The notes beneath the pieces are model-generated. The model ran no database searches. It saw nothing but the letters and a program-made list of their open reading frames with translations, and was not told the origin of the DNA. From Acidobacteriota bacterium (GTDB lineage Bacteria; Acidobacteriota; UBA890; WLXD01), in contig CBDBHB010000009.1 in assembly GCA_965205505.1 (NCBI GenBank), positions 832,001 through 896,000 on the forward strand: a stretch of DNA of 64,000 nt, read 5' to 3'. This document shows positions 1 to 64,000 of this stretch, in pieces (positions within the stretch are counted from its first letter, which is position 1; every line of letters begins with the position of its first letter). Both the position numbers and the translations under genes were made by a program.

Positions 1-2
1 GC

Positions 3-1154
3 ACCTCGCACGCGGCGATCGTGGCGCGCGAGATCGGTGTGCCATGCGTGGTTGGCGCCGCCGATGCCACCACCGTGCTCGCTGAGCACGAAGAGATCAC
101 CGTGAGCTGCATCGAAGAGCAGGGTTTCGTCTATTCGGGGCTGCGGAGCTTCGAGCACGAGGTGATCGATCTCGCCGCGATCCCGCAGACACGCACCGAC
201 GTGATGGTGATTGTTGGCAACCCGTCGCGCGCCATTCAGCAGGCGCGGCTTCCGACTCGAGGCGTGGGCCTGGCGCGACTGGAGTTCATCATCGCCAGCC
301 AGATCGGCATCCATCCACGAGCGCTGCTGGAGCCCGAGCAGCTGAGCGACGAGGAGCGCGTGGCCATCGGCGAGCGCACCAGGGCCTACGAGTCGGGCCG
401 CGAGTACTTTATCGATCGGCTCGCCGACGGTGTGGCGATGATCGGTGCCGCCTTCCACCCTCACGACGTCATCGTGCGGCTGTCGGATTTCAAGTCCAAT
501 GAGTACCGAGGTTTGCTCGGCGGCCGTCACTTCGAGCCGCATGGGGAGAACCCGATGCTCGGATGGCGTGGTGCCTGCCGCTACATCAGCCCCGAGTATC
601 GCGAAGCGTTTCGCCTGGAGTGTGAGGCGCTCAAGCGCGCCCGCGAGCAGATGGGCCTGCCCGACATCAAGGTGATGGTGCCCTTCGCCCGCACCGTGCC
701 CGAACTCGAGGCAACGATCGAGCTGCTGGCCGAATTCGGCCTCCGTCGCGGCGATGCCGGCCTGGAGATCTACATGATGGTCGAGGTGCCCTCCAACGTG
801 ATCCTGTTGCGCGATTTCGCCCAGCACGTCGACGGGCTGAGCATCGGCAGCAACGACCTGACGCAGTTGGCACTCGGGCTGGATCGCGACGCCGGCGGTG
901 CTGTGGCCCAGATCGGCGACGAGCGCGACCCGGCGGTTCAGGCGATGTTGCGCATGGCGCTTCGCACGGTTCGCGAGTTGCGCGAGGAAGGCCAGCAGAT
1001 CCGCATCGGTATCTGCGGGCAGGCACCGTCGGACTTTCCCGAAATCACCCGTCTCTTGGTAGCGGAGGGCATCGACAGCATCTCGGTGACTCCCGATGCG
1101 GTGGTGCAGACGATTCTCACGGTTGCCGAGGTCGAGGACGCGGATTACTCCTAG
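3..1154 (+). CDS. ppsA: Phosphoenolpyruvate synthase, C-terminal part (5' end outside window)
   Basis: Phosphohistidine motif TSHAAIVARE at the window start; GVGLARLEF, RLSDFKSNEY, ENPMLGWRG, SIGSNDLTQL and GICGQAPSD motifs. Confidence 0.95.
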   Translation, partial: TSHAAIVAREIGVPCVVGAADATTVLAEHEEITVSCIEEQGFVYSGLRSFEHEVIDLAAIPQTRTDVMVIVGNPSRAIQQARLPTRGVGLARLEFIIASQIGIHPRALLEPEQLSDEERVAIGERTRAYESGREYFIDRLADGVAMIGAAFHPHDVIVRLSDFKSNEYRGLLGGRHFEPHGENPMLGWRGACRYISPEYREAFRLECEALKRAREQMGLPDIKVMVPFARTVPELEATIELLAEFGLRRGDAGLEIYMMVEVPSNVILLRDFAQHVDGLSIGSNDLTQLALGLDRDAGGAVAQIGDERDPAVQAMLRMALRTVRELREEGQQIRIGICGQAPSDFPEITRLLVAEGIDSISVTPDAVVQTILTVAEVEDADYS

Positions 1155-1429
1155 TGCTCCTGATCATAAGTACGGTGACGTTTGTGGCGCGCGCGAGCGG
1201 GGCGAATTGTAGGAGCGGCGACGAGGGCGATGCTGGGTGTATCGTCGAGGCGCCGCGACGCCCAAGGTGGCCGGTCCCGCGGCCACCCGGAGGGCAGGAG
1301 CGATATGCGGGCGATCTCGGCGTCAGGGCTCGTCGAGGATGGCTAAGGCATCGCCTTCCTCACCCTTCCTTGATCTCGCCCGCATCTCGCTCCTGCAAAC
1401 GTCACCGTACTTATGATCAGGAGCACTAG
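1151..1429. mobile_element. Complete bipartite MITE-like element (279 bp) with perfect 34-bp terminal inverted repeats bounded by CTAG
   Basis: 1151-1184 ctagtgctcctgatcataagtacggtgacgtttg is the exact reverse complement of 1396-1429. Two internal hairpin modules meet at ccggaggg (1287-1294). The left CTAG contains the ppsA stop. No transposase is encoded. Confidence 0.9.
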
Positions 1430-1435
1430 TCCGAG

Positions 1436-1459
1436 CACACTTCCACCACGGCCCGCTAG
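1436..1459 (+). repeat. Solo element end of the CCACACTTCCACCACGGCCTGCTAG family
   Basis: cacacttccaccacggcccgctag, one mismatch to the copy at 20974-20997; lies 6 bp from the MITE right end. Confidence 0.8.
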
Positions 1460-1491
1460 GGGAGGGATGGCCTGGGAGGGCCTGAGTTCAC

Positions 1492-4400
1492 GTGCCGCTG
1501 AAGCTGATTCGCGCCCCCTCCACCCGCACCCTGTGGGATACCTGTGTCGATCGCTTTCTCGACGAGGTGGGGGATAACCCCGGTCCCTCGGGCTTCGCGG
1601 CGCACCTCTGGGTAACGCACCGCAATCAGCGGGACCTGCTGCTGGAGCGCGCCGCGGCACGTGGCGTGAACGGGTGGCTGGGGCCGCCGATCACAGACTT
1701 CCGTGATCTGCATCGGCGCTTCGATATCCGCGGCAAGCCCGTCGGGCTGCTGACGCGCCGGCGATTGATCAGCCGCGTGGCCAGGCGGATCGGTCGGCAG
1801 GTTGGGCTGACCGACCCGAGCCACACCGACGGGGTGGTTCGCGGCCACATGCTCGATGCGCTGTTCGGTGAGTTGTTGCCAGAGGGCGTCGACCCAGTGC
1901 GGTTGGAGGGTGCTTTGGCGAGCGTCGGCGACGACGCCTTCGCGCGTCGGCGCAACGAGTGGATCGTCAGCGCCTACTCCACCTACCTGGCAGAGCTAAG
2001 CGAGCGTGAGTTGTTCGACATGCGCTCCAGCTGGGCGGCGATTGCTGCTCGTGTCGACGAGGGCGCCCTGGTGGAGGCGCTGGGCGGTGCAACACGTCTT
2101 TATCTGTACGGGCTCTACATGACGCGATCGCGTCGGCGCCTTCTAACGTCGCTGGCGGTGCAAGGTGATGTGGATGTTCAGCTCTTCGTGCTCGGGGAGC
2201 CGGAGGCCGAGGAGCTGTGCGAGCTGAGCGACGATCTCGAGGACATCCCCGGCGCCGCGTCACCTCCTGCTTGTGTCCAACCGGCTCCCGACACGCAGCG
2301 CGAGCTCGCCTGGATCGCCCGCGAAGTGAAGAGCTTGCTGGTGCGCGGCGACGTTCGCCCGCACCAGATCGCGGTCGTCGCACGCAGCGGACACGAAGAC
2401 ACCGGTCGAGCCTACAACGCGCTACGAAGCGCCGGTGTTCCGTGTACGGCGGTGATCCGGTCGCGCCTGACGGAGATCGGCGCGCTCAAGGCGCTGCTGT
2501 TGGCGTTCCGGGGCGCCGCCTCGGGATGGAGCTACCGTGCCCTGCGCGCCGTTCTTGACAACGCCTACTACGAGATCGATATCGACCTGCGCCCGATCGA
2601 CCACATCGCCACGCAGCGCCGCGTCGCCGGCCTCGATGCCTGGCAACGGCGGCTCAGCGAGCTCGCCGAGAACGTGCCGCACGCTAAGCGATCCACCTGG
2701 GGTACGGGGTTGGCGCGGCAGCGCTTGCGACAGGACGTGGTGCGGTTCGCGTCGCTGCGTGTCGTGCTCGAGGAGCTCAGCACGCCGCGCAGCGAGGGGG
2801 CATGGATCGAGCTGACGCTGACCTTGTTGCGCCACGGACTGTTCGAGCTGCGTCGCCGCGTATGTGAGCCGGTGGCTGGACGCTGGGACGTGGTTCGCCT
2901 GGACCAGCGGGGCCTGGTGCAGACCGAGAATCTACTGCGCGAATGGGCGACGCTCGATCACCCTGATACTCCGCTCGGCGCCGACGAATGGTACGAGCTA
3001 CTGCAAAGACTGCTAGAGGCGAACGAGCTCAGCATCACCACCCCGATGCACAAGGGCGTGCAGGTGCTCGAGGCGCACGATGCAGCGCTCACGCCGTTCC
3101 GTCAGGTGTTCGTGATGCATGCCAACGACGGCGCCTTCCCACAGCGTGCCTCTGCTGGCGGCGTGCTGTCGAACGAGGAACGCCTGCAGTTGCGCGAGCA
3201 GCAGGGGCTGCCGCTGGCGCATCGCGAGCTTGCGTTGCGGCGCGAGCGGGCGTTATGGCGTGCCGTCACCGGAGCAGGAGACGTGCGGATCACCTATCGA
3301 AGCGCCGACCCGACGGGTACGCCGTTGATGCCGTCGCTGATGGTGCCGCCACACGATCCCGGGTCTGGGCTGCCGCGTACACGCGACCTCTGGGACGACC
3401 CGGCTACCGCGGCGCAAGCGAATCGGCTCGCGGCGCACCGCTTGTTCGATGGTCGCACCGAAGGTTCGATCGCGCCGGCCTCGGAGGAGCTCGTCCGCCA
3501 TGCGGTTCTCGTTGCGGTGGCGGAGTCGCATCGCGACACTGGCCATGAGGCGCTGCATTCAGCGCACCCGGCGTATCGGCCCAACGCGTGGAATGGCGAG
3601 TTGCGCGATCCGCGTGTGCTGGACTGGCTGGCGTCGCGTTTCAACGAGCAGACCATGTGGTCGGCCAGCGCGCTGGAGACCTACGCGAGGAACCCATTCA
3701 TGTTTCTCGTCAAGAGGATCCTTCGTCTCGACGAGGTCGTTGAGGCCGAAGAGGAGACCACGCCGCTGGTGTTCGGCGCCGTGGCGCACGATCTGCTCGA
3801 ACGCTTCTACAGCCTGTTGAAGGACGATGTGCCGCCTAGCTTCGACCGCCGCGCGGAAGCTGCGTTCACCGAGGCGGCTGCCGAAGTCATTGTCGATCGT
3901 GAGATCAGCGATGAATGGACCGGCGCGCCGCTTCTCTGGCGCCAGGAGTGCGAGGCGATCCTTGTTCGCGTTCGCGAGTATCTCGCCTGGGAGCTTGGCC
4001 ACTTGGCAGAGAAAGGCGAGCGGCCGTTCCTCATCGAGTACAACTTCGGTGACGACGGCGGGGTGCTCATAGAAGGTATGGATGTGGAGGACCGGCCGGC
4101 CTGGCTGCGGCTGCGCGGGCGCATCGATCGCGTCGACCTTACCGGGGCCGGTCCGCCGGGTCCGGAGGGCCCCGCCACGTCGAACGTCCTGGACTACAAG
4201 AGCGGCAAGACTCCCAGCGCCAACGACTTCGTCGACGGCACCGCGCTCCAGGCGCCCCTCTACATGCAGGCGCTCGAGAACGCCGGTCATCACGTCGGCA
4301 TCGGATTCTACCGGTCGCTCAAGAAGGGCGGCGGCAAGTACACGCAGTACGCTGGCAAGATCCGCCGCAACGAAGCCAAGTACGACGTGGCGCTGCAGTT

Positions 4401-4548
4401 TGCGCTTAGCATCCCGGGCCGTATCCGCGCCGGAATGTTCGAGCCGGTGCGTTCGCTGCGGGCAGGCCGTTGGCCGGCATACGAGCCCGATCGCGGCATC
4501 GCGCGAAGCGCGGCGCAGCTTCCCGAGGGAAGCCGCTTCGATGCCTGA
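1492..4548 (+). CDS. addB: AddB/RexB-like subunit: inactive helicase-like region plus C-terminal PD-(D/E)xK nuclease
   Basis: IAVVARS, WSASALETY, FGAVAHDLLE, LRGRIDRVD and VLDYKSG motifs; overlaps the downstream UvrD-type helicase by 8 bp. Confidence 0.85.
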   Translation: MPLKLIRAPSTRTLWDTCVDRFLDEVGDNPGPSGFAAHLWVTHRNQRDLLLERAAARGVNGWLGPPITDFRDLHRRFDIRGKPVGLLTRRRLISRVARRIGRQVGLTDPSHTDGVVRGHMLDALFGELLPEGVDPVRLEGALASVGDDAFARRRNEWIVSAYSTYLAELSERELFDMRSSWAAIAARVDEGALVEALGGATRLYLYGLYMTRSRRRLLTSLAVQGDVDVQLFVLGEPEAEELCELSDDLEDIPGAASPPACVQPAPDTQRELAWIAREVKSLLVRGDVRPHQIAVVARSGHEDTGRAYNALRSAGVPCTAVIRSRLTEIGALKALLLAFRGAASGWSYRALRAVLDNAYYEIDIDLRPIDHIATQRRVAGLDAWQRRLSELAENVPHAKRSTWGTGLARQRLRQDVVRFASLRVVLEELSTPRSEGAWIELTLTLLRHGLFELRRRVCEPVAGRWDVVRLDQRGLVQTENLLREWATLDHPDTPLGADEWYELLQRLLEANELSITTPMHKGVQVLEAHDAALTPFRQVFVMHANDGAFPQRASAGGVLSNEERLQLREQQGLPLAHRELALRRERALWRAVTGAGDVRITYRSADPTGTPLMPSLMVPPHDPGSGLPRTRDLWDDPATAAQANRLAAHRLFDGRTEGSIAPASEELVRHAVLVAVAESHRDTGHEALHSAHPAYRPNAWNGELRDPRVLDWLASRFNEQTMWSASALETYARNPFMFLVKRILRLDEVVEAEEETTPLVFGAVAHDLLERFYSLLKDDVPPSFDRRAEAAFTEAAAEVIVDREISDEWTGAPLLWRQECEAILVRVREYLAWELGHLAEKGERPFLIEYNFGDDGGVLIEGMDVEDRPAWLRLRGRIDRVDLTGAGPPGPEGPATSNVLDYKSGKTPSANDFVDGTALQAPLYMQALENAGHHVGIGFYRSLKKGGGKYTQYAGKIRRNEAKYDVALQFALSIPGRIRAGMFEPVRSLRAGRWPAYEPDRGIARSAAQLPEGSRFDA

Positions 4549-7500
4549 GCTGCGCTGGACTCCGCAGCAGGCGCGCGCCATCACCGCCGCCGGAAGCACG
4601 TTGTTGGAAGCCAACGCTGGCACCGGTAAGACCGCCACCGTGATCGGCAAGATCCAGTGGCTGCTGGGACTCGCCCTGCCACCGGATCGGGAGGGCAAGA
4701 TGCTGCCGCCGTGCGCGCAGCCCTGCGACCTACATGAGATTGCCGCCATCACGTTCACCGAGAAAGCAGCCTACGATCTCAAGCGCAAGCTGCGCGAGGT
4801 GATCGAGGAGTCGGAGCGCGCCGACGAGCTACGCTGGCAGATCGACCGCGCCTCCATCGGCACCATTCACTCGTTTTGTGCCGAGCTGTTGCGCGACCAT
4901 GCGCTGCGCCTCGGCATCGATCCGACATTCGGCGTGCTGGATTCGCGCCAGTCATGGGCCGCCCAGGACGACATCATCCGCGGGGTGATCTACGAAGCGT
5001 TAGAGGCCGAGGATCCCGGAACTGGCGATCTGTTGCGCATCCACAAGTTGAGCGGCTGGCAGCACACGAACGGAGCCATCGACCACGTGCGCAAGCTGAT
5101 GAGCGACCTTCGCTGGCATGGCGACCGTTACACGGCGTGGAAAAGTGATGGCCGCCTCGATCGTCAAGCGCTACGCGCCCTCGCAGGCGTCTGGGACGAC
5201 GCCACCGACGAGGCGGTGCTTGCCCACTGCGATTCCCTACTGCGCTTGGCGAGCAGCGCCCTGACACGCTGGGAGGCACACCTGGTAGGCGAGAATGTGC
5301 GCGACTTCGATTCGCTCATTCTCGATGCTCGTACGCTGCTCACCGGCGACGATGGTGGGGCGGCGCTCGAGAGCATCCGGCGTCGATATCGGATCCTTGT
5401 CATCGACGAGCTCCAGGACACCGATTTCGCACAACGCGACATCGCGTTCGCCATTGCCGGGCTGGACCGAGGGCATGCTTTGCCGCGGCCGCAGCTGTTT
5501 CTTGTGGGCGACCCGAAGCAGAGCATTTACCGGTTTCGCGGCGCTGATATCTCGGTGTGGAACGGGGTGCGGGAGGCGATTCGTACCGAGGGAGAGGTGA
5601 TGCAACTGTCGGAGAACTTCCGCTGTGCGCCGCCCATCATCGGCCTGGTGAACGACGTGTCGGCCGCCGCCATGGCCGACGTCGGGCTTGCTCTTCAGGT
5701 CGAGAGTCCGGGGAGCGTGATCGCCTACAGCGAGCTGGTCGCAGCTCGCGCGGAGACGCCCACGGCTCGGCTCGAGTGGTTGGTGGCGGACAAGACCGGT
5801 GGCCGCGGCAAGAACGATCCGCAAGCCGAGGCAGCGCAGGTGGCCGCCCGCATCGAGGAGATGGTTGGGGTCGAGACCGTGTTGGAGGGAGGCTCGGAGG
5901 CGGAGCGCCCCATTGCCTATCGCGACATCGCCGTGCTGTATCGGAGCCGCGCAACGCTGCGTTACTTCGAGGCGGCGCTGGGACGCCGGCGGATTCCCTA
6001 CACCATTGCCGGGGCGCCGCACCTCGGCGACCGGCAAGAGATTCTCGACCTCCTGAACGCTCTGCGCTTGATCCGCAACCCGCACGACGATCTGCGGGCA
6101 TTCGGGTTCCTGCGCTCGCCGTTCGTATGCCTGCGCGATGAGGTTGTAGCTCACATTCGGCTCGAGGCGCGCGGGCCCGATTTGCTCCGCCAGTGTGAGC
6201 AATACCTGCGCCAAGGGGAGTGGTACGAGGCCCCTGAGCACGACCAGATCAGCAGCCTCGAGCGCCGAGCGCTGGAGCGTGGTCTCCAGGCGTTGCGCCA
6301 GGCCCGCGCGCTGGTGCATCGCGCGCCGCTGGACGAGGTGCTGTCGCGCTTGCTCGACGACACTGGCTACCGTCTGCACCTGCACATGCGTCGGCGTCGC
6401 GAAGAGCAGCTGGCCAACATCCAGAGCTTTATCCAGTTCACCGAGGCGTACCGAGATCTCGACATCGGGACGTTCCTCGAGGTCTGGGACCGCTGGGACG
6501 AGCAGGACAATGGCCTGCCGCAGGCGCCGCTCTACAGCAACGAGGATGACGTCGTGACGCTGACGACCATCCACCGCGCCAAGGGGCTGGAATGGCCGGT
6601 GGTCTTCCTGGTGGGCATCGGCCGGAAGCTGGGCCACGATCCTTGGGGAAGGTTCTGGAGCGACCGCGAGCTCGGCCCGCTGCTCAACCCTCCCAGGTCC
6701 GATCGCGGCGCGCGCGCGCAGCGAATACACGATCGCGAGCGACTCGAGGATCGGGCCGAGGAGGCGCGACTGCTCTACGTGGCCATCACCCGCGCGCGCG
6801 ATCGACTGTTGGTGGTTGGGGCACACGAGGACAACAGCTATGCCGCCTGGCTGCGGCACGGTATTGACCGCAATCCGGTGTTCGTCCGCGAGGAGCCTGC
6901 CTCCGAGCCGCCGCTCGACCCAGCTTCGTTGGTCAGCCTCGGTTGGCTCGACGGCATGCGCGTTGAAGAGCCCGATCACCTGGTAGCGCCGATCGCCGAG
7001 CCTCCGCCTCGCTTCGTGCAGTCGGCCACTGAGCTCATGATGCGCGAACGGGACGAAGACGAGTGGGAGCGCCGCTATCGACATGGTGTACAGGCGTCGA
7101 GCGAGTTCGTGATGCAGCCGGCCGACGGAGAGCCGGCGCTAAAGCCAACTGTGCGCGGCACTTTGATCCACGGGGTGCTCGAGCGCATCCAGCAGGAAGA
7201 CGAGCTGGCCGCCATTCTCGAAGAAACCATCGGCGGGCTCGACGATCCCGAGCTCGAACGGTTCATGAGCTCCCACTCGCGCTACCGGGCGGCGCTCGAA
7301 GACGAGATCCGCAGAATCGTACGTTCCGACGCCTGGAAGTGGTACGTCGAGGGCGAGAACTACCGGGAGCTGAGCTTCTTGCACCTACGCGCGGCACGCG
7401 ACTGGCGAGTCGGGGCCTTCGATCTGTATCGCCCCGGCGACCCCGACACCTGGGTGGTCGACTTCAAGACCCACGAGATCGGTGCCGACGAGGTGGCCGC

Positions 7501-7663
7501 GGTCGCTGCGGGTTATCGGATTCAGGCGCAGGTCTATCGACAGGCGGCGCAGGTTGCCGGGCCGGCGCGGGTCCGGTTGCACTTCACCGAGCCCGGCAAG
7601 CTCATCGACGATCTCGGCGTCGAGTCGTCCCGCGACGGGAAGGAGCAGGGAACGCTCTTCTAA
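4541..7663 (+). CDS. addA: AddA/RexA-like UvrD helicase-nuclease (start reassigned to ATG 4541, MPELRW)
   Basis: Walker A ANAGTGKT, AITFTEKAA, IDELQD, GDPKQSIYRFRGA, TIHRAKGLEW, LLYVAITRAR; C-terminal nuclease GAFDL...VVDFKT. Confidence 0.9.
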   Translation: MPELRWTPQQARAITAAGSTLLEANAGTGKTATVIGKIQWLLGLALPPDREGKMLPPCAQPCDLHEIAAITFTEKAAYDLKRKLREVIEESERADELRWQIDRASIGTIHSFCAELLRDHALRLGIDPTFGVLDSRQSWAAQDDIIRGVIYEALEAEDPGTGDLLRIHKLSGWQHTNGAIDHVRKLMSDLRWHGDRYTAWKSDGRLDRQALRALAGVWDDATDEAVLAHCDSLLRLASSALTRWEAHLVGENVRDFDSLILDARTLLTGDDGGAALESIRRRYRILVIDELQDTDFAQRDIAFAIAGLDRGHALPRPQLFLVGDPKQSIYRFRGADISVWNGVREAIRTEGEVMQLSENFRCAPPIIGLVNDVSAAAMADVGLALQVESPGSVIAYSELVAARAETPTARLEWLVADKTGGRGKNDPQAEAAQVAARIEEMVGVETVLEGGSEAERPIAYRDIAVLYRSRATLRYFEAALGRRRIPYTIAGAPHLGDRQEILDLLNALRLIRNPHDDLRAFGFLRSPFVCLRDEVVAHIRLEARGPDLLRQCEQYLRQGEWYEAPEHDQISSLERRALERGLQALRQARALVHRAPLDEVLSRLLDDTGYRLHLHMRRRREEQLANIQSFIQFTEAYRDLDIGTFLEVWDRWDEQDNGLPQAPLYSNEDDVVTLTTIHRAKGLEWPVVFLVGIGRKLGHDPWGRFWSDRELGPLLNPPRSDRGARAQRIHDRERLEDRAEEARLLYVAITRARDRLLVVGAHEDNSYAAWLRHGIDRNPVFVREEPASEPPLDPASLVSLGWLDGMRVEEPDHLVAPIAEPPPRFVQSATELMMRERDEDEWERRYRHGVQASSEFVMQPADGEPALKPTVRGTLIHGVLERIQQEDELAAILEETIGGLDDPELERFMSSHSRYRAALEDEIRRIVRSDAWKWYVEGENYRELSFLHLRAARDWRVGAFDLYRPGDPDTWVVDFKTHEIGADEVAAVAAGYRIQAQVYRQAAQVAGPARVRLHFTEPGKLIDDLGVESSRDGKEQGTLF

Positions 7664-7665
7664 CT

Positions 7666-7694
7666 CCCGCCACGGTTCCACCACGGCCTGCTAG
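7666..7694 (+). repeat. Solo element end (…TTCCACCACGGCCTGCTAG)
   Basis: cccgccacggttccaccacggcctgctag between the convergent addA and vapC 3' ends, followed by a second CTAG. Confidence 0.8.
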
Positions 7695-7704
7695 CTAGCG
7701 GCGC

Positions 7705-8082
7705 CTACCAGAGTGTGGTGACGCGGTACTCGCCAAACTCCGCGTCGCCGGTGATGCAAACGAGCCCCTCGGTCTGCGACTGCGCGATCAGCATCCGATC
7801 GAACGGGTCGGGGTGATGCGGTGGCAGGTCGGCGGCGCGCTGCGCGTGTCGCGCTTCCATCGGCAGCTCCAGGAAGTCATTCTCGGCGATCTCCGCCTCC
7901 AGGTCGGCGTCGTCGACCCTGAGTCGTCCGAGTCGTCGTTTGATCGCCAGCTCCCAGATGGTGGCGGCGCTGACAAACACCACCGAGTGGGGCTCGGCGA
8001 TCGCTTGGCGTGCCGCGGGCGGCAGCGAGCGATGGTCCATCAACCACCACAGGTAGGCACGACTGTCGAGCAACAACCTCAA
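7705..8082 (-). CDS. vapC: VapC/PIN-domain toxin
   Basis: LLLDS, FVSAATIWELAIK, HHPDPFDRMLIAQ and ITGD PIN motifs; directly downstream of a Phd-type antitoxin. Confidence 0.93.
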   Translation of the reverse strand: MRLLLDSRAYLWWLMDHRSLPPAARQAIAEPHSVVFVSAATIWELAIKRRLGRLRVDDADLEAEIAENDFLELPMEARHAQRAADLPPHHPDPFDRMLIAQSQTEGLVCITGDAEFGEYRVTTLW

Positions 8083-8085
8083 GGA

Positions 8086-8316
8086 TCAATCCGCGCGAAA
8101 CGGTTTCTCGATGTCGTCCGGGAGCGGATCGTCGAAATCCAGCCCGATGTGAATCTTGTCCTGAAGCCGGCCCGGTCTACGTGGCGGCCCCCCGATCGGT
8201 ACGAGGCGGGCAATCGGCTCGCCGTTCTTTGCGATGATGATGTCCTCGCCCGCCACTACCCGTTCGAGAACACGCGAAAGGTGGGTCTTGGCCTCGTGAA
8301 TGTTGACGATCCGCAT
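8086..8316 (-). CDS. Phd/YefM-family antitoxin
   Basis: VNIHEAKTHLSRVLERVVAGEDIIIAKNGEPIARLVP signature; acidic FDDPLP tail. Confidence 0.93.
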   Translation of the reverse strand: MRIVNIHEAKTHLSRVLERVVAGEDIIIAKNGEPIARLVPIGGPPRRPGRLQDKIHIGLDFDDPLPDDIEKPFRAD

Positions 8317-8420
8317 CGCTGGTCTCCCGCGTCTGCGTCGCGTCGGGGGCGGGGTCCAACGCGTAGAGCCCGGGTCACCCTGGCTGCAGAGTGCCCCGGA
8401 CTCTCGAAAGGGGCATGAAT

Positions 8421-8465
8421 CGTTGGTTAGCTTAGCTAAGTCGACTTAGTCAATCAAGACCAACG
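8421..8465. promoter_or_regulatory. Nested palindromic putative operator upstream of the TA operon
   Basis: AT-rich island with perfect palindromes cttagctaag (8431-8440) and ctaagtcgacttag (8436-8449), flanked by cgttggt/accaacg. Confidence 0.6.
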
Positions 8466-8557
8466 CCCCGATTTGTCGAGGGGGGCCCCATTCCGTTCGC
8501 AGCGCATCGTCAGAACGTTCTAGGATCTGCGCTCGGAGCACCCGTAGAATCCGTCCC

Positions 8558-9406
8558 ATGGACGGATCGATGCCAGACACCAAGCTCGCGACCCAGCCGG
8601 TGGGACTCCCCGGCTGGGCGCGGCGTCTGAAGGACTCCCGTCAGCGGCGTCGGTCCGAGCGACGGGCGGCGCGCCGGTGGGAACGTTCTGGTTCCGAGCG
8701 TCAGATCTCGCCAGCCGCTGGTACGGAAGCTTCTAGCAGAGTTATTCAGCACCCTGCTAGCCTCTGGCGCGAGCTTCTGACCGAGGTGCCAGAGGACGTG
8801 CATGTTGCCGGCGTCGTTGCCCGCGGCCTGCTCGTCCTGTTGCTCGCCAAGACTACGTGGTGGATGATCGGCAACTTCGAGATGGCCGCCATCGGGGCCA
8901 TCAGTCCGAATGCAGATCCTCCGACGCTCGTTTTTCGAGTTCTGTCGGGCGCTAACCTGATCTTCCACGAGGCGGGTCACGCGCTGTTCAGCGCCTGCGG
9001 CCGTTTCCTGCAGGTGCTCGGTGGCTCGTTGATGGAGATCTCGTTGCCGTGGATATGCGGCATGGCGCTGCTGTTCTCGCGCCGCGACACCTTCGGGGCC
9101 GCGGTAACGGCTTGGTGGGGCGGCGAGGCGCTCGTCGGGTTGGGTCCCTATATCTACGACGCGAGCGAGCAAGTGCAGCCGTTGCTCGGTGGTGTCATCG
9201 GGCAGGATCGCCCCGGCTATCACGACTGGAACAACCTGCTGTCGTGGACCGGGTTGCTGCGCTATGACCATGCCATCGCCGGGCTGGCGACGACAATCGG
9301 CTACGGGGTCATGTTGCTGGGACTTGCCTGGAGCTGCTGGCTGCTGCAGCGGCAGTTTCTGGCCAGCCGGGTGCCGTCAGTGGACGGTCTTGGAGCTCTC
9401 GACTGA
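8558..9406 (+). CDS. Membrane protein with HExxH motif (M50-like putative metalloprotease); start uncertain
   Basis: Several TM segments, NLIFHEAGH, LGGSL and HDWNNLL motifs. Confidence 0.75.
   Translation: MDGSMPDTKLATQPVGLPGWARRLKDSRQRRRSERRAARRWERSGSERQISPAAGTEASSRVIQHPASLWRELLTEVPEDVHVAGVVARGLLVLLLAKTTWWMIGNFEMAAIGAISPNADPPTLVFRVLSGANLIFHEAGHALFSACGRFLQVLGGSLMEISLPWICGMALLFSRRDTFGAAVTAWWGGEALVGLGPYIYDASEQVQPLLGGVIGQDRPGYHDWNNLLSWTGLLRYDHAIAGLATTIGYGVMLLGLAWSCWLLQRQFLASRVPSVDGLGALD
8733..8760. repeat. 28-bp CTAG-bounded micro-element inside the ORF (net 24 bp, in frame)
   Basis: ctagcag-agttattcagcacc-ctgctag: 7-bp inverted ends, duplicated CTAG, AT-richer than its context. Confidence 0.55.
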
Positions 9407-9760
9407 CGCGCCGTTCAGGAAGATGCGGCGCACCCGCGAGGTCATCAGCTCGCCCTCGGGCAAGCGCAACACCAGCTTGAAGCCCGGCATCACGAAGGCG
9501 CGTCGTAGCGCCGTTCCGGTTCCCGACAGGGTCGTTCCGAGTAGCCGCGCGGCAACGTGCTCGTTGATGAAGTTGCCACTGCCGCTGGCCTCGACCTCGC
9601 CGAGTTCCGGATCTACGAACGCCAGCGTGTAAACGCTGTGCGCCGTCTGTACCACCAGCTCGTCACCGGCGCGCAGCACGCGCGTGTCGAGGCCGTCGCG
9701 GTCATCGACCACGTCGAGCCCGTGCTCGGTTCCGAGCGAAGTGTGGATGCCAGTGTCCAT
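9377..9760 (-). CDS. Hypothetical protein, predicted beta-rich
   Basis: Protein-like composition (LVVQTAHSVYTL…ARLLGTT…LMTSRVRRI); ATG 9760 chosen. Confidence 0.65.
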   Translation of the reverse strand: MDTGIHTSLGTEHGLDVVDDRDGLDTRVLRAGDELVVQTAHSVYTLAFVDPELGEVEASGSGNFINEHVAARLLGTTLSGTGTALRRAFVMPGFKLVLRLPEGELMTSRVRRIFLNGASVESSKTVH

Positions 9761-9866
9761 AAGCCCCAGCTTAACCCGTGGCGCCGGTCCAGTGCTAAAG
9801 TCGGCCCTCACCGCCCCCGTGTTGTGAGACGGTCAGCCGCCGTATTCTGAACCGAACGGGCTGAAG

Positions 9867-11105
9867 ATGAAACACCTTACCGTGGTCGTCCTCGTGCTAG
9901 CCGCCGTCGGTAGCGGCGCTCCGATGGCGCGCGCCGACACGTTGATCGGTGGACAAACGGCCGGCGGCGCACATTACCTAATCACCGTTCCGGACAACTG
10001 GAACGGCAAGCTGGTGATCTGGAATCACGCCTTCACCTTGGAAGCGCCAGCGGCGTTCCCAGATCTCGGGCCGCTGGTCCAGGTACAGACCGGGCAGGGA
10101 TACGCGATCGCCGCCTCGAGCTACCGGTTGACCGGCTGGGCGGTATTCAAGACCGTGAAGGATCTGCGGGCCATGGTCGATGTGTTCCGCGCCAACTTCG
10201 GCGAGCCTAGCGAGATCATCGTCTACGGTGCCTCCCTCGGTGGCGTCGTCACCGCGCAGGCGATCGAGAAGGGGATCGGCGGCAACGTCGTGGCGGCCGG
10301 AATCTTGTGCGGGGCCGTCGCCGGTAGCCGTAATTGGGACGGTGCGCTCGACCTCCGACTCCTGTACGACAACATCTGCGGGGGCGTCGATGGTGCCGCG
10401 ATTCCCGGCGGTGCCGAGGGTCTCCCGAGCGTCACTACGCTGACGGAGATGGATGTCGAGGACCGACTCAACGCCTGTACTGGGCTGGACAAGAAGCCTT
10501 CGAAGCGCACCGCTGCCCAGAAGGCACGGCTGCGGGCGCTCCTCGACGCTGCTCAGTTGCCCACGGAGTTTATTTGGATCGGCCTGCGGTTATCGACCTT
10601 CGGGCTGGCCGATCTGACCCACGACCGCCAGAAAATGAAGGGCAAGGTGGGAGTCGGCAACGCCGCTGTGGACTACGACGACGCCGCCATCAACGCCTCG
10701 ATCGAGCGCGTCGACCCCAAGGGCGGCGCCGTACGCCGGCTCGCCAGGAACTACACCCCGACAGGTCGCGTCGACGATACCAAAGTCCTGGTGCTGCACA
10801 CTGACCTCGACGGCCAGGTAATCGTCGAGAATGCCGGTGAGTACGCCAAGGTCGTGCCCGCTGCGAGCCTGACCACACTGATCGTCGTCGAGGAGGAGCC
10901 CAGCCACTGTGGCTTCACGGCGGCCGAGGGTCTCGCATCGTGGGAGGCGCTACGCAACTGGGTGGATCTGGGAATCAAGCCGACCCCGACATCGGTGCAG
11001 TCGGAGTGCGAGGTGATCGTTAGCCTCGGTCTCGCCGAAGGTCCGTGTCGGATCGATCCAGACTTCGTGATCCCCGACATGGACGGGCGCATCCGGCCGC
11101 GTTGA
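9867..11105 (+). CDS. Secreted alpha/beta hydrolase
   Basis: Signal peptide; nucleophile elbow YGASLGG; candidate catalytic Asp (HTDLDG) and His (PSHCGF). Confidence 0.8.
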   Translation: MKHLTVVVLVLAAVGSGAPMARADTLIGGQTAGGAHYLITVPDNWNGKLVIWNHAFTLEAPAAFPDLGPLVQVQTGQGYAIAASSYRLTGWAVFKTVKDLRAMVDVFRANFGEPSEIIVYGASLGGVVTAQAIEKGIGGNVVAAGILCGAVAGSRNWDGALDLRLLYDNICGGVDGAAIPGGAEGLPSVTTLTEMDVEDRLNACTGLDKKPSKRTAAQKARLRALLDAAQLPTEFIWIGLRLSTFGLADLTHDRQKMKGKVGVGNAAVDYDDAAINASIERVDPKGGAVRRLARNYTPTGRVDDTKVLVLHTDLDGQVIVENAGEYAKVVPAASLTTLIVVEEEPSHCGFTAAEGLASWEALRNWVDLGIKPTPTSVQSECEVIVSLGLAEGPCRIDPDFVIPDMDGRIRPR

Positions 11106-11186
11106 GCTTTCGAACCGGCGGGTCGGGCGCGGCACGGTCGGCTGATCCCGGAACGGCTGATCGGAGCGCGGCTGTCAGCCCGTCAC

Positions 11187-11481
11187 TCAGCGTGGTGGCG
11201 CTAGGCGACGCAGCTCCTCGAAGCAGTTCACCACCACCTGCGCCAGCTCGACGTTGGGGGCATCCTCGGCGTCGCTGTCGGGAAACATCAGGAAGCGGCC
11301 GTCGGCGGTGACGTCGTAGTCGGTAAAGCCGCCGCCCGAGAGCGCCAACGCCGCCGGCAAGCAACTTGATGGCCACCTCGCGCTTGAGCGTCTCGTCGAG
11401 GGCGCGGAACACCTGTCCCATGCCGCCCTCGCCGAGCTTGGCGATGATGCGGTAGTGGTTCAGCTTGGAATCGATCCGCAT
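11187..11481 (-). pseudogene. Ser/Thr kinase-TolB-like beta-propeller gene reduced to its two ends
   Basis: Frame 1 reads HYRIIAKLGEGGMGQVFRALDETLKREVAIKL. After a 1-nt shift it reads LPAALA…YDVTADGRFLM…QVVVNCFEELRRLAPPR*, the typical C-terminus of kinase-propeller proteins. Confidence 0.85.
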
Positions 11482-11535
11482 GTGACCTTGTAGGCTCGCG
11501 CCGCGTAAGTTCCGTTCGTGTGCGCTGGCTGCATG

Positions 11536-13752
11536 CTACTCGCTGAAGATTCTGCCGAACAGCGCCCGCACCGGCTCGTGCCGCTTCACCACGATCACCG
11601 AGCACTTCGACCGGCGTGCCACCTCTTCGGGCATCGTCCCGAACAGTACCCTGGTGGTGAAGCTCTGGTGGGTCGCGCCCACGAAGATGGCGCCGTAGTT
11701 GGTGGACTCCGCGATAATCGCTCGGCTGGGCGAGCGGTGTCGAAGCACCTTGGTAGTCACTTCCTGCCCCTGATCCAGTCGCGCCTTGGCGTCCTCGAGG
11801 CGGGCGGTCTCTTGCTCCACGCGCGCCTCGGACTCGTCCGGAGACACCACCGCGCAGAGCGTCATCGAGGCGCCCTTAGAAGACGCGACCAACGCTGCGT
11901 AGTCCTCGGCGCGGGTCGCATGAATGCCGCCGTCGGTGGCCACCAGGATGGCCTCCTTCGGTCGCCGATCGGGTCCCAAGCGCACCATAATGATGTCGGT
12001 GGTGGCATGGTTGACGACATGATCTGTTATCTCGCCGAGGATGCGGCGTGCGGTCGACGTGCGGCCCTTCCAGCCGAGCACGATGAGCTTGGCGTTGCCC
12101 TGGTGCGCCGCCTCGAGGATTGCTCGTCCGGCATTGCGGCCGACCCTGACCTGCGAGCTCACCGGGATATCGAACGCCAGCGCCCGCTTGCGGCTAGCAG
12201 CCAGGATCTTCTCCTCGTGCTGCACGTACGCCTCGGCCAGGCGGGGTTGTAGCTGGTCGGGCACCAGCACCACTCGTAGTAGTACGATCTCGCCTTGTCG
12301 CGGTGCGGCAATCGCTCCGGCAAGGTCCACTAGGGCGTTCGCGGTGCCAGGGTTGGCGATTGGAACCAGCACCCGGAATGCCGACTCTTCCGGAGCCGAC
12401 CGTTCTGCGAGCAAGCGCGACGGCGTTTCCTCCGGGGCCTCGGTGACGAACTCGGTGCCCTTCCAAATCAGGAACCCGACGATTCCCGCCAACAGGGCCG
12501 CCCCGGCGAGCGCCACCGGGACGATGTGCCCCTGCAGCGGAATCTGCACCAGCAGATAGATGTTGGCGGCGATCCCGAGTGCTGGCAGCAGTGGCACGAG
12601 CGGAACCCGAAAAGGGCGCTCCAGGTCGGGGAACTGGCGTCGGTGGCGGATCAGCGCCACGTTGACCAGGGTGAGCGCGATCAACAGCACACAGTCGGCG
12701 AAATGCGCCAGGCTCTCGAGCGGCAGCGCCAACGCGAAGCCACCGATCGCCGCCCCCACCAGCACCAGGGCCACAATCGGCGTGCCGGTGCGGGCGTTGA
12801 TTGAGCCGATGCGGTGCGGCAGGTGGCGGCGGCGGCTCATTGACATGGCCACCCGGGAGCCGGCAATGATCGACGCGTTGGAGGCGGAGATCATCGAAAA
12901 AAGTGCGCCGAGTACGATCACCATGCCGCCTACCGGACCGAGAAACGCGCGTGCCGCGACGCCCATGGCCGATTCCGTGTACTCGGTCAGGTTCGCGGTC
13001 ACGATGACCAGGACTACGGCCGAGTACAGCACCGTGACGAAGATCATCGAGATGAAGATCGCGCGCGGCACGGTCTTGGTCGGATTGCGAACTTCGCCGG
13101 CTGATGCCGCAATGGCCGAGAAGCCGAAGAACGTGATGAACACCAGCGCGGCGGTGCTGGTGATCGCTCCCGGGTCGGTGCTGAACCGATCGCCGATCGT
13201 CTGCGTTTCGATCTGTGGCAGGCCTCCGGAGACGAACCACAGCAGCAGGATGATCTTGGCGGCGGTCACCACCACCTGGAACGTACCGCTCTCCTTGGTG
13301 CCCTTCAGGTTCAGCAACGTGAGGGCGGCGAGGAAGATCAGCCCGGCGAGCCTTTCGTAGGGCAGGTGCCAGATGAACTCGTTGAAATAGGTCGACAGGC
13401 TGGCGATGTAGAAGCCGCACGATGAGGTGTAACCGAGCAGCAGGCACCAGCCGACGAAATATGCTGTCGGCGGCGAGAACGTCTTGCGAGCGTAGAGGTA
13501 GCCTTCGCCCGACTGCGGGTAGATGGAGGCCAACTCGCAGTAGCTCAGCGCCGTCAGGCTGGCCACCAGGGCGGCCAGCAGAAACGACGCTATGGCGGCA
13601 GATCCGACGTAGCTGATCGCCAGGCCGGAGAGCGTGAAGATGCCCGCCGCGATCATCGTACCGGTGCCGATCGCCAGCGCGCTGATCAGCCCTAGATCGC
13701 GGCTCAGCTCGGCGTGAACTTGCCCATCGAGATGCGTGTCAGCTTCATCCAC
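11536..13752 (-). CDS. APC-family amino acid permease with C-terminal universal stress protein domains
   Basis: GTGTMIAAGIF, FITFFGF and RPFRVP motifs over ~12 TMs; VLVPIANP, LIVLGW, FGTMPEEV and VIVVK USP features. Confidence 0.92.
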   Translation of the reverse strand: MDEADTHLDGQVHAELSRDLGLISALAIGTGTMIAAGIFTLSGLAISYVGSAAIASFLLAALVASLTALSYCELASIYPQSGEGYLYARKTFSPPTAYFVGWCLLLGYTSSCGFYIASLSTYFNEFIWHLPYERLAGLIFLAALTLLNLKGTKESGTFQVVVTAAKIILLLWFVSGGLPQIETQTIGDRFSTDPGAITSTAALVFITFFGFSAIAASAGEVRNPTKTVPRAIFISMIFVTVLYSAVVLVIVTANLTEYTESAMGVAARAFLGPVGGMVIVLGALFSMISASNASIIAGSRVAMSMSRRRHLPHRIGSINARTGTPIVALVLVGAAIGGFALALPLESLAHFADCVLLIALTLVNVALIRHRRQFPDLERPFRVPLVPLLPALGIAANIYLLVQIPLQGHIVPVALAGAALLAGIVGFLIWKGTEFVTEAPEETPSRLLAERSAPEESAFRVLVPIANPGTANALVDLAGAIAAPRQGEIVLLRVVLVPDQLQPRLAEAYVQHEEKILAASRKRALAFDIPVSSQVRVGRNAGRAILEAAHQGNAKLIVLGWKGRTSTARRILGEITDHVVNHATTDIIMVRLGPDRRPKEAILVATDGGIHATRAEDYAALVASSKGASMTLCAVVSPDESEARVEQETARLEDAKARLDQGQEVTTKVLRHRSPSRAIIAESTNYGAIFVGATHQSFTTRVLFGTMPEEVARRSKCSVIVVKRHEPVRALFGRIFSE

Positions 13753-13784
13753 GGCGGCAAATCCTACAACTTCAGGGTATGAGG

Positions 13785-13797
13785 CACGGCCTGCTAG
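13785..13797 (+). repeat. Short solo element end cacggcctgctag overlapping the mscS stop
   Basis: 13-bp match to the family end; its CTA is the minus-strand TAG stop. Confidence 0.55.
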
Positions 13798-14873
13798 CTC
13801 GCGTCCGCGCTCGCTTCGACCGGCTGCGTGTAGATCGTCTGCGTGGGGAAGGCAAACTCGAGGCCTTCAGCGTTGAACCGCTCCAGGATGGCGAGGTTCA
13901 TCCGGGTCTGTGTCTCCGTCACATCGGCGCCGGCAAGGATGTAGTACTGAAACAGGATGTTCATGGCGAAGTCGCCGAAGGCGTTGAATGCGATCACTGG
14001 CTCACGGGCTTGCAGATCGGCGTTCTCGGCGGCGATCTCGCGCAGGATATCCATGGCGCGCTGCATCGCTTCCGGCCTGGTGTCGTAGGTGAGGCCGAGG
14101 TCGAGCTTGACGCGGCGCGACGGCTCTCGGCTGACGTTCTCCACTGGCGAGTTGGCGATCGTGGAGTTGGGGATCGTTACCTCGCGGCCGGCGAACGTCT
14201 GGATGCGCGTGCTGCGTAACCCGATCTCACGCACCGTGCCTTCGAAGCCACCCGCCTTGATCCAGTCGTTTGTACCGAAGGGCCGGTCGGTGAAGATCGT
14301 GAAGCCGCCGAAGACGTTCTTGACCGTGTCCTGCGCTGCCATCGCCAGCGCGAGGCCGCCGATGCCGAGGCCAGCGATCAACGCCGCCACGTCGTAGCCG
14401 GCGTTGTTGAGCGCCACGATGATGCCCAGCGACCAGATAATTGCTCTGCCGCCTTTGCGCACGATCGGCAGGAGCTGATCGTCGAGGTCGCTGTCGGTAT
14501 CCTGCACCAGAGGTTCGAGTGCCATGCGGATGAGGGTGTCGTAGATCCTCGCCGCCATCGCTGCGACCGACAGCATCATGACGATCTGGACGATGTTCCA
14601 CGCGGGCCCGAGCATGGCCTCGGGCAGCGTCAGGGTGCGGATTGCCACCCAGAGCCCCACGGCGGTTATCAGCACGACGACAGGCTTGTCGAGGATGTCG
14701 ACGAGCGCGTCGTCGAGCTCGGTGGCCGTGCGACGCGTTAGTCGCCGGACAACGTTGCCGAAGATCCAGTACACGACCTTGCCCACGACAAACGTCCCCA
14801 CCATGATGGTAAGCGCCATCGTCCACTGGTTGACGGTGTTGCCGTAGTAGGTCTGCGAGAGGAGGTCCTGCAT
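13794..14873 (-). CDS. mscS: MscS-family small-conductance mechanosensitive channel
   Basis: AGLGIGGLALAMAAQDTVKNVFGG, GTVREIGLRSTRI, VTIPNS and GLEFAFP motifs. Confidence 0.93.
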   Translation of the reverse strand: MQDLLSQTYYGNTVNQWTMALTIMVGTFVVGKVVYWIFGNVVRRLTRRTATELDDALVDILDKPVVVLITAVGLWVAIRTLTLPEAMLGPAWNIVQIVMMLSVAAMAARIYDTLIRMALEPLVQDTDSDLDDQLLPIVRKGGRAIIWSLGIIVALNNAGYDVAALIAGLGIGGLALAMAAQDTVKNVFGGFTIFTDRPFGTNDWIKAGGFEGTVREIGLRSTRIQTFAGREVTIPNSTIANSPVENVSREPSRRVKLDLGLTYDTRPEAMQRAMDILREIAAENADLQAREPVIAFNAFGDFAMNILFQYYILAGADVTETQTRMNLAILERFNAEGLEFAFPTQTIYTQPVEASADAS

Positions 14874-14995
14874 GGCTGTGCTCCGGGGGTCAGGCGCGGA
14901 TACGGCGGCGAGCCCACGCCGAGTTGTTCAAAGTGGTTTCAGCGCGACTCTAACCCGGAGCCTGCGGGGTCGTTGGTGTCTCGGCCGATGCGCTT

Positions 14996-15592
14996 TCAGG
15001 AAAGCGGACGGAGGAGGAACTGCTCCATGACGAAGCTCTCCAGCGGCGTGCCGGAAGGAGCGTAGCGCGCCACGTTTCGGAACTTCGGCCGGCCACCGCG
15101 CAACACTTGCGCTAACCAGCTGGGGCGTATTGCGGCGCGGTGTACCAGGTCGCCCGCCACATCCGCGTCCTTGGTGGCGTAGAGCTGGAACCAGGCCCGC
15201 GGGCCTGGCAGCTCGCCGATCTCTTCCATCTCCACAGTCGAAAGTGTGCTCAGGCAATACGGAATGCCGGCCCGCGCCGCTGCCGCCGCCAGAATCAGCT
15301 CGGCGCCGGGCCACATGAGCCCGCTGAGCCCGACCGGCGCGATACGGAATGGCAGCTCGTAGCGCTGTCCGAACAACTCCGTAGACAGCTCCAACGAGGT
15401 CACGTCGACCATGAACCGCGGTGTCAAGGTCACGGCGTCCAAGCGAGCGCGGTTGCGCGCGAGACACACCTCGCGCCCGGTGGCCCCCTGTAAGTAATCG
15501 AACGCGAAGCGCGGAATTCGCCGTTCGGCCGTGCGCGCCAGGTCCTCGATCGAGGGGTGACGCCGCATCAGGGGGCTGGGCGAGTAGTCCAT
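14996..15592 (-). pseudogene. Truncated, internally deleted FMN-dependent alpha-hydroxy-acid dehydrogenase (LldD-like)
   Basis: N-terminal motifs present (FAFDYLQGA, PFRIAPVG, WFQLY). The TVD segment and the C-terminal catalytic region (VSNHGGRQ, DSG) are missing. Confidence 0.8.
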
Positions 15593-15602
15593 CAGGCCAC
15601 CG

Positions 15603-16871
15603 CTACTCACCCCGCTTGACGACCGTACCGGCGAGCATGACGAACGAGACGTGTTCCGTCGCGCGAATGTCCTCCAGGGGGTTCCCCGGTACCGCGATCA
15701 GGTCGGCCAGTCGCCCGACTTGGATTGCACCGCGGTCGCTCACCCCGAGCACCGCGGCTGCTTCGATGGTGGCCGACTGTAACGCTGCCATCGGCTCCAT
15801 GCCACGCTCCACCAACACCGCGAACTCGCCGGCGTTGTCGCCGTGCGGGTATACGCCAGCATCGGTTCCGAAGCCGATCTTCACTCCGGCGGCGATCGCC
15901 TGGGCGAGGCTCTCGCGTGCCAGCGGCAAGATGCGCTCGGCCTTGGAGCGCAGCAGTGGTGGCAACGCGTCTAGATCGATGGCATCGATGAGGTAGGTGG
16001 TCGGTACGAGGTACGTACCCCGCGCCTTCATCAGCTCGATGGTCTCCGTATCGAGGATCGAGCCGTGCTCGATCGACGCCACGCCGGCCTGCACTGCGGC
16101 GCGGATTCCCTCGGTGCCGTGGGCGTGAGCTGCCACCTTGATATCGTGCCGCGCCGCCTCCTGCACCATCGCCTGCAGCTCTGCCAGGCTGTACTGCTGC
16201 GCGCCGACCGATTCCTCGAACGACAGTACGCCGGCGGTGGCGCACGTCTTGATGACCTTGGCGCCATGCTTGATCTGGTAGCGGACCGCCTTGACGACCT
16301 CGTCGGGACCATCGGCGATACCGTCCTTCCATGTGGTCTCGAGCACTCCCGGGGCGAAGCCGGTGACGTCGCAATGCCCGCCGGTGATGCCGATGGGATT
16401 ACGCGACGGAAACACGTGCGGTCCCGTCACCATGCCGGTCTCGACGGCGCGGGCGAGCGCCACGGTCACTTCGCCGCCGAAGTCGCGCACGGTGGTGAAG
16501 CCGGCGAGAACCGTCTTGCGTGCATTGGACGTGGCGCGGAAGGCCGCATCGACATCGGTTTCTCTTACCGCACGATTGAACGAGTCCGCGTCGATGTCGC
16601 CGCCTAGATGGGTGTGTAAGTCGATGAAGCCTGGCAGGAGCGTGACATCGCCGAGATCGATCACCTGCGCATCGGGAGGCAGCTGGCCGACCGCACTGAT
16701 GCGGCCGTTGACGATGGCGACAATGCCCGGTTCCACCATGCGTCCCTGTACGACGTCGAGCATGCGGGCGGCGCGCAGCACGACGGTTGTGTTGTCCTGT
16801 GCCAGGCCGACGCTGGGATGGACCAGCAGCGGCAATGTGATCAGCAGTACGAGGCGGCTCAAGAAACGCAT
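15603..16871 (-). CDS. Secreted amidohydrolase (Xaa-Pro dipeptidase-like)
   Basis: LPGFIDLHTH, AGFTTVRD, VAAHAHG, SIEHG and FGTDAG motifs; AGGAG RBS before ATG 16871; signal peptide. Confidence 0.92.
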   Translation of the reverse strand: MRFLSRLVLLITLPLLVHPSVGLAQDNTTVVLRAARMLDVVQGRMVEPGIVAIVNGRISAVGQLPPDAQVIDLGDVTLLPGFIDLHTHLGGDIDADSFNRAVRETDVDAAFRATSNARKTVLAGFTTVRDFGGEVTVALARAVETGMVTGPHVFPSRNPIGITGGHCDVTGFAPGVLETTWKDGIADGPDEVVKAVRYQIKHGAKVIKTCATAGVLSFEESVGAQQYSLAELQAMVQEAARHDIKVAAHAHGTEGIRAAVQAGVASIEHGSILDTETIELMKARGTYLVPTTYLIDAIDLDALPPLLRSKAERILPLARESLAQAIAAGVKIGFGTDAGVYPHGDNAGEFAVLVERGMEPMAALQSATIEAAAVLGVSDRGAIQVGRLADLIAVPGNPLEDIRATEHVSFVMLAGTVVKRGE

Positions 16872-17045
16872 CAGATCTCCTAGGAGACGGCAGGGCATGG
16901 ATGTTTGACCCGGAAGCATACTCCCGTGCGACGCGGTCGAGGCTCCCTGCGGTGTTGCCATGGCCCGAGGCCTCAGACTACCGTTGGCTCCGCCTTCGCC
17001 AGGCGCTCTGTCCTCCACCCCGCGGAACGAAACTCGGTAGGAACG

Positions 17046-17543
17046 ATGATGAAACGACTCCGTATGTCCGGTCTGTGCTCAATCCTGGCGGGCATCGCGG
17101 TCATCCTTCCCGCCAGCGCCCAGGAAGCGCTCGATGACCACGCCCGGGTGCAGGCGATCGCCGAGGCCGCGCTCGAGGCAATCAGCAACGAGGACATGAT
17201 CGCCTTCACGGATCTCATGGTCGACGACGCGATCACGGTCAGCATCGCCGAGCGCGACGGCGAGGTTCGCTACTCGGTGCGGAGCCGGGCCGAGTCGCGG
17301 GCCAGGAACCCGCAGGCCGACATTCTCGAGCGCGGCTTCGACCCGGAAATCTCGATCTCGGGGCCCGTCGCCATGGTCTGGCTGCCCTATGACCTGTACG
17401 TCGACGGGGAGTGGTCCCATTGCGGTGTGGACACGTTTACCCTCGTACATACCGAGGCCGGCTGGCGCATCGCTTCGATGGCTTGGAGCGTCGAACAACC
17501 ACCGGCCTGCCAGCCGCATCCGGACGGCCCACCCGGAAACTAG
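17046..17543 (+). CDS. Secreted NTF2/SnoaL-like protein
   Basis: Signal peptide; AMVWLPYDLYVDGEWSHCGVDTFTLV…GWRIAS motif. Confidence 0.8.
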   Translation: MMKRLRMSGLCSILAGIAVILPASAQEALDDHARVQAIAEAALEAISNEDMIAFTDLMVDDAITVSIAERDGEVRYSVRSRAESRARNPQADILERGFDPEISISGPVAMVWLPYDLYVDGEWSHCGVDTFTLVHTEAGWRIASMAWSVEQPPACQPHPDGPPGN

Positions 17544-17553
17544 GAGGGAGCGC

Positions 17554-19497
17554 GTGTCGCGTGTAAAGAGGTTACTCGGAGCAGTCGTCGTCGCCGTGCT
17601 CACAATGCCCGGTAGCGCGGTGGTCCAGGCACAGGACGAGACGTCGAGAGGGGAGTGGCGGTCGTCCGGAGGCGACAGCGCCTACACGCGGTATTCGCCG
17701 CTCGATCAGATCACCCGCGACAACGTGAAGGATCTGCGGATCGTCTGGCGTCGCCCGGGTCTCGACCCCGAGTTCGCAGAGAAGTACCCGAGGCTACGAA
17801 CCGGCAATTATCTGCGCGCCACGCCGACGATGCTCGACGGGGTGCTGTACACACCCAACGCCGCCGGCCTGGTCGAGGCTGTCGACGCGGCCACCGGCGA
17901 GACCATCTGGCGCCAGGAGCCACCGCCGGAGATGGCGCAGGAGCGAAACTCGCAGAGCACACGGGGCGTGGATTACTGGGAGGGCGATTCGCAACGTCGG
18001 CTGTTCTCGAATCGGAACGGCTACCTGTATTCGCTTGATCTGCGCACCGGCGAGCCGTTTGCCGGGTTCGGTGACAACGGTCGGGTAAGCCTCACGCCGA
18101 CCGAGGCGCGCAACTTCCGCTGGACCTCCGGCCCGATCGTGGTGGGTGATGTCGTCGTTATCGCCGGCAACGTCGATGGCGCCGGCGACGGCGGCATGCG
18201 GTGGAAAGACAGCATGCCGGAGGACGTGCGCGGCTTCGATGTTCTCACCGGCCGGCTGTTGTGGACCTTTCACGTGGTGCCGCGCGAGGGCGAGTACGGT
18301 GCTGAGACCTGGGGCGACGACTCCCGAGCGCACTCGGGTGATCTGGGCTCCTGGTGTTGCCTGTCCGCCGACGAGGAGCTCGGCTATGTGTACGTTCCGC
18401 TGACTGCTCCGACAGCGGCGTACTACGGCGGACACCGGCCTGGCGACAACCTCTTCTCCAATGCTCTCGTGGCGCTCGATGCCAAGACCGGCAAGCGCGT
18501 CTGGCATTTCCAGATGGTGCATCACGACCTGTGGGAGTACGACACCGTCGGACCGGCGACCTTGGGAGATCTCACGGTCGACGGAAGGCGGATCAAGGCG
18601 GTCATGCAGCCCAGCAAGACCGGCTACTTGTACGTCTTCGATCGTGCCACGGGCACACCGGTGTGGCCTATCGAGGAGCGCCCTGTGCCGCCCTCGACCG
18701 TGCCGGGAGAGCAAGCGTCGCCGACGCAACCTATCCCCACCAAGCCACCGCCGTTCGCGCGTATCGGCCTGACCGAGGACGACTTCATCGATTTCACGCC
18801 GGAGTTACGGGCGCGGGCACAGGAGCTTGCCGCTCAGTTCGTTATTGGTCCCATCTTCACGCCGCCCTCGCTGGTCAGCGACGAGCCGGGTGGCACCCAG
18901 GGCACCCTCATGGTGCCGGGGTCGTGGGGCTCCGGGAACTGGAACACCGGTGCGTTCGATCCGGAGACCGGCTTCTACTACGCCGTCTCGCACGCGATTC
19001 CACGCGTCTACCGCATCGCCGAGGCCGACGACGAAGACACCGAGATGGATTACTGGAGTCCCAATCGCGAAGCCCCGTACATCGACGGCTTGCCCCTTAT
19101 CAAGCCTCCCTGGGGACGCGTCGTGGCGCTGGATCTCAACCGCGGCGAACACGTGTGGACGATCGCCAACGGCGATGGTCCTCGGGACCACCCACTCCTC
19201 GAAGGCCTCGACCTGCCACCGCTGGGGATTGCCAGTCGACCGACGCCGCTGGTGACCAAGACCCTGCTGTTCATCGGTGACGGCAGCGACGTATTCGGCG
19301 GCATCCCGGAGCTGATGCATGGTCGCAAGTTCCGTGCCCTCGACAAGGCTACCGGCGAGGTGCTTTGGGAAACCGAGCTGCCGGCGGCGCAGACGGGTGG
19401 TCCGATGACCTATCTGGTCGGAGGCAAGCAGTTCATCGTAGTGGCCATCGGGGAGCGGGATTGGCCCTCGGAGTGGGTGGCGCTGGCGCTGCCATGA
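17554..19497 (+). CDS. PQQ-dependent quinoprotein (glucose dehydrogenase family), secreted form
   Basis: RYSPLDQI, RGVDYW, VRGFDV, WHFQMVHHDLWEYD, KPPWG and PMTY…GKQF; GTG start after GGAGGGAG. Confidence 0.92.
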   Translation: MSRVKRLLGAVVVAVLTMPGSAVVQAQDETSRGEWRSSGGDSAYTRYSPLDQITRDNVKDLRIVWRRPGLDPEFAEKYPRLRTGNYLRATPTMLDGVLYTPNAAGLVEAVDAATGETIWRQEPPPEMAQERNSQSTRGVDYWEGDSQRRLFSNRNGYLYSLDLRTGEPFAGFGDNGRVSLTPTEARNFRWTSGPIVVGDVVVIAGNVDGAGDGGMRWKDSMPEDVRGFDVLTGRLLWTFHVVPREGEYGAETWGDDSRAHSGDLGSWCCLSADEELGYVYVPLTAPTAAYYGGHRPGDNLFSNALVALDAKTGKRVWHFQMVHHDLWEYDTVGPATLGDLTVDGRRIKAVMQPSKTGYLYVFDRATGTPVWPIEERPVPPSTVPGEQASPTQPIPTKPPPFARIGLTEDDFIDFTPELRARAQELAAQFVIGPIFTPPSLVSDEPGGTQGTLMVPGSWGSGNWNTGAFDPETGFYYAVSHAIPRVYRIAEADDEDTEMDYWSPNREAPYIDGLPLIKPPWGRVVALDLNRGEHVWTIANGDGPRDHPLLEGLDLPPLGIASRPTPLVTKTLLFIGDGSDVFGGIPELMHGRKFRALDKATGEVLWETELPAAQTGGPMTYLVGGKQFIVVAIGERDWPSEWVALALP

Positions 19498-19512
19498 CCC
19501 TCCATAGACTCC

Positions 19513-19529
19513 ATGATCAGGAGCACTAG
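19513..19529 (+). repeat. Solo end identical to the MITE terminal repeat
   Basis: atgatcaggagcactag matches 1413-1429 exactly (17/17); lies between convergent genes. Confidence 0.75.
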
Positions 19530-19550
19530 CCGCCGCGCCGAGCCGTGTGG

Positions 19551-20804
19551 CTACTGCACCGCCGGGATCACGTGGTCGATGATTACCGACTGCGCCGAGT
19601 ACGACTGCTCGTAGATGTTCCATGAGTTAACCACCGCCACGAGGTCGAGCTCGGGGACGATGATCAGCGACTGGCCCCCGTACCCCGATCCGCCGTACTG
19701 CTTCGGGGCGTCGCCGCTGCCGTCGTTCATGATCCACCACTGAAAGCCGTAGCCGCGTTTGCTGTCGGGGTTCTCGGGGGTAGCGAACGACACCCACGGA
19801 CGTGCCGATCTCTCTACCCAGCCTTCCGGGAGAAGGCGGACGCCGTCCCAGACCCCGTCCCGCATGAACAGATAGCCGATCTTCGCGAGATCTTCCGGCT
19901 TGAGGTACAGGCCGCCCTCGGTGTCTTGGAGGCCGTCGGGAATCGCCTTCCAGTAGTAATCGGTGATGCCCAGCGGGCCGAAGAGGTATTGCTCGGCGTA
20001 CTCCCCGACGTTGAGGCCGGTGGTGGCTTCGAGAATCGCCGCCATGATCATCGAGTTGCCGCTGTTGTAGACGAACGTCTCTCCCGGCACCGCCGCCATC
20101 GGCTTGTCGAGCACGAACTGCACCCAGTCTTCCGAGGCTTCGAGCTGCGCCGCGTCGTTGCCCATATCTGTATAGGGCAGCGTGAACTCGTCCCACTCGA
20201 AGCCCGGTCGCATAGTGAGCACATGTTCGAGCGTGATCGTCGCCTTCACCCCGTCGGGGTCGTCGATCTCCCGATCCGAGAGGTAGGAAAGCGCCGCAAC
20301 GTCGGTGCCTTCGATCTCGCCCCGGTAGATGGCGATGCCGATCAGCGCCGAGGTCACGCTCTTGGTGATCGACTGGATGGTGTGTACGTCGGATCCTTCA
20401 CGAAACGGGTGGTAGTCGGGATTGTAATAGTTGTACTGGTGCGGCTCCTGCTCGTAGCCGGAGTTGATCTCCACGTAGTCGTGCTCATAGCGGAAATCGG
20501 CGATGACCCGCCCGTGGCGCGTCACCACCAACGCATCGACATTGCCGTAGGCTCCGGCGGCCAGTTGGGCGTCGAGCGCGGTCAGCGCGGCGCCGTCGAC
20601 GCCTTCGTCCTCGGGAGCCGAACGACTCCAGCCGTTGGTTGGCCAAGAAGTGGCTTCCGGCATCTCCACGTCGTTCGCATCGCCGCCGGCGCATGCGACC
20701 ATCGCCGTGCAGGCGAGGGCGGCGAGCAGCCGCGCGAGGGCTGGCTGGCGTTCGATACGGTGTCGGCCGGAGAAGGTGTGTGATGGGGTGAGGCGCTCTC
20801 GCAT
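19551..20804 (-). CDS. Serine hydrolase, beta-lactamase/AmpC family, lipoprotein
   Basis: SxxK (QSITKS), YNS, LFGPLGI and GYGGQ motifs; lipobox-like MVAC. Confidence 0.9.
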   Translation of the reverse strand: MRERLTPSHTFSGRHRIERQPALARLLAALACTAMVACAGGDANDVEMPEATSWPTNGWSRSAPEDEGVDGAALTALDAQLAAGAYGNVDALVVTRHGRVIADFRYEHDYVEINSGYEQEPHQYNYYNPDYHPFREGSDVHTIQSITKSVTSALIGIAIYRGEIEGTDVAALSYLSDREIDDPDGVKATITLEHVLTMRPGFEWDEFTLPYTDMGNDAAQLEASEDWVQFVLDKPMAAVPGETFVYNSGNSMIMAAILEATTGLNVGEYAEQYLFGPLGITDYYWKAIPDGLQDTEGGLYLKPEDLAKIGYLFMRDGVWDGVRLLPEGWVERSARPWVSFATPENPDSKRGYGFQWWIMNDGSGDAPKQYGGSGYGGQSLIIVPELDLVAVVNSWNIYEQSYSAQSVIIDHVIPAVQ

Positions 20805-20854
20805 GGGTGATCTCGCTGGTCTGTTGGCAGGAAGGCGTGCACCTTAGCATTCGG

Positions 20855-20997
20855 CCGGAGGGTTACGACGATTCGGGGCCATCTGCTGCGTTGGCCTTCC
20901 TCGACGATGGCTAGAGCATCGCCAGCGTCAGGCCGCCTTCCAACTGGCCCCAACTCGCCGTAACCAGGCCCGCCACACTTCCACCACGGCCTGCTAG
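20855..20997 (+). mobile_element. Half element (143 bp) homologous to the right half of the 1151-1429 MITE
   Basis: Aligns without gaps to 1287-1429 (~78/143 identical by hand). Shares the ccggaggg start, GCGTY and CCTT loop motifs, gatggct…gcatcgc core and CTAG end; stems are compensatorily different. Confidence 0.8.
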
Positions 20998-21013
20998 TAT
21001 CCAGCCGTCGACG

Positions 21014-22807
21014 ATGGATACGCGGGAGGAGAGCATGACGCACGACCGAGATGACGACGAGAGGCGGTTTACTCGAGGCGAGTTTCTCGGGATAGGAGCT
21101 GGCTGGGCGGCGGGAATCGGTGCCGCGTCGGCGGGCCTGGCCGCCGCCAGCTCGAGCGCTGCTGCTGCTAGCCTGAGTACCTCGCCCCACCACGTCGCGG
21201 TCGCTCGCTCGAAGCGGCGCGCCAGTGCGCCTGTGGACATGATTGTGCGCAACGCCCGCGTCCACACCGTCGACGACGCCATGCCAGCCGCCGAGGCCTT
21301 CGCAGTGTCGGGCGACCGCTTCGTGGCGGTTGGCAGCAACGCCGATGTCGACAACCTCGGTGGACCCGGGGTCGAGGTGATCGACGCCGTCGGCATGACC
21401 GTGGTGCCCGGCTTCATCGATGCGCACTCGCATCCCGGCAGCGGTGGGCTGCGCGAGCTCAAGAGCGTGAACGTCGATTTGCGGAGCATCCGCGCCATCC
21501 AGGACGCCTTGCGCCAACGCTCCGAACAGACGCCGGCGGGCGAGTGGGTGATCGGCTTCAAGTACGACGACACCAAAGTGAGCGACGGGCGCCAGCTGCA
21601 TCGCCGCGATATCGATGAGGCGGTGCCCGATCATCCGGTGCGCATTACCCACAGAGGTGGCCATACCTCCTGGTACAACTCGAAGGCGCTGGATCTTGCC
21701 GGGATCACCGCTGCGACGCCCGATCCGGAGCACGGGCGGTTCTTCCGGGAGGGCGGCGAGCTCACCGGCCGGGTAGCCGAGCGCGCCAACGCGGTATTCA
21801 GTGGTCTGATCACCAACGATGCGACGCGCCAAGACAGGCAAGCCGGCGTGGCGTTGATCACCCGGTTGATGGCGCGGTCGGGCCTGACATCGGTTCACGA
21901 CGCGGGCTCGGGTGCCGCCGGCGCTACCGCCTACCGCGACGCATACCGGGCCGGCGAGCTGCGCTGTCGCGTCTACATGCTCATGCGAGGCGGAATCTAC
22001 GAGGATGTCAAGGCGGCCGGGTTGTACTCCGGGTTCGGCGACGAGTGGTTCCGCCTGGGGGCGGTGAAATTCGGTGCCGACGGCTCGGCGTCGGAGCGCA
22101 CCATGGCCATGAGCACGCCGTATGTGGGCCGCCCCGACGACTACGGCATCTTGACGATGACGCAGGAAGATATCCACGAGGCGGTGGAGGATTGCCACCG
22201 CCACGACTTCCAGGTCGGGATCCACGCCAATGGCGACATCGCCATCGACATGGTGCTCAATGCATACGAGCGCGTGCAGAGGCTGTGGCCGCGCCCGGAT
22301 CCCCGCCATCGCCTCGAGCACTGCTCGCTGGTGAATCCCGAGTTGCTCGGTCGGATCAAGGCCACCGGCTCGATTCCGACGCCCTTCTATACGTACGTGC
22401 ATTACCACGGCAACAAGTGGGTGGAGTACGGCGCGGAGAAGATGCGGTGGATGTTCGCGCACCGCTCGTTCCTCGACTACGACATCCCGGTGGCAGGAGC
22501 GTCGGACTACGTGCCGGGTCCGTACGAGCCGCTGATGGCGATTCAGTCGTTGGTTACGCGCAAGGACTTCGACGGGCGCATCTGGGGCCCGAATCAGCGC
22601 GTCAGCGTCGAGGAGGCATTGCGCATCTGTACCATCAACGGTGCCCACGCCTCGTTCGAGGAGACCCTCAAGGGCTCGATCACCGCCGGCAAGCTAGCCG
22701 ATTTCGTGATGCTGGGGGAGGATCCCCACGACGCCGATCCCGATTCGATCAAGGAGATCGAGGTGGCGCGAACTGTCGCCGGCGGCCGGACGACGCATGA
22801 GGCGTGA
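21014..22807 (+). CDS. Amidohydrolase_3 (YtcJ-like) with Tat-like leader
   Basis: PGFIDAHSH, KFGADGS, IHANGD, RLEH, GASD and GSITAGKLADFV; leader RRFTRGEFLG. Start may be 21035. Confidence 0.9.
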   Translation: MDTREESMTHDRDDDERRFTRGEFLGIGAGWAAGIGAASAGLAAASSSAAAASLSTSPHHVAVARSKRRASAPVDMIVRNARVHTVDDAMPAAEAFAVSGDRFVAVGSNADVDNLGGPGVEVIDAVGMTVVPGFIDAHSHPGSGGLRELKSVNVDLRSIRAIQDALRQRSEQTPAGEWVIGFKYDDTKVSDGRQLHRRDIDEAVPDHPVRITHRGGHTSWYNSKALDLAGITAATPDPEHGRFFREGGELTGRVAERANAVFSGLITNDATRQDRQAGVALITRLMARSGLTSVHDAGSGAAGATAYRDAYRAGELRCRVYMLMRGGIYEDVKAAGLYSGFGDEWFRLGAVKFGADGSASERTMAMSTPYVGRPDDYGILTMTQEDIHEAVEDCHRHDFQVGIHANGDIAIDMVLNAYERVQRLWPRPDPRHRLEHCSLVNPELLGRIKATGSIPTPFYTYVHYHGNKWVEYGAEKMRWMFAHRSFLDYDIPVAGASDYVPGPYEPLMAIQSLVTRKDFDGRIWGPNQRVSVEEALRICTINGAHASFEETLKGSITAGKLADFVMLGEDPHDADPDSIKEIEVARTVAGGRTTHEA

Positions 22808-22830
22808 GCCTCCACAACCCTGTCGGCCGC

Positions 22831-22859
22831 CCCGCTACACTCCCACCACGGCCTGCTAG
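22831..22859 (+). repeat. Solo element end overlapping the stop of the 22856 gene
   Basis: cccgctacactcccaccacggcctgctag; CTA at 22856-22858 is the minus-strand stop. Confidence 0.8.
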
Positions 22860-23893
22860 GACGGCGGAATAGGATCTTCGGTGTGCGTCTCCGCGTCGTC
22901 TTCGTGCGTCAGCTCGATATCGATGCCGTACCAGAGCCACTCGGGGGTTAGCTTCAGCCCTGCCGGCGATGCCGCCACGTCGAGCACGTGACCGCCCAGC
23001 TCGAGCGTCTCGCTGACGCTCAAGGGCATGGTGATCGGGCGCAGCACGCTGTCGGGCAGACCGAAGCGGAAGCCCGTGTGCAGGATCTCCCGCAGCTTGG
23101 TCTCCATGCTGTCGGCGTTGAGCGCCAGGCCGCAGCGGAACATCTTGTCCTGTGCCGCGAGGATCTCGCGCACGTGCGCCCACGATTCCTCGGTGGGCTC
23201 CGGTTGTACGTCGAGTCGCTGGGGGAAGCTGGGGTCGAGCACGAGGCTGCCGTCGACGGGTGTGATCTGGAAGTGTCCGTTGAGATCGTAGTTGCGCGTG
23301 CGGATCGTGGCCGAGAATGACTCATCCACCTGGAAGTCCCGGCACACGACGCTGATGACGGTGGCGGCGTCCCATTCGAACTTGATGCGCGCCGTACCCG
23401 TGCCGTTTACCACCTGCGCCGGCAGGCGCAGCGCGAAACGGTCATAGCTGTCTACGGTGATCGTCGGCTCGCCGGCGCGCAGCGTGGCCCGGATGTCGTT
23501 GATGCTGACGTGCAGCGTCCAGCGCCCGGCGCGGACACGGATCGGTCCGATCCGCGTCCTCACCTCATTGTCTTCCTGGGCCACGGTGCCGGGGCTGAGG
23601 TGCAACTGCACGTCGTCGAGATATTGGGATGAGGCTACCGTCAACAGCTCCTGCAGCATGCCGATCCGCAGCCGCACAACCACGTCGGCGGCCTCGAGCG
23701 CCTCGCCCACCAGCATGATCTCCGGATCGAGCCGAGCGTCAACTACCGATCGCAAGGCGGCTACCTGTTGCTGCAGGGTTGCGAGGGCCTCGTCGGGCTC
23801 GGACCTTGCGCCGCTCGAGCTGCAGCCACCGGCCAGGACGGTAATCGCGAGGCCGGCAACGAGATGCGGGCGCGATTGATGACAGACCCGCAT
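22856..23893 (-). CDS. Uncharacterised lipoprotein B (short coiled coil then beta-rich domain)
   Basis: Lipobox-like LAGGC; ATG overlaps the upstream TGA (TGATG coupling). Confidence 0.8.
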   Translation of the reverse strand: MRVCHQSRPHLVAGLAITVLAGGCSSSGARSEPDEALATLQQQVAALRSVVDARLDPEIMLVGEALEAADVVVRLRIGMLQELLTVASSQYLDDVQLHLSPGTVAQEDNEVRTRIGPIRVRAGRWTLHVSINDIRATLRAGEPTITVDSYDRFALRLPAQVVNGTGTARIKFEWDAATVISVVCRDFQVDESFSATIRTRNYDLNGHFQITPVDGSLVLDPSFPQRLDVQPEPTEESWAHVREILAAQDKMFRCGLALNADSMETKLREILHTGFRFGLPDSVLRPITMPLSVSETLELGGHVLDVAASPAGLKLTPEWLWYGIDIELTHEDDAETHTEDPIPPS

Positions 23894-24693
23894 CAGGGAG
23901 TGCCTGGGGCGGCTGGGGCATCGTCGTCGGCTATCGACGGTGGCGCGGCATCCACATCGACGTCGATGACTATCCACAACCGCTCGTCCGCGGCCAGCAC
24001 GCTGCCGACCCGTGCGGCGAGCGGCACGCGGACCGCAGGAATGGTGACGTCGGCGTCGTCGACCGCTGGCAGGTGGATGTCGTGCTCCAGAAGTATCGGC
24101 ACCGGTAGGTTGCCGAACAGCTGGTTGAACTCGTTTGCCTTGCGCGTTGCGAGCTCGGAGGCGAGCCGTGCGGCCGGGGCAGACCAGCCGCCGACGCTCA
24201 CCTCCTGCGCCTTGACAGTGAGGATCTCAACTCGGGCGAGTAGCACGCCCAGGTCCTGATCGAGCCCGACGATCTGGAGCAGCCCGAACACCGTTGCATC
24301 GACGAAAACGTCCGGACGATCGGCGAGCGATACGCGACCGTTGAACTGCACCAGCGCCAGGCCGGTGCGAAAATCGACCTCGGCGGCGCGAAGCTGTACG
24401 TGGAAACGCTCGGCGATCGTTTCCTCGACCGGTAGCGCTGCCGTAAGCAACTCGGCGAGAGTGCGCTCGTGCACCACGACAATCATGTCGGCCTCGCCGA
24501 GCACACGGCCGAAATCCAGGCTCTGATAACTCGACAGGCTGGCGAGCTCGCGCTCCAGCACGATGCGCTCAGCGTCGGGTCCAGGATCTGATTGGCAGGC
24601 GGCTGTCAGTAACGAGGCGGCCAGTGGCAACAGGCAAGCGAGAGCACGCGTCTGCCATCGACTAACGTTTCCCGTTTCCACGCCCACCGTCAC
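23893..24693 (-). CDS. Uncharacterised lipoprotein A, apparent distant paralogue of lipoprotein B
   Basis: Lipobox-like LTAAC; ADMIVVV…LAELLT and LWIVIDV echo ADVVVRL…LQELLT and LWYGIDI in B. Confidence 0.75.
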   Translation of the reverse strand: MTVGVETGNVSRWQTRALACLLPLAASLLTAACQSDPGPDAERIVLERELASLSSYQSLDFGRVLGEADMIVVVHERTLAELLTAALPVEETIAERFHVQLRAAEVDFRTGLALVQFNGRVSLADRPDVFVDATVFGLLQIVGLDQDLGVLLARVEILTVKAQEVSVGGWSAPAARLASELATRKANEFNQLFGNLPVPILLEHDIHLPAVDDADVTIPAVRVPLAARVGSVLAADERLWIVIDVDVDAAPPSIADDDAPAAPGTP

Positions 24694-24741
24694 ACTTCCT
24701 GCCGGCGAAACCTTCTGCGCTCGATCTGTCCGAGGACCCGT

Positions 24742-27204
24742 TTACTGGATGTACCCGAGGGCCCGAAGCTTCTCCAGCTCCTCGGCAGACATGCTGTCCG
24801 TCGATCCTTCCTCGACGCGCGCCGCCAGCGCCGACTCGAGCCACATGTCGAGCTCCCCGGCGAGCAACTCGACGACGTCGGGGTGGTCGCTGGCAACGTC
24901 GTTCTGGTCGAGCGGGTCGTCATCGTAGTCGAACAGCTCGTACTCCAGGCGGTCGACGGGACGCTCGGTATTGCGAATCAGCTTCCAGCCGTCGGCGACG
25001 ATCACGTAGCTGGCGGCCTCGTCCTCGAACAATTGCTCGCTGCGGATCAGCGCACGCTCGGCGAAAGCAGGTCGCGGGACCCAGCCGAGAGAGGTCGGAG
25101 CGTCTGGGCGTGCCATCAGCGGCACCAGGCTCTGACCTTGCGCCTGTTGCGGTGTCGGAACGCGCGCCAGGTCGAGCAGCGTCGGGTAGACGTCGATCGA
25201 CTGCACCACCGTGTCGATGCGGCGCGTCGGGATCACGCCCGGCCAGGAGAAGAACAAAGGTACGTTGAGCATCTCGCCGTAGGCGGTGACGCCGTGCCAG
25301 TGATGGCCGTGCTCGAGGAACTCCTCTCCGTGATCGCTCATGAACACGATCAGTGTGTCGTCGCGCCGCCCCAGCGCGTCGAGCTTCTCGAGCAACCGTC
25401 CCACCTCCACGTCCATTGCCTTGATCGAGGCGTCGTACCAGTCCATCTCGGCATCGAGGAAAATGTCGGCGTCGATGCCGGCCTCCGCCAGGGTCTCGAC
25501 GCTCGGAAGCCTCTGGCTCTTCATGAGCCCAGGTTCCATGATCTCCACCGCTGCCGCCAGGTTTTCGCGATGCTGCTCGGCCTCGGCGTCGTCCATGTAG
25601 GCGCCGTCATACGGCCCGTAGGGCTCGAACGGGCTATGAGGGTCGAAGACATGCAGGAATGCGAAGAACGGGGTGTCGCGGTGCGTTTCCAGCCACCGCA
25701 GCAGCCGATCCACGAATGTGCGCGCGGTCTTGGAGTCGCTGTGATCGAGGTCGCCGATCGAAGCGGCCTCATGCAACACCTCGACGCCCTGATGGAGGTT
25801 GGTCATGCGTCCGGTGAAGGGCACCGAGGAGGTATGGAAGGTAGCGTAGCCGGCCTGCTGAAAGACCTCGGCGAGCGTCGTCACCGACGACGGCAGGCGG
25901 TCCGGCGTATCGACGATCCCGTGGCTGCTCGGGTACAGGGACGTCAAGATCGACGAGACCGAGACCTTGGTCCAGGTTGCCTGTGAGACGTCCTTGGTGA
26001 ACACGGCGCCCTCCTCGGCCAGCGCCGCCAGGTTGGGAGCGTTGTCGCGCCTGCCACCGTGCCACGGAAGGTGATCGCGCCGCAGCGTGTCAGCGACGAT
26101 CAACAGCACCCCGCGGGGCGCTCGCGTATCGCTGGCGAGCTCGGTGCGCGCCTCCGAGGCGCGCGCCGTGCGGGTGATGTCGTCACGCTGCCGGATCACC
26201 GGGGTTCCCCAGTAGGCGATCGTACGGTCGTCGTCGGCGCTGGCCTGTAGGGCGAAGGTGACAGACTTGCCAGCGAGATCGCTCAAGTCGATGGCGATTG
26301 GTTCCCAACGGTCAGCCGTGGTCACCGTGTGCACGAGCAGCGCCGATTCCTGGGCTCCGGCGGTGACATTGACTCGGAACGTCACCGGGGTGGGTTCAAT
26401 CGTACCCAGGTGGAGCTCGAGCCAGGGTCGGGACGGCAGGTTCACAGCGAAGGAGACGCGCTCCGGGGTTCGCGTTACCAGGGTCTCGCGGAAGACGTTG
26501 CCTTGCCCCTGCCAACCGAGCCCGGACTCGATCGACCGCAGGTGCTCGCGCCGCGAGACGACGCGAACCGACTCGATGGCAAACTCGGCGCCGTCCACAT
26601 CAGTGGGACGAAGCACGAGGTGACGTATGCCCTCCAGGCGCAATGTCGAGTTGAACGAGCTGCGCGTCGACAGCGCGAAACTCTGCAGCTCATCGCCGGG
26701 AATCACTGGCGTGCTCGCCTGTGCGCTTGCAACGCTGGCGGCTGCCCCCAGCGTCTGCTCCTCGTTGAGTGTCTCGTCGGAGGAAAAGCTGGCGCCGGCA
26801 CGAGTTCCCGCCGAAACACGCATGCGTACCTGGATCTCATGAAGCTCGTCGCCGAGTGTCACGTCATCGGGGATGGCGACGACGAGCAGTCCGACATCGT
26901 CGGTGATTCGCCCGACGAGAAGGCCGTCACGCGCCTGCAGACTTCCGATCGCGCCGATGCCCCGCCAGCCTAGAGCTGTGCCGGCGGTCGAGTCTCCAGG
27001 CGAAATGCCCGCGGCGAAGTCCCAGACCACCGGTTCGATCGGCTCGAGCGGCGGCGTCCCTTCGACGGTCGCGTCTGCCATGCGATCGACCAGTCGGATG
27101 CTGACGGGCTCCGACGACGAGTCGGCGCCGCAGCTGCTGATCACCACGTCCGCGAGAGCTAGCGTGAAGTATTTCGGGCTGGGCCGACAGCGGGCCGTCG
27201 TCAT
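24742..27204 (-). CDS. Sulfatase-like (alkaline phosphatase superfamily) hydrolase with large N-terminal beta domains
   Basis: LIVADTLRRDHL, SQATWTKVS, FDPHSP, MSDHGEEF, NVPL and LRALGYI; ATGA overlap with capA-like gene. Confidence 0.88.
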   Translation of the reverse strand: MTTARCRPSPKYFTLALADVVISSCGADSSSEPVSIRLVDRMADATVEGTPPLEPIEPVVWDFAAGISPGDSTAGTALGWRGIGAIGSLQARDGLLVGRITDDVGLLVVAIPDDVTLGDELHEIQVRMRVSAGTRAGASFSSDETLNEEQTLGAAASVASAQASTPVIPGDELQSFALSTRSSFNSTLRLEGIRHLVLRPTDVDGAEFAIESVRVVSRREHLRSIESGLGWQGQGNVFRETLVTRTPERVSFAVNLPSRPWLELHLGTIEPTPVTFRVNVTAGAQESALLVHTVTTADRWEPIAIDLSDLAGKSVTFALQASADDDRTIAYWGTPVIRQRDDITRTARASEARTELASDTRAPRGVLLIVADTLRRDHLPWHGGRRDNAPNLAALAEEGAVFTKDVSQATWTKVSVSSILTSLYPSSHGIVDTPDRLPSSVTTLAEVFQQAGYATFHTSSVPFTGRMTNLHQGVEVLHEAASIGDLDHSDSKTARTFVDRLLRWLETHRDTPFFAFLHVFDPHSPFEPYGPYDGAYMDDAEAEQHRENLAAAVEIMEPGLMKSQRLPSVETLAEAGIDADIFLDAEMDWYDASIKAMDVEVGRLLEKLDALGRRDDTLIVFMSDHGEEFLEHGHHWHGVTAYGEMLNVPLFFSWPGVIPTRRIDTVVQSIDVYPTLLDLARVPTPQQAQGQSLVPLMARPDAPTSLGWVPRPAFAERALIRSEQLFEDEAASYVIVADGWKLIRNTERPVDRLEYELFDYDDDPLDQNDVASDHPDVVELLAGELDMWLESALAARVEEGSTDSMSAEELEKLRALGYIQ

Positions 27205-28763
27205 CTGAGCTCTCCGTCCGGCATCGGTCGCGGGCGAATAACGCCGATGTTGGCCTCGATCTCGATTACCGTGCCGAAAGGTGCCGACATCTTGGCCAGC
27301 CTCTGCAGGATTTCCTGTGCCACCTCAGGCTCGGCCAGCCGGGGTACGCCGCTCTCGGTCAGGCGACGGCCATGGCCGAGATCGACCGGGTACAGGCGCA
27401 GCTCGGCGAGCTGTCCGCCCTCGTAACGACTCACCGGCACGACGGTTTGGTACACGAGTTCGTCGCTGAAGCCTGACTTGGGCCCGGCCATCATCAGGAA
27501 CAGCTCTGCGTCGGTGACGTCGTGCCCCGCGCCGAAAGTCGTGTCGAGATCGTCGGCGTAGCGCTCGTAATAGTCATTGCCGAAGGGGCCCTGCATGTCG
27601 CTCCAGAAGAAGTCGCCCAACCCGTAGAAAATCGGTCGACCCTTGTAGATCTCGATTGGGCGCAAGCGGTGGGTGCCGGTGCCCACGAAGGCGTCGGCCC
27701 CGGCGTCGATCGCGGCGCGCGCAAACGTCGGCAGGAAATCGGCCAGCTTGTCGTGGCCGAGCCCGGTCTGGTGCACGTGGATCGATACGACCAGGAAGTC
27801 CGACAACTGCTTACCCTGCCGCACGCTGTGGAGGTTTTCATGCAGGTCGACCTCGTCTATCTCGTACCGGTAGCCCGGTTCGTCGCCCAGACGGAAGCTC
27901 GTGCTGAAGAGATTCAGCTCCTCCGGGAGTCGCGGCTCGCCGCTGCCCGACGGTTCACCGGCCAACCCTTCGTGGTCGTCTGGATCGGAGTCGCTGTCCG
28001 GGCGCGCGGTGCCGACATTGTTGAGTCGCTGTTGCTCGTTGATGGAACTGCGCAGGCGCACCAGCGCCCGCATCATCGGCTCGGTGACGACCGTGTGGCG
28101 GGTCGTCTTCAGAACATTGAGCCCCGGCCGACCTGGAGCGGCGCCGCGCGGCGGGGCCGCTTCCGAGAACTCTGCAAAAGTGGACGCTACCGACACCAGG
28201 CTCACGCGCCCCTTCGGTGTTTCGAGGAAGCGAGGCGCTCGCGCTTCGGCGCGATGCTCGCCCGAGCCAGCGTGCACCAGCCCGGCTCGGTCTAGCCATT
28301 CGCTGGTCTCGCGCATGCCGGCGCGCCCCCAGTCGAGCGCGTGGTTGTTGGCACGCGAGAACATATCGAAACCGAGATCCTTGAGGTCCTGAGCGGTCTG
28401 CGGGGTGGCGATGCACCAACAGCCGCCGTCTTCGGCCTCGGGGTAACCCACAAACCTTCGTATATCGATGAGGCTGGTTTCGAAGTTGCCGAGGCTCACG
28501 TCGGCCTCGTCGATGATTTTCATCACCGCTGCGAAGGCCGGGTCGGTGGCGAGCATCTGCGAGTGTGGTCGGGCGATGATGCAATCGCCGACCGCCGCGA
28601 AGGTGAATCCATCGTCGATGCTGGTAGCGATCTCGGCGCCGAGCGGCCGCTGCGGGTCGAGCAGCTCTTGATCGGCATCGTTGTCCTGGGCCGTTGCGGC
28701 GCTGGCGCCGGGGTTCCAGATGAACGCCAGTGCGAAGGCGACGCACTGGACTCGGGACTTCAT
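27201..28763 (-). CDS. CapA-family (PGA_cap) metallophosphoesterase, secreted
   Basis: AAVGD, GNFE, SRANNHALDWG, SIHVH, GADAFVGTGTH and FYGLGDF motifs. Confidence 0.9.
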   Translation of the reverse strand: MKSRVQCVAFALAFIWNPGASAATAQDNDADQELLDPQRPLGAEIATSIDDGFTFAAVGDCIIARPHSQMLATDPAFAAVMKIIDEADVSLGNFETSLIDIRRFVGYPEAEDGGCWCIATPQTAQDLKDLGFDMFSRANNHALDWGRAGMRETSEWLDRAGLVHAGSGEHRAEARAPRFLETPKGRVSLVSVASTFAEFSEAAPPRGAAPGRPGLNVLKTTRHTVVTEPMMRALVRLRSSINEQQRLNNVGTARPDSDSDPDDHEGLAGEPSGSGEPRLPEELNLFSTSFRLGDEPGYRYEIDEVDLHENLHSVRQGKQLSDFLVVSIHVHQTGLGHDKLADFLPTFARAAIDAGADAFVGTGTHRLRPIEIYKGRPIFYGLGDFFWSDMQGPFGNDYYERYADDLDTTFGAGHDVTDAELFLMMAGPKSGFSDELVYQTVVPVSRYEGGQLAELRLYPVDLGHGRRLTESGVPRLAEPEVAQEILQRLAKMSAPFGTVIEIEANIGVIRPRPMPDGELR

Positions 28764-28777
28764 CGCCAGGTCTCAGA

Positions 28778-28879
28778 GTGACCGGCGAAAAGCACGTCAA
28801 CATGTGGTGCCACGCGTGTCATCATGGCCTACCGCTTCCCTCCAGGCTGAGCGAGGTGCGCACCGTGTTTACCGACCCA
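28778..28879 (+). pseudogene. Fragment of a c-type cytochrome gene
   Basis: VTGEKHVNMWCHACHHGLPLPSRLSEV contains CxxCH; no start context; ends where the MITE half begins. Confidence 0.5.
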
Positions 28880-29024
28880 GCCCTCCGGGTGGCCGCGGGG
28901 CTGGCCGCCTCCGGCGTCGGCTCTCCTCTGCGATACGCTCAGCATCGCTGTCGTCGAGCCTCCTTGGACGCGACTCAATCGCGCGCGCCACAATATGCAA
29001 CGAACCTCTGTTACAGGACACTAG
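28880..29024 (+). mobile_element. Half element (145 bp) homologous to the left half of the 1151-1429 MITE, in reverse orientation
   Basis: Aligns without gaps to the reverse complement of 1151-1295 (~104/145 identical by hand); compensatory stem changes; ends tgttacaggacactag. Confidence 0.85.
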
Positions 29025-29124
29025 TCGCATGAGTGAGCGGAGGCCAGCTCAGAACTGATTGCCATCGTCGTCGTACCATGAAGTCGAGCTCTCCCGCGTC
29101 GCGCGGTAGTCACCGAGGCTTGAG

Positions 29125-31602
29125 ATGAATGCGTTCGTTGCGACCTATGGAGCCCTTGCAGCCATTCCGGTGGCTGCGATGGTCGCGGCAACATGCCTGC
29201 TGGTCCTGGTGCTGGGCTTTCGCGGCGCGCGCCTGCCAATCTGGACGTTCGTCGGTGCGGCGGTGCTTTGGGGACTCGGCGCGCCTATCTGGGCCTGGGT
29301 GTTGTTCGCCGCGTCGGCGCTGGTGTTCAACGTCGGCCCGCTGCGTCGGCCGCTGGCGACGGCGCCGGTCATGGCCATCATTCGTAGGCAGCAGCTGCTG
29401 CCGCGCATCTCCGACACCGAGCGAGTGGCCATCGAGGCGGGCACGGTGTGGGTCGATCGCGAGCTGTTTTCCGGCAAGCCCGATCTCGGCCGCTTGCTCG
29501 GCGAGCCCTATCCGGGACTGACCGCCGAGGAGCAGGCGTTTCTCGACGGGCCCGTCGAGGAGATCTGCCGGCTCACCGATGACTACGAGGTCTCCCGGCA
29601 GCGCGTCCTTCCGAGCAAGGTCTGGGAGCTATACGCGAAACACCGTTTCTTCGGCATGATCATACCGAAGGAATACGGCGGTCTGGGGTTCTCCGCCTCA
29701 GCCAACAGCGCGGTGGTCGGGAAGCTCTCCTCGCGATCGACGCAGCTACAGGTGAACGTCGGCGTAACGAACTCGCTCGGGCCGGCGGAGTTGCTAATCC
29801 GCTACGGCACCGATGAGCAGAAGGACTACTACCTTCCACGCTTGGCGCGCGCCGAAGAGATTCCGTGCTTCGCGCTCACCGAGCCCGGCGCGGGCTCCGA
29901 TGCCGGCTCCATGACGTCCCATGGGACGGTGTTTCGCGACGCTGACGGTGAGTTGCGGCTGCGATTGACCTGGAACAAGCGCTACATCACCCTGGCCCCC
30001 GTTTCGACCCTGCTCGGCCTGGCCTTTCAGCTGCGCGATCCTGAAAACCTGTTGGGCAAGGGAACGGCCCCGGGCATCACTTGTGCGCTGATCCCCACCG
30101 ACACCCCAGGCGTCGACGTTAGCCAGCGGCACGATCCGCTCGGCCCGCCTTTCCACAACGGGCCGACCGTAGGCACGGACGTGGTGGTCGGCATCGACGC
30201 CATCATCGGTGGCGTGGACGGAGCCGGCAGAGGTTGGCAGATGCTCATGGAGTGCCTGGCGGCCGGTCGTGGTATCTCGCTACCGGGGTCGGCGGCCGGG
30301 GGTGCCAAGACCGTGGCCCGAGTGGCCGGCGCCTACGCCTCGGTGCGCCACCAGTTCGGCATGTCGATCGGCAAATTCGAAGGCATCCAGGAACCGCTGG
30401 CGCGGATCGGGGGTATTGTCTATGTGCTGGAGGCGGCCCGCCGCTATACCAACGGGGCGCTGGACGCACATGCCCAACCGGCCGTGATTACCGCGATTGC
30501 CAAGTACAACTTCACCGAGCTGGCGCGCCAGGCGGTGACCGACGGTATGGACATTCTCGGCGGTGCCGCGATCATGCAAGGACCGCGCAACCTTATCGCC
30601 AGCGGTTGGGCAGGCGTTCCGGTCAGCATCACGGTAGAGGGTGCCAACATCCTCACCCGTACGTTGATCGTGTTCGGCCAGGGCGCCATCCGCTCCCATC
30701 CGTTTGCCTACCGCGAGATCAAGGCGGTGGCGGCGAACGATCGGAGAGACTTCGACGCGGCGTTCTGGGGCCACGTCGGCATGGTGGTGCGGAGCCTATG
30801 CCGCGCCATCGTGCTGGGGGTGACGCGCGGGCGCCTGGCCAGCTCACCTGTCGGGGGACCGGCGGCTCGCTACTACCGGAAGTTGGCGTGGACGTCGGCG
30901 ACCTTTGCCTTGCTCGCCGATCTGGCGATGGTCACGCTGGGCGGCCAACTCAAGCGCAAGGGCGCGCTGACCGGCCGCTTCGCCGATGTCTTCTCCTGGA
31001 TGTACCTCGGGAGCGCCGTGCTGAGGCGCTTCGAAGCGGAGGGGCGTCGCCGCGAAGACCTGCCGCTGCTGCACTGGTCGATGATGGACGCCTTCGCACG
31101 GATTCAGGACGCGCTAGAGGGAATCCTTCAGAACCTCGACGTGCCGCTCCTGGGCATGCTCCTACGAGGCCCGGTTGCGGCATTCGCACGCTGGAATCGC
31201 ATCGGCCGACGCCCCGACGATCGCCTCGCCGGCGAGGTAGCCCGTATCCTACAGACGCCTGGCGCACAGCGCGATGCTCTGACTTCGGGCATCTACATGC
31301 CCGACGATGCCAGCCAAGGTCTGGGCCGCCTCGAGCACGCCTTCGAGCTCAGCTTCCAGGCGGAGGGTGTAACGCGGAAGATCAAGTCGGCCGTTCGAAA
31401 GCGCCAGTTGCCGAAGTCCGACCCCGCAACGCTGGTAGGCGATGCGGTGAAGGCGGGTTTGATCACGGCGCAGGAGGCGGAGCTCGTCGCGGCCGCCGAA
31501 GCGGCACGCGACGACGCCATTCAGGTCGACTCGCTTACCAGGGACGAGTACATGGCGATCGCCGCCGGCGATGCGGTGCCTGGGACCGTGGGCGTCAGCT
31601 AG
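29125..31602 (+). CDS. fadE: FadE-type acyl-CoA dehydrogenase
   Basis: N-terminal TMs, ISDTERVAIEAGTVW, NSLGPAELL, CFALTEPGAGSDA, KRYITLAP, ITVEGANILTR; DUF1974-type C-terminus. Confidence 0.95.
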   Translation: MNAFVATYGALAAIPVAAMVAATCLLVLVLGFRGARLPIWTFVGAAVLWGLGAPIWAWVLFAASALVFNVGPLRRPLATAPVMAIIRRQQLLPRISDTERVAIEAGTVWVDRELFSGKPDLGRLLGEPYPGLTAEEQAFLDGPVEEICRLTDDYEVSRQRVLPSKVWELYAKHRFFGMIIPKEYGGLGFSASANSAVVGKLSSRSTQLQVNVGVTNSLGPAELLIRYGTDEQKDYYLPRLARAEEIPCFALTEPGAGSDAGSMTSHGTVFRDADGELRLRLTWNKRYITLAPVSTLLGLAFQLRDPENLLGKGTAPGITCALIPTDTPGVDVSQRHDPLGPPFHNGPTVGTDVVVGIDAIIGGVDGAGRGWQMLMECLAAGRGISLPGSAAGGAKTVARVAGAYASVRHQFGMSIGKFEGIQEPLARIGGIVYVLEAARRYTNGALDAHAQPAVITAIAKYNFTELARQAVTDGMDILGGAAIMQGPRNLIASGWAGVPVSITVEGANILTRTLIVFGQGAIRSHPFAYREIKAVAANDRRDFDAAFWGHVGMVVRSLCRAIVLGVTRGRLASSPVGGPAARYYRKLAWTSATFALLADLAMVTLGGQLKRKGALTGRFADVFSWMYLGSAVLRRFEAEGRRREDLPLLHWSMMDAFARIQDALEGILQNLDVPLLGMLLRGPVAAFARWNRIGRRPDDRLAGEVARILQTPGAQRDALTSGIYMPDDASQGLGRLEHAFELSFQAEGVTRKIKSAVRKRQLPKSDPATLVGDAVKAGLITAQEAELVAAAEAARDDAIQVDSLTRDEYMAIAAGDAVPGTVGVS

Positions 31603-31635
31603 CAGGCCCACCACACTTTCACCACGGCCTGCTAG
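31599..31635. repeat. 37-bp mini-element with 10-bp inverted ends that carries the stop codons of both flanking genes
   Basis: ctagcaggcc-caccacactttcaccac-ggcctgctag; TAG 31600-31602 ends fadE and CTA 31632-31634 ends the convergent hydrolase. Confidence 0.85.
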
Positions 31636-32921
31636 CGAACGATGGCCTGATAGACGAGCGTCTGGAACTTTGGTTGCAGGTCACTGTTGCCCGCGGGAAT
31701 CAGCTGGGTCATGAGCACTGCAACCAGATCCTCGGCCGGGTCGACCCAGTAGGTGGTGTGGTAGGCGCCTCCCCAGCTGAATACGCCGTCGGAACCGTGC
31801 TGCCCGGTCGCGCCGAGGTCGAGGGTCACCTGGAATCCGAGGCCGAACCCCGCCCCTGCTCCCCACGCGAAGCGATCGGCGACATGGTTGACGGTCATCA
31901 GTTCGACTGTCTTCGGGCTCAGGAGACGCTCTCCGTCGAGCGCGCCACCGGCGAGCAGCATCTGCAGAAAGCGCGCGTAGTCGCTGGCGGTCGATAGTAG
32001 CCCGGCGCCACCGGAGAAACTCTTGCGCGGCCCGTCCACATAGGCGCCCTGGGCGAGCATGGTGCCGACATCAGGCGACCTTTCGATGCCGCCATCGGCG
32101 GTGGCCGCGTAGACGGTCGCCAGCCGGTCGCGTTTTTCCACCGGCAGGTAGAAGTGCGTGTCAGGCATGCCGAGTGGGTCCAGAATCCGCCCCTGAAAGA
32201 ACGAGTCGAGATCGGTGCCCGAGACCTGTTCGATCAGCGCTCCGAGAATGTCGCTCGAATAGCCATAGATCCACTCGTCGCCGGGGTGAGCGTTGAAAGG
32301 CAGCGTGGCGAGCCGATCGACGGTGACGCCGATAGGCTCGTCCTTGTCGGCGAAATACCAGCCGTAGATCTCGGCGTCCTGGTATGCGGAGCTCGCGGGA
32401 CCGTCGCCGTACGAGAGGCCGGTGGAGTGTGTGAGCAGGTCGCGCACCGTGATGGGTCGCTCCGACGGCACCACGTCGTAGCCGCCGTTGTCGCCGGGTA
32501 CGGCGACCGTGGTGTCGGCGAACGCCGGTAGGTACTTGCCGACCGGGTCGGAGAGCAGTATGCGCCCTTCCTCGACCAGCATCATCGCCGCCACGCTGGT
32601 CACCGCCTTGGATTGCGAGGCGATCCGGAAGATCGTGTCGAGTCGCATTGGTGCACCTGCCTCGACGTCACGCTGCCCGAACGCCTCGTGATACACGACC
32701 TTGCCGCCGCGCGTAAGCAGCGCCACGATTCCCGCTACCCGCCCCTCGTCCACGTAGCCTTGCAGGACATCGCTCAAGCGATCCAGGCGTGCGCTTGAAA
32801 CGCCCACCGCCTCCGGTACAGCCATCGGAGTTTGTTGTGCGAGCGCCGTGCTCGAGAGCGCCAGAGCGACCAGCAGGGCGGCGAGAGCGAGGCGGCAACG
32901 GGCTAGGAAGGGCCGAATCAT
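31632..32921 (-). CDS. Secreted serine hydrolase, beta-lactamase family
   Basis: FRIASQSK, LLTHSTGL, IYGYS, LGMPDT and WGGAY motifs. Confidence 0.92.
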   Translation of the reverse strand: MIRPFLARCRLALAALLVALALSSTALAQQTPMAVPEAVGVSSARLDRLSDVLQGYVDEGRVAGIVALLTRGGKVVYHEAFGQRDVEAGAPMRLDTIFRIASQSKAVTSVAAMMLVEEGRILLSDPVGKYLPAFADTTVAVPGDNGGYDVVPSERPITVRDLLTHSTGLSYGDGPASSAYQDAEIYGWYFADKDEPIGVTVDRLATLPFNAHPGDEWIYGYSSDILGALIEQVSGTDLDSFFQGRILDPLGMPDTHFYLPVEKRDRLATVYAATADGGIERSPDVGTMLAQGAYVDGPRKSFSGGAGLLSTASDYARFLQMLLAGGALDGERLLSPKTVELMTVNHVADRFAWGAGAGFGLGFQVTLDLGATGQHGSDGVFSWGGAYHTTYWVDPAEDLVAVLMTQLIPAGNSDLQPKFQTLVYQAIVR

Positions 32922-33070
32922 CGGGATCTCCTTTGTCTCGACGGAGTCTCGGTAAGCTGCTGCCGCCGCAGCATACCGTACCGCCCTCGGGATAGCCTGG
33001 CGCGAATCAAGAACGTTGGCCGTGCTAGTTTTCCCTATGGGATGCCGAGGTTAGTCGGAGGGGATTCTGA

Positions 33071-33778
33071 ATGAACGATTGGCGAGCACTTTCACTTCTG
33101 GTCTGCTTTGTCGGAGCGGGCTGCCAGCAGGCGGCGGATTCCTCATCGACGCCCTCCCCAACCGGCTCTGACGCCGCGCTCGACACGGCGCAGCAGCGCG
33201 GCAGCTATGCGCAGGGCTGGGGCGTCGGCAGACGAGGAAGCTCGATGCCGCTCGATAACGAGGCCTTCATCGCCGGTATGCGCGATGGCCTCTCCGGGGT
33301 CGAGAGCCGTCTCACCGACGCCGAGATGCAGCAGGCGATGGTGGAGTTCAACGCGTTTGTCGCCGATGCAAAGACGGCCGGGGCAGCCGGCAACCGCGCC
33401 GCCGGGGCGGATTTCTTGGAGCAGAACGCCCAGCGTGAGGGCGTGCGTGTTACCGAAAGCGGTCTGCAGTACGAGGTCGTATTCGAGGGCGACGGGGCGC
33501 AGCCGAAGGAGACCGATGTGGTCAAGGTGCTCTATCGGGGCACGCGCATCGACGGCGAAGTGTTCGACGAGACCGATCCAGCCAGCCCGGCGCAGTTCTC
33601 CGTGAACCAGGTGATCGCCGGGTGGACCGAGGGGCTGCAGCTGATGTCGCTGGGCGCCAAGTACAAGCTCTATATCCCAGCCGACCTGGCGTACGGCGAC
33701 AACCCACGCCCAGGTGTGATTCAACCGGGTGACACACTGGTCTTCGACGTCGAGATCGTCGAGTTGCTGCAGCGCTGA
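33071..33778 (+). CDS. FKBP-type peptidyl-prolyl isomerase (FkpA/Mip-like), lipoprotein
   Basis: SYAQG, TESGLQY, VIAGWTEGLQLM, YIPADLAYG and TLVFDVE motifs. Confidence 0.95.
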   Translation: MNDWRALSLLVCFVGAGCQQAADSSSTPSPTGSDAALDTAQQRGSYAQGWGVGRRGSSMPLDNEAFIAGMRDGLSGVESRLTDAEMQQAMVEFNAFVADAKTAGAAGNRAAGADFLEQNAQREGVRVTESGLQYEVVFEGDGAQPKETDVVKVLYRGTRIDGEVFDETDPASPAQFSVNQVIAGWTEGLQLMSLGAKYKLYIPADLAYGDNPRPGVIQPGDTLVFDVEIVELLQR

Positions 33779-33814
33779 CAGCGGCATAGCTAGCAGATCT
33801 CGCTGGCGCCCTAC

Positions 33815-35668
33815 TCAGCTGGCCACAGCCTCCGCGATGCAGGCCAGAAACGTCTCTCCGAGGTCTGCGAGCTTCTTCTCACCGACGCCGTGCACCTGCA
33901 GGAACTGCTCCGGGCTGGCCGGCTTCTTGCGTGCCATGTCGCGTAGGCTGGCGTCGCTGAAGATCACATACGGAGGGACGTTGCGCTGGCGTGCCAAGCG
34001 GGTGCGCAGGGCGCGTAGATCTTCGAACAGCTCGCGGTCGACGCCCTCCCAGGACTCCGCCTCACCACGCGTTGTGCGTACCCGGCGCGTCTTGACGGGC
34101 ACCAGCTGAACCTTCTGTTCGCTGCGTAGCACCCGCATCGAGGTCTCGTTGAGCTGCAGCACCGGGTACTCGCTGTCGCTGCGATCGAGCACGCGTTGGT
34201 CGAGGAGCTGGAAAGTCAGGTTCATGAGCTCCGCCCGCGTGCGACCGTCGATCAGGCCATAGGTGCTCAGCGCATCGTGACCCAGCGAGCGAATCCGCTC
34301 GGTATCGGCGCCGCGAAGCACATCGGCGACGTGGCCGATGCCATACGACTGGCCGACACGGGCAACGCACGACAGCACCATCTGAGCCTCCTTGGTACCG
34401 TCGACGAGGCCCTCGGTCTCGCCGAGGCACACGTCACAGGCGCCGCAGCCGTCGTCGGCCGGCGGTTCGTAGCGCTGCCCGAAGTACTCGGTGAGCGATC
34501 GATGTCGACACGTTCCGGGAGCACAGAACCGCCGCATTTCGTCGAGCAGGCCGAGCGCGGCCTGCAGCCCTTCGCGCGGGCGGCCGTCGTCGGCATCGCT
34601 GCGCTCCAGAACCGTTCGCCAGCGCAGCGCATCGGCCGGGGAATGCAGCAACACGCATTCCGCCACCAGCCCGTCGCGACCAGCGCGACCGGTCTCTTGC
34701 TGGTAGTGCTCGACCGACTTCGGCATCGCGGCGTGGATGACGCAGCGTACGTCGCTGCGATCGATCCCCATGCCGAAGGCAACGGTGGCCACGATGATGT
34801 CGATCTCTTCGGTGGCGAACGCGTCTTGCGTTCGGCTGCGCTCGCTCGCCTCGAGGCCAGCGTGATAGTAGGCGGCTCGATGGCCCTGTGCCTGGAGGCT
34901 CTCGGCCAGCCGCTCGGTGTCCTTGCGGCTGATGCAGTAGACGATTATCGCCTCGTGGGGATGAGGCCGGAGGATCTCGAGGACCTGGGCGCGCAGCTCG
35001 AGGCGCGGTACCACCCGGTAGATCAGGTTGGGACGGTCGAAGCTGCCCACCAGAATCGTCGGCGACTGCAGTCCAAGCTGGTCGACGATATCGGCACGCA
35101 CGCGCTCCGTGGCGGTGGCGGTGTAGGCATGTAGGCTGGCGCCGGGGATACGTTCTTTGAGTACCGCCAGCTGGCGGTACTCCGGACGGAAGTCGTGACC
35201 CCAGTGGCTGATGCAGTGGGCCTCGTCGACCGCGAAGGTTCTGATCCGCAGCCGCTCGACCGTTTCAAGGAACCACGCGCTGACCAGGCGCTCCGGCGAC
35301 ACGAACACCAGCCGACAATCGCCGGACGCGATGAAACGTTGCGCCTCGGCGCGCTCGGCCGGATCCTGGGCGCTGTGCAGGCTGGCGGCCGGATAGCCGT
35401 TGGCGCGCAGCCCATCGACCTGGTCCTTCATCAGGGAGATCAGCGGCGAGACCACGATGTCGGTGCGGCCGGCCAGCAACGGCGGCACCTGGTAGCACAG
35501 TGACTTGCCGCCGCCGGTAGGCAAGACGACCAGCGAATCGCGTCGATCGAGCTCGGCGCGGATCGCATCCTGCTGCAATGGCCGCAGGGAATCGAAGCCC
35601 CAGTAGCGCCGCACCACCTCGGCCATGTCATCCGTGCCGCTACCGATATCGAAGGGAAGCACGGTCAT
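33815..35668 (-). CDS. recQ: ATP-dependent DNA helicase RecQ
   Basis: PTGGGKSLCYQ, VDEAHCISHWGHDFRPEY, QETGRAGRDG, Zn-binding CRH…CGACDVC; RQC and HRDC domains. Confidence 0.97.
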   Translation of the reverse strand: MTVLPFDIGSGTDDMAEVVRRYWGFDSLRPLQQDAIRAELDRRDSLVVLPTGGGKSLCYQVPPLLAGRTDIVVSPLISLMKDQVDGLRANGYPAASLHSAQDPAERAEAQRFIASGDCRLVFVSPERLVSAWFLETVERLRIRTFAVDEAHCISHWGHDFRPEYRQLAVLKERIPGASLHAYTATATERVRADIVDQLGLQSPTILVGSFDRPNLIYRVVPRLELRAQVLEILRPHPHEAIIVYCISRKDTERLAESLQAQGHRAAYYHAGLEASERSRTQDAFATEEIDIIVATVAFGMGIDRSDVRCVIHAAMPKSVEHYQQETGRAGRDGLVAECVLLHSPADALRWRTVLERSDADDGRPREGLQAALGLLDEMRRFCAPGTCRHRSLTEYFGQRYEPPADDGCGACDVCLGETEGLVDGTKEAQMVLSCVARVGQSYGIGHVADVLRGADTERIRSLGHDALSTYGLIDGRTRAELMNLTFQLLDQRVLDRSDSEYPVLQLNETSMRVLRSEQKVQLVPVKTRRVRTTRGEAESWEGVDRELFEDLRALRTRLARQRNVPPYVIFSDASLRDMARKKPASPEQFLQVHGVGEKKLADLGETFLACIAEAVAS

Positions 35669-36145
35669 CGGAGACGGTCATCCATCCAGAGAGCCCACCA
35701 CACATGCCGCCGCCCCCCGGCGGCAGCAACTAACCATAGCCCGTCGAGCCGGCCAGCGTGGCAGCGTTCGCGTATGTCGCGGTGGCGAACTTGCTGACAC
35801 GGTCGATCAGCTCGTCTACGACGACACCGACGAAGAGGTGGTTAGCGACTTCGAGCCCGACGACTATCCGGCCCCTGCGGCGGGATCCTGGAGGTGCGGC
35901 TGCCGGGATGCTCGGCCGAAACCTGCGTCTTCGGGGTCCAGGTATTCGAGCGTTGAGGCGCGTCCTTCCGCGGTCACTAGACGTCGACGGAAACGTCGAC
36001 ATATTGTCAAAAGTGAACACTGCGCAACACAAAGTGTCAGGATAACGCCGATTCTAGGGAGGATCGACCACGAAGTCGGTCGGCACTGATCTTGCATCGA
36101 CAGTTTGACGGGTTCCCTGCAAACTTTTCTGCCGGGAGGAAGACC

Positions 36146-36520
36146 ATGTCAAAGGGCCGAGTTGCCACCGTGCTCGGTGTCGCCCTCGCGGTCGGCACAC
36201 TTGCGTTCGCCGCGGGCTGTGCCAGCCACTACGGACGTTACGGAGTGTCCTACGGGCACTCGGCACCGGGTTGGCACTACGGATCGTCGTTCAACGTTGG
36301 CGGGCTGGGATTCCAGGTGCTGTACAGCACCCACGGACCGCGGCGCGGCTACTTTTTCCGCTCCGCGCGGTTCGGGTCCTCGCGCTACTGCGGTCGATAC
36401 TGCTACCGAGATCGCGGCCACTATTACCATCACTCGGGCTGCCGACACTTCGGCCGCTACGTGTCGGGCTACGGCTACAACGTCGGGTCGTTGCTGCGCC
36501 ACTACGGGCCACAGTACTGA
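36146..36520 (+). CDS. Small Gly/Tyr/His-rich lipoprotein
   Basis: GGAGGA RBS; lipobox-like FAAGC; C-x3-C-x8-HH-x2-C cluster. Confidence 0.75.
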   Translation: MSKGRVATVLGVALAVGTLAFAAGCASHYGRYGVSYGHSAPGWHYGSSFNVGGLGFQVLYSTHGPRRGYFFRSARFGSSRYCGRYCYRDRGHYYHHSGCRHFGRYVSGYGYNVGSLLRHYGPQY

Positions 36521-36862
36521 AATCGCGTCAGCCGCAGGCCGTCGGGTCGGCATGTCGTTGGAGCAGTATCCGGCGTGTGAGCAGTGACCGCGGTTGTCGC
36601 GAACAGTGATGTCTTTCCCCTCGTAGCGATCGAGGGCGTCGGGTCTTCGATCGTCGGCCTTGTCGTCGGTGAAGCCGATGCGCTTGTGGGTGCCGTCGCA
36701 GTACGGCTTGCGCTTCGACGCACCGCAGCGACAGAGCGACATCGCCCCTTTGGAGGGCACCGATTCGCCGCGTGAGTTGCGGAAGTCAGGCACGCCGCTG
36801 ACCTTGATCGGTCCGTCTTTGATCAGCTTGATGAGCGGGCGCTCGCTAGTCGTGTCGCTCAT
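36521..36862 (-). pseudogene. 3'-truncated CDGSH iron-sulfur / divergent 4Fe-4S protein
   Basis: DGPIKV…SLCRCGASKRKPYCDGTH, then the start of a second Fe-S domain (CSHAGYC). The frame then runs into the convergent gene with no nearby stop. Confidence 0.75.
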
Positions 36863-36977
36863 GTATGTGCGCCAGTGGCGAGCAACGGTAGCACGATGTC
36901 GATGTGCTCCGCGGGAGGCGGTCCTTGCGCCAGCCGGTAAGCTGATATCGGGCCGGCTCCACCCGAAGGCCTCCGAT

Positions 36978-37240
36978 TCAGCGTCGCAGTCGGGCGATTC
37001 GACCGTCGCTGCCCGCCGCCCAGACGGCGGCGCCATCGGAGCTTGCCGCCACAACGTGAAAACCTGTCTCGCCGAGCCCGATCCAGCTCTGGCCACCGTC
37101 CGGCGAGACGTCTGAGCCGCTGGCGCCAACGGCGATGAGCGCCGGTGGGATGGTTCCCGAGACGGCCGCGACGCACGAGCGGTAGCCGCCCGGCGGCACG
37201 CCCGTCGGAGCCGTCCAGGTGGAGCCGGTGATCTCCGTCG
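36978..37240 (-). pseudogene. 3' remnant of a BNR/Ycf48-like beta-propeller gene
   Basis: TW…GYRSCVA…IAVGASGSDVSPDGGQSW…VWAAGSDGRIARL*; the 5' part is absent. Confidence 0.7.
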
Positions 37241-37328
37241 GTCGGCCGGGCGGAATTGACGGCGTTGCCAGAGGGTAGCTACATTGCGTCCCACACGATA
37301 CCCGAGACGACCCAGTGGCCTGAGGCGG

Positions 37329-38219
37329 ATGAGCTCGAACCAGGCAATGCGGCACGAGGCCTTCTTCTCCGGCGATAGTCCGTACGAAGTGCTGGTGCGC
37401 GGCAACGTGCTCCTGCACCGACAGGCAGAACAAGAGCTCGCCCGGCACCTGCACGCAGTACTCGAATCGCGACCGACAGAAGCCACGATCCGGGTGCTCG
37501 ACCTAGCTTCTGGTGGCGTTCCGTCCACCATGGCGACGGCGATGGAGCTGTTCCCAGAGCGGTTTTTCCGCTACACGGGCGTCGACATCAACAAGGGGCA
37601 AGTGGAGAAAGCGAGGCGGTTTCCGTTCGCCGACAACGTCGAGGCGGAAGTACTCGAGGGTAGCGCCTGGGACCTGCTGCCGTTGTCCTCCCGCGCCCCC
37701 TTCGACCTCATCTTCGTGGGGTTGAACTGGCATCACGGTACGCCAGAAGAGCTGTGGTTCATGGCGCGCCACGCTCATACCCTGCTCGCCGAAGACGGAC
37801 GGTTGGTCAACCACGACTGCTACCGGCCCGACGATGCACCGCACGTCGCCCGGCCGGAGACCGTCGACGAGGACGGAAGGTGCTGTGCTCTCGCGCTGGT
37901 GGAGCCCGCCTCGCTGGCCGCGGCGGGCGTGCCGCGGCTGAATGTCGAGGCGCTGCCGGCCGGAACGTCGACCGAGTGGCGCTCAGACCTGATCGCCCGT
38001 CTCGAGCGCGGCTACCTCGATAGCGGCGGCAACGCGAGCGGCGCGCGCATCCTGACCGCGCACTCTTCGAGGCGTGACTTCCCGGTCTCGGTGGCCGATG
38101 CTCGTCGCATCCTGGAGGCGGCGGGCTTCGAGGTCGTCGCACATCGGTACGCCCTGGTCGATGGCCCGCTGGCCAAGTACCTGGCCATGCTGACAGCCTC
38201 GCCCAAGCGCGCTGACTGA
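37329..38219 (+). CDS. Class I SAM-dependent methyltransferase
   Basis: IRVLDLASGG, YTGVDI, FDLIFVGLNWHH and L..DGRLVNHD motifs. Confidence 0.8.
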   Translation: MSSNQAMRHEAFFSGDSPYEVLVRGNVLLHRQAEQELARHLHAVLESRPTEATIRVLDLASGGVPSTMATAMELFPERFFRYTGVDINKGQVEKARRFPFADNVEAEVLEGSAWDLLPLSSRAPFDLIFVGLNWHHGTPEELWFMARHAHTLLAEDGRLVNHDCYRPDDAPHVARPETVDEDGRCCALALVEPASLAAAGVPRLNVEALPAGTSTEWRSDLIARLERGYLDSGGNASGARILTAHSSRRDFPVSVADARRILEAAGFEVVAHRYALVDGPLAKYLAMLTASPKRAD

Positions 38220-38605
38220 CCGAGGCCCGGCGTCGGTGAGGTAGCAGGCCATTCTACGGTGTCGGTCGGGCACGGTGTTCGATCGTCACGATACCGTCGG
38301 GAACCTCGACGATCGCCGGCATCGAGGTGCGTCTCCTCCCCTCCACTTTGAGAGCCGCACTGAAGTAACGCCTCGAGGTATCGGCACATGACGGCGTAGC
38401 CGAGCCGGATGCGATCGATGTCGCGATCCACGTAGTTTGACCGGGTCTCGAGCATGAACCGGATAATGGTCGAAGCGAAATCTACCCGACGATGAGCGCG
38501 GCCCGCATGAAGATCTGGGAGGTGACGGCACTAGAATAGTGAGGTGCTCGTCGCTCCAGCGATACCGTTTAGCAGTGCCGGCTTCCATCAGAGCACCAAC
38601 ACACC

Positions 38606-39307
38606 ATGATCATCCTGCATCAATTCCCGCCCGCCTACGGGTCGCACTTCAGTGTCAGCCCCTTCGCCGCCAAGGTCGAGGCCTACATGCGGCTGGCCGG
38701 CATCGACTACGAGACTGCGCCCGGCGATCCGTTCAAGGCGCCCCTCGGCAAGATCCCCTACATCGGCATCGACGGTGAGCTGGTCGGTGATTCCGGCCTG
38801 ATTGTCGAGCGTCTGAAGCAGATCTACGGTGATCCCCTCGACGCGGGTTTGACCCGGACAGAGCAAGGGCTCGGTCATCTGGTTCGCCGGACGTTGGAGG
38901 AACATCTCTACTGGGCGCTCTTGCACTCACGTTTCGGGGATGAACGTTGCTGGCCGCAGCAGCGCGGTGCGGTGGCCGCCGCTTTGCCGCCGGCGCTACG
39001 CCCGATCCTGCCGACGATCGTGCGCCGAGGCATCAGGAAGGCGCTGAAGGCGCATGGGCTCGGCCGCCACGACCAGGCGCAGATCTACCGAGCGGGCATA
39101 CAAGACCTCGAGAGCTGTCTGGAGGTATTGGGAGCCAAGCCGTATCTGTTCGGCGACGAGCCCACGAGCTACGACTGCTCATTGTTCCCCATGGCGAATG
39201 CGGTCATGACTACGCCGACGAGCAATGCCTTAACGACCGGCGCGAAGGGAATGCCGGCACTCGTGGCGTACGTCGACCGCATGGCGGAGCGACTGGGGGC
39301 GCGCTGA
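38606..39307 (+). CDS. Glutathione S-transferase-like protein (metaxin/FAX-type)
   Basis: SPFAAKVEAYMRL, APLGKIPYI, GDSGLI, LEEHLYW and YLFGDEPTSYD motifs. Confidence 0.9.
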   Translation: MIILHQFPPAYGSHFSVSPFAAKVEAYMRLAGIDYETAPGDPFKAPLGKIPYIGIDGELVGDSGLIVERLKQIYGDPLDAGLTRTEQGLGHLVRRTLEEHLYWALLHSRFGDERCWPQQRGAVAAALPPALRPILPTIVRRGIRKALKAHGLGRHDQAQIYRAGIQDLESCLEVLGAKPYLFGDEPTSYDCSLFPMANAVMTTPTSNALTTGAKGMPALVAYVDRMAERLGAR

Positions 39308-39396
39308 CCCGGAGCTTCCAGCCTGAACTATGGTTGCGGGGGCTCGGGATGTTAGGTTCGAAGGCAACCAAGCCCCTGAGCGTTCGGAGCCGGATC

Positions 39397-40461
39397 ATGC
39401 GAAGCGCACTCGCCCGTGGTCTGCTGGGGCTCGGCGTCTTGATGTCGGCGGCAACGGCGATTGCCCAGCCGCAACACCAGGACCCAAGGCGACCGCAGCA
39501 GAGCGGAGCAGTTTTTGAAGTCGAGGCGATGGCGGCGGGTGTGCCGATCGAGCTCGACGCCTACGCGGAGTATCGTCGGGGCGGCACCTTCATCATCGAC
39601 GGTCAACGGGTGCGGGTCATCGCTGCCACAGTGATCGGCGGCGAAGTGCAGAACCCGAGCGAGATTGAGCTCGGCTTCGAGGCCAAGGTACAGGGACGTC
39701 GGCTCGAGACCGGGGTGATCGTCGCCGAGCGGATCGAGGCCAGGGAAAACGGCACGCAGTTGCTCGAGACGCAGGTGCGATCGGCCGGTCACGAGCTCGA
39801 GCGAGAGTGGTTGCAGGCGGGCCGTATGTACGACGGCGAGCGCACCATCGGGCAGATCGTTTCCTACGACGATCGTGTTCTTCGCGTGGAAAAGATCCTC
39901 GCCAAGCTCAAGCCCTCGTATTTGGTGCCCGGCGACGTGCGTGTGCATGTGGTCGAAACGCGCTTGTGGAATGCGTCGGCGATGGCCAACGGGTCGATCT
40001 GGATCTACACCGGGCTGATGGACGCCATCTCCGACGACGAGCTGGCGGTTATTGTCGGCCACGAGCTCGCCCACTACACCCACGAACATTCACGGCGCAG
40101 CGCCAAGTCGGGAATGTGGAAGCAGACCTTGGCCAACCTGGGCGCGGGCTTGCTGGGCGGTGCGCTTGCCGGCGGCACTGGCTCTAATGTGGCCAACGTG
40201 GCGGCGCTGATCGGTACTCAGGCCTGGACCAACGGGTACAGTCGCGAGCTCGAGGATCAGGCCGACCGGGTCGGTTTGCGCTACGCGTACGAGGCCGGCT
40301 ACGACGTCTATGCTGGGCCGATGCTCTGGGATCGCTTCCGCGAGCGCTTTGGCGAAGCCGACCCCGTTACCAACTTCATCCTCGGCACACACTCGCGTCC
40401 CACCGATCGCATCCTCAATATTCAGCGTGAGCTGCAGATCAACTACCGGGATGCCCGCTAG
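39397..40461 (+). CDS. Secreted M48 metalloprotease with N-terminal OB-like (DUF5666-type) domain
   Basis: NASA..NGSIWIYTGL, DELAVIVGHELAH, YSRELEDQAD and THSRP motifs; start set at ATG 39397. Confidence 0.88.
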   Translation: MRSALARGLLGLGVLMSAATAIAQPQHQDPRRPQQSGAVFEVEAMAAGVPIELDAYAEYRRGGTFIIDGQRVRVIAATVIGGEVQNPSEIELGFEAKVQGRRLETGVIVAERIEARENGTQLLETQVRSAGHELEREWLQAGRMYDGERTIGQIVSYDDRVLRVEKILAKLKPSYLVPGDVRVHVVETRLWNASAMANGSIWIYTGLMDAISDDELAVIVGHELAHYTHEHSRRSAKSGMWKQTLANLGAGLLGGALAGGTGSNVANVAALIGTQAWTNGYSRELEDQADRVGLRYAYEAGYDVYAGPMLWDRFRERFGEADPVTNFILGTHSRPTDRILNIQRELQINYRDAR

Positions 40462-40491
40462 CGCAGGCAGAAACTCCACCGCTGCGGCGGC

Positions 40492-42147
40492 TCACAGCGT
40501 GCCGCGGCGCTCGTCGAGCGTGGGGCGGTCGTCGTCGTTCGCCAGCTCCCAGCTGAGGCTGTGCACCAAGCGCACGATGCGCTCCATCTTGGGGTAGTTG
40601 ATCCGATCGGGCGTGTCGGTTTCGCGGTGGTAGTCGGGGTGCAGGCCGGTATGGAAGAACAGCGCGGGAACGCCGCTCTGCAGAAACGGCCACTGGTCGC
40701 TGCGACGCAACAGGTTCGAGGGGTTGTTGTCGTAGGCGAGCTCGAGATCCAGCCCGATGGAGGCGTTGGCTTCGATGACGCCGCTGCGCAGCCCGCCGCT
40801 GTACGTGTACGCCATGATGTGGACGCTGTTGGCGTTGTCCTCGGCGGTCTGTGGCTCGAGGCCGCGGAACCGGCCGCTGTCGTCGTCGGGCACCTCCTCG
40901 TTGCGGCCGATCATGTCCATGTTCAGGGCCGCGGCGGTGCGATCGAGCGGGAACAGCGGATTCTCGGTGTACGCCCAGGCACCCAACAGCCCGACCTCTT
41001 CCGAGTTCCACGCCGCAAACAGCACTGATCGTCGCGGCCGCTGTCCGGCCGCGGCGGCGAGCGCGTACGCTTCGGCGATCTCCAACACCCCGACGGTGCC
41101 AGAGCCGTCGTCGTCGGCGCCGTTGTAGATACGGTCGCCGTCGGCGCCGTCGTGGTCGTAATGGGCGCAGACGATGACCACCTCGTCGGCGAGCTCCGGG
41201 TCGGCACCGCGCATCAGCGCCACGACGTTACGATCTTGTACGCGGCGGCGCTCGATCGTCATCGTCATGTTGATGCGAGCATCCGGTATCTCGACGGTGA
41301 CCGCCCCGGCTCCCGACTCTGCCTCGCGAGAAAGCTCGCCGAGGCTACGTCCGCCGCCTGCAACCAGCCGCTCCGCCAGCGCTGCGGAGATGCGTGCCGC
41401 CGGGATGGTGACGCGATCGGTCCAGCTGGCGAGCAGGTAGCGCGTCCGGGTCGGGGGTACCCAGAGCCCGTCGTGAGCGCTCTGCAAGCTGGCCACTGGC
41501 TCGTGGTTGTGCACGTCGCCGACGAACAGGATTCCCACCGCGCCGCGTTCCTGGGCAGTGAGAGCCTTGCGCAGATCGCGCGACACTTCGGATCGCACCA
41601 GGCCGTCGAACGGGCTCTCGGCCTCGAGCTCGCCGGGCTCGTGATCGAACACGAGCACCACCTTGCCGGTGGCGTCCGCCTCAGCATAGTCATCGTACTC
41701 GAGCGACTCGGAGGCGATGCCGAAACCGGCGAGCAGCAGCTCGCCGCTACCGGAAGCGCTGGCGCTGAAGTTCATCGGGGTGACATCGACACCCATGCGC
41801 GCGACCGAGGCGCGGCCGTCGATCGTCGTGCTGAGACGATTGCTGGTGCCCAGGGTCGTGGTGATGAGCTCGAAGGGTTGATAGTAGGAGCCATCGGGCG
41901 CCGCCGGCTCGAGGCCCAGACGCTGGAAGCGCGCTTCGATGAACTCCGCTGCCAGCGCATTCTCCGGACTCTCGGGCCCGCGGCCGCGCATGCCGTCGCC
42001 GGCGAGAAACTCGAGGTCGGCGCGCAGGTCTTCCTGGCGAATCGTCTCGTTGCCCGGGATCGACGAACCATTCGGACTAGGCGCACAAGCGACCAGTGAA
42101 ACGGACACCAGAAACGCCGACAGAGCGGAAGCAGTGTGTTCGGTCAC
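40492..42147 (-). CDS. M28 peptidase with PA domain, lipoprotein
   Basis: CAHYDH, NGADDDGSG, SEEVGLLG, NMDMIGR, RSDQ and HPDYH motifs. Confidence 0.93.
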   Translation of the reverse strand: MTEHTASALSAFLVSVSLVACAPSPNGSSIPGNETIRQEDLRADLEFLAGDGMRGRGPESPENALAAEFIEARFQRLGLEPAAPDGSYYQPFELITTTLGTSNRLSTTIDGRASVARMGVDVTPMNFSASASGSGELLLAGFGIASESLEYDDYAEADATGKVVLVFDHEPGELEAESPFDGLVRSEVSRDLRKALTAQERGAVGILFVGDVHNHEPVASLQSAHDGLWVPPTRTRYLLASWTDRVTIPAARISAALAERLVAGGGRSLGELSREAESGAGAVTVEIPDARINMTMTIERRRVQDRNVVALMRGADPELADEVVIVCAHYDHDGADGDRIYNGADDDGSGTVGVLEIAEAYALAAAAGQRPRRSVLFAAWNSEEVGLLGAWAYTENPLFPLDRTAAALNMDMIGRNEEVPDDDSGRFRGLEPQTAEDNANSVHIMAYTYSGGLRSGVIEANASIGLDLELAYDNNPSNLLRRSDQWPFLQSGVPALFFHTGLHPDYHRETDTPDRINYPKMERIVRLVHSLSWELANDDDRPTLDERRGTL

Positions 42148-42237
42148 GTTCGCCGTCCTCCCGATCAGAGGGGAAGCTCGATTGCCCGGCGATGATGCAG
42201 TGAAACGACTGGCGATACCAGGGTGCTGCGGCTCAAG

Positions 42238-43419
42238 CTAGCTGTATCCGTGATATTCGCGCCGCTCGGGTGCTTCGTCAGGCTCGGGTGGGCTCCAACG
42301 TCCGGACTCGAAATCGAGCCAGCGCATCAACAGCGCCTCGCCGTAGGCCGGGCCAAGCTCGTCCATCAGGTCCCGCTCGCGCAGCTGCTCGACCAGAACT
42401 TCGACGTAGGTGTTGCGCCCCACGGTGATCAGCGCTGCGAGCCCGTCGTAGGCGGTTCGCAGGTCGTCGGCCGGAAAGCTCACCGTGTTGTCGACGTAGT
42501 CGATGCCCGGGACACCCTCGAGGATCTCCAGACTAGCGGGAGGTACGGCCCGCAGGGTGGCGCGGATCGGTGCGCTGACGCGCATCACGCCGGCGGTGGC
42601 GAGGTTCTCGACGGCGCGCTGGGCCGCAGCTGTCATCTCGGCATGAACTTCCTCGACGGGTCGTAGCTGCACCGACGAGGCGCTGGTGGCGGTCTTGACG
42701 GTCACGAACTCGATCCACGGCATGGTCTGGAGATCCGCCGCCAACCGATCGTCGCCCGATCCGAAGATCACCGGCACACCGAACCGACCCCACGACAGCG
42801 CCACCAGCTCGGTCTCGGTGATTGGGGCTCCGTTGATGATGATGTCCATACCCAGCGTGAAGGTGTGTGAGGCGAAGCCACCGCTGCCGGTCTTGGCGTG
42901 CATGCCGACGACGGCAACGGCGTCGTAGCTGGAGGTCTCGGGAACGTCGAAGTAGGTGTCGAATGGCGCGTCGCGCAGCATCTGCGAAGCGCGCGGATCG
43001 AGCAGGTCGGCACGGATGTCGGGATCCGGATTGCCGGAGCCGTGTCCATCGACGACGTGGACCTCGGTAGCTCCGCCGGCGAACAGTCCCTCGATCACCG
43101 CGTTCACGTCGGCGGCCAGCATCTCCTGACCGTGCGGATACTGTGGGTCGCCGAAGTCGAAGCTATGCCAGTCGTCCTGGCCCGCCAGGCCTTCCATGTC
43201 GTGGTGCACCAGGATGCGGATGCCGTCCGAGGTGTCCACCGCCGCGCTCTCGATCGTCCACGGCGCCGCGTCGTCGGCGGGCGATGCGCTCGGCGTCGCC
43301 GTCTGCTCGCCGCTAGGAGCGCCAGCGCAGCCAACAGCGGCCACGATCGTGGTGCAGACCAGCGCCGCTCGCACAACCGCCCGGTGATGAAGCCGGGTGA
43401 GGCCATCGGGACTCGACAT
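42238..43419 (-). CDS. M55 (DppA-like) D-aminopeptidase with lipoprotein signal
   Basis: HDMEG, VDGHG, GMHAK, SHT and SGDD motifs; AAVGC lipobox-like; start set at ATG 43419. Confidence 0.85.
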   Translation of the reverse strand: MSSPDGLTRLHHRAVVRAALVCTTIVAAVGCAGAPSGEQTATPSASPADDAAPWTIESAAVDTSDGIRILVHHDMEGLAGQDDWHSFDFGDPQYPHGQEMLAADVNAVIEGLFAGGATEVHVVDGHGSGNPDPDIRADLLDPRASQMLRDAPFDTYFDVPETSSYDAVAVVGMHAKTGSGGFASHTFTLGMDIIINGAPITETELVALSWGRFGVPVIFGSGDDRLAADLQTMPWIEFVTVKTATSASSVQLRPVEEVHAEMTAAAQRAVENLATAGVMRVSAPIRATLRAVPPASLEILEGVPGIDYVDNTVSFPADDLRTAYDGLAALITVGRNTYVEVLVEQLRERDLMDELGPAYGEALLMRWLDFESGRWSPPEPDEAPERREYHGYS

Positions 43420-43424
43420 CGCGG

Positions 43425-43814
43425 TTACTCCTTCGTGTGCGCCTCGAGCGACGCGCGGAAGCTCGTGCCCAACGTGCTCAGCCGTTCTTCGAGTCGTTCG
43501 GTGCAGTCGCAGTCGCTGCATGCCCAAGGCTCGGTGCCGTTCTTGTCACGGCACTGCTCGGCGTTGTGCGCGTCCTTGATCCGCTCGAGCTCGAAGTATT
43601 CCTCCCAGTACGGAATCTCCTCTTCGAGCGGCGTCGGACAATAGCAAACCTCGACCCAGCGCACGCTGCCGTCGTGTAGCTGGCGAGCGTCGGCCATGTT
43701 GCGCAGGTACTCGTCGCCGGCGACCGAGCCCCGCCCGAGGCTACGATCGGCGATCGCCGTGCGCAACGCCCGCGCGCGGCCTTCCTTCAGGCGGGCTCGA
43801 ACCAGATATCGCAT
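43425..43814 (-). CDS. Cys-rich hypothetical protein
   Basis: EVCYCPTPL…PYWEEYF…CRD…WACSDCDC; 5 bp from the M55 start. Confidence 0.75.
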   Translation of the reverse strand: MRYLVRARLKEGRARALRTAIADRSLGRGSVAGDEYLRNMADARQLHDGSVRWVEVCYCPTPLEEEIPYWEEYFELERIKDAHNAEQCRDKNGTEPWACSDCDCTERLEERLSTLGTSFRASLEAHTKE

Positions 43815-43959
43815 CAATCCGATTCTGGCACGCGCAGTTCGCCAGGCATACCGCCGAGCCGGCTACACGGCGGCTCGAGCTGGTATCGTCGTCCGACGAA
43901 ATAGATTTACCTGGAAACAGCCGATGCGCTTCGAGAACGGCCGGACCTCTGGAGAGCAA

Positions 43960-45387
43960 GTGAATAGGCAACAAGTTACGCCACACGGAAGAGCCTTCAT
44001 CCTGCTCTGTGCCGCAGTGAGCCTGGCTGCCGTGATGACTGGGCTGGCCGGACCCGACGGCCGGTTCACCAGCGTTGCTCACGCCACACCGAGCGCTTCG
44101 CAGCAGACGTCGATCGAAGGCACGCCGCAGTGGAGCCCCGAAGACAGGGGCAGCGATAATCTCGAGGTGGTGGCGCACCTCCCGTTGGGGGGTCGCCTCA
44201 CCGTCGCCGACATCGATATCGAGCAGGAGATCGATCGTCCGTATGCCTACGTGGGTCGCGTGGCGATCTTCGATGGTGAGCGTGGCACCGACATCATCGA
44301 TCTCAGCGACCCGGCCAATGCCTCGGTCTTGTACCGCTGGCGCATCGAGGACCAGGATCTGCACGTTGGACCGGGCGGCATGGACGTAAAGCACTTCAAG
44401 TGGAACGACCGCTACTACGTGGTGCAGTCGCTGCAGTTCGGGCAGGGTGGCCCGAACGCCGACCTGGGTGCGGTGGTGCTCGATGTGACCGATTTGCCAG
44501 ACGCGTCATCGGTGCGTGAGGCGGGACCTATCCGTGCTCCCGACCAGCCGGGAGGCTTCCACAACATCTTTGTGTACAAGCACACCAACGGACGCGTGTT
44601 GCTGTTCGCGACGGTGCGCGGACCGTACGCGCACGTCTACGACCTCGGCTACTTGGTCGACGGCGTGGGCGGGGAAGATGATCAGGACGCGCTCGTCGCT
44701 CAGGTCCCGGTGGGCTCCGAGAGCGACAGCCCGATGCGTGGCTACCACGACCTCTACGTCGGGTATCACCCCGACACCCAACAGGATCGCTTCTACGGTG
44801 GCGGTACGGGTGGCTACTACATCTACGACGTCACCGATCTGGAGAACCCACAACTGCAGATCTCGCTCGTCGGCATCGAGGGCGTGGAGTGGGGGCACAC
44901 GTTCACGCCCTCGCCGAACGGCCGTTACGTGGTGGGCGAGACCGAATATCGCTACGCGCCGCTTCGTATCTTCGATCTCAAGCCGGCGCTCGACGGCGAG
45001 ACCAGTGTGATCCGCCAGCCGATCTCCGCCTGGACCGCCGATTGGCGCCACCTGGTCCACAATCACGAGGTGCGTTGGCCCTACGTATTCGTCTCCGGCT
45101 ACGTCGACGGCCTGCAGATATTTACTCTGGCCGACCCGCAAAACCCGGCCACCGTTGCCTGGTACGACACCTATCTGGGTCCGCTCAATACCGACTTCAA
45201 CCCGGTATTCAACGGCGCCTTCGGCGTTGACGTGCGCAACGAAGACGGCCTCATCGTGGTGTCGGACTCGACCAGCGGATTCTGGGCCTTCCGCATGGAG
45301 GGGTTCCACGGCTGGAACGGGGCGGAGTGGGGGATGCCCGACGTTTCCAGCGCGCAGAAATGGGACGTGGGGCCGGGCGGCGAATAG
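43960..45387 (+). CDS. Secreted LVIVD-repeat-like beta-propeller with conserved His residues
   Basis: Repeats IIDLSDP, VLDVTD, IYDVTD, IFDL; His motifs FHNIF, YHD, WGHT, VHNH. Start 43924 or 43960. Confidence 0.8.
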   Translation: MNRQQVTPHGRAFILLCAAVSLAAVMTGLAGPDGRFTSVAHATPSASQQTSIEGTPQWSPEDRGSDNLEVVAHLPLGGRLTVADIDIEQEIDRPYAYVGRVAIFDGERGTDIIDLSDPANASVLYRWRIEDQDLHVGPGGMDVKHFKWNDRYYVVQSLQFGQGGPNADLGAVVLDVTDLPDASSVREAGPIRAPDQPGGFHNIFVYKHTNGRVLLFATVRGPYAHVYDLGYLVDGVGGEDDQDALVAQVPVGSESDSPMRGYHDLYVGYHPDTQQDRFYGGGTGGYYIYDVTDLENPQLQISLVGIEGVEWGHTFTPSPNGRYVVGETEYRYAPLRIFDLKPALDGETSVIRQPISAWTADWRHLVHNHEVRWPYVFVSGYVDGLQIFTLADPQNPATVAWYDTYLGPLNTDFNPVFNGAFGVDVRNEDGLIVVSDSTSGFWAFRMEGFHGWNGAEWGMPDVSSAQKWDVGPGGE

Positions 45388-45428
45388 TAGGGCTGCGCTC
45401 GAGTCGCGAAACGCCGCCGGTCCGCTAG

Positions 45429-47084
45429 TTACGCGGGTCCGAGCAGCAGGAAAGGTGTTACCTCCTTCTGGCGGCCCTTCACCTGCATCTTGGGTAACGG
45501 CTCGCAGCGGAAGAGCTTCTTCACGCGCTCATGCGTGCTCTCCCCGATAGCGATTTGCCCGGCGCTGGCGATCGTACTCTCGAGCCGGCTGGCGACGTTC
45601 ACCGTGTCGCCCACAACGGTGTAGTCACGTCGCTTCTGGGAGCCGATGTCGCCGACGATTGCGGGTCCGGTGTTCACCCCGATGCGCATGCTGACGCGCC
45701 GGTCCTCCGGTAGCTCGGAGTTGATGGCGTCGAGGGCTTCGGACATTTCCCACGCCGCCGCTACAGCACGCTCGGCGTGGTCAGGTTGGTCGAACGGCGC
45801 TCCGAAGAACGCCATCATGCCGTCGCCCATGAACTTGTCCAACGTGCCCTCATGAGTGAACACAACTCGGGTGAGCTGTTCGAAGATGGAGTTCAGGAGC
45901 CGCGCGGTGTCGGCGGGCGCCATCGACTCGGATAGTGCTGTGAAGTCGCAGAGGTCGGTGAACAGAACGCTGATGTCACGTTCCTCGGCCAACATCTCGC
46001 TGTACTCACCGAGCGACTTCAACCGCTCGATTACCGAGGGCGAGCTGTAGCGCTCGAGTCGGGAGCGAATCTCTAGCTGGTGGGCGATCTCCTCGCGATA
46101 GCGCGTTTGCCGGATGCCGATGGCGCCGAGCATTCCAAGGACCGTTACCAGACGAAGGTCGCGCTCGCCGAAACGCGAAGCGTTATCGCGGGTGTCCAAA
46201 TAGATCAATCCCTGGACCTGACCGTCATGCTCCATCGGCACGCATACGGCCGAGCGAATATCCATCCGCGCGATCGTGTCGCTGGCGGTGAAGCGGTCGT
46301 CGGCGTCCACCTCGCGGATCAGGAAGGCCTTGTGCTCCTGCACCGCCCCGGTGGCGATCTTGCGGCTGATGCGCAGCTCGTCGTCCCCCTCGAGGCCGCG
46401 CACGACGACAGGACGCAGCTCCGCGCCTTCCTCCTCGCATAGGGTGATGGCGCCGCGCTGGGCGGGTACGTTGTCGAACGCCAGTTGCATGATTTCTTCC
46501 AGAACTTTCTCTACGCTCACGACACCGAGCAGCGCCTCGGCGGCGCTGCTAAACAGCTCCAACACGTGGTGGGCACTCAGCGTCGATCTCGAGCTGACGC
46601 TGAGTCCTCCTGGCGAAGCCGCTGGCTCGGCGGCGGTCTTGTTGGCCGCATCGGCAGCACCGACCGCGTCCCGTGCGCCCATCTGGAGTAGCTGCAACAC
46701 GTCGGCCGAGGCGATGAACGTGCCTACTGACTCGTCCGGGTCGCGCTCGTCGAAGACGATTCCGCCGCCGGCGTCTTCTTCGATGCTGACGGTGAGCTCG
46801 TAGGTGTGAACGGTCACGATGTCTCCGTCGGACAGCAGTCCCGGCTGGCGAAGTTCCTCGCCGTTGACGGCCGTGCCGTTGGTGCTGCCCAGGTCTTTGA
46901 TCGTCCGCTTGCCACCGTCGTGCTTCAGGCGCGCGTGATGCCGCGAAACCTCCGAGTCCTCGATCACGAGGCGACACTCCGCAGCGCGCCCGATCTCGGC
47001 GCCGCTCGGCGGCACCGTCACTTCGAAGGTATCGCCATCGATGGCGTAACGAAGCGTCAGTTTGGTCTTGGCATCCTCAGTCAC
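45429..47084 (-). CDS. FHA-GAF-class III adenylate cyclase
   Basis: FHA IGR…VSRHHA…DLGSTNGT; GAF IRSAVCVP…GLIYLD; cyclase LFTDL, DKFMGDG, DYTVVGDTVNVASR. GTG 47084 overlaps the upstream stop. Confidence 0.92.
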   Translation of the reverse strand: MTEDAKTKLTLRYAIDGDTFEVTVPPSGAEIGRAAECRLVIEDSEVSRHHARLKHDGGKRTIKDLGSTNGTAVNGEELRQPGLLSDGDIVTVHTYELTVSIEEDAGGGIVFDERDPDESVGTFIASADVLQLLQMGARDAVGAADAANKTAAEPAASPGGLSVSSRSTLSAHHVLELFSSAAEALLGVVSVEKVLEEIMQLAFDNVPAQRGAITLCEEEGAELRPVVVRGLEGDDELRISRKIATGAVQEHKAFLIREVDADDRFTASDTIARMDIRSAVCVPMEHDGQVQGLIYLDTRDNASRFGERDLRLVTVLGMLGAIGIRQTRYREEIAHQLEIRSRLERYSSPSVIERLKSLGEYSEMLAEERDISVLFTDLCDFTALSESMAPADTARLLNSIFEQLTRVVFTHEGTLDKFMGDGMMAFFGAPFDQPDHAERAVAAAWEMSEALDAINSELPEDRRVSMRIGVNTGPAIVGDIGSQKRRDYTVVGDTVNVASRLESTIASAGQIAIGESTHERVKKLFRCEPLPKMQVKGRQKEVTPFLLLGPA

Positions 47085-47976
47085 GCACCACACTCCCGAG
47101 AACGTACGTGTCGCCCTCGCGCGCCATCGACGTGTTGGGGAGGCGCTGTCTGGCCAGGCCTTCGATCGCGGCGAGCTCGTCATCGTTGTGGGCCGAATCG
47201 TGATGGAACAGCAGCAGCCTTCCGACACGCGCGGCGCTCGCCAGCTCGACGCCCGCTTCCCATGTGCTATGACCCCAGCCGACGCGGGTGGTGTATTTCG
47301 CCGGCGTGTACTGGGCATCGTAGATCAGCAGATCGGCCCCGGTTGCCGCGTCGCGGATCGCCTCGTCGACAATGGTGTCACCGTGCTCGTGATCAGATGC
47401 GTACAGCATCGACTGGCTTCCATCGTCGATCCGGAAGCCGCTCGCTCCCTGCGGGTGAGTCAGGGCCACCGGGGTTACGCGGGCGTCGCCGATCTCCATA
47501 CCTTCCGCTGGCAGGCTCACGAACCGTCGCTGCGCGGCGGTCTGGTCCAGGCGGATAGGGAAGAAGGGCGCCTGCATCTGGCCGTCCAGGGCGGCCTCGA
47601 TGCGGTCTCTGCTGGCGGCGGCGTAGAACACGATCTCGCTGCGCTCGTCGAACAGCGGTGCGAAGTACGGAATCCCCTGAATATGATCCCAGTGGAAGTG
47701 GGAGAGCAGCACATGCACGGTTGCCCCGCCGCTACTGAATTCGTCGTCGAGCGCCTCGCCAAGCCGGCGCATCCCCGTGCCGCCGTCGATCACCAGCACG
47801 TCGTTACTTGAAGTGCGCAGCTCCAAACACGGCGTGTTGCCCCCATGCCCGAGGTGGTCCGTCTGCGGTGTGGGCACGGAGCCACGAACTCCCCAGAAGC
47901 GAATCTGTGGCAGAGCGCCTGTGGTCGTTCCTTCAGTTGACGCGAGCATGACGCCCTCAGCGCTCATCGCCGGCAC
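47077..47976 (-). CDS. MBL-fold metallohydrolase (putative cyclic-nucleotide phosphodiesterase / RNase Z-like)
   Basis: FWGVRGS, GGNT.C, DGGTG, SHFHWDHIQG, HPQG, DHE, GWGHS and LFHHD motifs. Confidence 0.9.
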   Translation of the reverse strand: MPAMSAEGVMLASTEGTTTGALPQIRFWGVRGSVPTPQTDHLGHGGNTPCLELRTSSNDVLVIDGGTGMRRLGEALDDEFSSGGATVHVLLSHFHWDHIQGIPYFAPLFDERSEIVFYAAASRDRIEAALDGQMQAPFFPIRLDQTAAQRRFVSLPAEGMEIGDARVTPVALTHPQGASGFRIDDGSQSMLYASDHEHGDTIVDEAIRDAATGADLLIYDAQYTPAKYTTRVGWGHSTWEAGVELASAARVGRLLLFHHDSAHNDDELAAIEGLARQRLPNTSMAREGDTYVLGSVVRD

Positions 47977-47980
47977 GCAG

Positions 47981-47996
47981 TGTTACAGGCCACTAG
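47981..47996 (+). repeat. Solo element end
   Basis: tgttacaggccactag matches 29009-29024 at 15/16. Confidence 0.6.
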
Positions 47997-48082
47997 TGCC
48001 AGGCTGTTGACTGCCTCGTTGACTGCGCCATTCTACTTGTCCGGACGCTTGTCGTCGGGGCTGGTCGATCAACGGCCGCGGC

Positions 48083-49135
48083 TCAGCGTCGGAGCCCGAA
48101 GAACAGCTGGGTCTCGCAGGGCACCGACAACGTCTCGAACCGTTCGAACCCGGCCTCGGCAGCCAGCCTCTGCGCGCCCTCCGTTCCGATCAGCGTTCCC
48201 AGGCCGGGCCCGCCGGCTGCCAGCGATATGGTCAAACAGTGGAATGGGCTCAGGGCGGCTCGCATGCGGGACAGCGTGTCGCGATTTTCGAGCGGGTTCA
48301 CCGACCCGGTGGGCTCCGACCACACCAGTAGCCCGTCGTCGCTGAGGTGCTCTCGGATCGTTCGCAGTGCCCCGACCGGGTCGGCCATGTCGTGAATGCA
48401 GTCGATGGCGAGAGCCAGCTCGAAACGCAGGTCGGGCTCGATACGTTGCAGCGGCAGGGCCACGAACTCGGCGTTGACGACCCCACCCTCAACAGCCAGG
48501 GCGCGGGCGAACTCGATGCTGGGCGGGTGGGGATCGACGCCGAGCACGCTGGAGCGCGGATACGCGCGGGCTATGGCAATGGTGGAGCGCCCCAGCCCGC
48601 ACCCCACGTCGAGCACCCTGATGCCCTCTTCCAGGAGGGCGTTGACACCGGCAATGGCCGTCAGCCATTCGTCGGTGAGTAGGTGATCGAACCAGGCGCG
48701 GTGCATCCGATCGATGGCCGCCGGTACCTCTGGGTGCAGCTCGTCGTAGGCGATGCCTCCGCCGTTTCGAAACACTTCCATCAGCTGTTCGGTGCGTAGC
48801 AGCGACGGCAGCGTGAAATGGAAGGTGCCGGCACCGAACACGGCAGAGCCCTCGTCCACGAGTACGGCGTGCTGCTCCTCGGTCATCGCGTACTTCTCGG
48901 CTGCGTCGTCGTACTCGATGTAGCCGAATGCCGCCAACGCCTTGAGCCACTCACGCACGTAGCGTTCGTTCAGGTCGGTGGCTGCTGCCAGTGCGAAGCT
49001 GTCGGCCGGGCCGAATTGCGCGACGGCGGCGAACAGTCCGAGGCGGTCACCGATGTAAGCAAGGCCGGACACGAACGCGCCGCCGGTGTCGCGTCGAATC
49101 TGTTTGAGAAGCTGCTGTACGGTTTCGTCGTTCAT
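48083..49135 (-). CDS. wHTH-methyltransferase (Rv2258c-like)
   Basis: IGDRLGLF, LNERYVREWL, VLDVGCGLG and DCIHDMADP motifs; start set at ATG 49135. Confidence 0.9.
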   Translation of the reverse strand: MNDETVQQLLKQIRRDTGGAFVSGLAYIGDRLGLFAAVAQFGPADSFALAAATDLNERYVREWLKALAAFGYIEYDDAAEKYAMTEEQHAVLVDEGSAVFGAGTFHFTLPSLLRTEQLMEVFRNGGGIAYDELHPEVPAAIDRMHRAWFDHLLTDEWLTAIAGVNALLEEGIRVLDVGCGLGRSTIAIARAYPRSSVLGVDPHPPSIEFARALAVEGGVVNAEFVALPLQRIEPDLRFELALAIDCIHDMADPVGALRTIREHLSDDGLLVWSEPTGSVNPLENRDTLSRMRAALSPFHCLTISLAAGGPGLGTLIGTEGAQRLAAEAGFERFETLSVPCETQLFFGLRR

Positions 49136-49149
49136 GCTCCTGACGGCGC

Positions 49150-50637
49150 TCAGCCGAATAACTGGATACCGAATACGCGGGCCGCGATCAAGATTCCGCT
49201 GAGTCCAGTGAACACTACCAGCGACGCGCCACTGAACCAGATCGCGAACCGTGACGGGTAATACTGCCTGGCGTGCTTCGGAATGATGGTCAGGCAGTAG
49301 TAGAGATTGAGGAAGAAGATCACCGGCGCGACGAAGAAGGCGAGTGCGGAGGCTACCAGCACCAGGAACACCGGACGCGGCAGACCAATGATGATCGCTA
49401 CTGCCGAGACCAGCGAGAAGAACATCGTGGCGCGGTAGATGTTGTACTCGGAAGACCACGCGGTGCGGTGCTCCTCGGTGAGCTCGGCGCCGGCGGTCCC
49501 CTGCAGTCGGGCGGTGCTATGGAACATGTTGCGGCAGCAGGCGCCGACGACGCGGGGCCAGCCATCGAAGTAGTTGAAGACGGTCGAGAACGTGGCCGCA
49601 AAAGCACCGACCAGAAACACGACCATCATCCAGGGGCCTACGCTATTGGTAAAGATACCGGCGATCTCGCCCATCACCGCGCGCCCCTCGACCGGGCTGG
49701 GATAGAGCCATACCGCCGCCAGCAGCAGGAAGATGCACGCCATGCCGAACGACACCACGTGCCCGAGACGGAAGTCCCAGAGGCTGATGCGGAACCAGTC
49801 TCGACAGTACTCCTGCGCCGCCTCGGGTAGCCGATCAGGGTCCACTGTGAGGTCTTCTTTCCTCGATGAAAACGGATCGAACGCCTTGGCCAGTCCGCGT
49901 CGCTCCAACTCAGGCCGGATCCGGCTCATGCCGGCGCGCTTGGCCTTGCCCCACTCGGAAGCCTGCAGCGAAACGTCCAGTCCGGTCGGTAACAGTCCGA
50001 GGAACGCTGCAATGAGCAGCCACGACCCGACCGGAGTTTCTACGATCCAGAAGTGCTGCAGCGCAGCAAGCGGTGCCGGCCTTACCAGGTACACGGCAAT
50101 CGTCGTTAGGCACAATGCGATAGCGGCAGCCTTGGCGGTGTTCTCGACCGCACGATAGCTGCCGGCCAACAGTATGGTTACCGAAAAGACACCCAACACG
50201 ACTGCGTATGCTCCAAGCGGTAGCGGCAATCCGAACGACACCGTGAACACCGAGTAGAGCACCGCGGATGCGGCGATCAGCCGCCCAGCCTGCCCAATTG
50301 CACATTGCACCAGCGTGGTCACCAGCACGTACCAGAGCGGCCATTTCTTCCAGGCCGTGCCGTATGCTTCGAGGAGGCTCTTACCGGTCGCGCTGGTGAA
50401 GCGGAAGGCCATCTCGAAGCCGTAGTACTTGAAGATGTAAGCGACCGGGATGCACCACAGCAGGGCGTACTGGAAACGACCGCCGGCGGTGGGAGCGGTG
50501 ATCAGGTGGCTGGTGCCGATGCCAGTCATCATCAGGATGATGCCGGGGCCGAAGTAGCCCATCAGGCCGCGCAGCGTCAGGTTGGGGGGGCGGAGCCCCT
50601 CGAGGTCGAGGTTCTCGGTCGAAGGGCTCATGGCCAT
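49150..50637 (-). CDS. Nramp-like divalent metal transporter
   Basis: FGPGIILMMTGIGTSHL, FQYALLW, TGKSLL, AATFST…DGWPR; ~11 TMs; AGGAG RBS. Confidence 0.8.
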   Translation of the reverse strand: MAMSPSTENLDLEGLRPPNLTLRGLMGYFGPGIILMMTGIGTSHLITAPTAGGRFQYALLWCIPVAYIFKYYGFEMAFRFTSATGKSLLEAYGTAWKKWPLWYVLVTTLVQCAIGQAGRLIAASAVLYSVFTVSFGLPLPLGAYAVVLGVFSVTILLAGSYRAVENTAKAAAIALCLTTIAVYLVRPAPLAALQHFWIVETPVGSWLLIAAFLGLLPTGLDVSLQASEWGKAKRAGMSRIRPELERRGLAKAFDPFSSRKEDLTVDPDRLPEAAQEYCRDWFRISLWDFRLGHVVSFGMACIFLLLAAVWLYPSPVEGRAVMGEIAGIFTNSVGPWMMVVFLVGAFAATFSTVFNYFDGWPRVVGACCRNMFHSTARLQGTAGAELTEEHRTAWSSEYNIYRATMFFSLVSAVAIIIGLPRPVFLVLVASALAFFVAPVIFFLNLYYCLTIIPKHARQYYPSRFAIWFSGASLVVFTGLSGILIAARVFGIQLFG

Positions 50638-50763
50638 CAAACTTCTCCTGGCTCGCTTGGTGGGCGATTTCTTGCAGCAGCCGCTCCGATGCTGAGCTAA
50701 CGTATCGACTGATGCAAGGGTCGCGAATCCTCGCCGCTTGCAAACCGGGACGACGCGCCAACT

Positions 50764-50826
50764 ATGACCGATTCGCGCATTCCTAGGCGCGTTCTCCTTG
50801 GGCCTGGTCCGAGCCATGTCGATGAC
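50764..50826 (+). pseudogene. 5' stub of a class V aminotransferase (alanine-glyoxylate type)
   Basis: MTDSRIPRRVLLGPGPSHV; the resemblance stops after ~20 codons. Confidence 0.6.
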
Positions 50827-50855
50827 GTGGCATCGAGATCGGCGGCGGGCGGGGT

Positions 50856-51029
50856 TTACCCGTGCACGTACGTCAGCGAGGCTGGTTGCAACACCCCTAG
50901 CGCACCGGCCTCGGAAGCCGCCGCCACCAACTCCGGGTTGGAGTATGGGTACATGGGACCGCAGATCAGCGGCACCTCGACGCCGGCGTGCCGCGTGAGA
51001 TCAGTGGCCAGCGAAGCCAGGGTGCTCAA
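50856..51029 (-). pseudogene. 5' stub of a nitronate monooxygenase-family gene (57 aa, below the ORF-track cutoff)
   Basis: TTG start overlapping the upstream TGA, GGAGGAG RBS; GVEVPLICGPMYPYSNPELVAAASEAGALGVLQP…VHG*. Confidence 0.75.
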
Positions 51030-51511
51030 GTGCTCCTCCGATCCAGCCGCCAGGTCGCGGTTAGCCTAGCGACTTCTTCGCCTGCGCCATCGCGGATCAC
51101 AGCGGCCGGATGATAGTCCATCGGCCCCGCGACCTCCGGTGGGTTACAGCTACACTCCGCGCAGAGCGTTCCTCGTGCTTTCTTGACGTATTCGATCTGC
51201 AGCGCCACGGCAATGCCGCGGATTTCCGGGGCCAGGCCGGTCAGCATGGCCAGCCCGCTGCACAGCTCCCCGAGGTTTGCCAACGCCACAGCATGCACTG
51301 AATCGAGGTGATTGCGAACGCGTCGACGGTCGCGCAGGGTCACGCGACAGTATCCCGGCCGCAAATCGACGATCTGCGCGCCGATACTGCCCGTATAGGG
51401 CGCCATCCGTCCGACTAGCCAGGAGAACATCCGCTTGCCGCCGGGTAGCCGGCTCAGGCGGCCCCAGTTGGCCATCAACGTGGTTTCCGGAGCGGGGCGA
51501 GAGCGCCTCAT
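51026..51511 (-). CDS. Hotdog-fold (DUF4442/PaaI-like) thioesterase
   Basis: [18 protein letters not shown] and IEYVKKARG motifs; AGGAGG RBS before ATG 51511. Confidence 0.88.
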
Positions 51512-51585
51512 GGGCTGCCTCCTGACTCGATCTCGAGGTAACTGATCGCGCCGCTTGGGGCGGCGCCGCAGCGGGTCACGGGTCG

Positions 51586-52359
51586 CTAGCTCAGATCCGC
51601 GATGACAGGGGCGTGATCGGAAGCAATGAGCCCCTCCTTCTTCTTGCGATAGTCGCGATCGATCCAAACGTCTTCAATGCGTTCGCATAGCGCCGGCGTG
51701 CCGAGCAGAAAATCGATGCGGAGTCCCATGCCTCGGTGAAACGCGCCGCCCCGGTAGTCCCACCAGGAGAACTTCTGCTCATCGGGGTACCGTAGGCGGA
51801 AAAGATCTTCCAAGCCTCCGTCGAGCAGACGCTTGAAGGCCCGACGTTCCTCGTCGGTATGAAAGATGGCGCCACGCATGGCGCTCTCGTTCCAGCTGTC
51901 GATTCCCTCAGGGCAGATGTTGAAGTCGCCGCAGAGAACGGTCTGTTTCCCCGCCGGGCTCGACGTAGCCATGTGATCGATCAACGAGTCGAACCAGGCG
52001 AGCTTCCTCGGGAAGTCCTCGTGATCGACGGTCTTGCCGTTGGGCACGTAGATGGTGGTGAAGTCCAGGTTGCCGATCCGGGCAGTCAGCAGTCGCGCCC
52101 CGCGCTCCTCCTGACCTGGCAGACCGACCTGCAGAAGCTCGGCTGGCTCGCGACTCAAGATCGCCACGCCGTTCCACGCCTTCTGGCCGTGGGCGACGGC
52201 ATGATAGCCCTCCGCCTGAAATGCCAGATGCGGAAACTTGTCGTCGGCTGTCTTGAGCTCTTGCAAGCCCACCACGTCGGGCTGGCGCGCGCGTAACCAA
52301 TGCGATACGAAATCGATTCGGGCGCCGAGACCGTTGATGTTCCAGGTTGCGATGCGCAT
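51586..52359 (-). CDS. xth: Exodeoxyribonuclease III
   Basis: [38 protein letters not shown] and SDHAP motifs. Confidence 0.96.
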
Positions 52360-52594
52360 CAGGCGATCAGGGTCGGTGGATCGGTCCGGGAACAGAGCAC
52401 GTTAACCGGCCGGCAATCGACCCGCCAGCCGAACTTTCCATTCGCCGGACTGGCCAGTGAGGGGCGCAGGAGCGTATGCTCGATTGAGCATCTCCGCAAA
52501 GGGGCGAAAGCGTTCGATCTTCGGCGCCTGTGGCGCACGGTCGAAATGGCCGGGGATCTGGTTCGGGAGGCGCGAACCGGAGGCGTATAGCGTC

Positions 52595-53884
52595 GTGTTT
52601 CGCGCACTGTTCAACTTCGTCAAGTCGCCTGTCCACACCTTTCCCGCTCTCGCCGCCGCCATCGGGTGCCTGGTCTCGGGCTACAGCACGTTCAACGGCA
52701 TCTCCGAGATCTTCCCCGATTTCCGCTACTCGGTTCTTGCGGCGCTCGGCTTGGCGGCCATTATCCAGCTGGGGATGCTGACCTCGGCGCTCCGACTACG
52801 CGAGCGTAGCCGCTATCAGCCGATGCTCGTGGCCGTCATCGTCTTCACCGTGGTGATGTCCAGCTTTACTTCGTATGTCTTCTACTACCGTGGCTTCTCC
52901 GAGGAGACCATCGCCAAGGAGCGTCGCGTCGAGCGCTACGAGTCGCTCCGCGCGTATCTCGTGGACGCATGCACGCAGACCTCCGGCACGCTGGGCACGC
53001 TAAAGGAGGCGTCCGCCGAGCTGCGCCGTCGCATCGAGATCGAGCAGGCCAGCGGCGGCGGTCTGCGCAATATCTCCAGTCCCTACCTGCAGCAGCTCAT
53101 CGCCGAGTCCGACCTGCTCGTTGACCTGCAGCGCGTCCAGAGTGGCACCGGCGAGCGCTATCGGTTCTTGACCAGTGTGTTGCCGCGCATCGAGCAGATG
53201 GAGATGGAGGTCGGTGGATCGCTGCAAGCCATCGACGCGGAGATTGCCACGCTGACCGACGGCACCGAGATCGACCATGGGGCGCTGAGGGCCTCCTACT
53301 CGCGCGCCTCGGCGGTGATTCCCGCGGATCGCATCCGCGAGGTTCGAGGCGAGTTCACGGCACGCTCGGTCGACCCGGCGATTCTCGACACGCGCCCGCT
53401 CGAGCAAGAGGAGTACTGGCAACGGGCGATGGGCGACATGGTCGCCGGCAGCCCCGCCGCAGTCGTGTTTGCCTTCATCGCGCTGTTCATCGACACCATG
53501 ATCGTCTTCTTCGCGTTCATTGCAGGCGAGTCGCGAGCGCGGCCGGCGATGCCACATGTGTCGCTGGCCCACTGGATGAAGATGGCCTACGAGCAGCGCG
53601 TCGAGGAGGGCGTGCGTCGCTGGCTGGGGGCGCTCGATGGTGTGCGAATCCAGCGTGGCAACGCATACTTGCATCGCCTGGACGCGCGCCGTCTCGACGA
53701 TGCCCGCGACGGCCAGTGCGCGCGCTTTCTGCGCCAGGACGGTTATCTACGCCAGGTAGTGCTGGAAGACGGCCAGACCCACTGGTGTCTTACCGACGCT
53801 GCCTACGCTGCGTTGGTCGAAATGACCATGCGAGCGGCCGCCGAGATGCTGCCGGTCGCGGAGCCCGAGGCGGCAACGTTATAG
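52595..53884 (+). CDS. Uncharacterised membrane protein: 3 TM, coiled coil, TM, wHTH-like C-terminus
   Basis: Hydrophobic segments, long helical region, C-terminal FLRQDGYL…WCLTDAAY; GGAGG before GTG 52595. Confidence 0.75.
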   Translation: MFRALFNFVKSPVHTFPALAAAIGCLVSGYSTFNGISEIFPDFRYSVLAALGLAAIIQLGMLTSALRLRERSRYQPMLVAVIVFTVVMSSFTSYVFYYRGFSEETIAKERRVERYESLRAYLVDACTQTSGTLGTLKEASAELRRRIEIEQASGGGLRNISSPYLQQLIAESDLLVDLQRVQSGTGERYRFLTSVLPRIEQMEMEVGGSLQAIDAEIATLTDGTEIDHGALRASYSRASAVIPADRIREVRGEFTARSVDPAILDTRPLEQEEYWQRAMGDMVAGSPAAVVFAFIALFIDTMIVFFAFIAGESRARPAMPHVSLAHWMKMAYEQRVEEGVRRWLGALDGVRIQRGNAYLHRLDARRLDDARDGQCARFLRQDGYLRQVVLEDGQTHWCLTDAAYAALVEMTMRAAAEMLPVAEPEAATL

Positions 53885-53896
53885 CGACGAATGACA

Positions 53897-53942
53897 GAAG
53901 CGGCCACCTCCCCTGGAATTGACCAGGGAGGTGGCCGCCTTC
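53897..53942. terminator. GC-rich hairpin between convergent genes (probable bidirectional terminator)
   Basis: gcggccacctcc(c)ctgg-aattga-ccagggaggtggccgc stem of ~16 bp. Confidence 0.7.
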
Positions 53943-53968
53943 TCGAACCTGTCGCTGCTGGCGTGAGC

Positions 53969-55909
53969 TCAGCAGGAGATGCAGTTGTGGTGGTTCTCCG
54001 AGCCGAGCGATTCAGCCAAGGCCATGGTCGCCGGATATGGACGCACGCGTTGCATAGGCCCGTTCGCCATGTCCGCGATTGTTTGCCCCCGGCGACTCAG
54101 CAGCAGCGGATCGGCGCCCTTCATGTAGAGGTAGACGACCATCTCGTTGTCGCCTCGCCCGGCCGCGTGATGCAGGGGTGAGTAGCCTTTGTCGTCCCTT
54201 GTGTTGACGTCGGCGCCGAGCTCTTCCACCAGGTACCGCACCGCCGGCATCCATCCGTCCGGCATGTGGCGGTGATGGTTTGCGGCGAACCCGGTGCCTT
54301 CGGCGTAGCCGGCGCCCGAAGCGATGTGGAGCGGGTAGATGGCTGGCCCGCCGATCTTCACCGGTGGCAAGCGGGAGTGATCGATCTCCTTCGTCCGACC
54401 GCGGCGATAGCGACGGCGAGGGATCTTGCGGGTCGGGACGTTCGGATCGGCGCCGTGCGCGACCAGCAGACGCATGACCTCGACATCGAGCGCCTGGGCG
54501 GCGCGCCAGAAAGGCGTCGCGCCGGTGGTGTCCGACTGCTGATCGAAGTTATACGCCTGGTACCAGAGTTTCTTGTTGAGCCGCACGTTCGGGTCGGCCC
54601 CGGCCTCGAGCAGCGCGGCGATCAGCTCCGCATGGGTAGTTTCCTGGTTCTTGTACGCGGTCTGTTGGGGATAGCTGGTCTTGGCCGGGTACTGCGCGTT
54701 AATCGCCGCGTAGACCGCGGTGCCGTTGGCCTCGCTCGCCAGGTTGGGGTCGGCACCGTATTCCAGCAGCATCATCGCCAGGTCGTACTGTCCGTTGATG
54801 GCGGCGATCAGCAGCGGGCTGGTGTCATCACCCGTGACCGGATTGACGTCGACGTCGTGGTCGAGGAGCGCGAGCGCCACACCGGCATGTCCGTCGCGAG
54901 CTGCGAAGTGGAGCGCGGTGAGGCCACCCTGCGCGAAAACGAGACCCGGGAAGGACCGCCGTTGCTGCATGAGCATCAGCTCTTCCTCTGTCAGGCCCCC
55001 GTCGTCGTCCTCGTCCGTAGGCTCCCCTTCGCTCGCCTCGGGCGTCGCGGCTGGCTCGGCCTCCGCGTCAACCTCGGCGGCAGGAGCAGGCTGCTCTGAG
55101 GGCTCCTCGCCGGGTTCTCCGCTCTCGTTCGTTTCCTCGCCCTCCGTCTCCGCCTCGCCAGCCTCATCTTCGGCCGGCTCCGCGTCGCCCTCAGCCTCCG
55201 CCGCCCGTGCAGCAGCCTCTTCCTCGACCTTGCGCAAAGCCGCGCGGCTGGCGCGGCGCAGCTGCTCCTCGTCGCGCAGCTCGTTTCCGGCAGCAACGAT
55301 GTCGACGACCTTGGTAGCGATCGCCGCGTCGGCGCCGCGCTCCAGCAACGCGTTGACCACGCTGAGACGGTTGTTGGCGACTGCGAACATCAGCGGTGTC
55401 TGTCCCCATGCGGACTCGAGCGTGTCTATGTCAGCACCGTGGTCGAGCAGCATCGCGACGACCTCGACGTTGCCCGTCGCCGCCGCGAAGTGAAGCGGGT
55501 TGGCCCCGCCAGCTGTCGTGGCCGCTTCGATATCGCTTCCCGCCTCCAGCAGCACGCGTACGACTTGCCGGTTGCCAGCTTTGCTGGCGAGGTGCAGCGG
55601 CCGGTAGGCGCCCATTCGCGTCCCGGCTTCGAGGTTTGCACCGGCGTAAATGAGCATCTCGGCGAGCTCGGCGGCGTCGTTCTCGGCTGCCCAGTGCAGC
55701 GCCGTCATACCGTCGGCCTGTGCAGCGTTGACGTCGGCAGCCTGGCGGAGCAACGCGCGGACCGCGTCCACATCGCCAGCCATCGCTGCGTCGGCCACGG
55801 GTGACTCGGCAGGCGTTGCGACCACGAGAGCAGGCAGGAAGATCGCGAGCGCCAGAGTCAACCAGAGCCGCCGACTCGCGTCAGGACGCCGTTTACGTGT
55901 TGCCGACAT
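53969..55909 (-). CDS. Secreted ankyrin-repeat protein with acidic insert and C-terminal CxxC
   Basis: Multiple GxTALHxAA/TPL repeats; Glu/Ala-rich linker; ends HHNCISC*. Confidence 0.93.
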   Translation of the reverse strand: MSATRKRRPDASRRLWLTLALAIFLPALVVATPAESPVADAAMAGDVDAVRALLRQAADVNAAQADGMTALHWAAENDAAELAEMLIYAGANLEAGTRMGAYRPLHLASKAGNRQVVRVLLEAGSDIEAATTAGGANPLHFAAATGNVEVVAMLLDHGADIDTLESAWGQTPLMFAVANNRLSVVNALLERGADAAIATKVVDIVAAGNELRDEEQLRRASRAALRKVEEEAAARAAEAEGDAEPAEDEAGEAETEGEETNESGEPGEEPSEQPAPAAEVDAEAEPAATPEASEGEPTDEDDDGGLTEEELMLMQQRRSFPGLVFAQGGLTALHFAARDGHAGVALALLDHDVDVNPVTGDDTSPLLIAAINGQYDLAMMLLEYGADPNLASEANGTAVYAAINAQYPAKTSYPQQTAYKNQETTHAELIAALLEAGADPNVRLNKKLWYQAYNFDQQSDTTGATPFWRAAQALDVEVMRLLVAHGADPNVPTRKIPRRRYRRGRTKEIDHSRLPPVKIGGPAIYPLHIASGAGYAEGTGFAANHHRHMPDGWMPAVRYLVEELGADVNTRDDKGYSPLHHAAGRGDNEMVVYLYMKGADPLLLSRRGQTIADMANGPMQRVRPYPATMALAESLGSENHHNCISC

Positions 55910-55940
55910 CGATTCAGTCCTCCGCCTTCGGTTTTCGTTA

Positions 55941-57332
55941 TCAGACCGGGTACGCGAATTCCCCGGTGCTGTCGCCGAAGCTCTGTAGGTCGTCGTGACC
56001 CAGCTGGTGCAGCATGCTCAACATCACGTTTGCCATGGGGGTACCGGGCTCGGCTCGTACGTGGAGGTTGCCGTGCGGTTGGGTATTAGCGCCGCCGAGC
56101 ACGATCAGCGGGCAGCGTCTGTGGTTGTGTAGGTTCGGGTCACCCATGGGCGAGCCGTAGACGACCATGGTGCTGTCGAGTAGCGGGCTGTCGCCATCGA
56201 GGGTGTTGCTCAGCCTATCGAGAAGGTAAGGGAGCATACCGACGTGGTAACGGTTGATCTTGGCGAACTTCTCGACGTTCGCTGCGACATCGCCGTGGTG
56301 CGAGGTCCGGTGGAACGGTTCGTGGACGCCACTCTCCGGGAACACCCTGGCCGAAGCGTCGCGACCCAGCTTGAGCGAGAAGACACGCGTCAGGTCGGCG
56401 GCGAAGGCCATCGCCTGAAGATCGAACATGAGCTCGACGTGCTCGGTGAACGAATCCGGTACGCCCGCAGGGGCGGCCGGTAGCTCACGCAGCTCGCCGC
56501 TGCTGTTGCGTTCTTCCGTGATCTGGATGCGCCGCTCGATCTCACGGATGTTGGTTAGGTAACGGTCCAGACGCCGCCGGTCGCCGGCGCCGAACGCCTG
56601 CTGGATGTGCGACACTTCTTCAGCGATCCAGTCGAGGATGCTGCGTTTGCTGGCGCGGCGCGCGGCACGCTGCTCGGGAGTTCCACCGGCACCGAAGAGC
56701 CGGTCGAAGATGGCCCGTGGATCGCGGATCATCGGCAGCGGCTCCGTCGGCGAGCCCCAGCTGATCGTGTCGGAGTAGATGCAGGCGTACCCATAGTCGC
56801 AACCGCCGGCCTGATCGACGTTCTCGATGCACAGCTGCATCGACGGGATCGGGTTGTCCTGCCCAAATCGCTGCGCGTGGACCTGATCCATCGAAACGCC
56901 GGCCATGACGTCCGATCCTTCGGTCTGCTTCGGATGCGCCTGGGTCAGGAAGACCGCGCTCGAGCGGTAGTGGTCGCCGCCGATCTCTTTGGTCTCGTAG
57001 GCCTCGGCCTGCTGGCAGTCGGTGTCGCTGACGATCGTCAGATACTTGCGCCAAGGCTCGAGCGGGGTCAACGACGTCGGGGTCAGATCGAAGTCGTGTC
57101 CGATCGCCGCCGGCGCCCACAGGTTCTTGGTGGCGCCGAAGGCATTGCTTCCGGCGGCGCCGTGTACGATCTCGATGCAAACCAGGCGCTTCGGACCGTC
57201 TACGGTGTTTACGGCGGCCTTCGCGAATGCCGTTCCCGCCGGCACCATCGCGTCCATCAGTGGGAGCGCTACCGTGGCTCCCAGGCCGCGCAAGACAGTC
57301 CGGCGATGCATGGCTTTTTGCGTTATGTACAT
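55941..57332 (-). CDS. DUF1552 (HXXSHH) family Tat-exported protein
   Basis: HRRTVLRG Tat motif, ALPLMDAM, GGCDYGYAC, IREIERRI, FHRTSHH and GDPNLHNH. Confidence 0.9.
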   Translation of the reverse strand: MYITQKAMHRRTVLRGLGATVALPLMDAMVPAGTAFAKAAVNTVDGPKRLVCIEIVHGAAGSNAFGATKNLWAPAAIGHDFDLTPTSLTPLEPWRKYLTIVSDTDCQQAEAYETKEIGGDHYRSSAVFLTQAHPKQTEGSDVMAGVSMDQVHAQRFGQDNPIPSMQLCIENVDQAGGCDYGYACIYSDTISWGSPTEPLPMIRDPRAIFDRLFGAGGTPEQRAARRASKRSILDWIAEEVSHIQQAFGAGDRRRLDRYLTNIREIERRIQITEERNSSGELRELPAAPAGVPDSFTEHVELMFDLQAMAFAADLTRVFSLKLGRDASARVFPESGVHEPFHRTSHHGDVAANVEKFAKINRYHVGMLPYLLDRLSNTLDGDSPLLDSTMVVYGSPMGDPNLHNHRRCPLIVLGGANTQPHGNLHVRAEPGTPMANVMLSMLHQLGHDDLQSFGDSTGEFAYPV

Positions 57333-57379
57333 GGGCTGTTTCCTCGCCCGGATGGCCGGAGTCGCGCCGAGCCGAAGGC

Positions 57380-59851
57380 TCAGCGGTTTTCGTCGCGTTC
57401 CGCGGCTACTTCGGGTAGTTGAATCTCGTTGTTGGTGCGAAAGGCTTGGCTCGTCGCCACTCCAACGATGAAGGACGACATTTTGTAGTCGTTGCTTGAT
57501 GCCGCGCGAACGATTGCGCGGATCTCTGGCATATCAGGGTACTCGACCCGGCGGCCAATCCCATACGCCATAAGGTTCTCGGTGAAGGTCGTGATGAGCG
57601 CTGGCGAGTATTTCAGCAGCGCGTCGCGCAGATCCGCCGGGCTCGTGAGGGCGGTGCCGTCGTACAAGCTGCCCGACGTGTCGACGGGGTTACCGGCGTC
57701 CTTGGTGCGCCAGGCGCCGGTCACGTCGAAGTTCTCCAATGCCAGGCCGATCGGGTCGATTGCTCGATGACAGCTGGCACACGCCGGGTTGGCCCGATGC
57801 CGCTCCAAACGCTCACGGACCGTCAGCTCGCGGCCGTCGGCGATTGCCTCTGTGGCATCCAGCTCAGGCACGTCGGGCGGCGGCGGTGGCGGCGGGCTGC
57901 CGAGCAGCACGGACATCACCCACTTGCCACGCAGCACCGGCGATGTGCGCTCGGCATGCGATGTGAGCGTCAAGATGCTGCTATGTCCCAGCAGGCCGCG
58001 GCGCTCCGGATTCGCCACGGCGACGCGGCGGAAGTGTTCTCCGCTCACGTCGGGAATCCCGTAGTGGCGGGCCAGGCGGTCGTTGACGAAGGTGTAGTCG
58101 GCGCGCAGCAAATCGAGCACGCTGCGGTCGTCCTCGACCAAGCTGTTGAAGAACAGCTCTGTCTCGCGACGCATGGCCGCCGCCAGCTCCTCGTGGAAGT
58201 CGGGGAACATCAGAGCATCCGGGTGTACTTTGTCGAGGTCCTGGAGCCGCAGCCACTGGGCTGCGAACCGCGTTCCCAGCGCCGCCGCTCGCGGATCTGA
58301 CAGCATCCTACGAACCTGCTCTTCCAGCACCGCGTCATCGGAGAGCCGGTGCTCTCGCGCCAGCGTCATTAGCTCCCCGTCCGGCGCCGCGCCCCACAGG
58401 AAGAACGACAGACGCGAGGCCAGAGCCACATCGCCGATACTGGTGAGCTGGCTGCTCGCCTGGCCAGTGGCCGGTGCTTCAAAGCGCAGCACGAAGTGGG
58501 GGCTCGACAGCAGTGCCTCGAGCGCCGAACGGATGCCGGCCTCGAATCCACCGTTGTCGGCTCCCTTGCGGAAGAACGACATCAACCCGACGAGGTCGCG
58601 CTCGGTGGTGGGACGCCGGTAGGCCTGCGTCGCCAGCCGCGTGATGATCGCCTCGGCACACGGGACTTCCTCGTCAGACGAGATCGGGCGGCAGCTGAAG
58701 ATCCGTTGACGGCTCGGCGTTGCCGAGACTCCGGTGGCATTGTAAGGGCCGATGATCGCGGCGCCCTGGAGGTGGACGAGGCTCGTGATGCCGTGAACCG
58801 AGCCGATCGAGCGATCCGACAAGCTCCACTCGTGTGGCGACAGCAAATCGACCGCGGGCCCTTCTGACCGCTGGATGAACACTATCGAGATTCGTTGCGC
58901 TCCGGCACGGATGAATATCCGCGGGGTGGAAATGCTCTGGTTGTCGGGGTCCATGAATCGGTCGACATCGAGCAGCGCGGCGCGCTCCCCGTTGACCGAT
59001 ACCTCGATCTGCTCCTGGTGGAGGAGAGCCTTGCCGAACAGCAGCCCCTCGGGTGAGTCGAAGAGCGTCAGGGTGACCTGGTATTCGCCGTCGGCAGGGA
59101 AGTTGTGAATCACCGACAGCCCGCCGCGCGTGCCGTACGGGGCACCCTCGACCCGCTCGCGCTGTGACGTGTAGCGCGACATCGTGTACTTGGTCTCGGC
59201 CACGGAAGCGTTCGGGTCGCCCACCGCCAGACGGCTGATCTCGGCAGCCGCTGCCAGATAGCCTTCCATCACCGTCGCCGAGAGGCCTTGAACGTCGGCG
59301 ATGTTGTCGAAGCCGGCGCTCAGCGGATCGGGTGGCAAGTAGGCGCTGGCGTCGATATCGAGCTCGAGCAGATCGCGCACGGAACGCTCGTACTCGACGT
59401 GGTTGAGTCTCTGGAACGTGCGCCCGCCGGGGTTCGGGTTGGCCGCGGCGGCTGCGTCGACGCGAGAGGCGAGGGCCGCAACCAGCGCGGTGAGCGTTCC
59501 TTCGTCGGGACGCCTCGCCGGAAGCGCGGGCATCATCCCCGCTTCCAGCTTGCGGATCATCTTCTCGGCGACCTCGGCGTTCTCGTGAGCCGTGGCGACG
59601 TCGAAGCTCTCGAGGCTCAGCCCGCCGCGCGACATGCTGTCGTTGTGGCAGCGTAGGCAGTAGCGGCCGATGACCTCGTTCTGCTCCTGGTACGGCGAGG
59701 CGACGGTCGCTGCGTCGCCGGGCATCGAGAGGCTGTCATGCGTCGAGTCGTGCTGCGCCAGACCGGTCCTAGCCGTCACGCCGAGGCCGAGCATGCCGAT
59801 GGCGGCGAGAGAGAGCATGGACCGCTTCATTCGACTATCTCCATTGCGCAT
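57380..59851 (-). CDS. DUF1587/1592/1588/1585/1595 c-type cytochrome-like protein
   Basis: CLRCH and CASCH heme motifs, RLN..EY, GFDN, ALASRLSFFLW, TSPVLRGKW and GLALENFD. Confidence 0.92.
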   Translation of the reverse strand: MRNGDSRMKRSMLSLAAIGMLGLGVTARTGLAQHDSTHDSLSMPGDAATVASPYQEQNEVIGRYCLRCHNDSMSRGGLSLESFDVATAHENAEVAEKMIRKLEAGMMPALPARRPDEGTLTALVAALASRVDAAAAANPNPGGRTFQRLNHVEYERSVRDLLELDIDASAYLPPDPLSAGFDNIADVQGLSATVMEGYLAAAAEISRLAVGDPNASVAETKYTMSRYTSQRERVEGAPYGTRGGLSVIHNFPADGEYQVTLTLFDSPEGLLFGKALLHQEQIEVSVNGERAALLDVDRFMDPDNQSISTPRIFIRAGAQRISIVFIQRSEGPAVDLLSPHEWSLSDRSIGSVHGITSLVHLQGAAIIGPYNATGVSATPSRQRIFSCRPISSDEEVPCAEAIITRLATQAYRRPTTERDLVGLMSFFRKGADNGGFEAGIRSALEALLSSPHFVLRFEAPATGQASSQLTSIGDVALASRLSFFLWGAAPDGELMTLAREHRLSDDAVLEEQVRRMLSDPRAAALGTRFAAQWLRLQDLDKVHPDALMFPDFHEELAAAMRRETELFFNSLVEDDRSVLDLLRADYTFVNDRLARHYGIPDVSGEHFRRVAVANPERRGLLGHSSILTLTSHAERTSPVLRGKWVMSVLLGSPPPPPPPDVPELDATEAIADGRELTVRERLERHRANPACASCHRAIDPIGLALENFDVTGAWRTKDAGNPVDTSGSLYDGTALTSPADLRDALLKYSPALITTFTENLMAYGIGRRVEYPDMPEIRAIVRAASSNDYKMSSFIVGVATSQAFRTNNEIQLPEVAAERDENR

Positions 59852-59992
59852 CAGGGCTCGTGCACACCAGTGTCGGCGCGGAGTTCGCCAGCCCCCGCGG
59901 AGCCCTACGCGTGCAGTATATGGCTGCCGTCGACGGCTTGCCCAGGCTCCACGAGTGGATTCCTTCGATCGCGTATATCGACCGTCCAGGGC

Positions 59993-60002
59993 GGCCTGCT
60001 AG
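59993..60002 (+). repeat. Possible minimal element end ggcctgctag on a stop codon
   Basis: 10-bp match only; its CTA is the creatininase stop. Confidence 0.35.
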
Positions 60003-60877
60003 GGTCGATCCGTTGACTCGGCCGCTGCGATGGCGGCTTGAAGCGCCTTCACCGTCTTGTCGACCCGGAACTGCATGAGCTTGTTTCCTATTTCGAGAGT
60101 AGCCTCTAGGTCGGCGATGCTTTGACCGTTTATGCTCGCCTTCTCGGCCTTTACACGCTGCTCGTAGCGCACCGTTCCGGGGTCGACCGTCATCTGCATC
60201 GCGGTGAGCCAGAAGAAGTCGTGGTAGCCCTCGTTTTCTTCCACGATACCGAGCTCGGTGTTCATGTACTCGATCACGTCATCCGCTGCGTAGAACTCGG
60301 GGATGAAGTGGGCAATCGTCGCGCCCCAGCGCTCGTTGAGCTGCTCGGCCACGTTCCGCATGCCGGATTGGTTTCCGCCGCTGGCACCGAGGAACGCGAC
60401 GTGCTCGAAGCCGTGCGCCTTCAGGCTGGAGGCGGCGTCGTCGAGCATCATCTCGAACGTCTCCTGCCGAACGCTTATCGTGCCCGGATATCGCATGTGG
60501 CCGGTGGGCGGGTCGATGCTGCCCTCAGGGACCAGCTTGATGATCGGCGCGCACAGCGCGTCGCCTAGCGCCCGGGCGATTCGCTCGCAGAGGCCCAGCA
60601 GCTCATAGTTGTGCTTGCCGGTCGCCACATACGGCCCGTTTTGCTCTATGCCCCCGGTGGTCAGAATGGCGGTCTTCTTGCCCGCCGCCATGGCGTCGCG
60701 CACCTCGATCCAGGTGAGCTCCTCGATCCACACGGAATCGAGTGCGTCGATGGGTCGTTGCATGGCGAGCTCGCGCTGAATACGCGCCTCGCGGTCGGCG
60801 TCCTGGCCGCCCGCGATCCCGATGCCCGCCAGCACGATCAGCAGGGTCGCCAGGCTCAGCAGCTTGTGTCTTGTCAT
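59999..60877 (-). CDS. Creatininase-family protein with signal peptide
   Basis: ELTW.EV, TGGIEQNGP, HMRYPGTIS and SGGNQ motifs. Confidence 0.88.
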   Translation of the reverse strand: MTRHKLLSLATLLIVLAGIGIAGGQDADREARIQRELAMQRPIDALDSVWIEELTWIEVRDAMAAGKKTAILTTGGIEQNGPYVATGKHNYELLGLCERIARALGDALCAPIIKLVPEGSIDPPTGHMRYPGTISVRQETFEMMLDDAASSLKAHGFEHVAFLGASGGNQSGMRNVAEQLNERWGATIAHFIPEFYAADDVIEYMNTELGIVEENEGYHDFFWLTAMQMTVDPGTVRYEQRVKAEKASINGQSIADLEATLEIGNKLMQFRVDKTVKALQAAIAAAESTDRP

Positions 60878-60950
60878 CGATAAACCTCCTTGTTGAGCCG
60901 CTCTCTCTGCGCGTTTGCACGCGGTGACCTGTGCACTGCGTTGGGGACGG

Positions 60951-62672
60951 CTATCTGCGCGTCACACGGAACACCATGTCGCGGTGTACGTTGCCCTGTG
61001 CGCGGCCGATGCGAAAGCGCGCCCAGCCATCCTCCTGCACGGTCATCTCCATTTCCCGCCAGTCACCCATGTCGCCTCGCACCGTCAGGTTGCGGCCGCG
61101 CAGGCGTTCCCCGGCGGCATCGATCCGTTGGGCAAGCATCATCGAAGGCGAGCCCAGGAACGTCGGCTCGCCGTCGGCGGTTCTGCCGACCGCCAGAGCG
61201 CACACCAGCCCGGCGAGGACGAGCTGCTCGCCAGGCTCTCCGCGAACCGCGAAGTAGCGTCGCTCGTGGAACAGGTGCTCGGTGAAGCTGTACGTGCCGG
61301 GCTCGATCTCGTCGGCGCTGCCGACGTCGGCGCCGCCGCGCACACGTGCGATGGGCGACGGAAAGTTCGAGCTCGTTGCACCGGCGAGGATGAAGTCGGT
61401 GGTCGCTCGCACCGCTGTGCCGACGCCGCGGAACAGCTGCTCGGCGCTCGGGGCATCGAAGTAGTCGCCGCCGCCGGCGCTGGCGAGCTTCGATAGCGCG
61501 TCGGCCGCCTGCGCGTCGACACCCAGGCCGACGGCATGGATCCTTATCGGATTCCCGCCGGCACGGAGCTCGGCGGCGACCGCCACAGGGTCGCCGCCAC
61601 AGGATTCGATGCCGTCGGTGATCAGCAGCAACACGCCGCCGCCGCCCGCACTCAGGTCGTTCGCTGCAGCTCGTAGGCTGAGCGCCAGGGGAGTCTGGCC
61701 GCGCGGTTGTAGCGACGCTGAGCGCGCCAGGATCTGCTGGGCACTGCCGGGCTGTGGCGCGATGAGCAGCTCGGTATCCTGACATCCGGCCTCCCTCTCG
61801 TCGTATGCGACGCGGTGACCGTAGGCGCGAAGGCCGACCGGCACCGAAGGAGGCACATCGGTAAGAGCTCCGGCCATTGCTTCTCTGGCGAGCTCGATCT
61901 TGACGCGACCGTCGACCTGTCCCCACATGCTGTTGCTGACATCGAGAATCACTTGCAGCTGGGCGCCGGCGGCACCGCCAACGGTCGCGACCGCCGGCAG
62001 GTCTAGGTCTGTTGGCAGCGCCTCGACCGTCGCGGTCTCGAAGCTGGTCTCGTCGAAGGCACGCGTGTAGGTTCCGCCCGTAACCAGCGCGATCCCGGCG
62101 AGCTGATGCGAGACGCGCTCACCGAGACTAATGGTGTGGATGCGGATGCCGTTGGCCTCGGCGCGTGCCACCCCCACCGGGTCCGCGCCGCAGGTCTCTT
62201 CACCGTCACCGATAATCAGCATCTCTTTGCGCCGTGCGTCCACCGCACGCAGATCTTCGAGTCCCTGGCGCATGCTGAGCACGAGCGGTGTGGCGCCGTC
62301 CCAGCGTATCGACTCCATTGACCGGCGCCAGATCGGTGGCTCGAACGAAGCAAAAGGAACCGCAAGCCGGGACGCGCCGCATTCATCGCTGCCCGGTCCT
62401 TCGCCCAGAAGACGCAGCGCTACCGCCGTGCCTTCGGGGAGCCCGGCAAGCGTACGCAGCAACCGTCGTTGTGCAAGATCCCGCTTGACCCCTCCCTCGA
62501 CCTGTTCCTTCATGCTCCCGGAGACGTCGAGCACGACAACCATGGCTGCGTCGTACGACTGCGCGGCGGTTACCTGGGTTGTTGATGCCAGGCCGGCAGC
62601 GAGTAGCGCGACGGCGGCAGGTCCGCGTCGGGCCGGGTGCCGGTGAGCTGAAGCGGTCATGCGTTGCTCCAC
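60951..62672 (-). CDS. Secreted tandem vWA-domain protein
   Basis: Two MIDAS sets (LDVSGSM…TPL…GDGEETC; LDVSNSM…TPL…TDGIESC). Confidence 0.88.
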   Translation of the reverse strand: MEQRMTASAHRHPARRGPAAVALLAAGLASTTQVTAAQSYDAAMVVVLDVSGSMKEQVEGGVKRDLAQRRLLRTLAGLPEGTAVALRLLGEGPGSDECGASRLAVPFASFEPPIWRRSMESIRWDGATPLVLSMRQGLEDLRAVDARRKEMLIIGDGEETCGADPVGVARAEANGIRIHTISLGERVSHQLAGIALVTGGTYTRAFDETSFETATVEALPTDLDLPAVATVGGAAGAQLQVILDVSNSMWGQVDGRVKIELAREAMAGALTDVPPSVPVGLRAYGHRVAYDEREAGCQDTELLIAPQPGSAQQILARSASLQPRGQTPLALSLRAAANDLSAGGGGVLLLITDGIESCGGDPVAVAAELRAGGNPIRIHAVGLGVDAQAADALSKLASAGGGDYFDAPSAEQLFRGVGTAVRATTDFILAGATSSNFPSPIARVRGGADVGSADEIEPGTYSFTEHLFHERRYFAVRGEPGEQLVLAGLVCALAVGRTADGEPTFLGSPSMMLAQRIDAAGERLRGRNLTVRGDMGDWREMEMTVQEDGWARFRIGRAQGNVHRDMVFRVTRR

Positions 62673-62796
62673 GGGCGGGCAGGGATCACAGTGCAGGATT
62701 ATAGGTCCGCGGCCGGTTGTGCCGGCCTTGCCGGTGGACGAACACGCCGCTAAGGTTCGCTACGCCATGTCCCACAGATGCACAGGAGCCCGATCG

Positions 62797-63711
62797 ATGA
62801 AACTCCGTCACGCTGCTCTCACCGTCGCGACTACCTTTGTCCTCGCCGTCGGCCCGGTCATACCGGACCTGTTTGCCCAGCAGGATTTCGACGCTGTGGA
62901 GATCGACACCATCGAGGTAGTCGACGGCGTCTACATGCTGATGGGCGCTGGAGGCAACATCGGCCTGAGCGTCGGGGACGACGGCGCGTTCGTCGTCGAC
63001 GACCAGTTCGCGCCGCTTACCGACAAGATCCGCGCGGCCATTGCGGCGGTGACCGACGCGGAGGTCAAGTTTGTCGTCAACACCCACTGGCACGGTGACC
63101 ATACCGGCGGCAACGAGGCCTTCGGATCCGCCGGCGCCGTGATCGTAGCGCACGACAACGTCCGCAAGCGGATGAATCCGGAGCAGTTCGGGGAGGTCAT
63201 GGGAAGCACCGAGCAGGCCCCGCCGGCGGCCTTGCCGGTAGTGACTTTCAGCGACGAGGTTACGTTCTACTGGAACGACGAAAAGATCCAGGTCGAGCAC
63301 GTCAGGCACGCGCATACTGACGGCGATGCCCTGATCTGGTTTACCGGCGCCAACGTAGTGCACATGGGCGACAACTTCTTCAACGGCGTCTACCCGTACA
63401 TCGACGTCGACTCGGGCGGCAACGTCGACGGGATGCTCGCCAGCGCCCGGCACGTCTTGGCGCGAATCGACTCCGACACCAAGATCATCCCCGGCCATGG
63501 GGCGCTCGCCGGCCCCGAGGACCTACGCCGGTTTCGCGACGTGCTGACCTTGGCGCGTGATCGCGTCGGCGCGATGATCAACGACGGGATGAGCCTCGAG
63601 GAGGTCATCGCGGCGCTGCCGATGTCCGACCACGACGAGACATGGGGCGGGGGTTTCATGTCGGCGGATCGCTTCCTGACCGTCGTATACCGCAGCATCG
63701 CCGGCGAGTAG
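62797..63711 (+). CDS. Secreted MBL-fold hydrolase (cyclase-like)
   Basis: GAGGNI, NTHWHGDHTGGN, AHTDGD, HMGD and IPGHG motifs. Confidence 0.92.
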   Translation: MKLRHAALTVATTFVLAVGPVIPDLFAQQDFDAVEIDTIEVVDGVYMLMGAGGNIGLSVGDDGAFVVDDQFAPLTDKIRAAIAAVTDAEVKFVVNTHWHGDHTGGNEAFGSAGAVIVAHDNVRKRMNPEQFGEVMGSTEQAPPAALPVVTFSDEVTFYWNDEKIQVEHVRHAHTDGDALIWFTGANVVHMGDNFFNGVYPYIDVDSGGNVDGMLASARHVLARIDSDTKIIPGHGALAGPEDLRRFRDVLTLARDRVGAMINDGMSLEEVIAALPMSDHDETWGGGFMSADRFLTVVYRSIAGE

Positions 63712-63845
63712 GCGCAGCAGCGGTCCGCGGCGCGATGGCCGGCGTTGCGCCTCCTTGAAGTAGGCAGATCTACGCCCGCGTCGTCGCGCCTTGGCCCCCG
63801 CGCCGCGTCCTCGCTGTTGCGCCCGCTCGCGGTCGGCGACACTAG
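63712..63845 (+). mobile_element. Diverged hairpin module of the same element family, ending on the ggt stop
   Basis: Outer stem gcgcagcagcg/cgctgttgcgc; GCGTT…CCTT loops span 51 nt (52 in the other copies); ends gacactag. Confidence 0.6.
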
Positions 63846-64000
63846 TAGCCGATCGCGGTGCCGTCCTTTCGGGGATCGGTGCCGCCGTGCAGCATGCCGG
63901 TGATTGGGTTGATCATGATCGCCTGGTAGCCGCCCATCGCGCCGCCGCCGGCGCGCCGGATCACGTGCCCCATGGCCTCGAGCTGGGCGATGACTTCGTC
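63842..64000 (-). CDS. ggt: Gamma-glutamyltransferase, C-terminal end (5' part outside window)
   Basis: LEAMGH…MGGYQAIMI…GGTDPRKDGTAIGY*. Confidence 0.85.
   Translation of the reverse strand, partial: DEVIAQLEAMGHVIRRAGGGAMGGYQAIMINPITGMLHGGTDPRKDGTAIGY

Follow-up and report, generated by a model that had tools for sequence, protein, structure and literature searches.

A probable IS5-type family of MITEs with a structure-constrained cargo hairpin

The hairpin modules of the window, that is, the whole 64-kb stretch of DNA analysed here, were interpreted as parts of an IS5-type MITE superfamily carrying a structure-constrained cargo hairpin, and a probability of roughly 60% was assigned to this reading. 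The elements are bona fide MITEs, having terminal inverted repeats, CTAG/YTAR or TTA flanks and presence/absence polymorphism, and they are therefore not free-standing RNA genes. A preliminary description of the same DNA had proposed a family of structured RNA or ssDNA; the part of this proposal that concerns a single strand was upheld, as one strand carries the wobbles and folds better. Selection appears to maintain base pairing and hairpin geometry even as stem sequences turn over. The element family is apparently undescribed in the literature, as far as could be found.

The whole window was scanned on both strands with a covariance model, R1, with the filters switched off. The scan revealed five modules: L at 1183-1287 on the minus strand (62.8 bits, E 2.9e-13), A at 1293-1398 on the plus strand (92.7 bits), and those of elements B, C and D at 20861-20966, 28888-28992 and 63716-63819, all on the plus strand (95.9, 64.3 and 52.7 bits). 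After these came matches to the antisense strands of A and B, with 17 bits, and all remaining matches had E>0.3. Exactly the five modules of the preliminary description were thus recovered, at their places and on one strand only. The GCGTY...CCTT reading lies on the plus strand in module A and on the minus strand in module L, so the purine-loop strand of L is the plus strand. The RNA fold had a z of -3.45 for A and -2.31 for D. The identities claimed earlier were also reproduced by measurement, with 71.7% for C against the reverse complement of L over 145 gapless nucleotides (claimed about 72%) and 54.5% for A against B over 143 (claimed about 55%); in the repeat search, reverse-complemented L and C were alike over 155 nt at 71%. 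From GCGTY to CCTT every module spanned 52 nt except D, which spanned 51 nt, as described before. The inner stems that had been named (GCGGC/GCCGC, GGCTC/GAGCC, AGGG/CCCT, GGCCT/AGGCC and GCGC/GCGC) were all seen, and so were the outer stems CAGGAG/CTCCTG and TTACG/CGTAA. The loop motif GCGTY-N8-TC-NN-S-GAT-N7-GCATCGC occurred four times in the window and in none of 100 dinucleotide-preserving shuffles of it.

The modules of about 140 bp are real, but the unit is the whole element of 160-280 bp. L and A, which had been listed as separate units, are likewise genuine modules and turned out to be the halves of one complete composite element of 279 bp (1151-1429), bounded by a perfect inverted repeat (1151-1184 and 1396-1429, 34/34 nt). 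Its order is CTAG, terminal inverted repeat, L, the centre CCCGGAGGG (1286-1294), A, terminal inverted repeat and CTAG, and the left CTAG includes the TAG stop (1152-1154) of the upstream gene for a PEP-utilising enzyme. The predicted fold is multibranched and closed by pairing of the two terminal repeats, with z of -11.0 on the plus and -11.7 on the minus strand against 200 shuffles. This architecture is common to 11 composite elements in other genomes. The other three are half or decayed elements on the plus strand. Half element B (20855-20997) has the centre CCGGAGGG, a type-1 terminal repeat at 20965-20993 and CTAG at 20994-20997; it is at least 80% identical to four modules (L006, L031, L070 and L091) of an Acidobacteriota MAG, in which the B-like module occurs inside full composite elements. 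Half element C (28880-29024) has a type-2 terminal repeat with the end CACTAG and, as in L, a local hairpin in place of the 5' arm. The decayed copy D (63712-63845), located between convergent genes, has a 51-nt core and the end CACTAG and is without the centre motif.

A 33-nt repeat with five copies in the window proved to be the terminal repeat of the sister (type-1) subfamily. Four solo terminal-repeat units of this type, all on the plus strand and belonging to direct-repeat family D1, accompany the five modules in the 64 kb. The degenerate unit at 1427-1459 (82% against the reference copy) abuts the composite L+A and has CTAG 1426-1429 in common with it. The unit at 7662-7694 (85%) ends in CTAG and lies between an AddA-like gene and a PIN-domain gene. 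In the unit at 22827-22859 (88%), CTAG 22856-22859 contains the stop codon of the minus-strand gene 22856-23977. The unit at 31599-31635 (94%) has CTAG on both sides, and these two are the stop codons of the convergent genes 29125-31602 (plus) and 31632-32921 (minus). The elements of the window measure 134-279 bp and have no gene of their own, and a Pfam scan of 42 window ORFs gave no match to a transposase family. Whichever strand is considered, the three single modules of the window are in sense orientation to one of the neighbouring genes.

The shared core has 51-52 nt and the form GCGTY-5bp-...CGATGC-N5-GCATCGCC...-5bp-NCCTT, in which the loop GCGTY, a variable 5-bp stem, the near-invariant apical stem CGATGC-N5-GCATCG and the loop NCCTT can be told apart. 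Its length was 52 nt in 29 of 44 units and 51 nt in the other 15. Apical stem and loop motifs hardly varied. The apical stem showed no covariation, its pairs being G-C in 68/68, A-U in 66/68 and U-A in 65/68 sequences; since the outside loci were fetched by a pattern that requires the loop and apical motifs and leaves the stems free, the conservation of these motifs in the fetched set is partly by construction. The earlier statement that structure and spacing, and not sequence, are under constraint was too strong, since a core of 52 nt, invariant in its apical stem, has been kept in different phyla. The internal loop is asymmetric (6 nt against 5 nt), and this persists across phyla. Next to it a T/G or C/T combination is present in 42 of 44 units and never a Watson-Crick pair, and a TC/TC 2x2 loop recurs in 13 of 43.

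The core is placed 53-55 nt from the terminal CTAG or YTAR. CTAG follows at this distance in 23 of the 43 units with enough flank, CTAA or TTAA replaces it in four further units, and one-base variants at that position are common. In its simple form the element is a single hairpin, about 162 bp long, with CTAG also 53-54 nt before the core, and its outer arms are 67-96% complementary in single-hairpin relatives. The composite form of about 280 bp has two head-to-head hairpins around CCC-NNN-GGG, and here the core-to-CTAG distance is made up of a 25-nt arm and a 30-nt terminal repeat. All 12 composites found had the same (-)(+) order with the modules 5-7 nt apart, an arrangement that gives each of the two DNA strands one purine-loop copy. 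The core-to-end distance of the TTA-type Aureimonas copy is 55 nt. The bases adjoining the terminal CTAG differ between subfamilies, and CTAG and core are conserved.

The preliminary description had held that the stems covary at a fixed length and with conserved loop motifs, and the pairing indeed exceeded both shuffled and slid controls, by which covariation was judged here in place of R-scape. In a MAFFT alignment of 43 modules, which was not fitted to the structure, 77.3% of the cells paired, compared to 58.4% in shuffles (0/500 reached the observed value) and 31-45% in slid registers. The covariation score was 0.463 against 0.174, and 29 of 29 pairs of the two variable helices had changed on both sides. 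In 69 model-aligned matches 79.7% of the cells paired against 56.1%; over both alignments the slid registers gave 28-46%. Gapless pairing of the arms was 71% in one register and 36-43% in five others.

The two strands of the hairpin are not equivalent. The excess of wobbles on the purine-loop strand that had been described earlier was not seen in a first small sample, in which the GCGTY strand had 33 G.T and 48 A.C, and became significant with 42 cluster representatives. On the purine-loop strand these gave 88 G.T against 44 A.C (p=1.6e-4), and purine-purine mismatches outnumbered pyrimidine-pyrimidine ones by 142 to 64 (p=6e-8); both p-values are optimistic, as the clusters are not independent but related. 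The folding energy of the purine-loop strand was lower in 37 of 41 representatives with RNA parameters and in 32 of 41 with DNA parameters, an asymmetry that partly reflects nearest-neighbour bonuses for purine mismatches. The R1 scores were 53-96 bits for the GCGTY reading and 17 bits for the complement. Wobbles and a better fold on the purine-loop strand are what a single-stranded form would predict, and the asymmetry points to this strand, as RNA or ssDNA, as the relevant form. ORFs of at least 70 codons ending just before the module lay on the purine-loop strand in 19 of 37 cases, on the other strand in 7 and on both in 4, a count biased by half elements with a built-in TAG on one side only and by short flanks, which in G+C-rich DNA also yield spurious ORFs. 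Among true single hairpins the orientation was 7 against 2, with 3 on both, which is not significant.

The module was found at E<=1e-6 in 48 of 105 genome loci fetched by the loop-motif scan. The record titles of the relatives name Acidobacteriota, Planctomycetota, Gemmatimonadota, Myxococcota, Alphaproteobacteria and Clostridia, and further copies are present on Streptomyces and Aureimonas plasmids. By record titles the family would occur in at least six phyla, many of the source records being MAGs in which some phylum labels may be binning errors; the near-identical copies L014 and L044 come from an 'Akkermansiaceae' and a 'Gemmatimonadota' bin. For three phyla, Pseudomonadota, Bacillota and Actinomycetota, there is confirmation from complete plasmids or from isolates; the latter include Sphingomonas pokkalii and Lachnospiraceae bacterium M18-1. 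The copy number is at least 5-6 loci in each of two Acidobacteriota MAGs and 8-9 matching places in each of the S. atratus plasmids.

The link to IS5 was provided by the Aureimonas copy, which reads TTA-GAGCCTGTTTGGAAA...TTTCCAAACAGCCTC-TTA. An element of about 880 bp in Gluconobacter oxydans H24 is bounded by the Aureimonas-type repeat (23/24 nt) with TTA flanks, and its protein matches DDE_Tnp_1 and DUF4096 as well as NF033580, 'IS5 family transposase'. This insertion sequence is without the core, and the gene annotated as its transposase begins some 8 nt in from the left end. The terminal repeat and the apparent TTA duplication are thus common to one subfamily, the Aureimonas branch, and an IS5-family insertion sequence. 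For the two terminal-repeat types of the window, a plasmid search with element B gave nothing and no insertion sequence with such ends came to light in it; for the Streptomyces terminal repeat that was tried, no autonomous IS5-family match was found. CTAG is reported as an IS5 target duplication (PMC10379815), and 2-bp repeats are given for IS427-group elements (PMC3281130, Table 2). The flanks of the present elements are CTAG...CTAG or TTA...TTA, and a duplicated unit of TA would be indistinguishable from one of CTAG.

Presence/absence polymorphism was observed on plasmids. In Streptomyces a GNAT gene and an AraC gene converge with overlapping stops, and the element occupies precisely this overlap. 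Sixteen related plasmids are about 166-176 bp shorter at the corresponding site, and the two of them that were read both show CTAA. The filled and empty sites gave no clean duplication, and the host flank by the insertion resembles the terminal repeat over 13 nt. In S. atratus one site differs between plasmids whose flanks are 100% identical, and the 'empty' allele carries 12 unrelated bases.

In the proposed explanation the elements would be moved by IS5-family DDE transposases supplied in trans and would insert at CTAG/YTAR sites, or at TNA sites in one branch, such sites often overlapping stop codons. For the window's own subfamilies such mobilisation is assumed by extension, the IS5 terminal-repeat match being confined to one branch. 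The cargo enclosed by the terminal repeats, not derived from the insertion sequence, would be a roughly 100-nt hairpin that contains the 51-52-nt core. When a flanking gene is read into the element, the hairpin would act on RNA as a stop-codon-proximal 3'-end or intergenic stem-loop, and a putative conserved factor would recognise its invariant apical stem and purine loops. Insertions would thereby become tolerable or useful, and copies would persist. Action at the RNA level is the mechanism to which the explanation commits itself, and it may be credited with somewhat less than half of the belief placed in the explanation. That a core is kept across phyla by a selfish element is not accounted for by a merely passive 3'-end hairpin. 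A bolder and tentative suggestion, distinctly less probable than the main reading, is that the core and the ruler-like arms of about 54 nt form a cis device working on one strand and absent from described transposons. It could be read in two ways: hijacked IS5-type transposases, or another enzyme, may recognise the non-autonomous element by a fold of its ssDNA and cut it at CTAG, or a new and very widespread class of structured RNA may ride in MITEs and act on host transcripts. If either were true, the cargo and not the terminal repeats would be the evolutionary unit, swapping repeats between hosts.

An alternative, possible but rather unlikely, is that the hairpin works in DNA for the element's own transposition, by fold-back of ssDNA at a replication fork or by cruciform extrusion. 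Either route would place the two ends, with their CTAG sites, next to each other at the foot of a helix of about 54 bp; the core would nucleate folding or bind a transposase or host factor, and the arm length would be a ruler from the core to the cleavage site. Such a role would fit the core-to-CTAG distance of 53-55 nt in singles and composites alike, with 55 nt in the Aureimonas TTA copy, and the constancy of CTAG and core next to end bases that vary between subfamilies. It would explain a core kept across phyla more easily, through selfish rather than host function; the purine-loop strand is the more stable one with DNA parameters too (32/41), and composites place one purine-loop hairpin on each strand. 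However, IS5-family enzymes are DDE transposases acting on double-stranded ends, and we know of no ssDNA or hairpin-guided route for them. A cruciform folds both strands and predicts no strand asymmetry, which is seen. The 33-nt solo terminal-repeat units recur without the core, as products of core-free movement or as deletion remnants, and the 42 window ORFs scanned contained no candidate enzyme.

A less probable account dispenses with selection on folding: the arms of a palindrome would be kept alike by template switching or gene conversion, and the core would be a double-stranded binding site, a palindromic operator with GCATCG half-sites 11 bp apart that fits a dimeric protein, for example a host protein that bends DNA or a domain of a transposase. 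In the apical stem no covariation occurs (G-C 68/68), which would fit sequence recognition better than pairing alone; palindromy over the whole length is common in MITEs, and the perfect 34-bp terminal repeat of L+A is compatible with recent conversion. Conversion erases asymmetry, yet the 6-nt/5-nt loop, the T/G or C/T combination (42/44) and TC/TC (13/43) persist across phyla, and the 2:1 excess of G.T over A.C on one strand is not what it predicts. That the modules belong to a known family (ERIC, RUP, RPE, Correia, REP/BIME, an IS200/IS605-type palindrome or an Rfam motif) is very improbable. Their general style would fit, as they are small, intergenic, hairpin-forming and multi-copy, and the core start (G)CGTC recalls the CGTC-tagged REPs. 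These have 8-9-bp stems that start with A-T pairs and 4-5-nt loops (PMC3733652), against the 52-nt core and 5-bp stem found here. With Rfam 15 no match reached the gathering score in the window or E<=1 in its module regions, and only chance-level microRNA, snoRNA or sRNA matches appeared at E<=10 in the module regions and at E<=1 in 25 loci from Acidobacteriota, Clostridia, Alphaproteobacteria and Streptomyces; the earlier view of an unannotated family, for which the Rfam comparison had been asked, holds for the window modules and these loci. One Clostridia copy had no match in 5,426 E. coli genomes, and a full-text literature search, literal motif strings included, gave no description of the element. 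E. coli genomes carry ERIC and REP.

The closest likeness is to IS5-derived MITEs of the IS1031, IS427 and IS5 groups, with Chunjie of Geobacter as an example of a MITE derived from IS5-family insertion sequences. Like these, the present elements are small, non-coding and multi-copy, with TTA or CTAG/YTAR flanks, presence/absence polymorphism and, in the Aureimonas branch, terminal repeats of the GAGCCTGTTTGGAAA type shared with an IS5-family element. Unlike in them, the interior here is no insertion-sequence remnant, its core is the most conserved part, across phyla, while the terminal repeats differ between subfamilies, and the length is kept close to 162 bp. The Correia elements (NEMIS/CREE) of Neisseria, MITEs roughly 100-155 bp long, have terminal inverted repeats and sit at TA targets. 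They are often co-transcribed with their neighbours, their RNA hairpin is processed (RNase III) and affects mRNA stability, and a central site binds the host factor IHF; they are limited to one genus and lack a covarying long stem around a conserved asymmetric core. The likeness to them is one of MITE style without sequence relation, judged by description only. The earlier comparison with structured MITEs (ERIC, RUP, RPE) went in the right direction. ERIC/IRU, RUP and Rickettsia RPE are imperfect palindromes of 100-170 bp, intergenic or transcribed and thought to fold as RNA. Each belongs to one lineage and is conserved in sequence over its whole length (RUP and RPE being set apart by description), whereas here the stem sequence turns over completely between subfamilies and the geometry is kept.

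Systems recognised by their fold were also compared. Integron attC sites and IS200/IS605 ends have one active strand and unpaired bases conserved at fixed places, and the present hairpin resembles them in its favoured strand and in such bases; its ends lack R''/R' core sites, and the elements are not in cassette arrays. IS200/IS605-type elements have no terminal inverted repeats and no target duplication, and carry different subterminal hairpins at their two ends. An IS200/IS605-type palindromic element is contradicted by the long terminal inverted repeats and the identical flanking tetranucleotides, a presumed target duplication, seen here. REP/REPIN/BIME sequences (RAYT) are likewise palindromes under structural constraint. 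They carry a short unpaired tag, to which (G)CGTY would correspond here, often form head-to-head dimers, lie after genes and appear to matter as single strands. Identity with them was rejected, as REPs are palindromes of 20-40 bp with a GTAG or CGTC tag and 8-9-bp stems (PMC3733652). They also lack terminal inverted repeats and target duplication, against a 51-52-nt core with a 5-bp stem and long arms in a 160-280-bp element with IS5-type ends.

Covarying stems, a fixed geometry and a favoured strand in a selfish element imply a function. For the cargo this could be a structural requirement for mobilisation, or an RNA module acquired ready-made at gene ends. As a rule a MITE family is young, occurs in a single lineage and is defined by its ends, but here the interior is conserved and the ends can change. 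The covariance model R1 would let annotators mask or label a repeat that is at present unannotated and that supplies stop codons and 3' ends to the flanking genes.

The window was searched on both strands, unfiltered and over its entire length, with R1, a covariance model of the module trained on 43 relatives. The search recovered exactly the five modules that the preliminary description had placed at 1151-1295 (L, reversed), 1287-1429 (A), 20855-20997 (B), 28880-29024 (C) and 63712-63845 (D), with scores of 52.7-95.9 bits; all of them were present at these coordinates. The antisense of the modules gave only 17 bits, and all other matches in the window were no better than E=0.3. The ungapped similarity claimed for two pairs was reproduced, with 71.7% identity over 145 nt between the reverse complement of L and C and 54.5% over 143 nt between A and B. 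The loop-motif pattern taken from the modules occurred 4 times in the window and in 0 of 100 shuffles.

L and A are the halves of a single element of 279 bp (1151-1429), the ends of which form a perfect 34-nt inverted repeat. CTAG is present at both flanks, the left one containing the TAG stop of the upstream gene. As a single strand the element gave a multibranch fold closed by pairing of the terminal repeats (z-scores -11.0 and -11.7). A 33-nt repeat was found in five copies in the window, one of them being the 3' end of B. It is also the terminal repeat of a full element in an Acidobacteriota MAG, which reads CTAG, 30-nt terminal repeat, reversed hairpin, CCCTTCGGG, hairpin, terminal repeat and CTAG, and in which one hairpin of the pair shares at least 80% identity with B. 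Of the window's copies, B comprises half an element, namely centre, hairpin and this type-1 terminal repeat of the sister subfamily; C, also a half element, carries the type-2 terminal repeat, as in L+A, and D is a decayed copy. Solo terminal repeats, as 33-nt units, start at 1427, 7662, 22827 and 31603. The last of these (31599-31635) lies between two convergent genes, each of which has its stop codon supplied by its own flanking CTAG; border CTAGs doubling as stop codons of flanking genes were also seen at 22856-22859, 1151-1154 and 63842-63845. CTAG is under-represented in the window (61 observed against 111 expected), and 11 of the 61 sites are borders of elements or solo repeats.

The genome scan, in which the loop motif was fixed and every stem position left free, yielded at least 105 loci, and the covariance model placed the module at E<=1e-6 in 48 of the 105 listed. 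According to the record titles, the carriers include Acidobacteriota (several MAGs, including Thermoanaerobaculia), Phycisphaerae and 'Brocadiaceae' bins, Gemmatimonadota, Myxococcota, an 'Akkermansiaceae' bin, Kiloniellales, the isolate Sphingomonas pokkalii and many Clostridia, including Lachnospiraceae bacterium M18-1 and mouse-gut isolates, where some phylum labels of MAGs may be binning errors, two near-identical loci (L014 and L044) being labelled as different phyla. Further carriers came from BLAST of two relatives' copies against plasmids, namely plasmids of Aureimonas sp. AU20 and 14 plasmid records of Streptomyces, and the model confirmed the Aureimonas and Streptomyces copies at 40.8 and 49.4 bits. 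When only isolates and complete plasmids are counted, the element is still placed in Pseudomonadota, Bacillota and Actinomycetota. By BLAST, B and a Clostridia copy had no match in the plasmid collection, and the Clostridia copy had none in E. coli genomes.

The geometry of the core was analysed in 44 units. Most cores (29) measure 52 nt and the other 15 measure 51 nt; the consensus is GCGTtgnnnctccTCgaCGATgnnnnnnGCATCGCCtncgTCnnnncgCCTT. On the strand read as GCGTY...NCCTT the order is GCGTY, one strand of a variable 5-bp stem, an inner segment that contains the invariant apical stem CGATGC-N5-GCATCG, the second 5-bp strand and NCCTT. The Y of GCGTY with the N of NCCTT is T/G in 27/44 and C/T in 15/44 (42/44 together) and a Watson-Crick pair in none of the 44; on the complementary strand, called here the purine-loop strand, the combination reads C.A or A.G. 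Outside the core the arms pair without gaps in a single register (71% against 36-43% in other registers), and 13/43 units have a 2x2 loop, TC over TC, at a distance of four pairs below the core. CTAG stands 53-55 nt 3' of the core in 23/43 units and is replaced by CTAA or TTAA in 4; one-base variants of CTAG are common at this position, and nothing recognisable is present in 13/43. Elements with a single hairpin have CTAG 53-54 nt before the core as well, giving a total length of about 162 bp. In the Aureimonas copy both arms measure 55 nt. One Streptomyces copy departs from this plan by a 48-nt core and one arm longer by 15 nt, showing that the conserved geometry allows exceptions.

Composite elements, in which two hairpins stand head to head, have the identical order in 12 of 12 cases, and each strand therefore reads 5'-CTAG, terminal repeat, purine-loop module, CCC-NNN-GGG, pyrimidine-loop module, terminal repeat, CTAG-3'. 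The centre CCC-NNN-GGG was observed at 1286-1294 in the window and in the genome loci L001, L014, L083, L091 and others, its variable middle giving TTCG, TACG, TCCG, TGCG or CTTG-type tetraloop readings depending on the subfamily. The 3' arm of some Clostridia copies, in one clade only, carries the motif TATCCTGC. In one Clostridia clade (L011, L024, L027, L041, L061 and L067), TTATCCTGCG occurs in an internal loop of the 3' arm and is absent from other subfamilies; presumably it resembles the nick-site core of MOB-P relaxases, and TATCCTGC likewise a relaxase nick site.

The covariation of the stems was evaluated on A3, a MAFFT alignment of 43 modules over 106 columns, essentially gapless and unfitted to any structure, which replaced a MAFFT alignment of the full 170-nt units (A2) with misaligned 5' arms. 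In A3 the paired cells amounted to 77.3%, compared to 58.4% in shuffled alignments (0 of 500 as high) and 31-45% in slid registers, and the covariation score was 0.463 against 0.174 for shuffled, these controls being shuffles and slides rather than R-scape and the sequences being mutually related. Aligning 69 hits to the model (A4), which is biased towards structure, gave 79.7% paired cells, 56.1% when shuffled, 28-46% in slid registers and a score of 0.516 against 0.155. Two-sided change was seen in A3 at every one of the 29 pairs that make up the arm and 5-bp helices. The apical stem had zero covariation and is kept as sequence. Quite different stems are borne by 27 to 42 clusters at 80% identity.

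The preliminary description had also suggested a functional strand, and the asymmetry in wobbles, mismatches and folding energy favours the purine-loop strand in this role. Among 42 cluster representatives, the GCGTY strand has 44 G.T against 88 A.C, that is, 88 wobbles against 44 A.C on the complementary purine-loop strand (p=1.6e-4), while a smaller count on 27 representatives (33 G.T against 48 A.C on the GCGTY strand) was not significant. Mismatches of the purine-loop strand in the 42 representatives were purine-purine in 142 cases and pyrimidine-pyrimidine in 64 (p=6e-8). The folding energy of this strand was the lower one for 37/41 representatives with RNA parameters and 32/41 with DNA parameters. 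Such an asymmetry is predicted by a single-stranded form and not by a cruciform or a merely mutational process that homogenises the arms.

The ends of the element were compared with those of insertion sequences. No match to a transposase family was obtained for any of the 42 ORFs of the window that were scanned. The end of the Aureimonas copy reads GAGCCTGTTTGGAAA..., with TTA on each side, and a Gluconobacter oxydans plasmid has an element of ~880 bp with the same repeat and TTA flanks; the protein of this ~880-bp element has the domains DDE_Tnp_1 and DUF4096 and matches NF033580, 'IS5 family transposase'. This IS5-family element is without the core, which indicates that the hairpin is cargo and not the remnant of an insertion sequence. 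The repeats of other subfamilies (CAGGCCGTGGTGAAAG..., CAGCCTGTTGAAGAA..., GGCTCTGTCTGAAGA...) presumably resemble the IS5-family repeat pattern of ISfinder entries. The target duplication of IS5 is reported as CTAG (PMC10379815), and 2-bp repeats are given for members of the IS427 group (PMC3281130).

On a Streptomyces plasmid the element is located exactly at the overlapping convergent stops of GNAT and AraC genes. The orthologous site in 16 related plasmids is missing about 166-176 bp and has CTAA there in both of the two that were read. No textbook duplication is seen at the junction; over 13 nt the host sequence beside the insertion is similar to the terminal repeat. When the plasmid site L107 (2945-3140) was compared with the sites L109 and L110, these 13 nt to the right of the insertion agreed fully with the first bases of the element's left terminal repeat and differed from the orthologous empty sites at 3/9 positions; possible origins are a second copy that left this remnant, a conversion tract and a duplication of greater length. 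A BLAST search of plasmids for the insertion sequence belonging to the Streptomyces terminal repeat returned only the query copy and chance matches. S. atratus has 8-9 matching places per plasmid, and one site is filled in two plasmids, where a third with 100% identical flanks has 12 unrelated bases instead. The element is classed as a MITE, most likely dependent on IS5-family transposases, and it is unusual in that a structure-constrained interior core is conserved across phyla while the ends vary between subfamilies.

One possible role of the cargo hairpin is that of an RNA stem-loop formed by the purine-loop strand, which would arise through transcription from a flanking gene into the element. 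The location of insertions at stop codons and the order of composites, which present the purine-loop module first to either incoming transcript, are in accordance with such a product. Likewise, 19/37 modules directly follow the end of an ORF of 70 or more codons on the purine-loop strand, against 7/37 on the other strand; this is a biased count, and the excess is not significant among true single hairpins. This count of ORFs ending at the element replaced an earlier orientation measure based on the longest ORFs in 400-nt flanks, which was too noisy. A DNA-level mobilisation device, where fold-back would join the CTAG ends at a set distance from a recognised core, accounts best for the ruler-like geometry and for retention across phyla; however, solo terminal repeats exist without the core, and no such route is known for DDE enzymes. 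The RNA stem-loop is ranked slightly ahead of this device.

The folding would be unselected if conversion kept the arms alike around a double-stranded operator, which fits the invariant apical palindrome but is at odds with the persistent asymmetric loops and the strand bias. Pairing of Shine-Dalgarno-like (GAGGA) or anti-Shine-Dalgarno-like (CTCCTC, CCTT) loops with the ribosome or mRNAs was rejected as an account of the whole family; in Clostridia, Phycisphaerae and other subfamilies CAATC, CAGTC, GCATC or AACTC stands in place of the TCCTC stretch, and only TC is conserved.

The comparison with Rfam, at the gathering threshold on the whole window and in E-value mode on the module regions and 25 loci, matched no family and returned only chance-level microRNA, snoRNA and sRNA models. 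The core differs from a CGTC-tagged REP in stem and loop sizes and in overall size and shape (PMC3733652), and it lacks the defining features of IS200/IS605-type elements and attC sites. Full-text literature searching, with subscription journals, ISfinder and Dfam outside the comparison, found no description of the element. An A+T-rich hairpin adjoining two elements in Lachnospiraceae bacterium M18-1 (L067, 668-833) matched the plant microRNA precursor model MIR6140 at 56 bits (E 1e-8), far under its gathering score; it is probably a different hairpin-forming repeat and the match not genuine.

The genes around the elements in the window were also noted. Directly downstream of L+A lie an AddB/AddA-like helicase-nuclease pair (1492-7663), with PD-(D/E)XK in one member and UvrD helicase plus PD-(D/E)XK in the next, and then a PIN-domain gene (7705-8082); the long ORFs of the pair overlap in the crude calls, making their starts uncertain. 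At 55944-59851 two genes carry the Planctomycete-type domains DUF1552 and DUF1585/1587/1588/1592/1595; taken with the identity of at least 80% between B and modules of an Acidobacteriota MAG, this pair suggests an Acidobacteriota-like genome as the origin of the window. An ORF of 204 aa at 14999-15610 (-) has its match restricted to positions 1-133 of the 350-position profile of FMN-dependent dehydrogenases, and the gene may be truncated or frameshifted.
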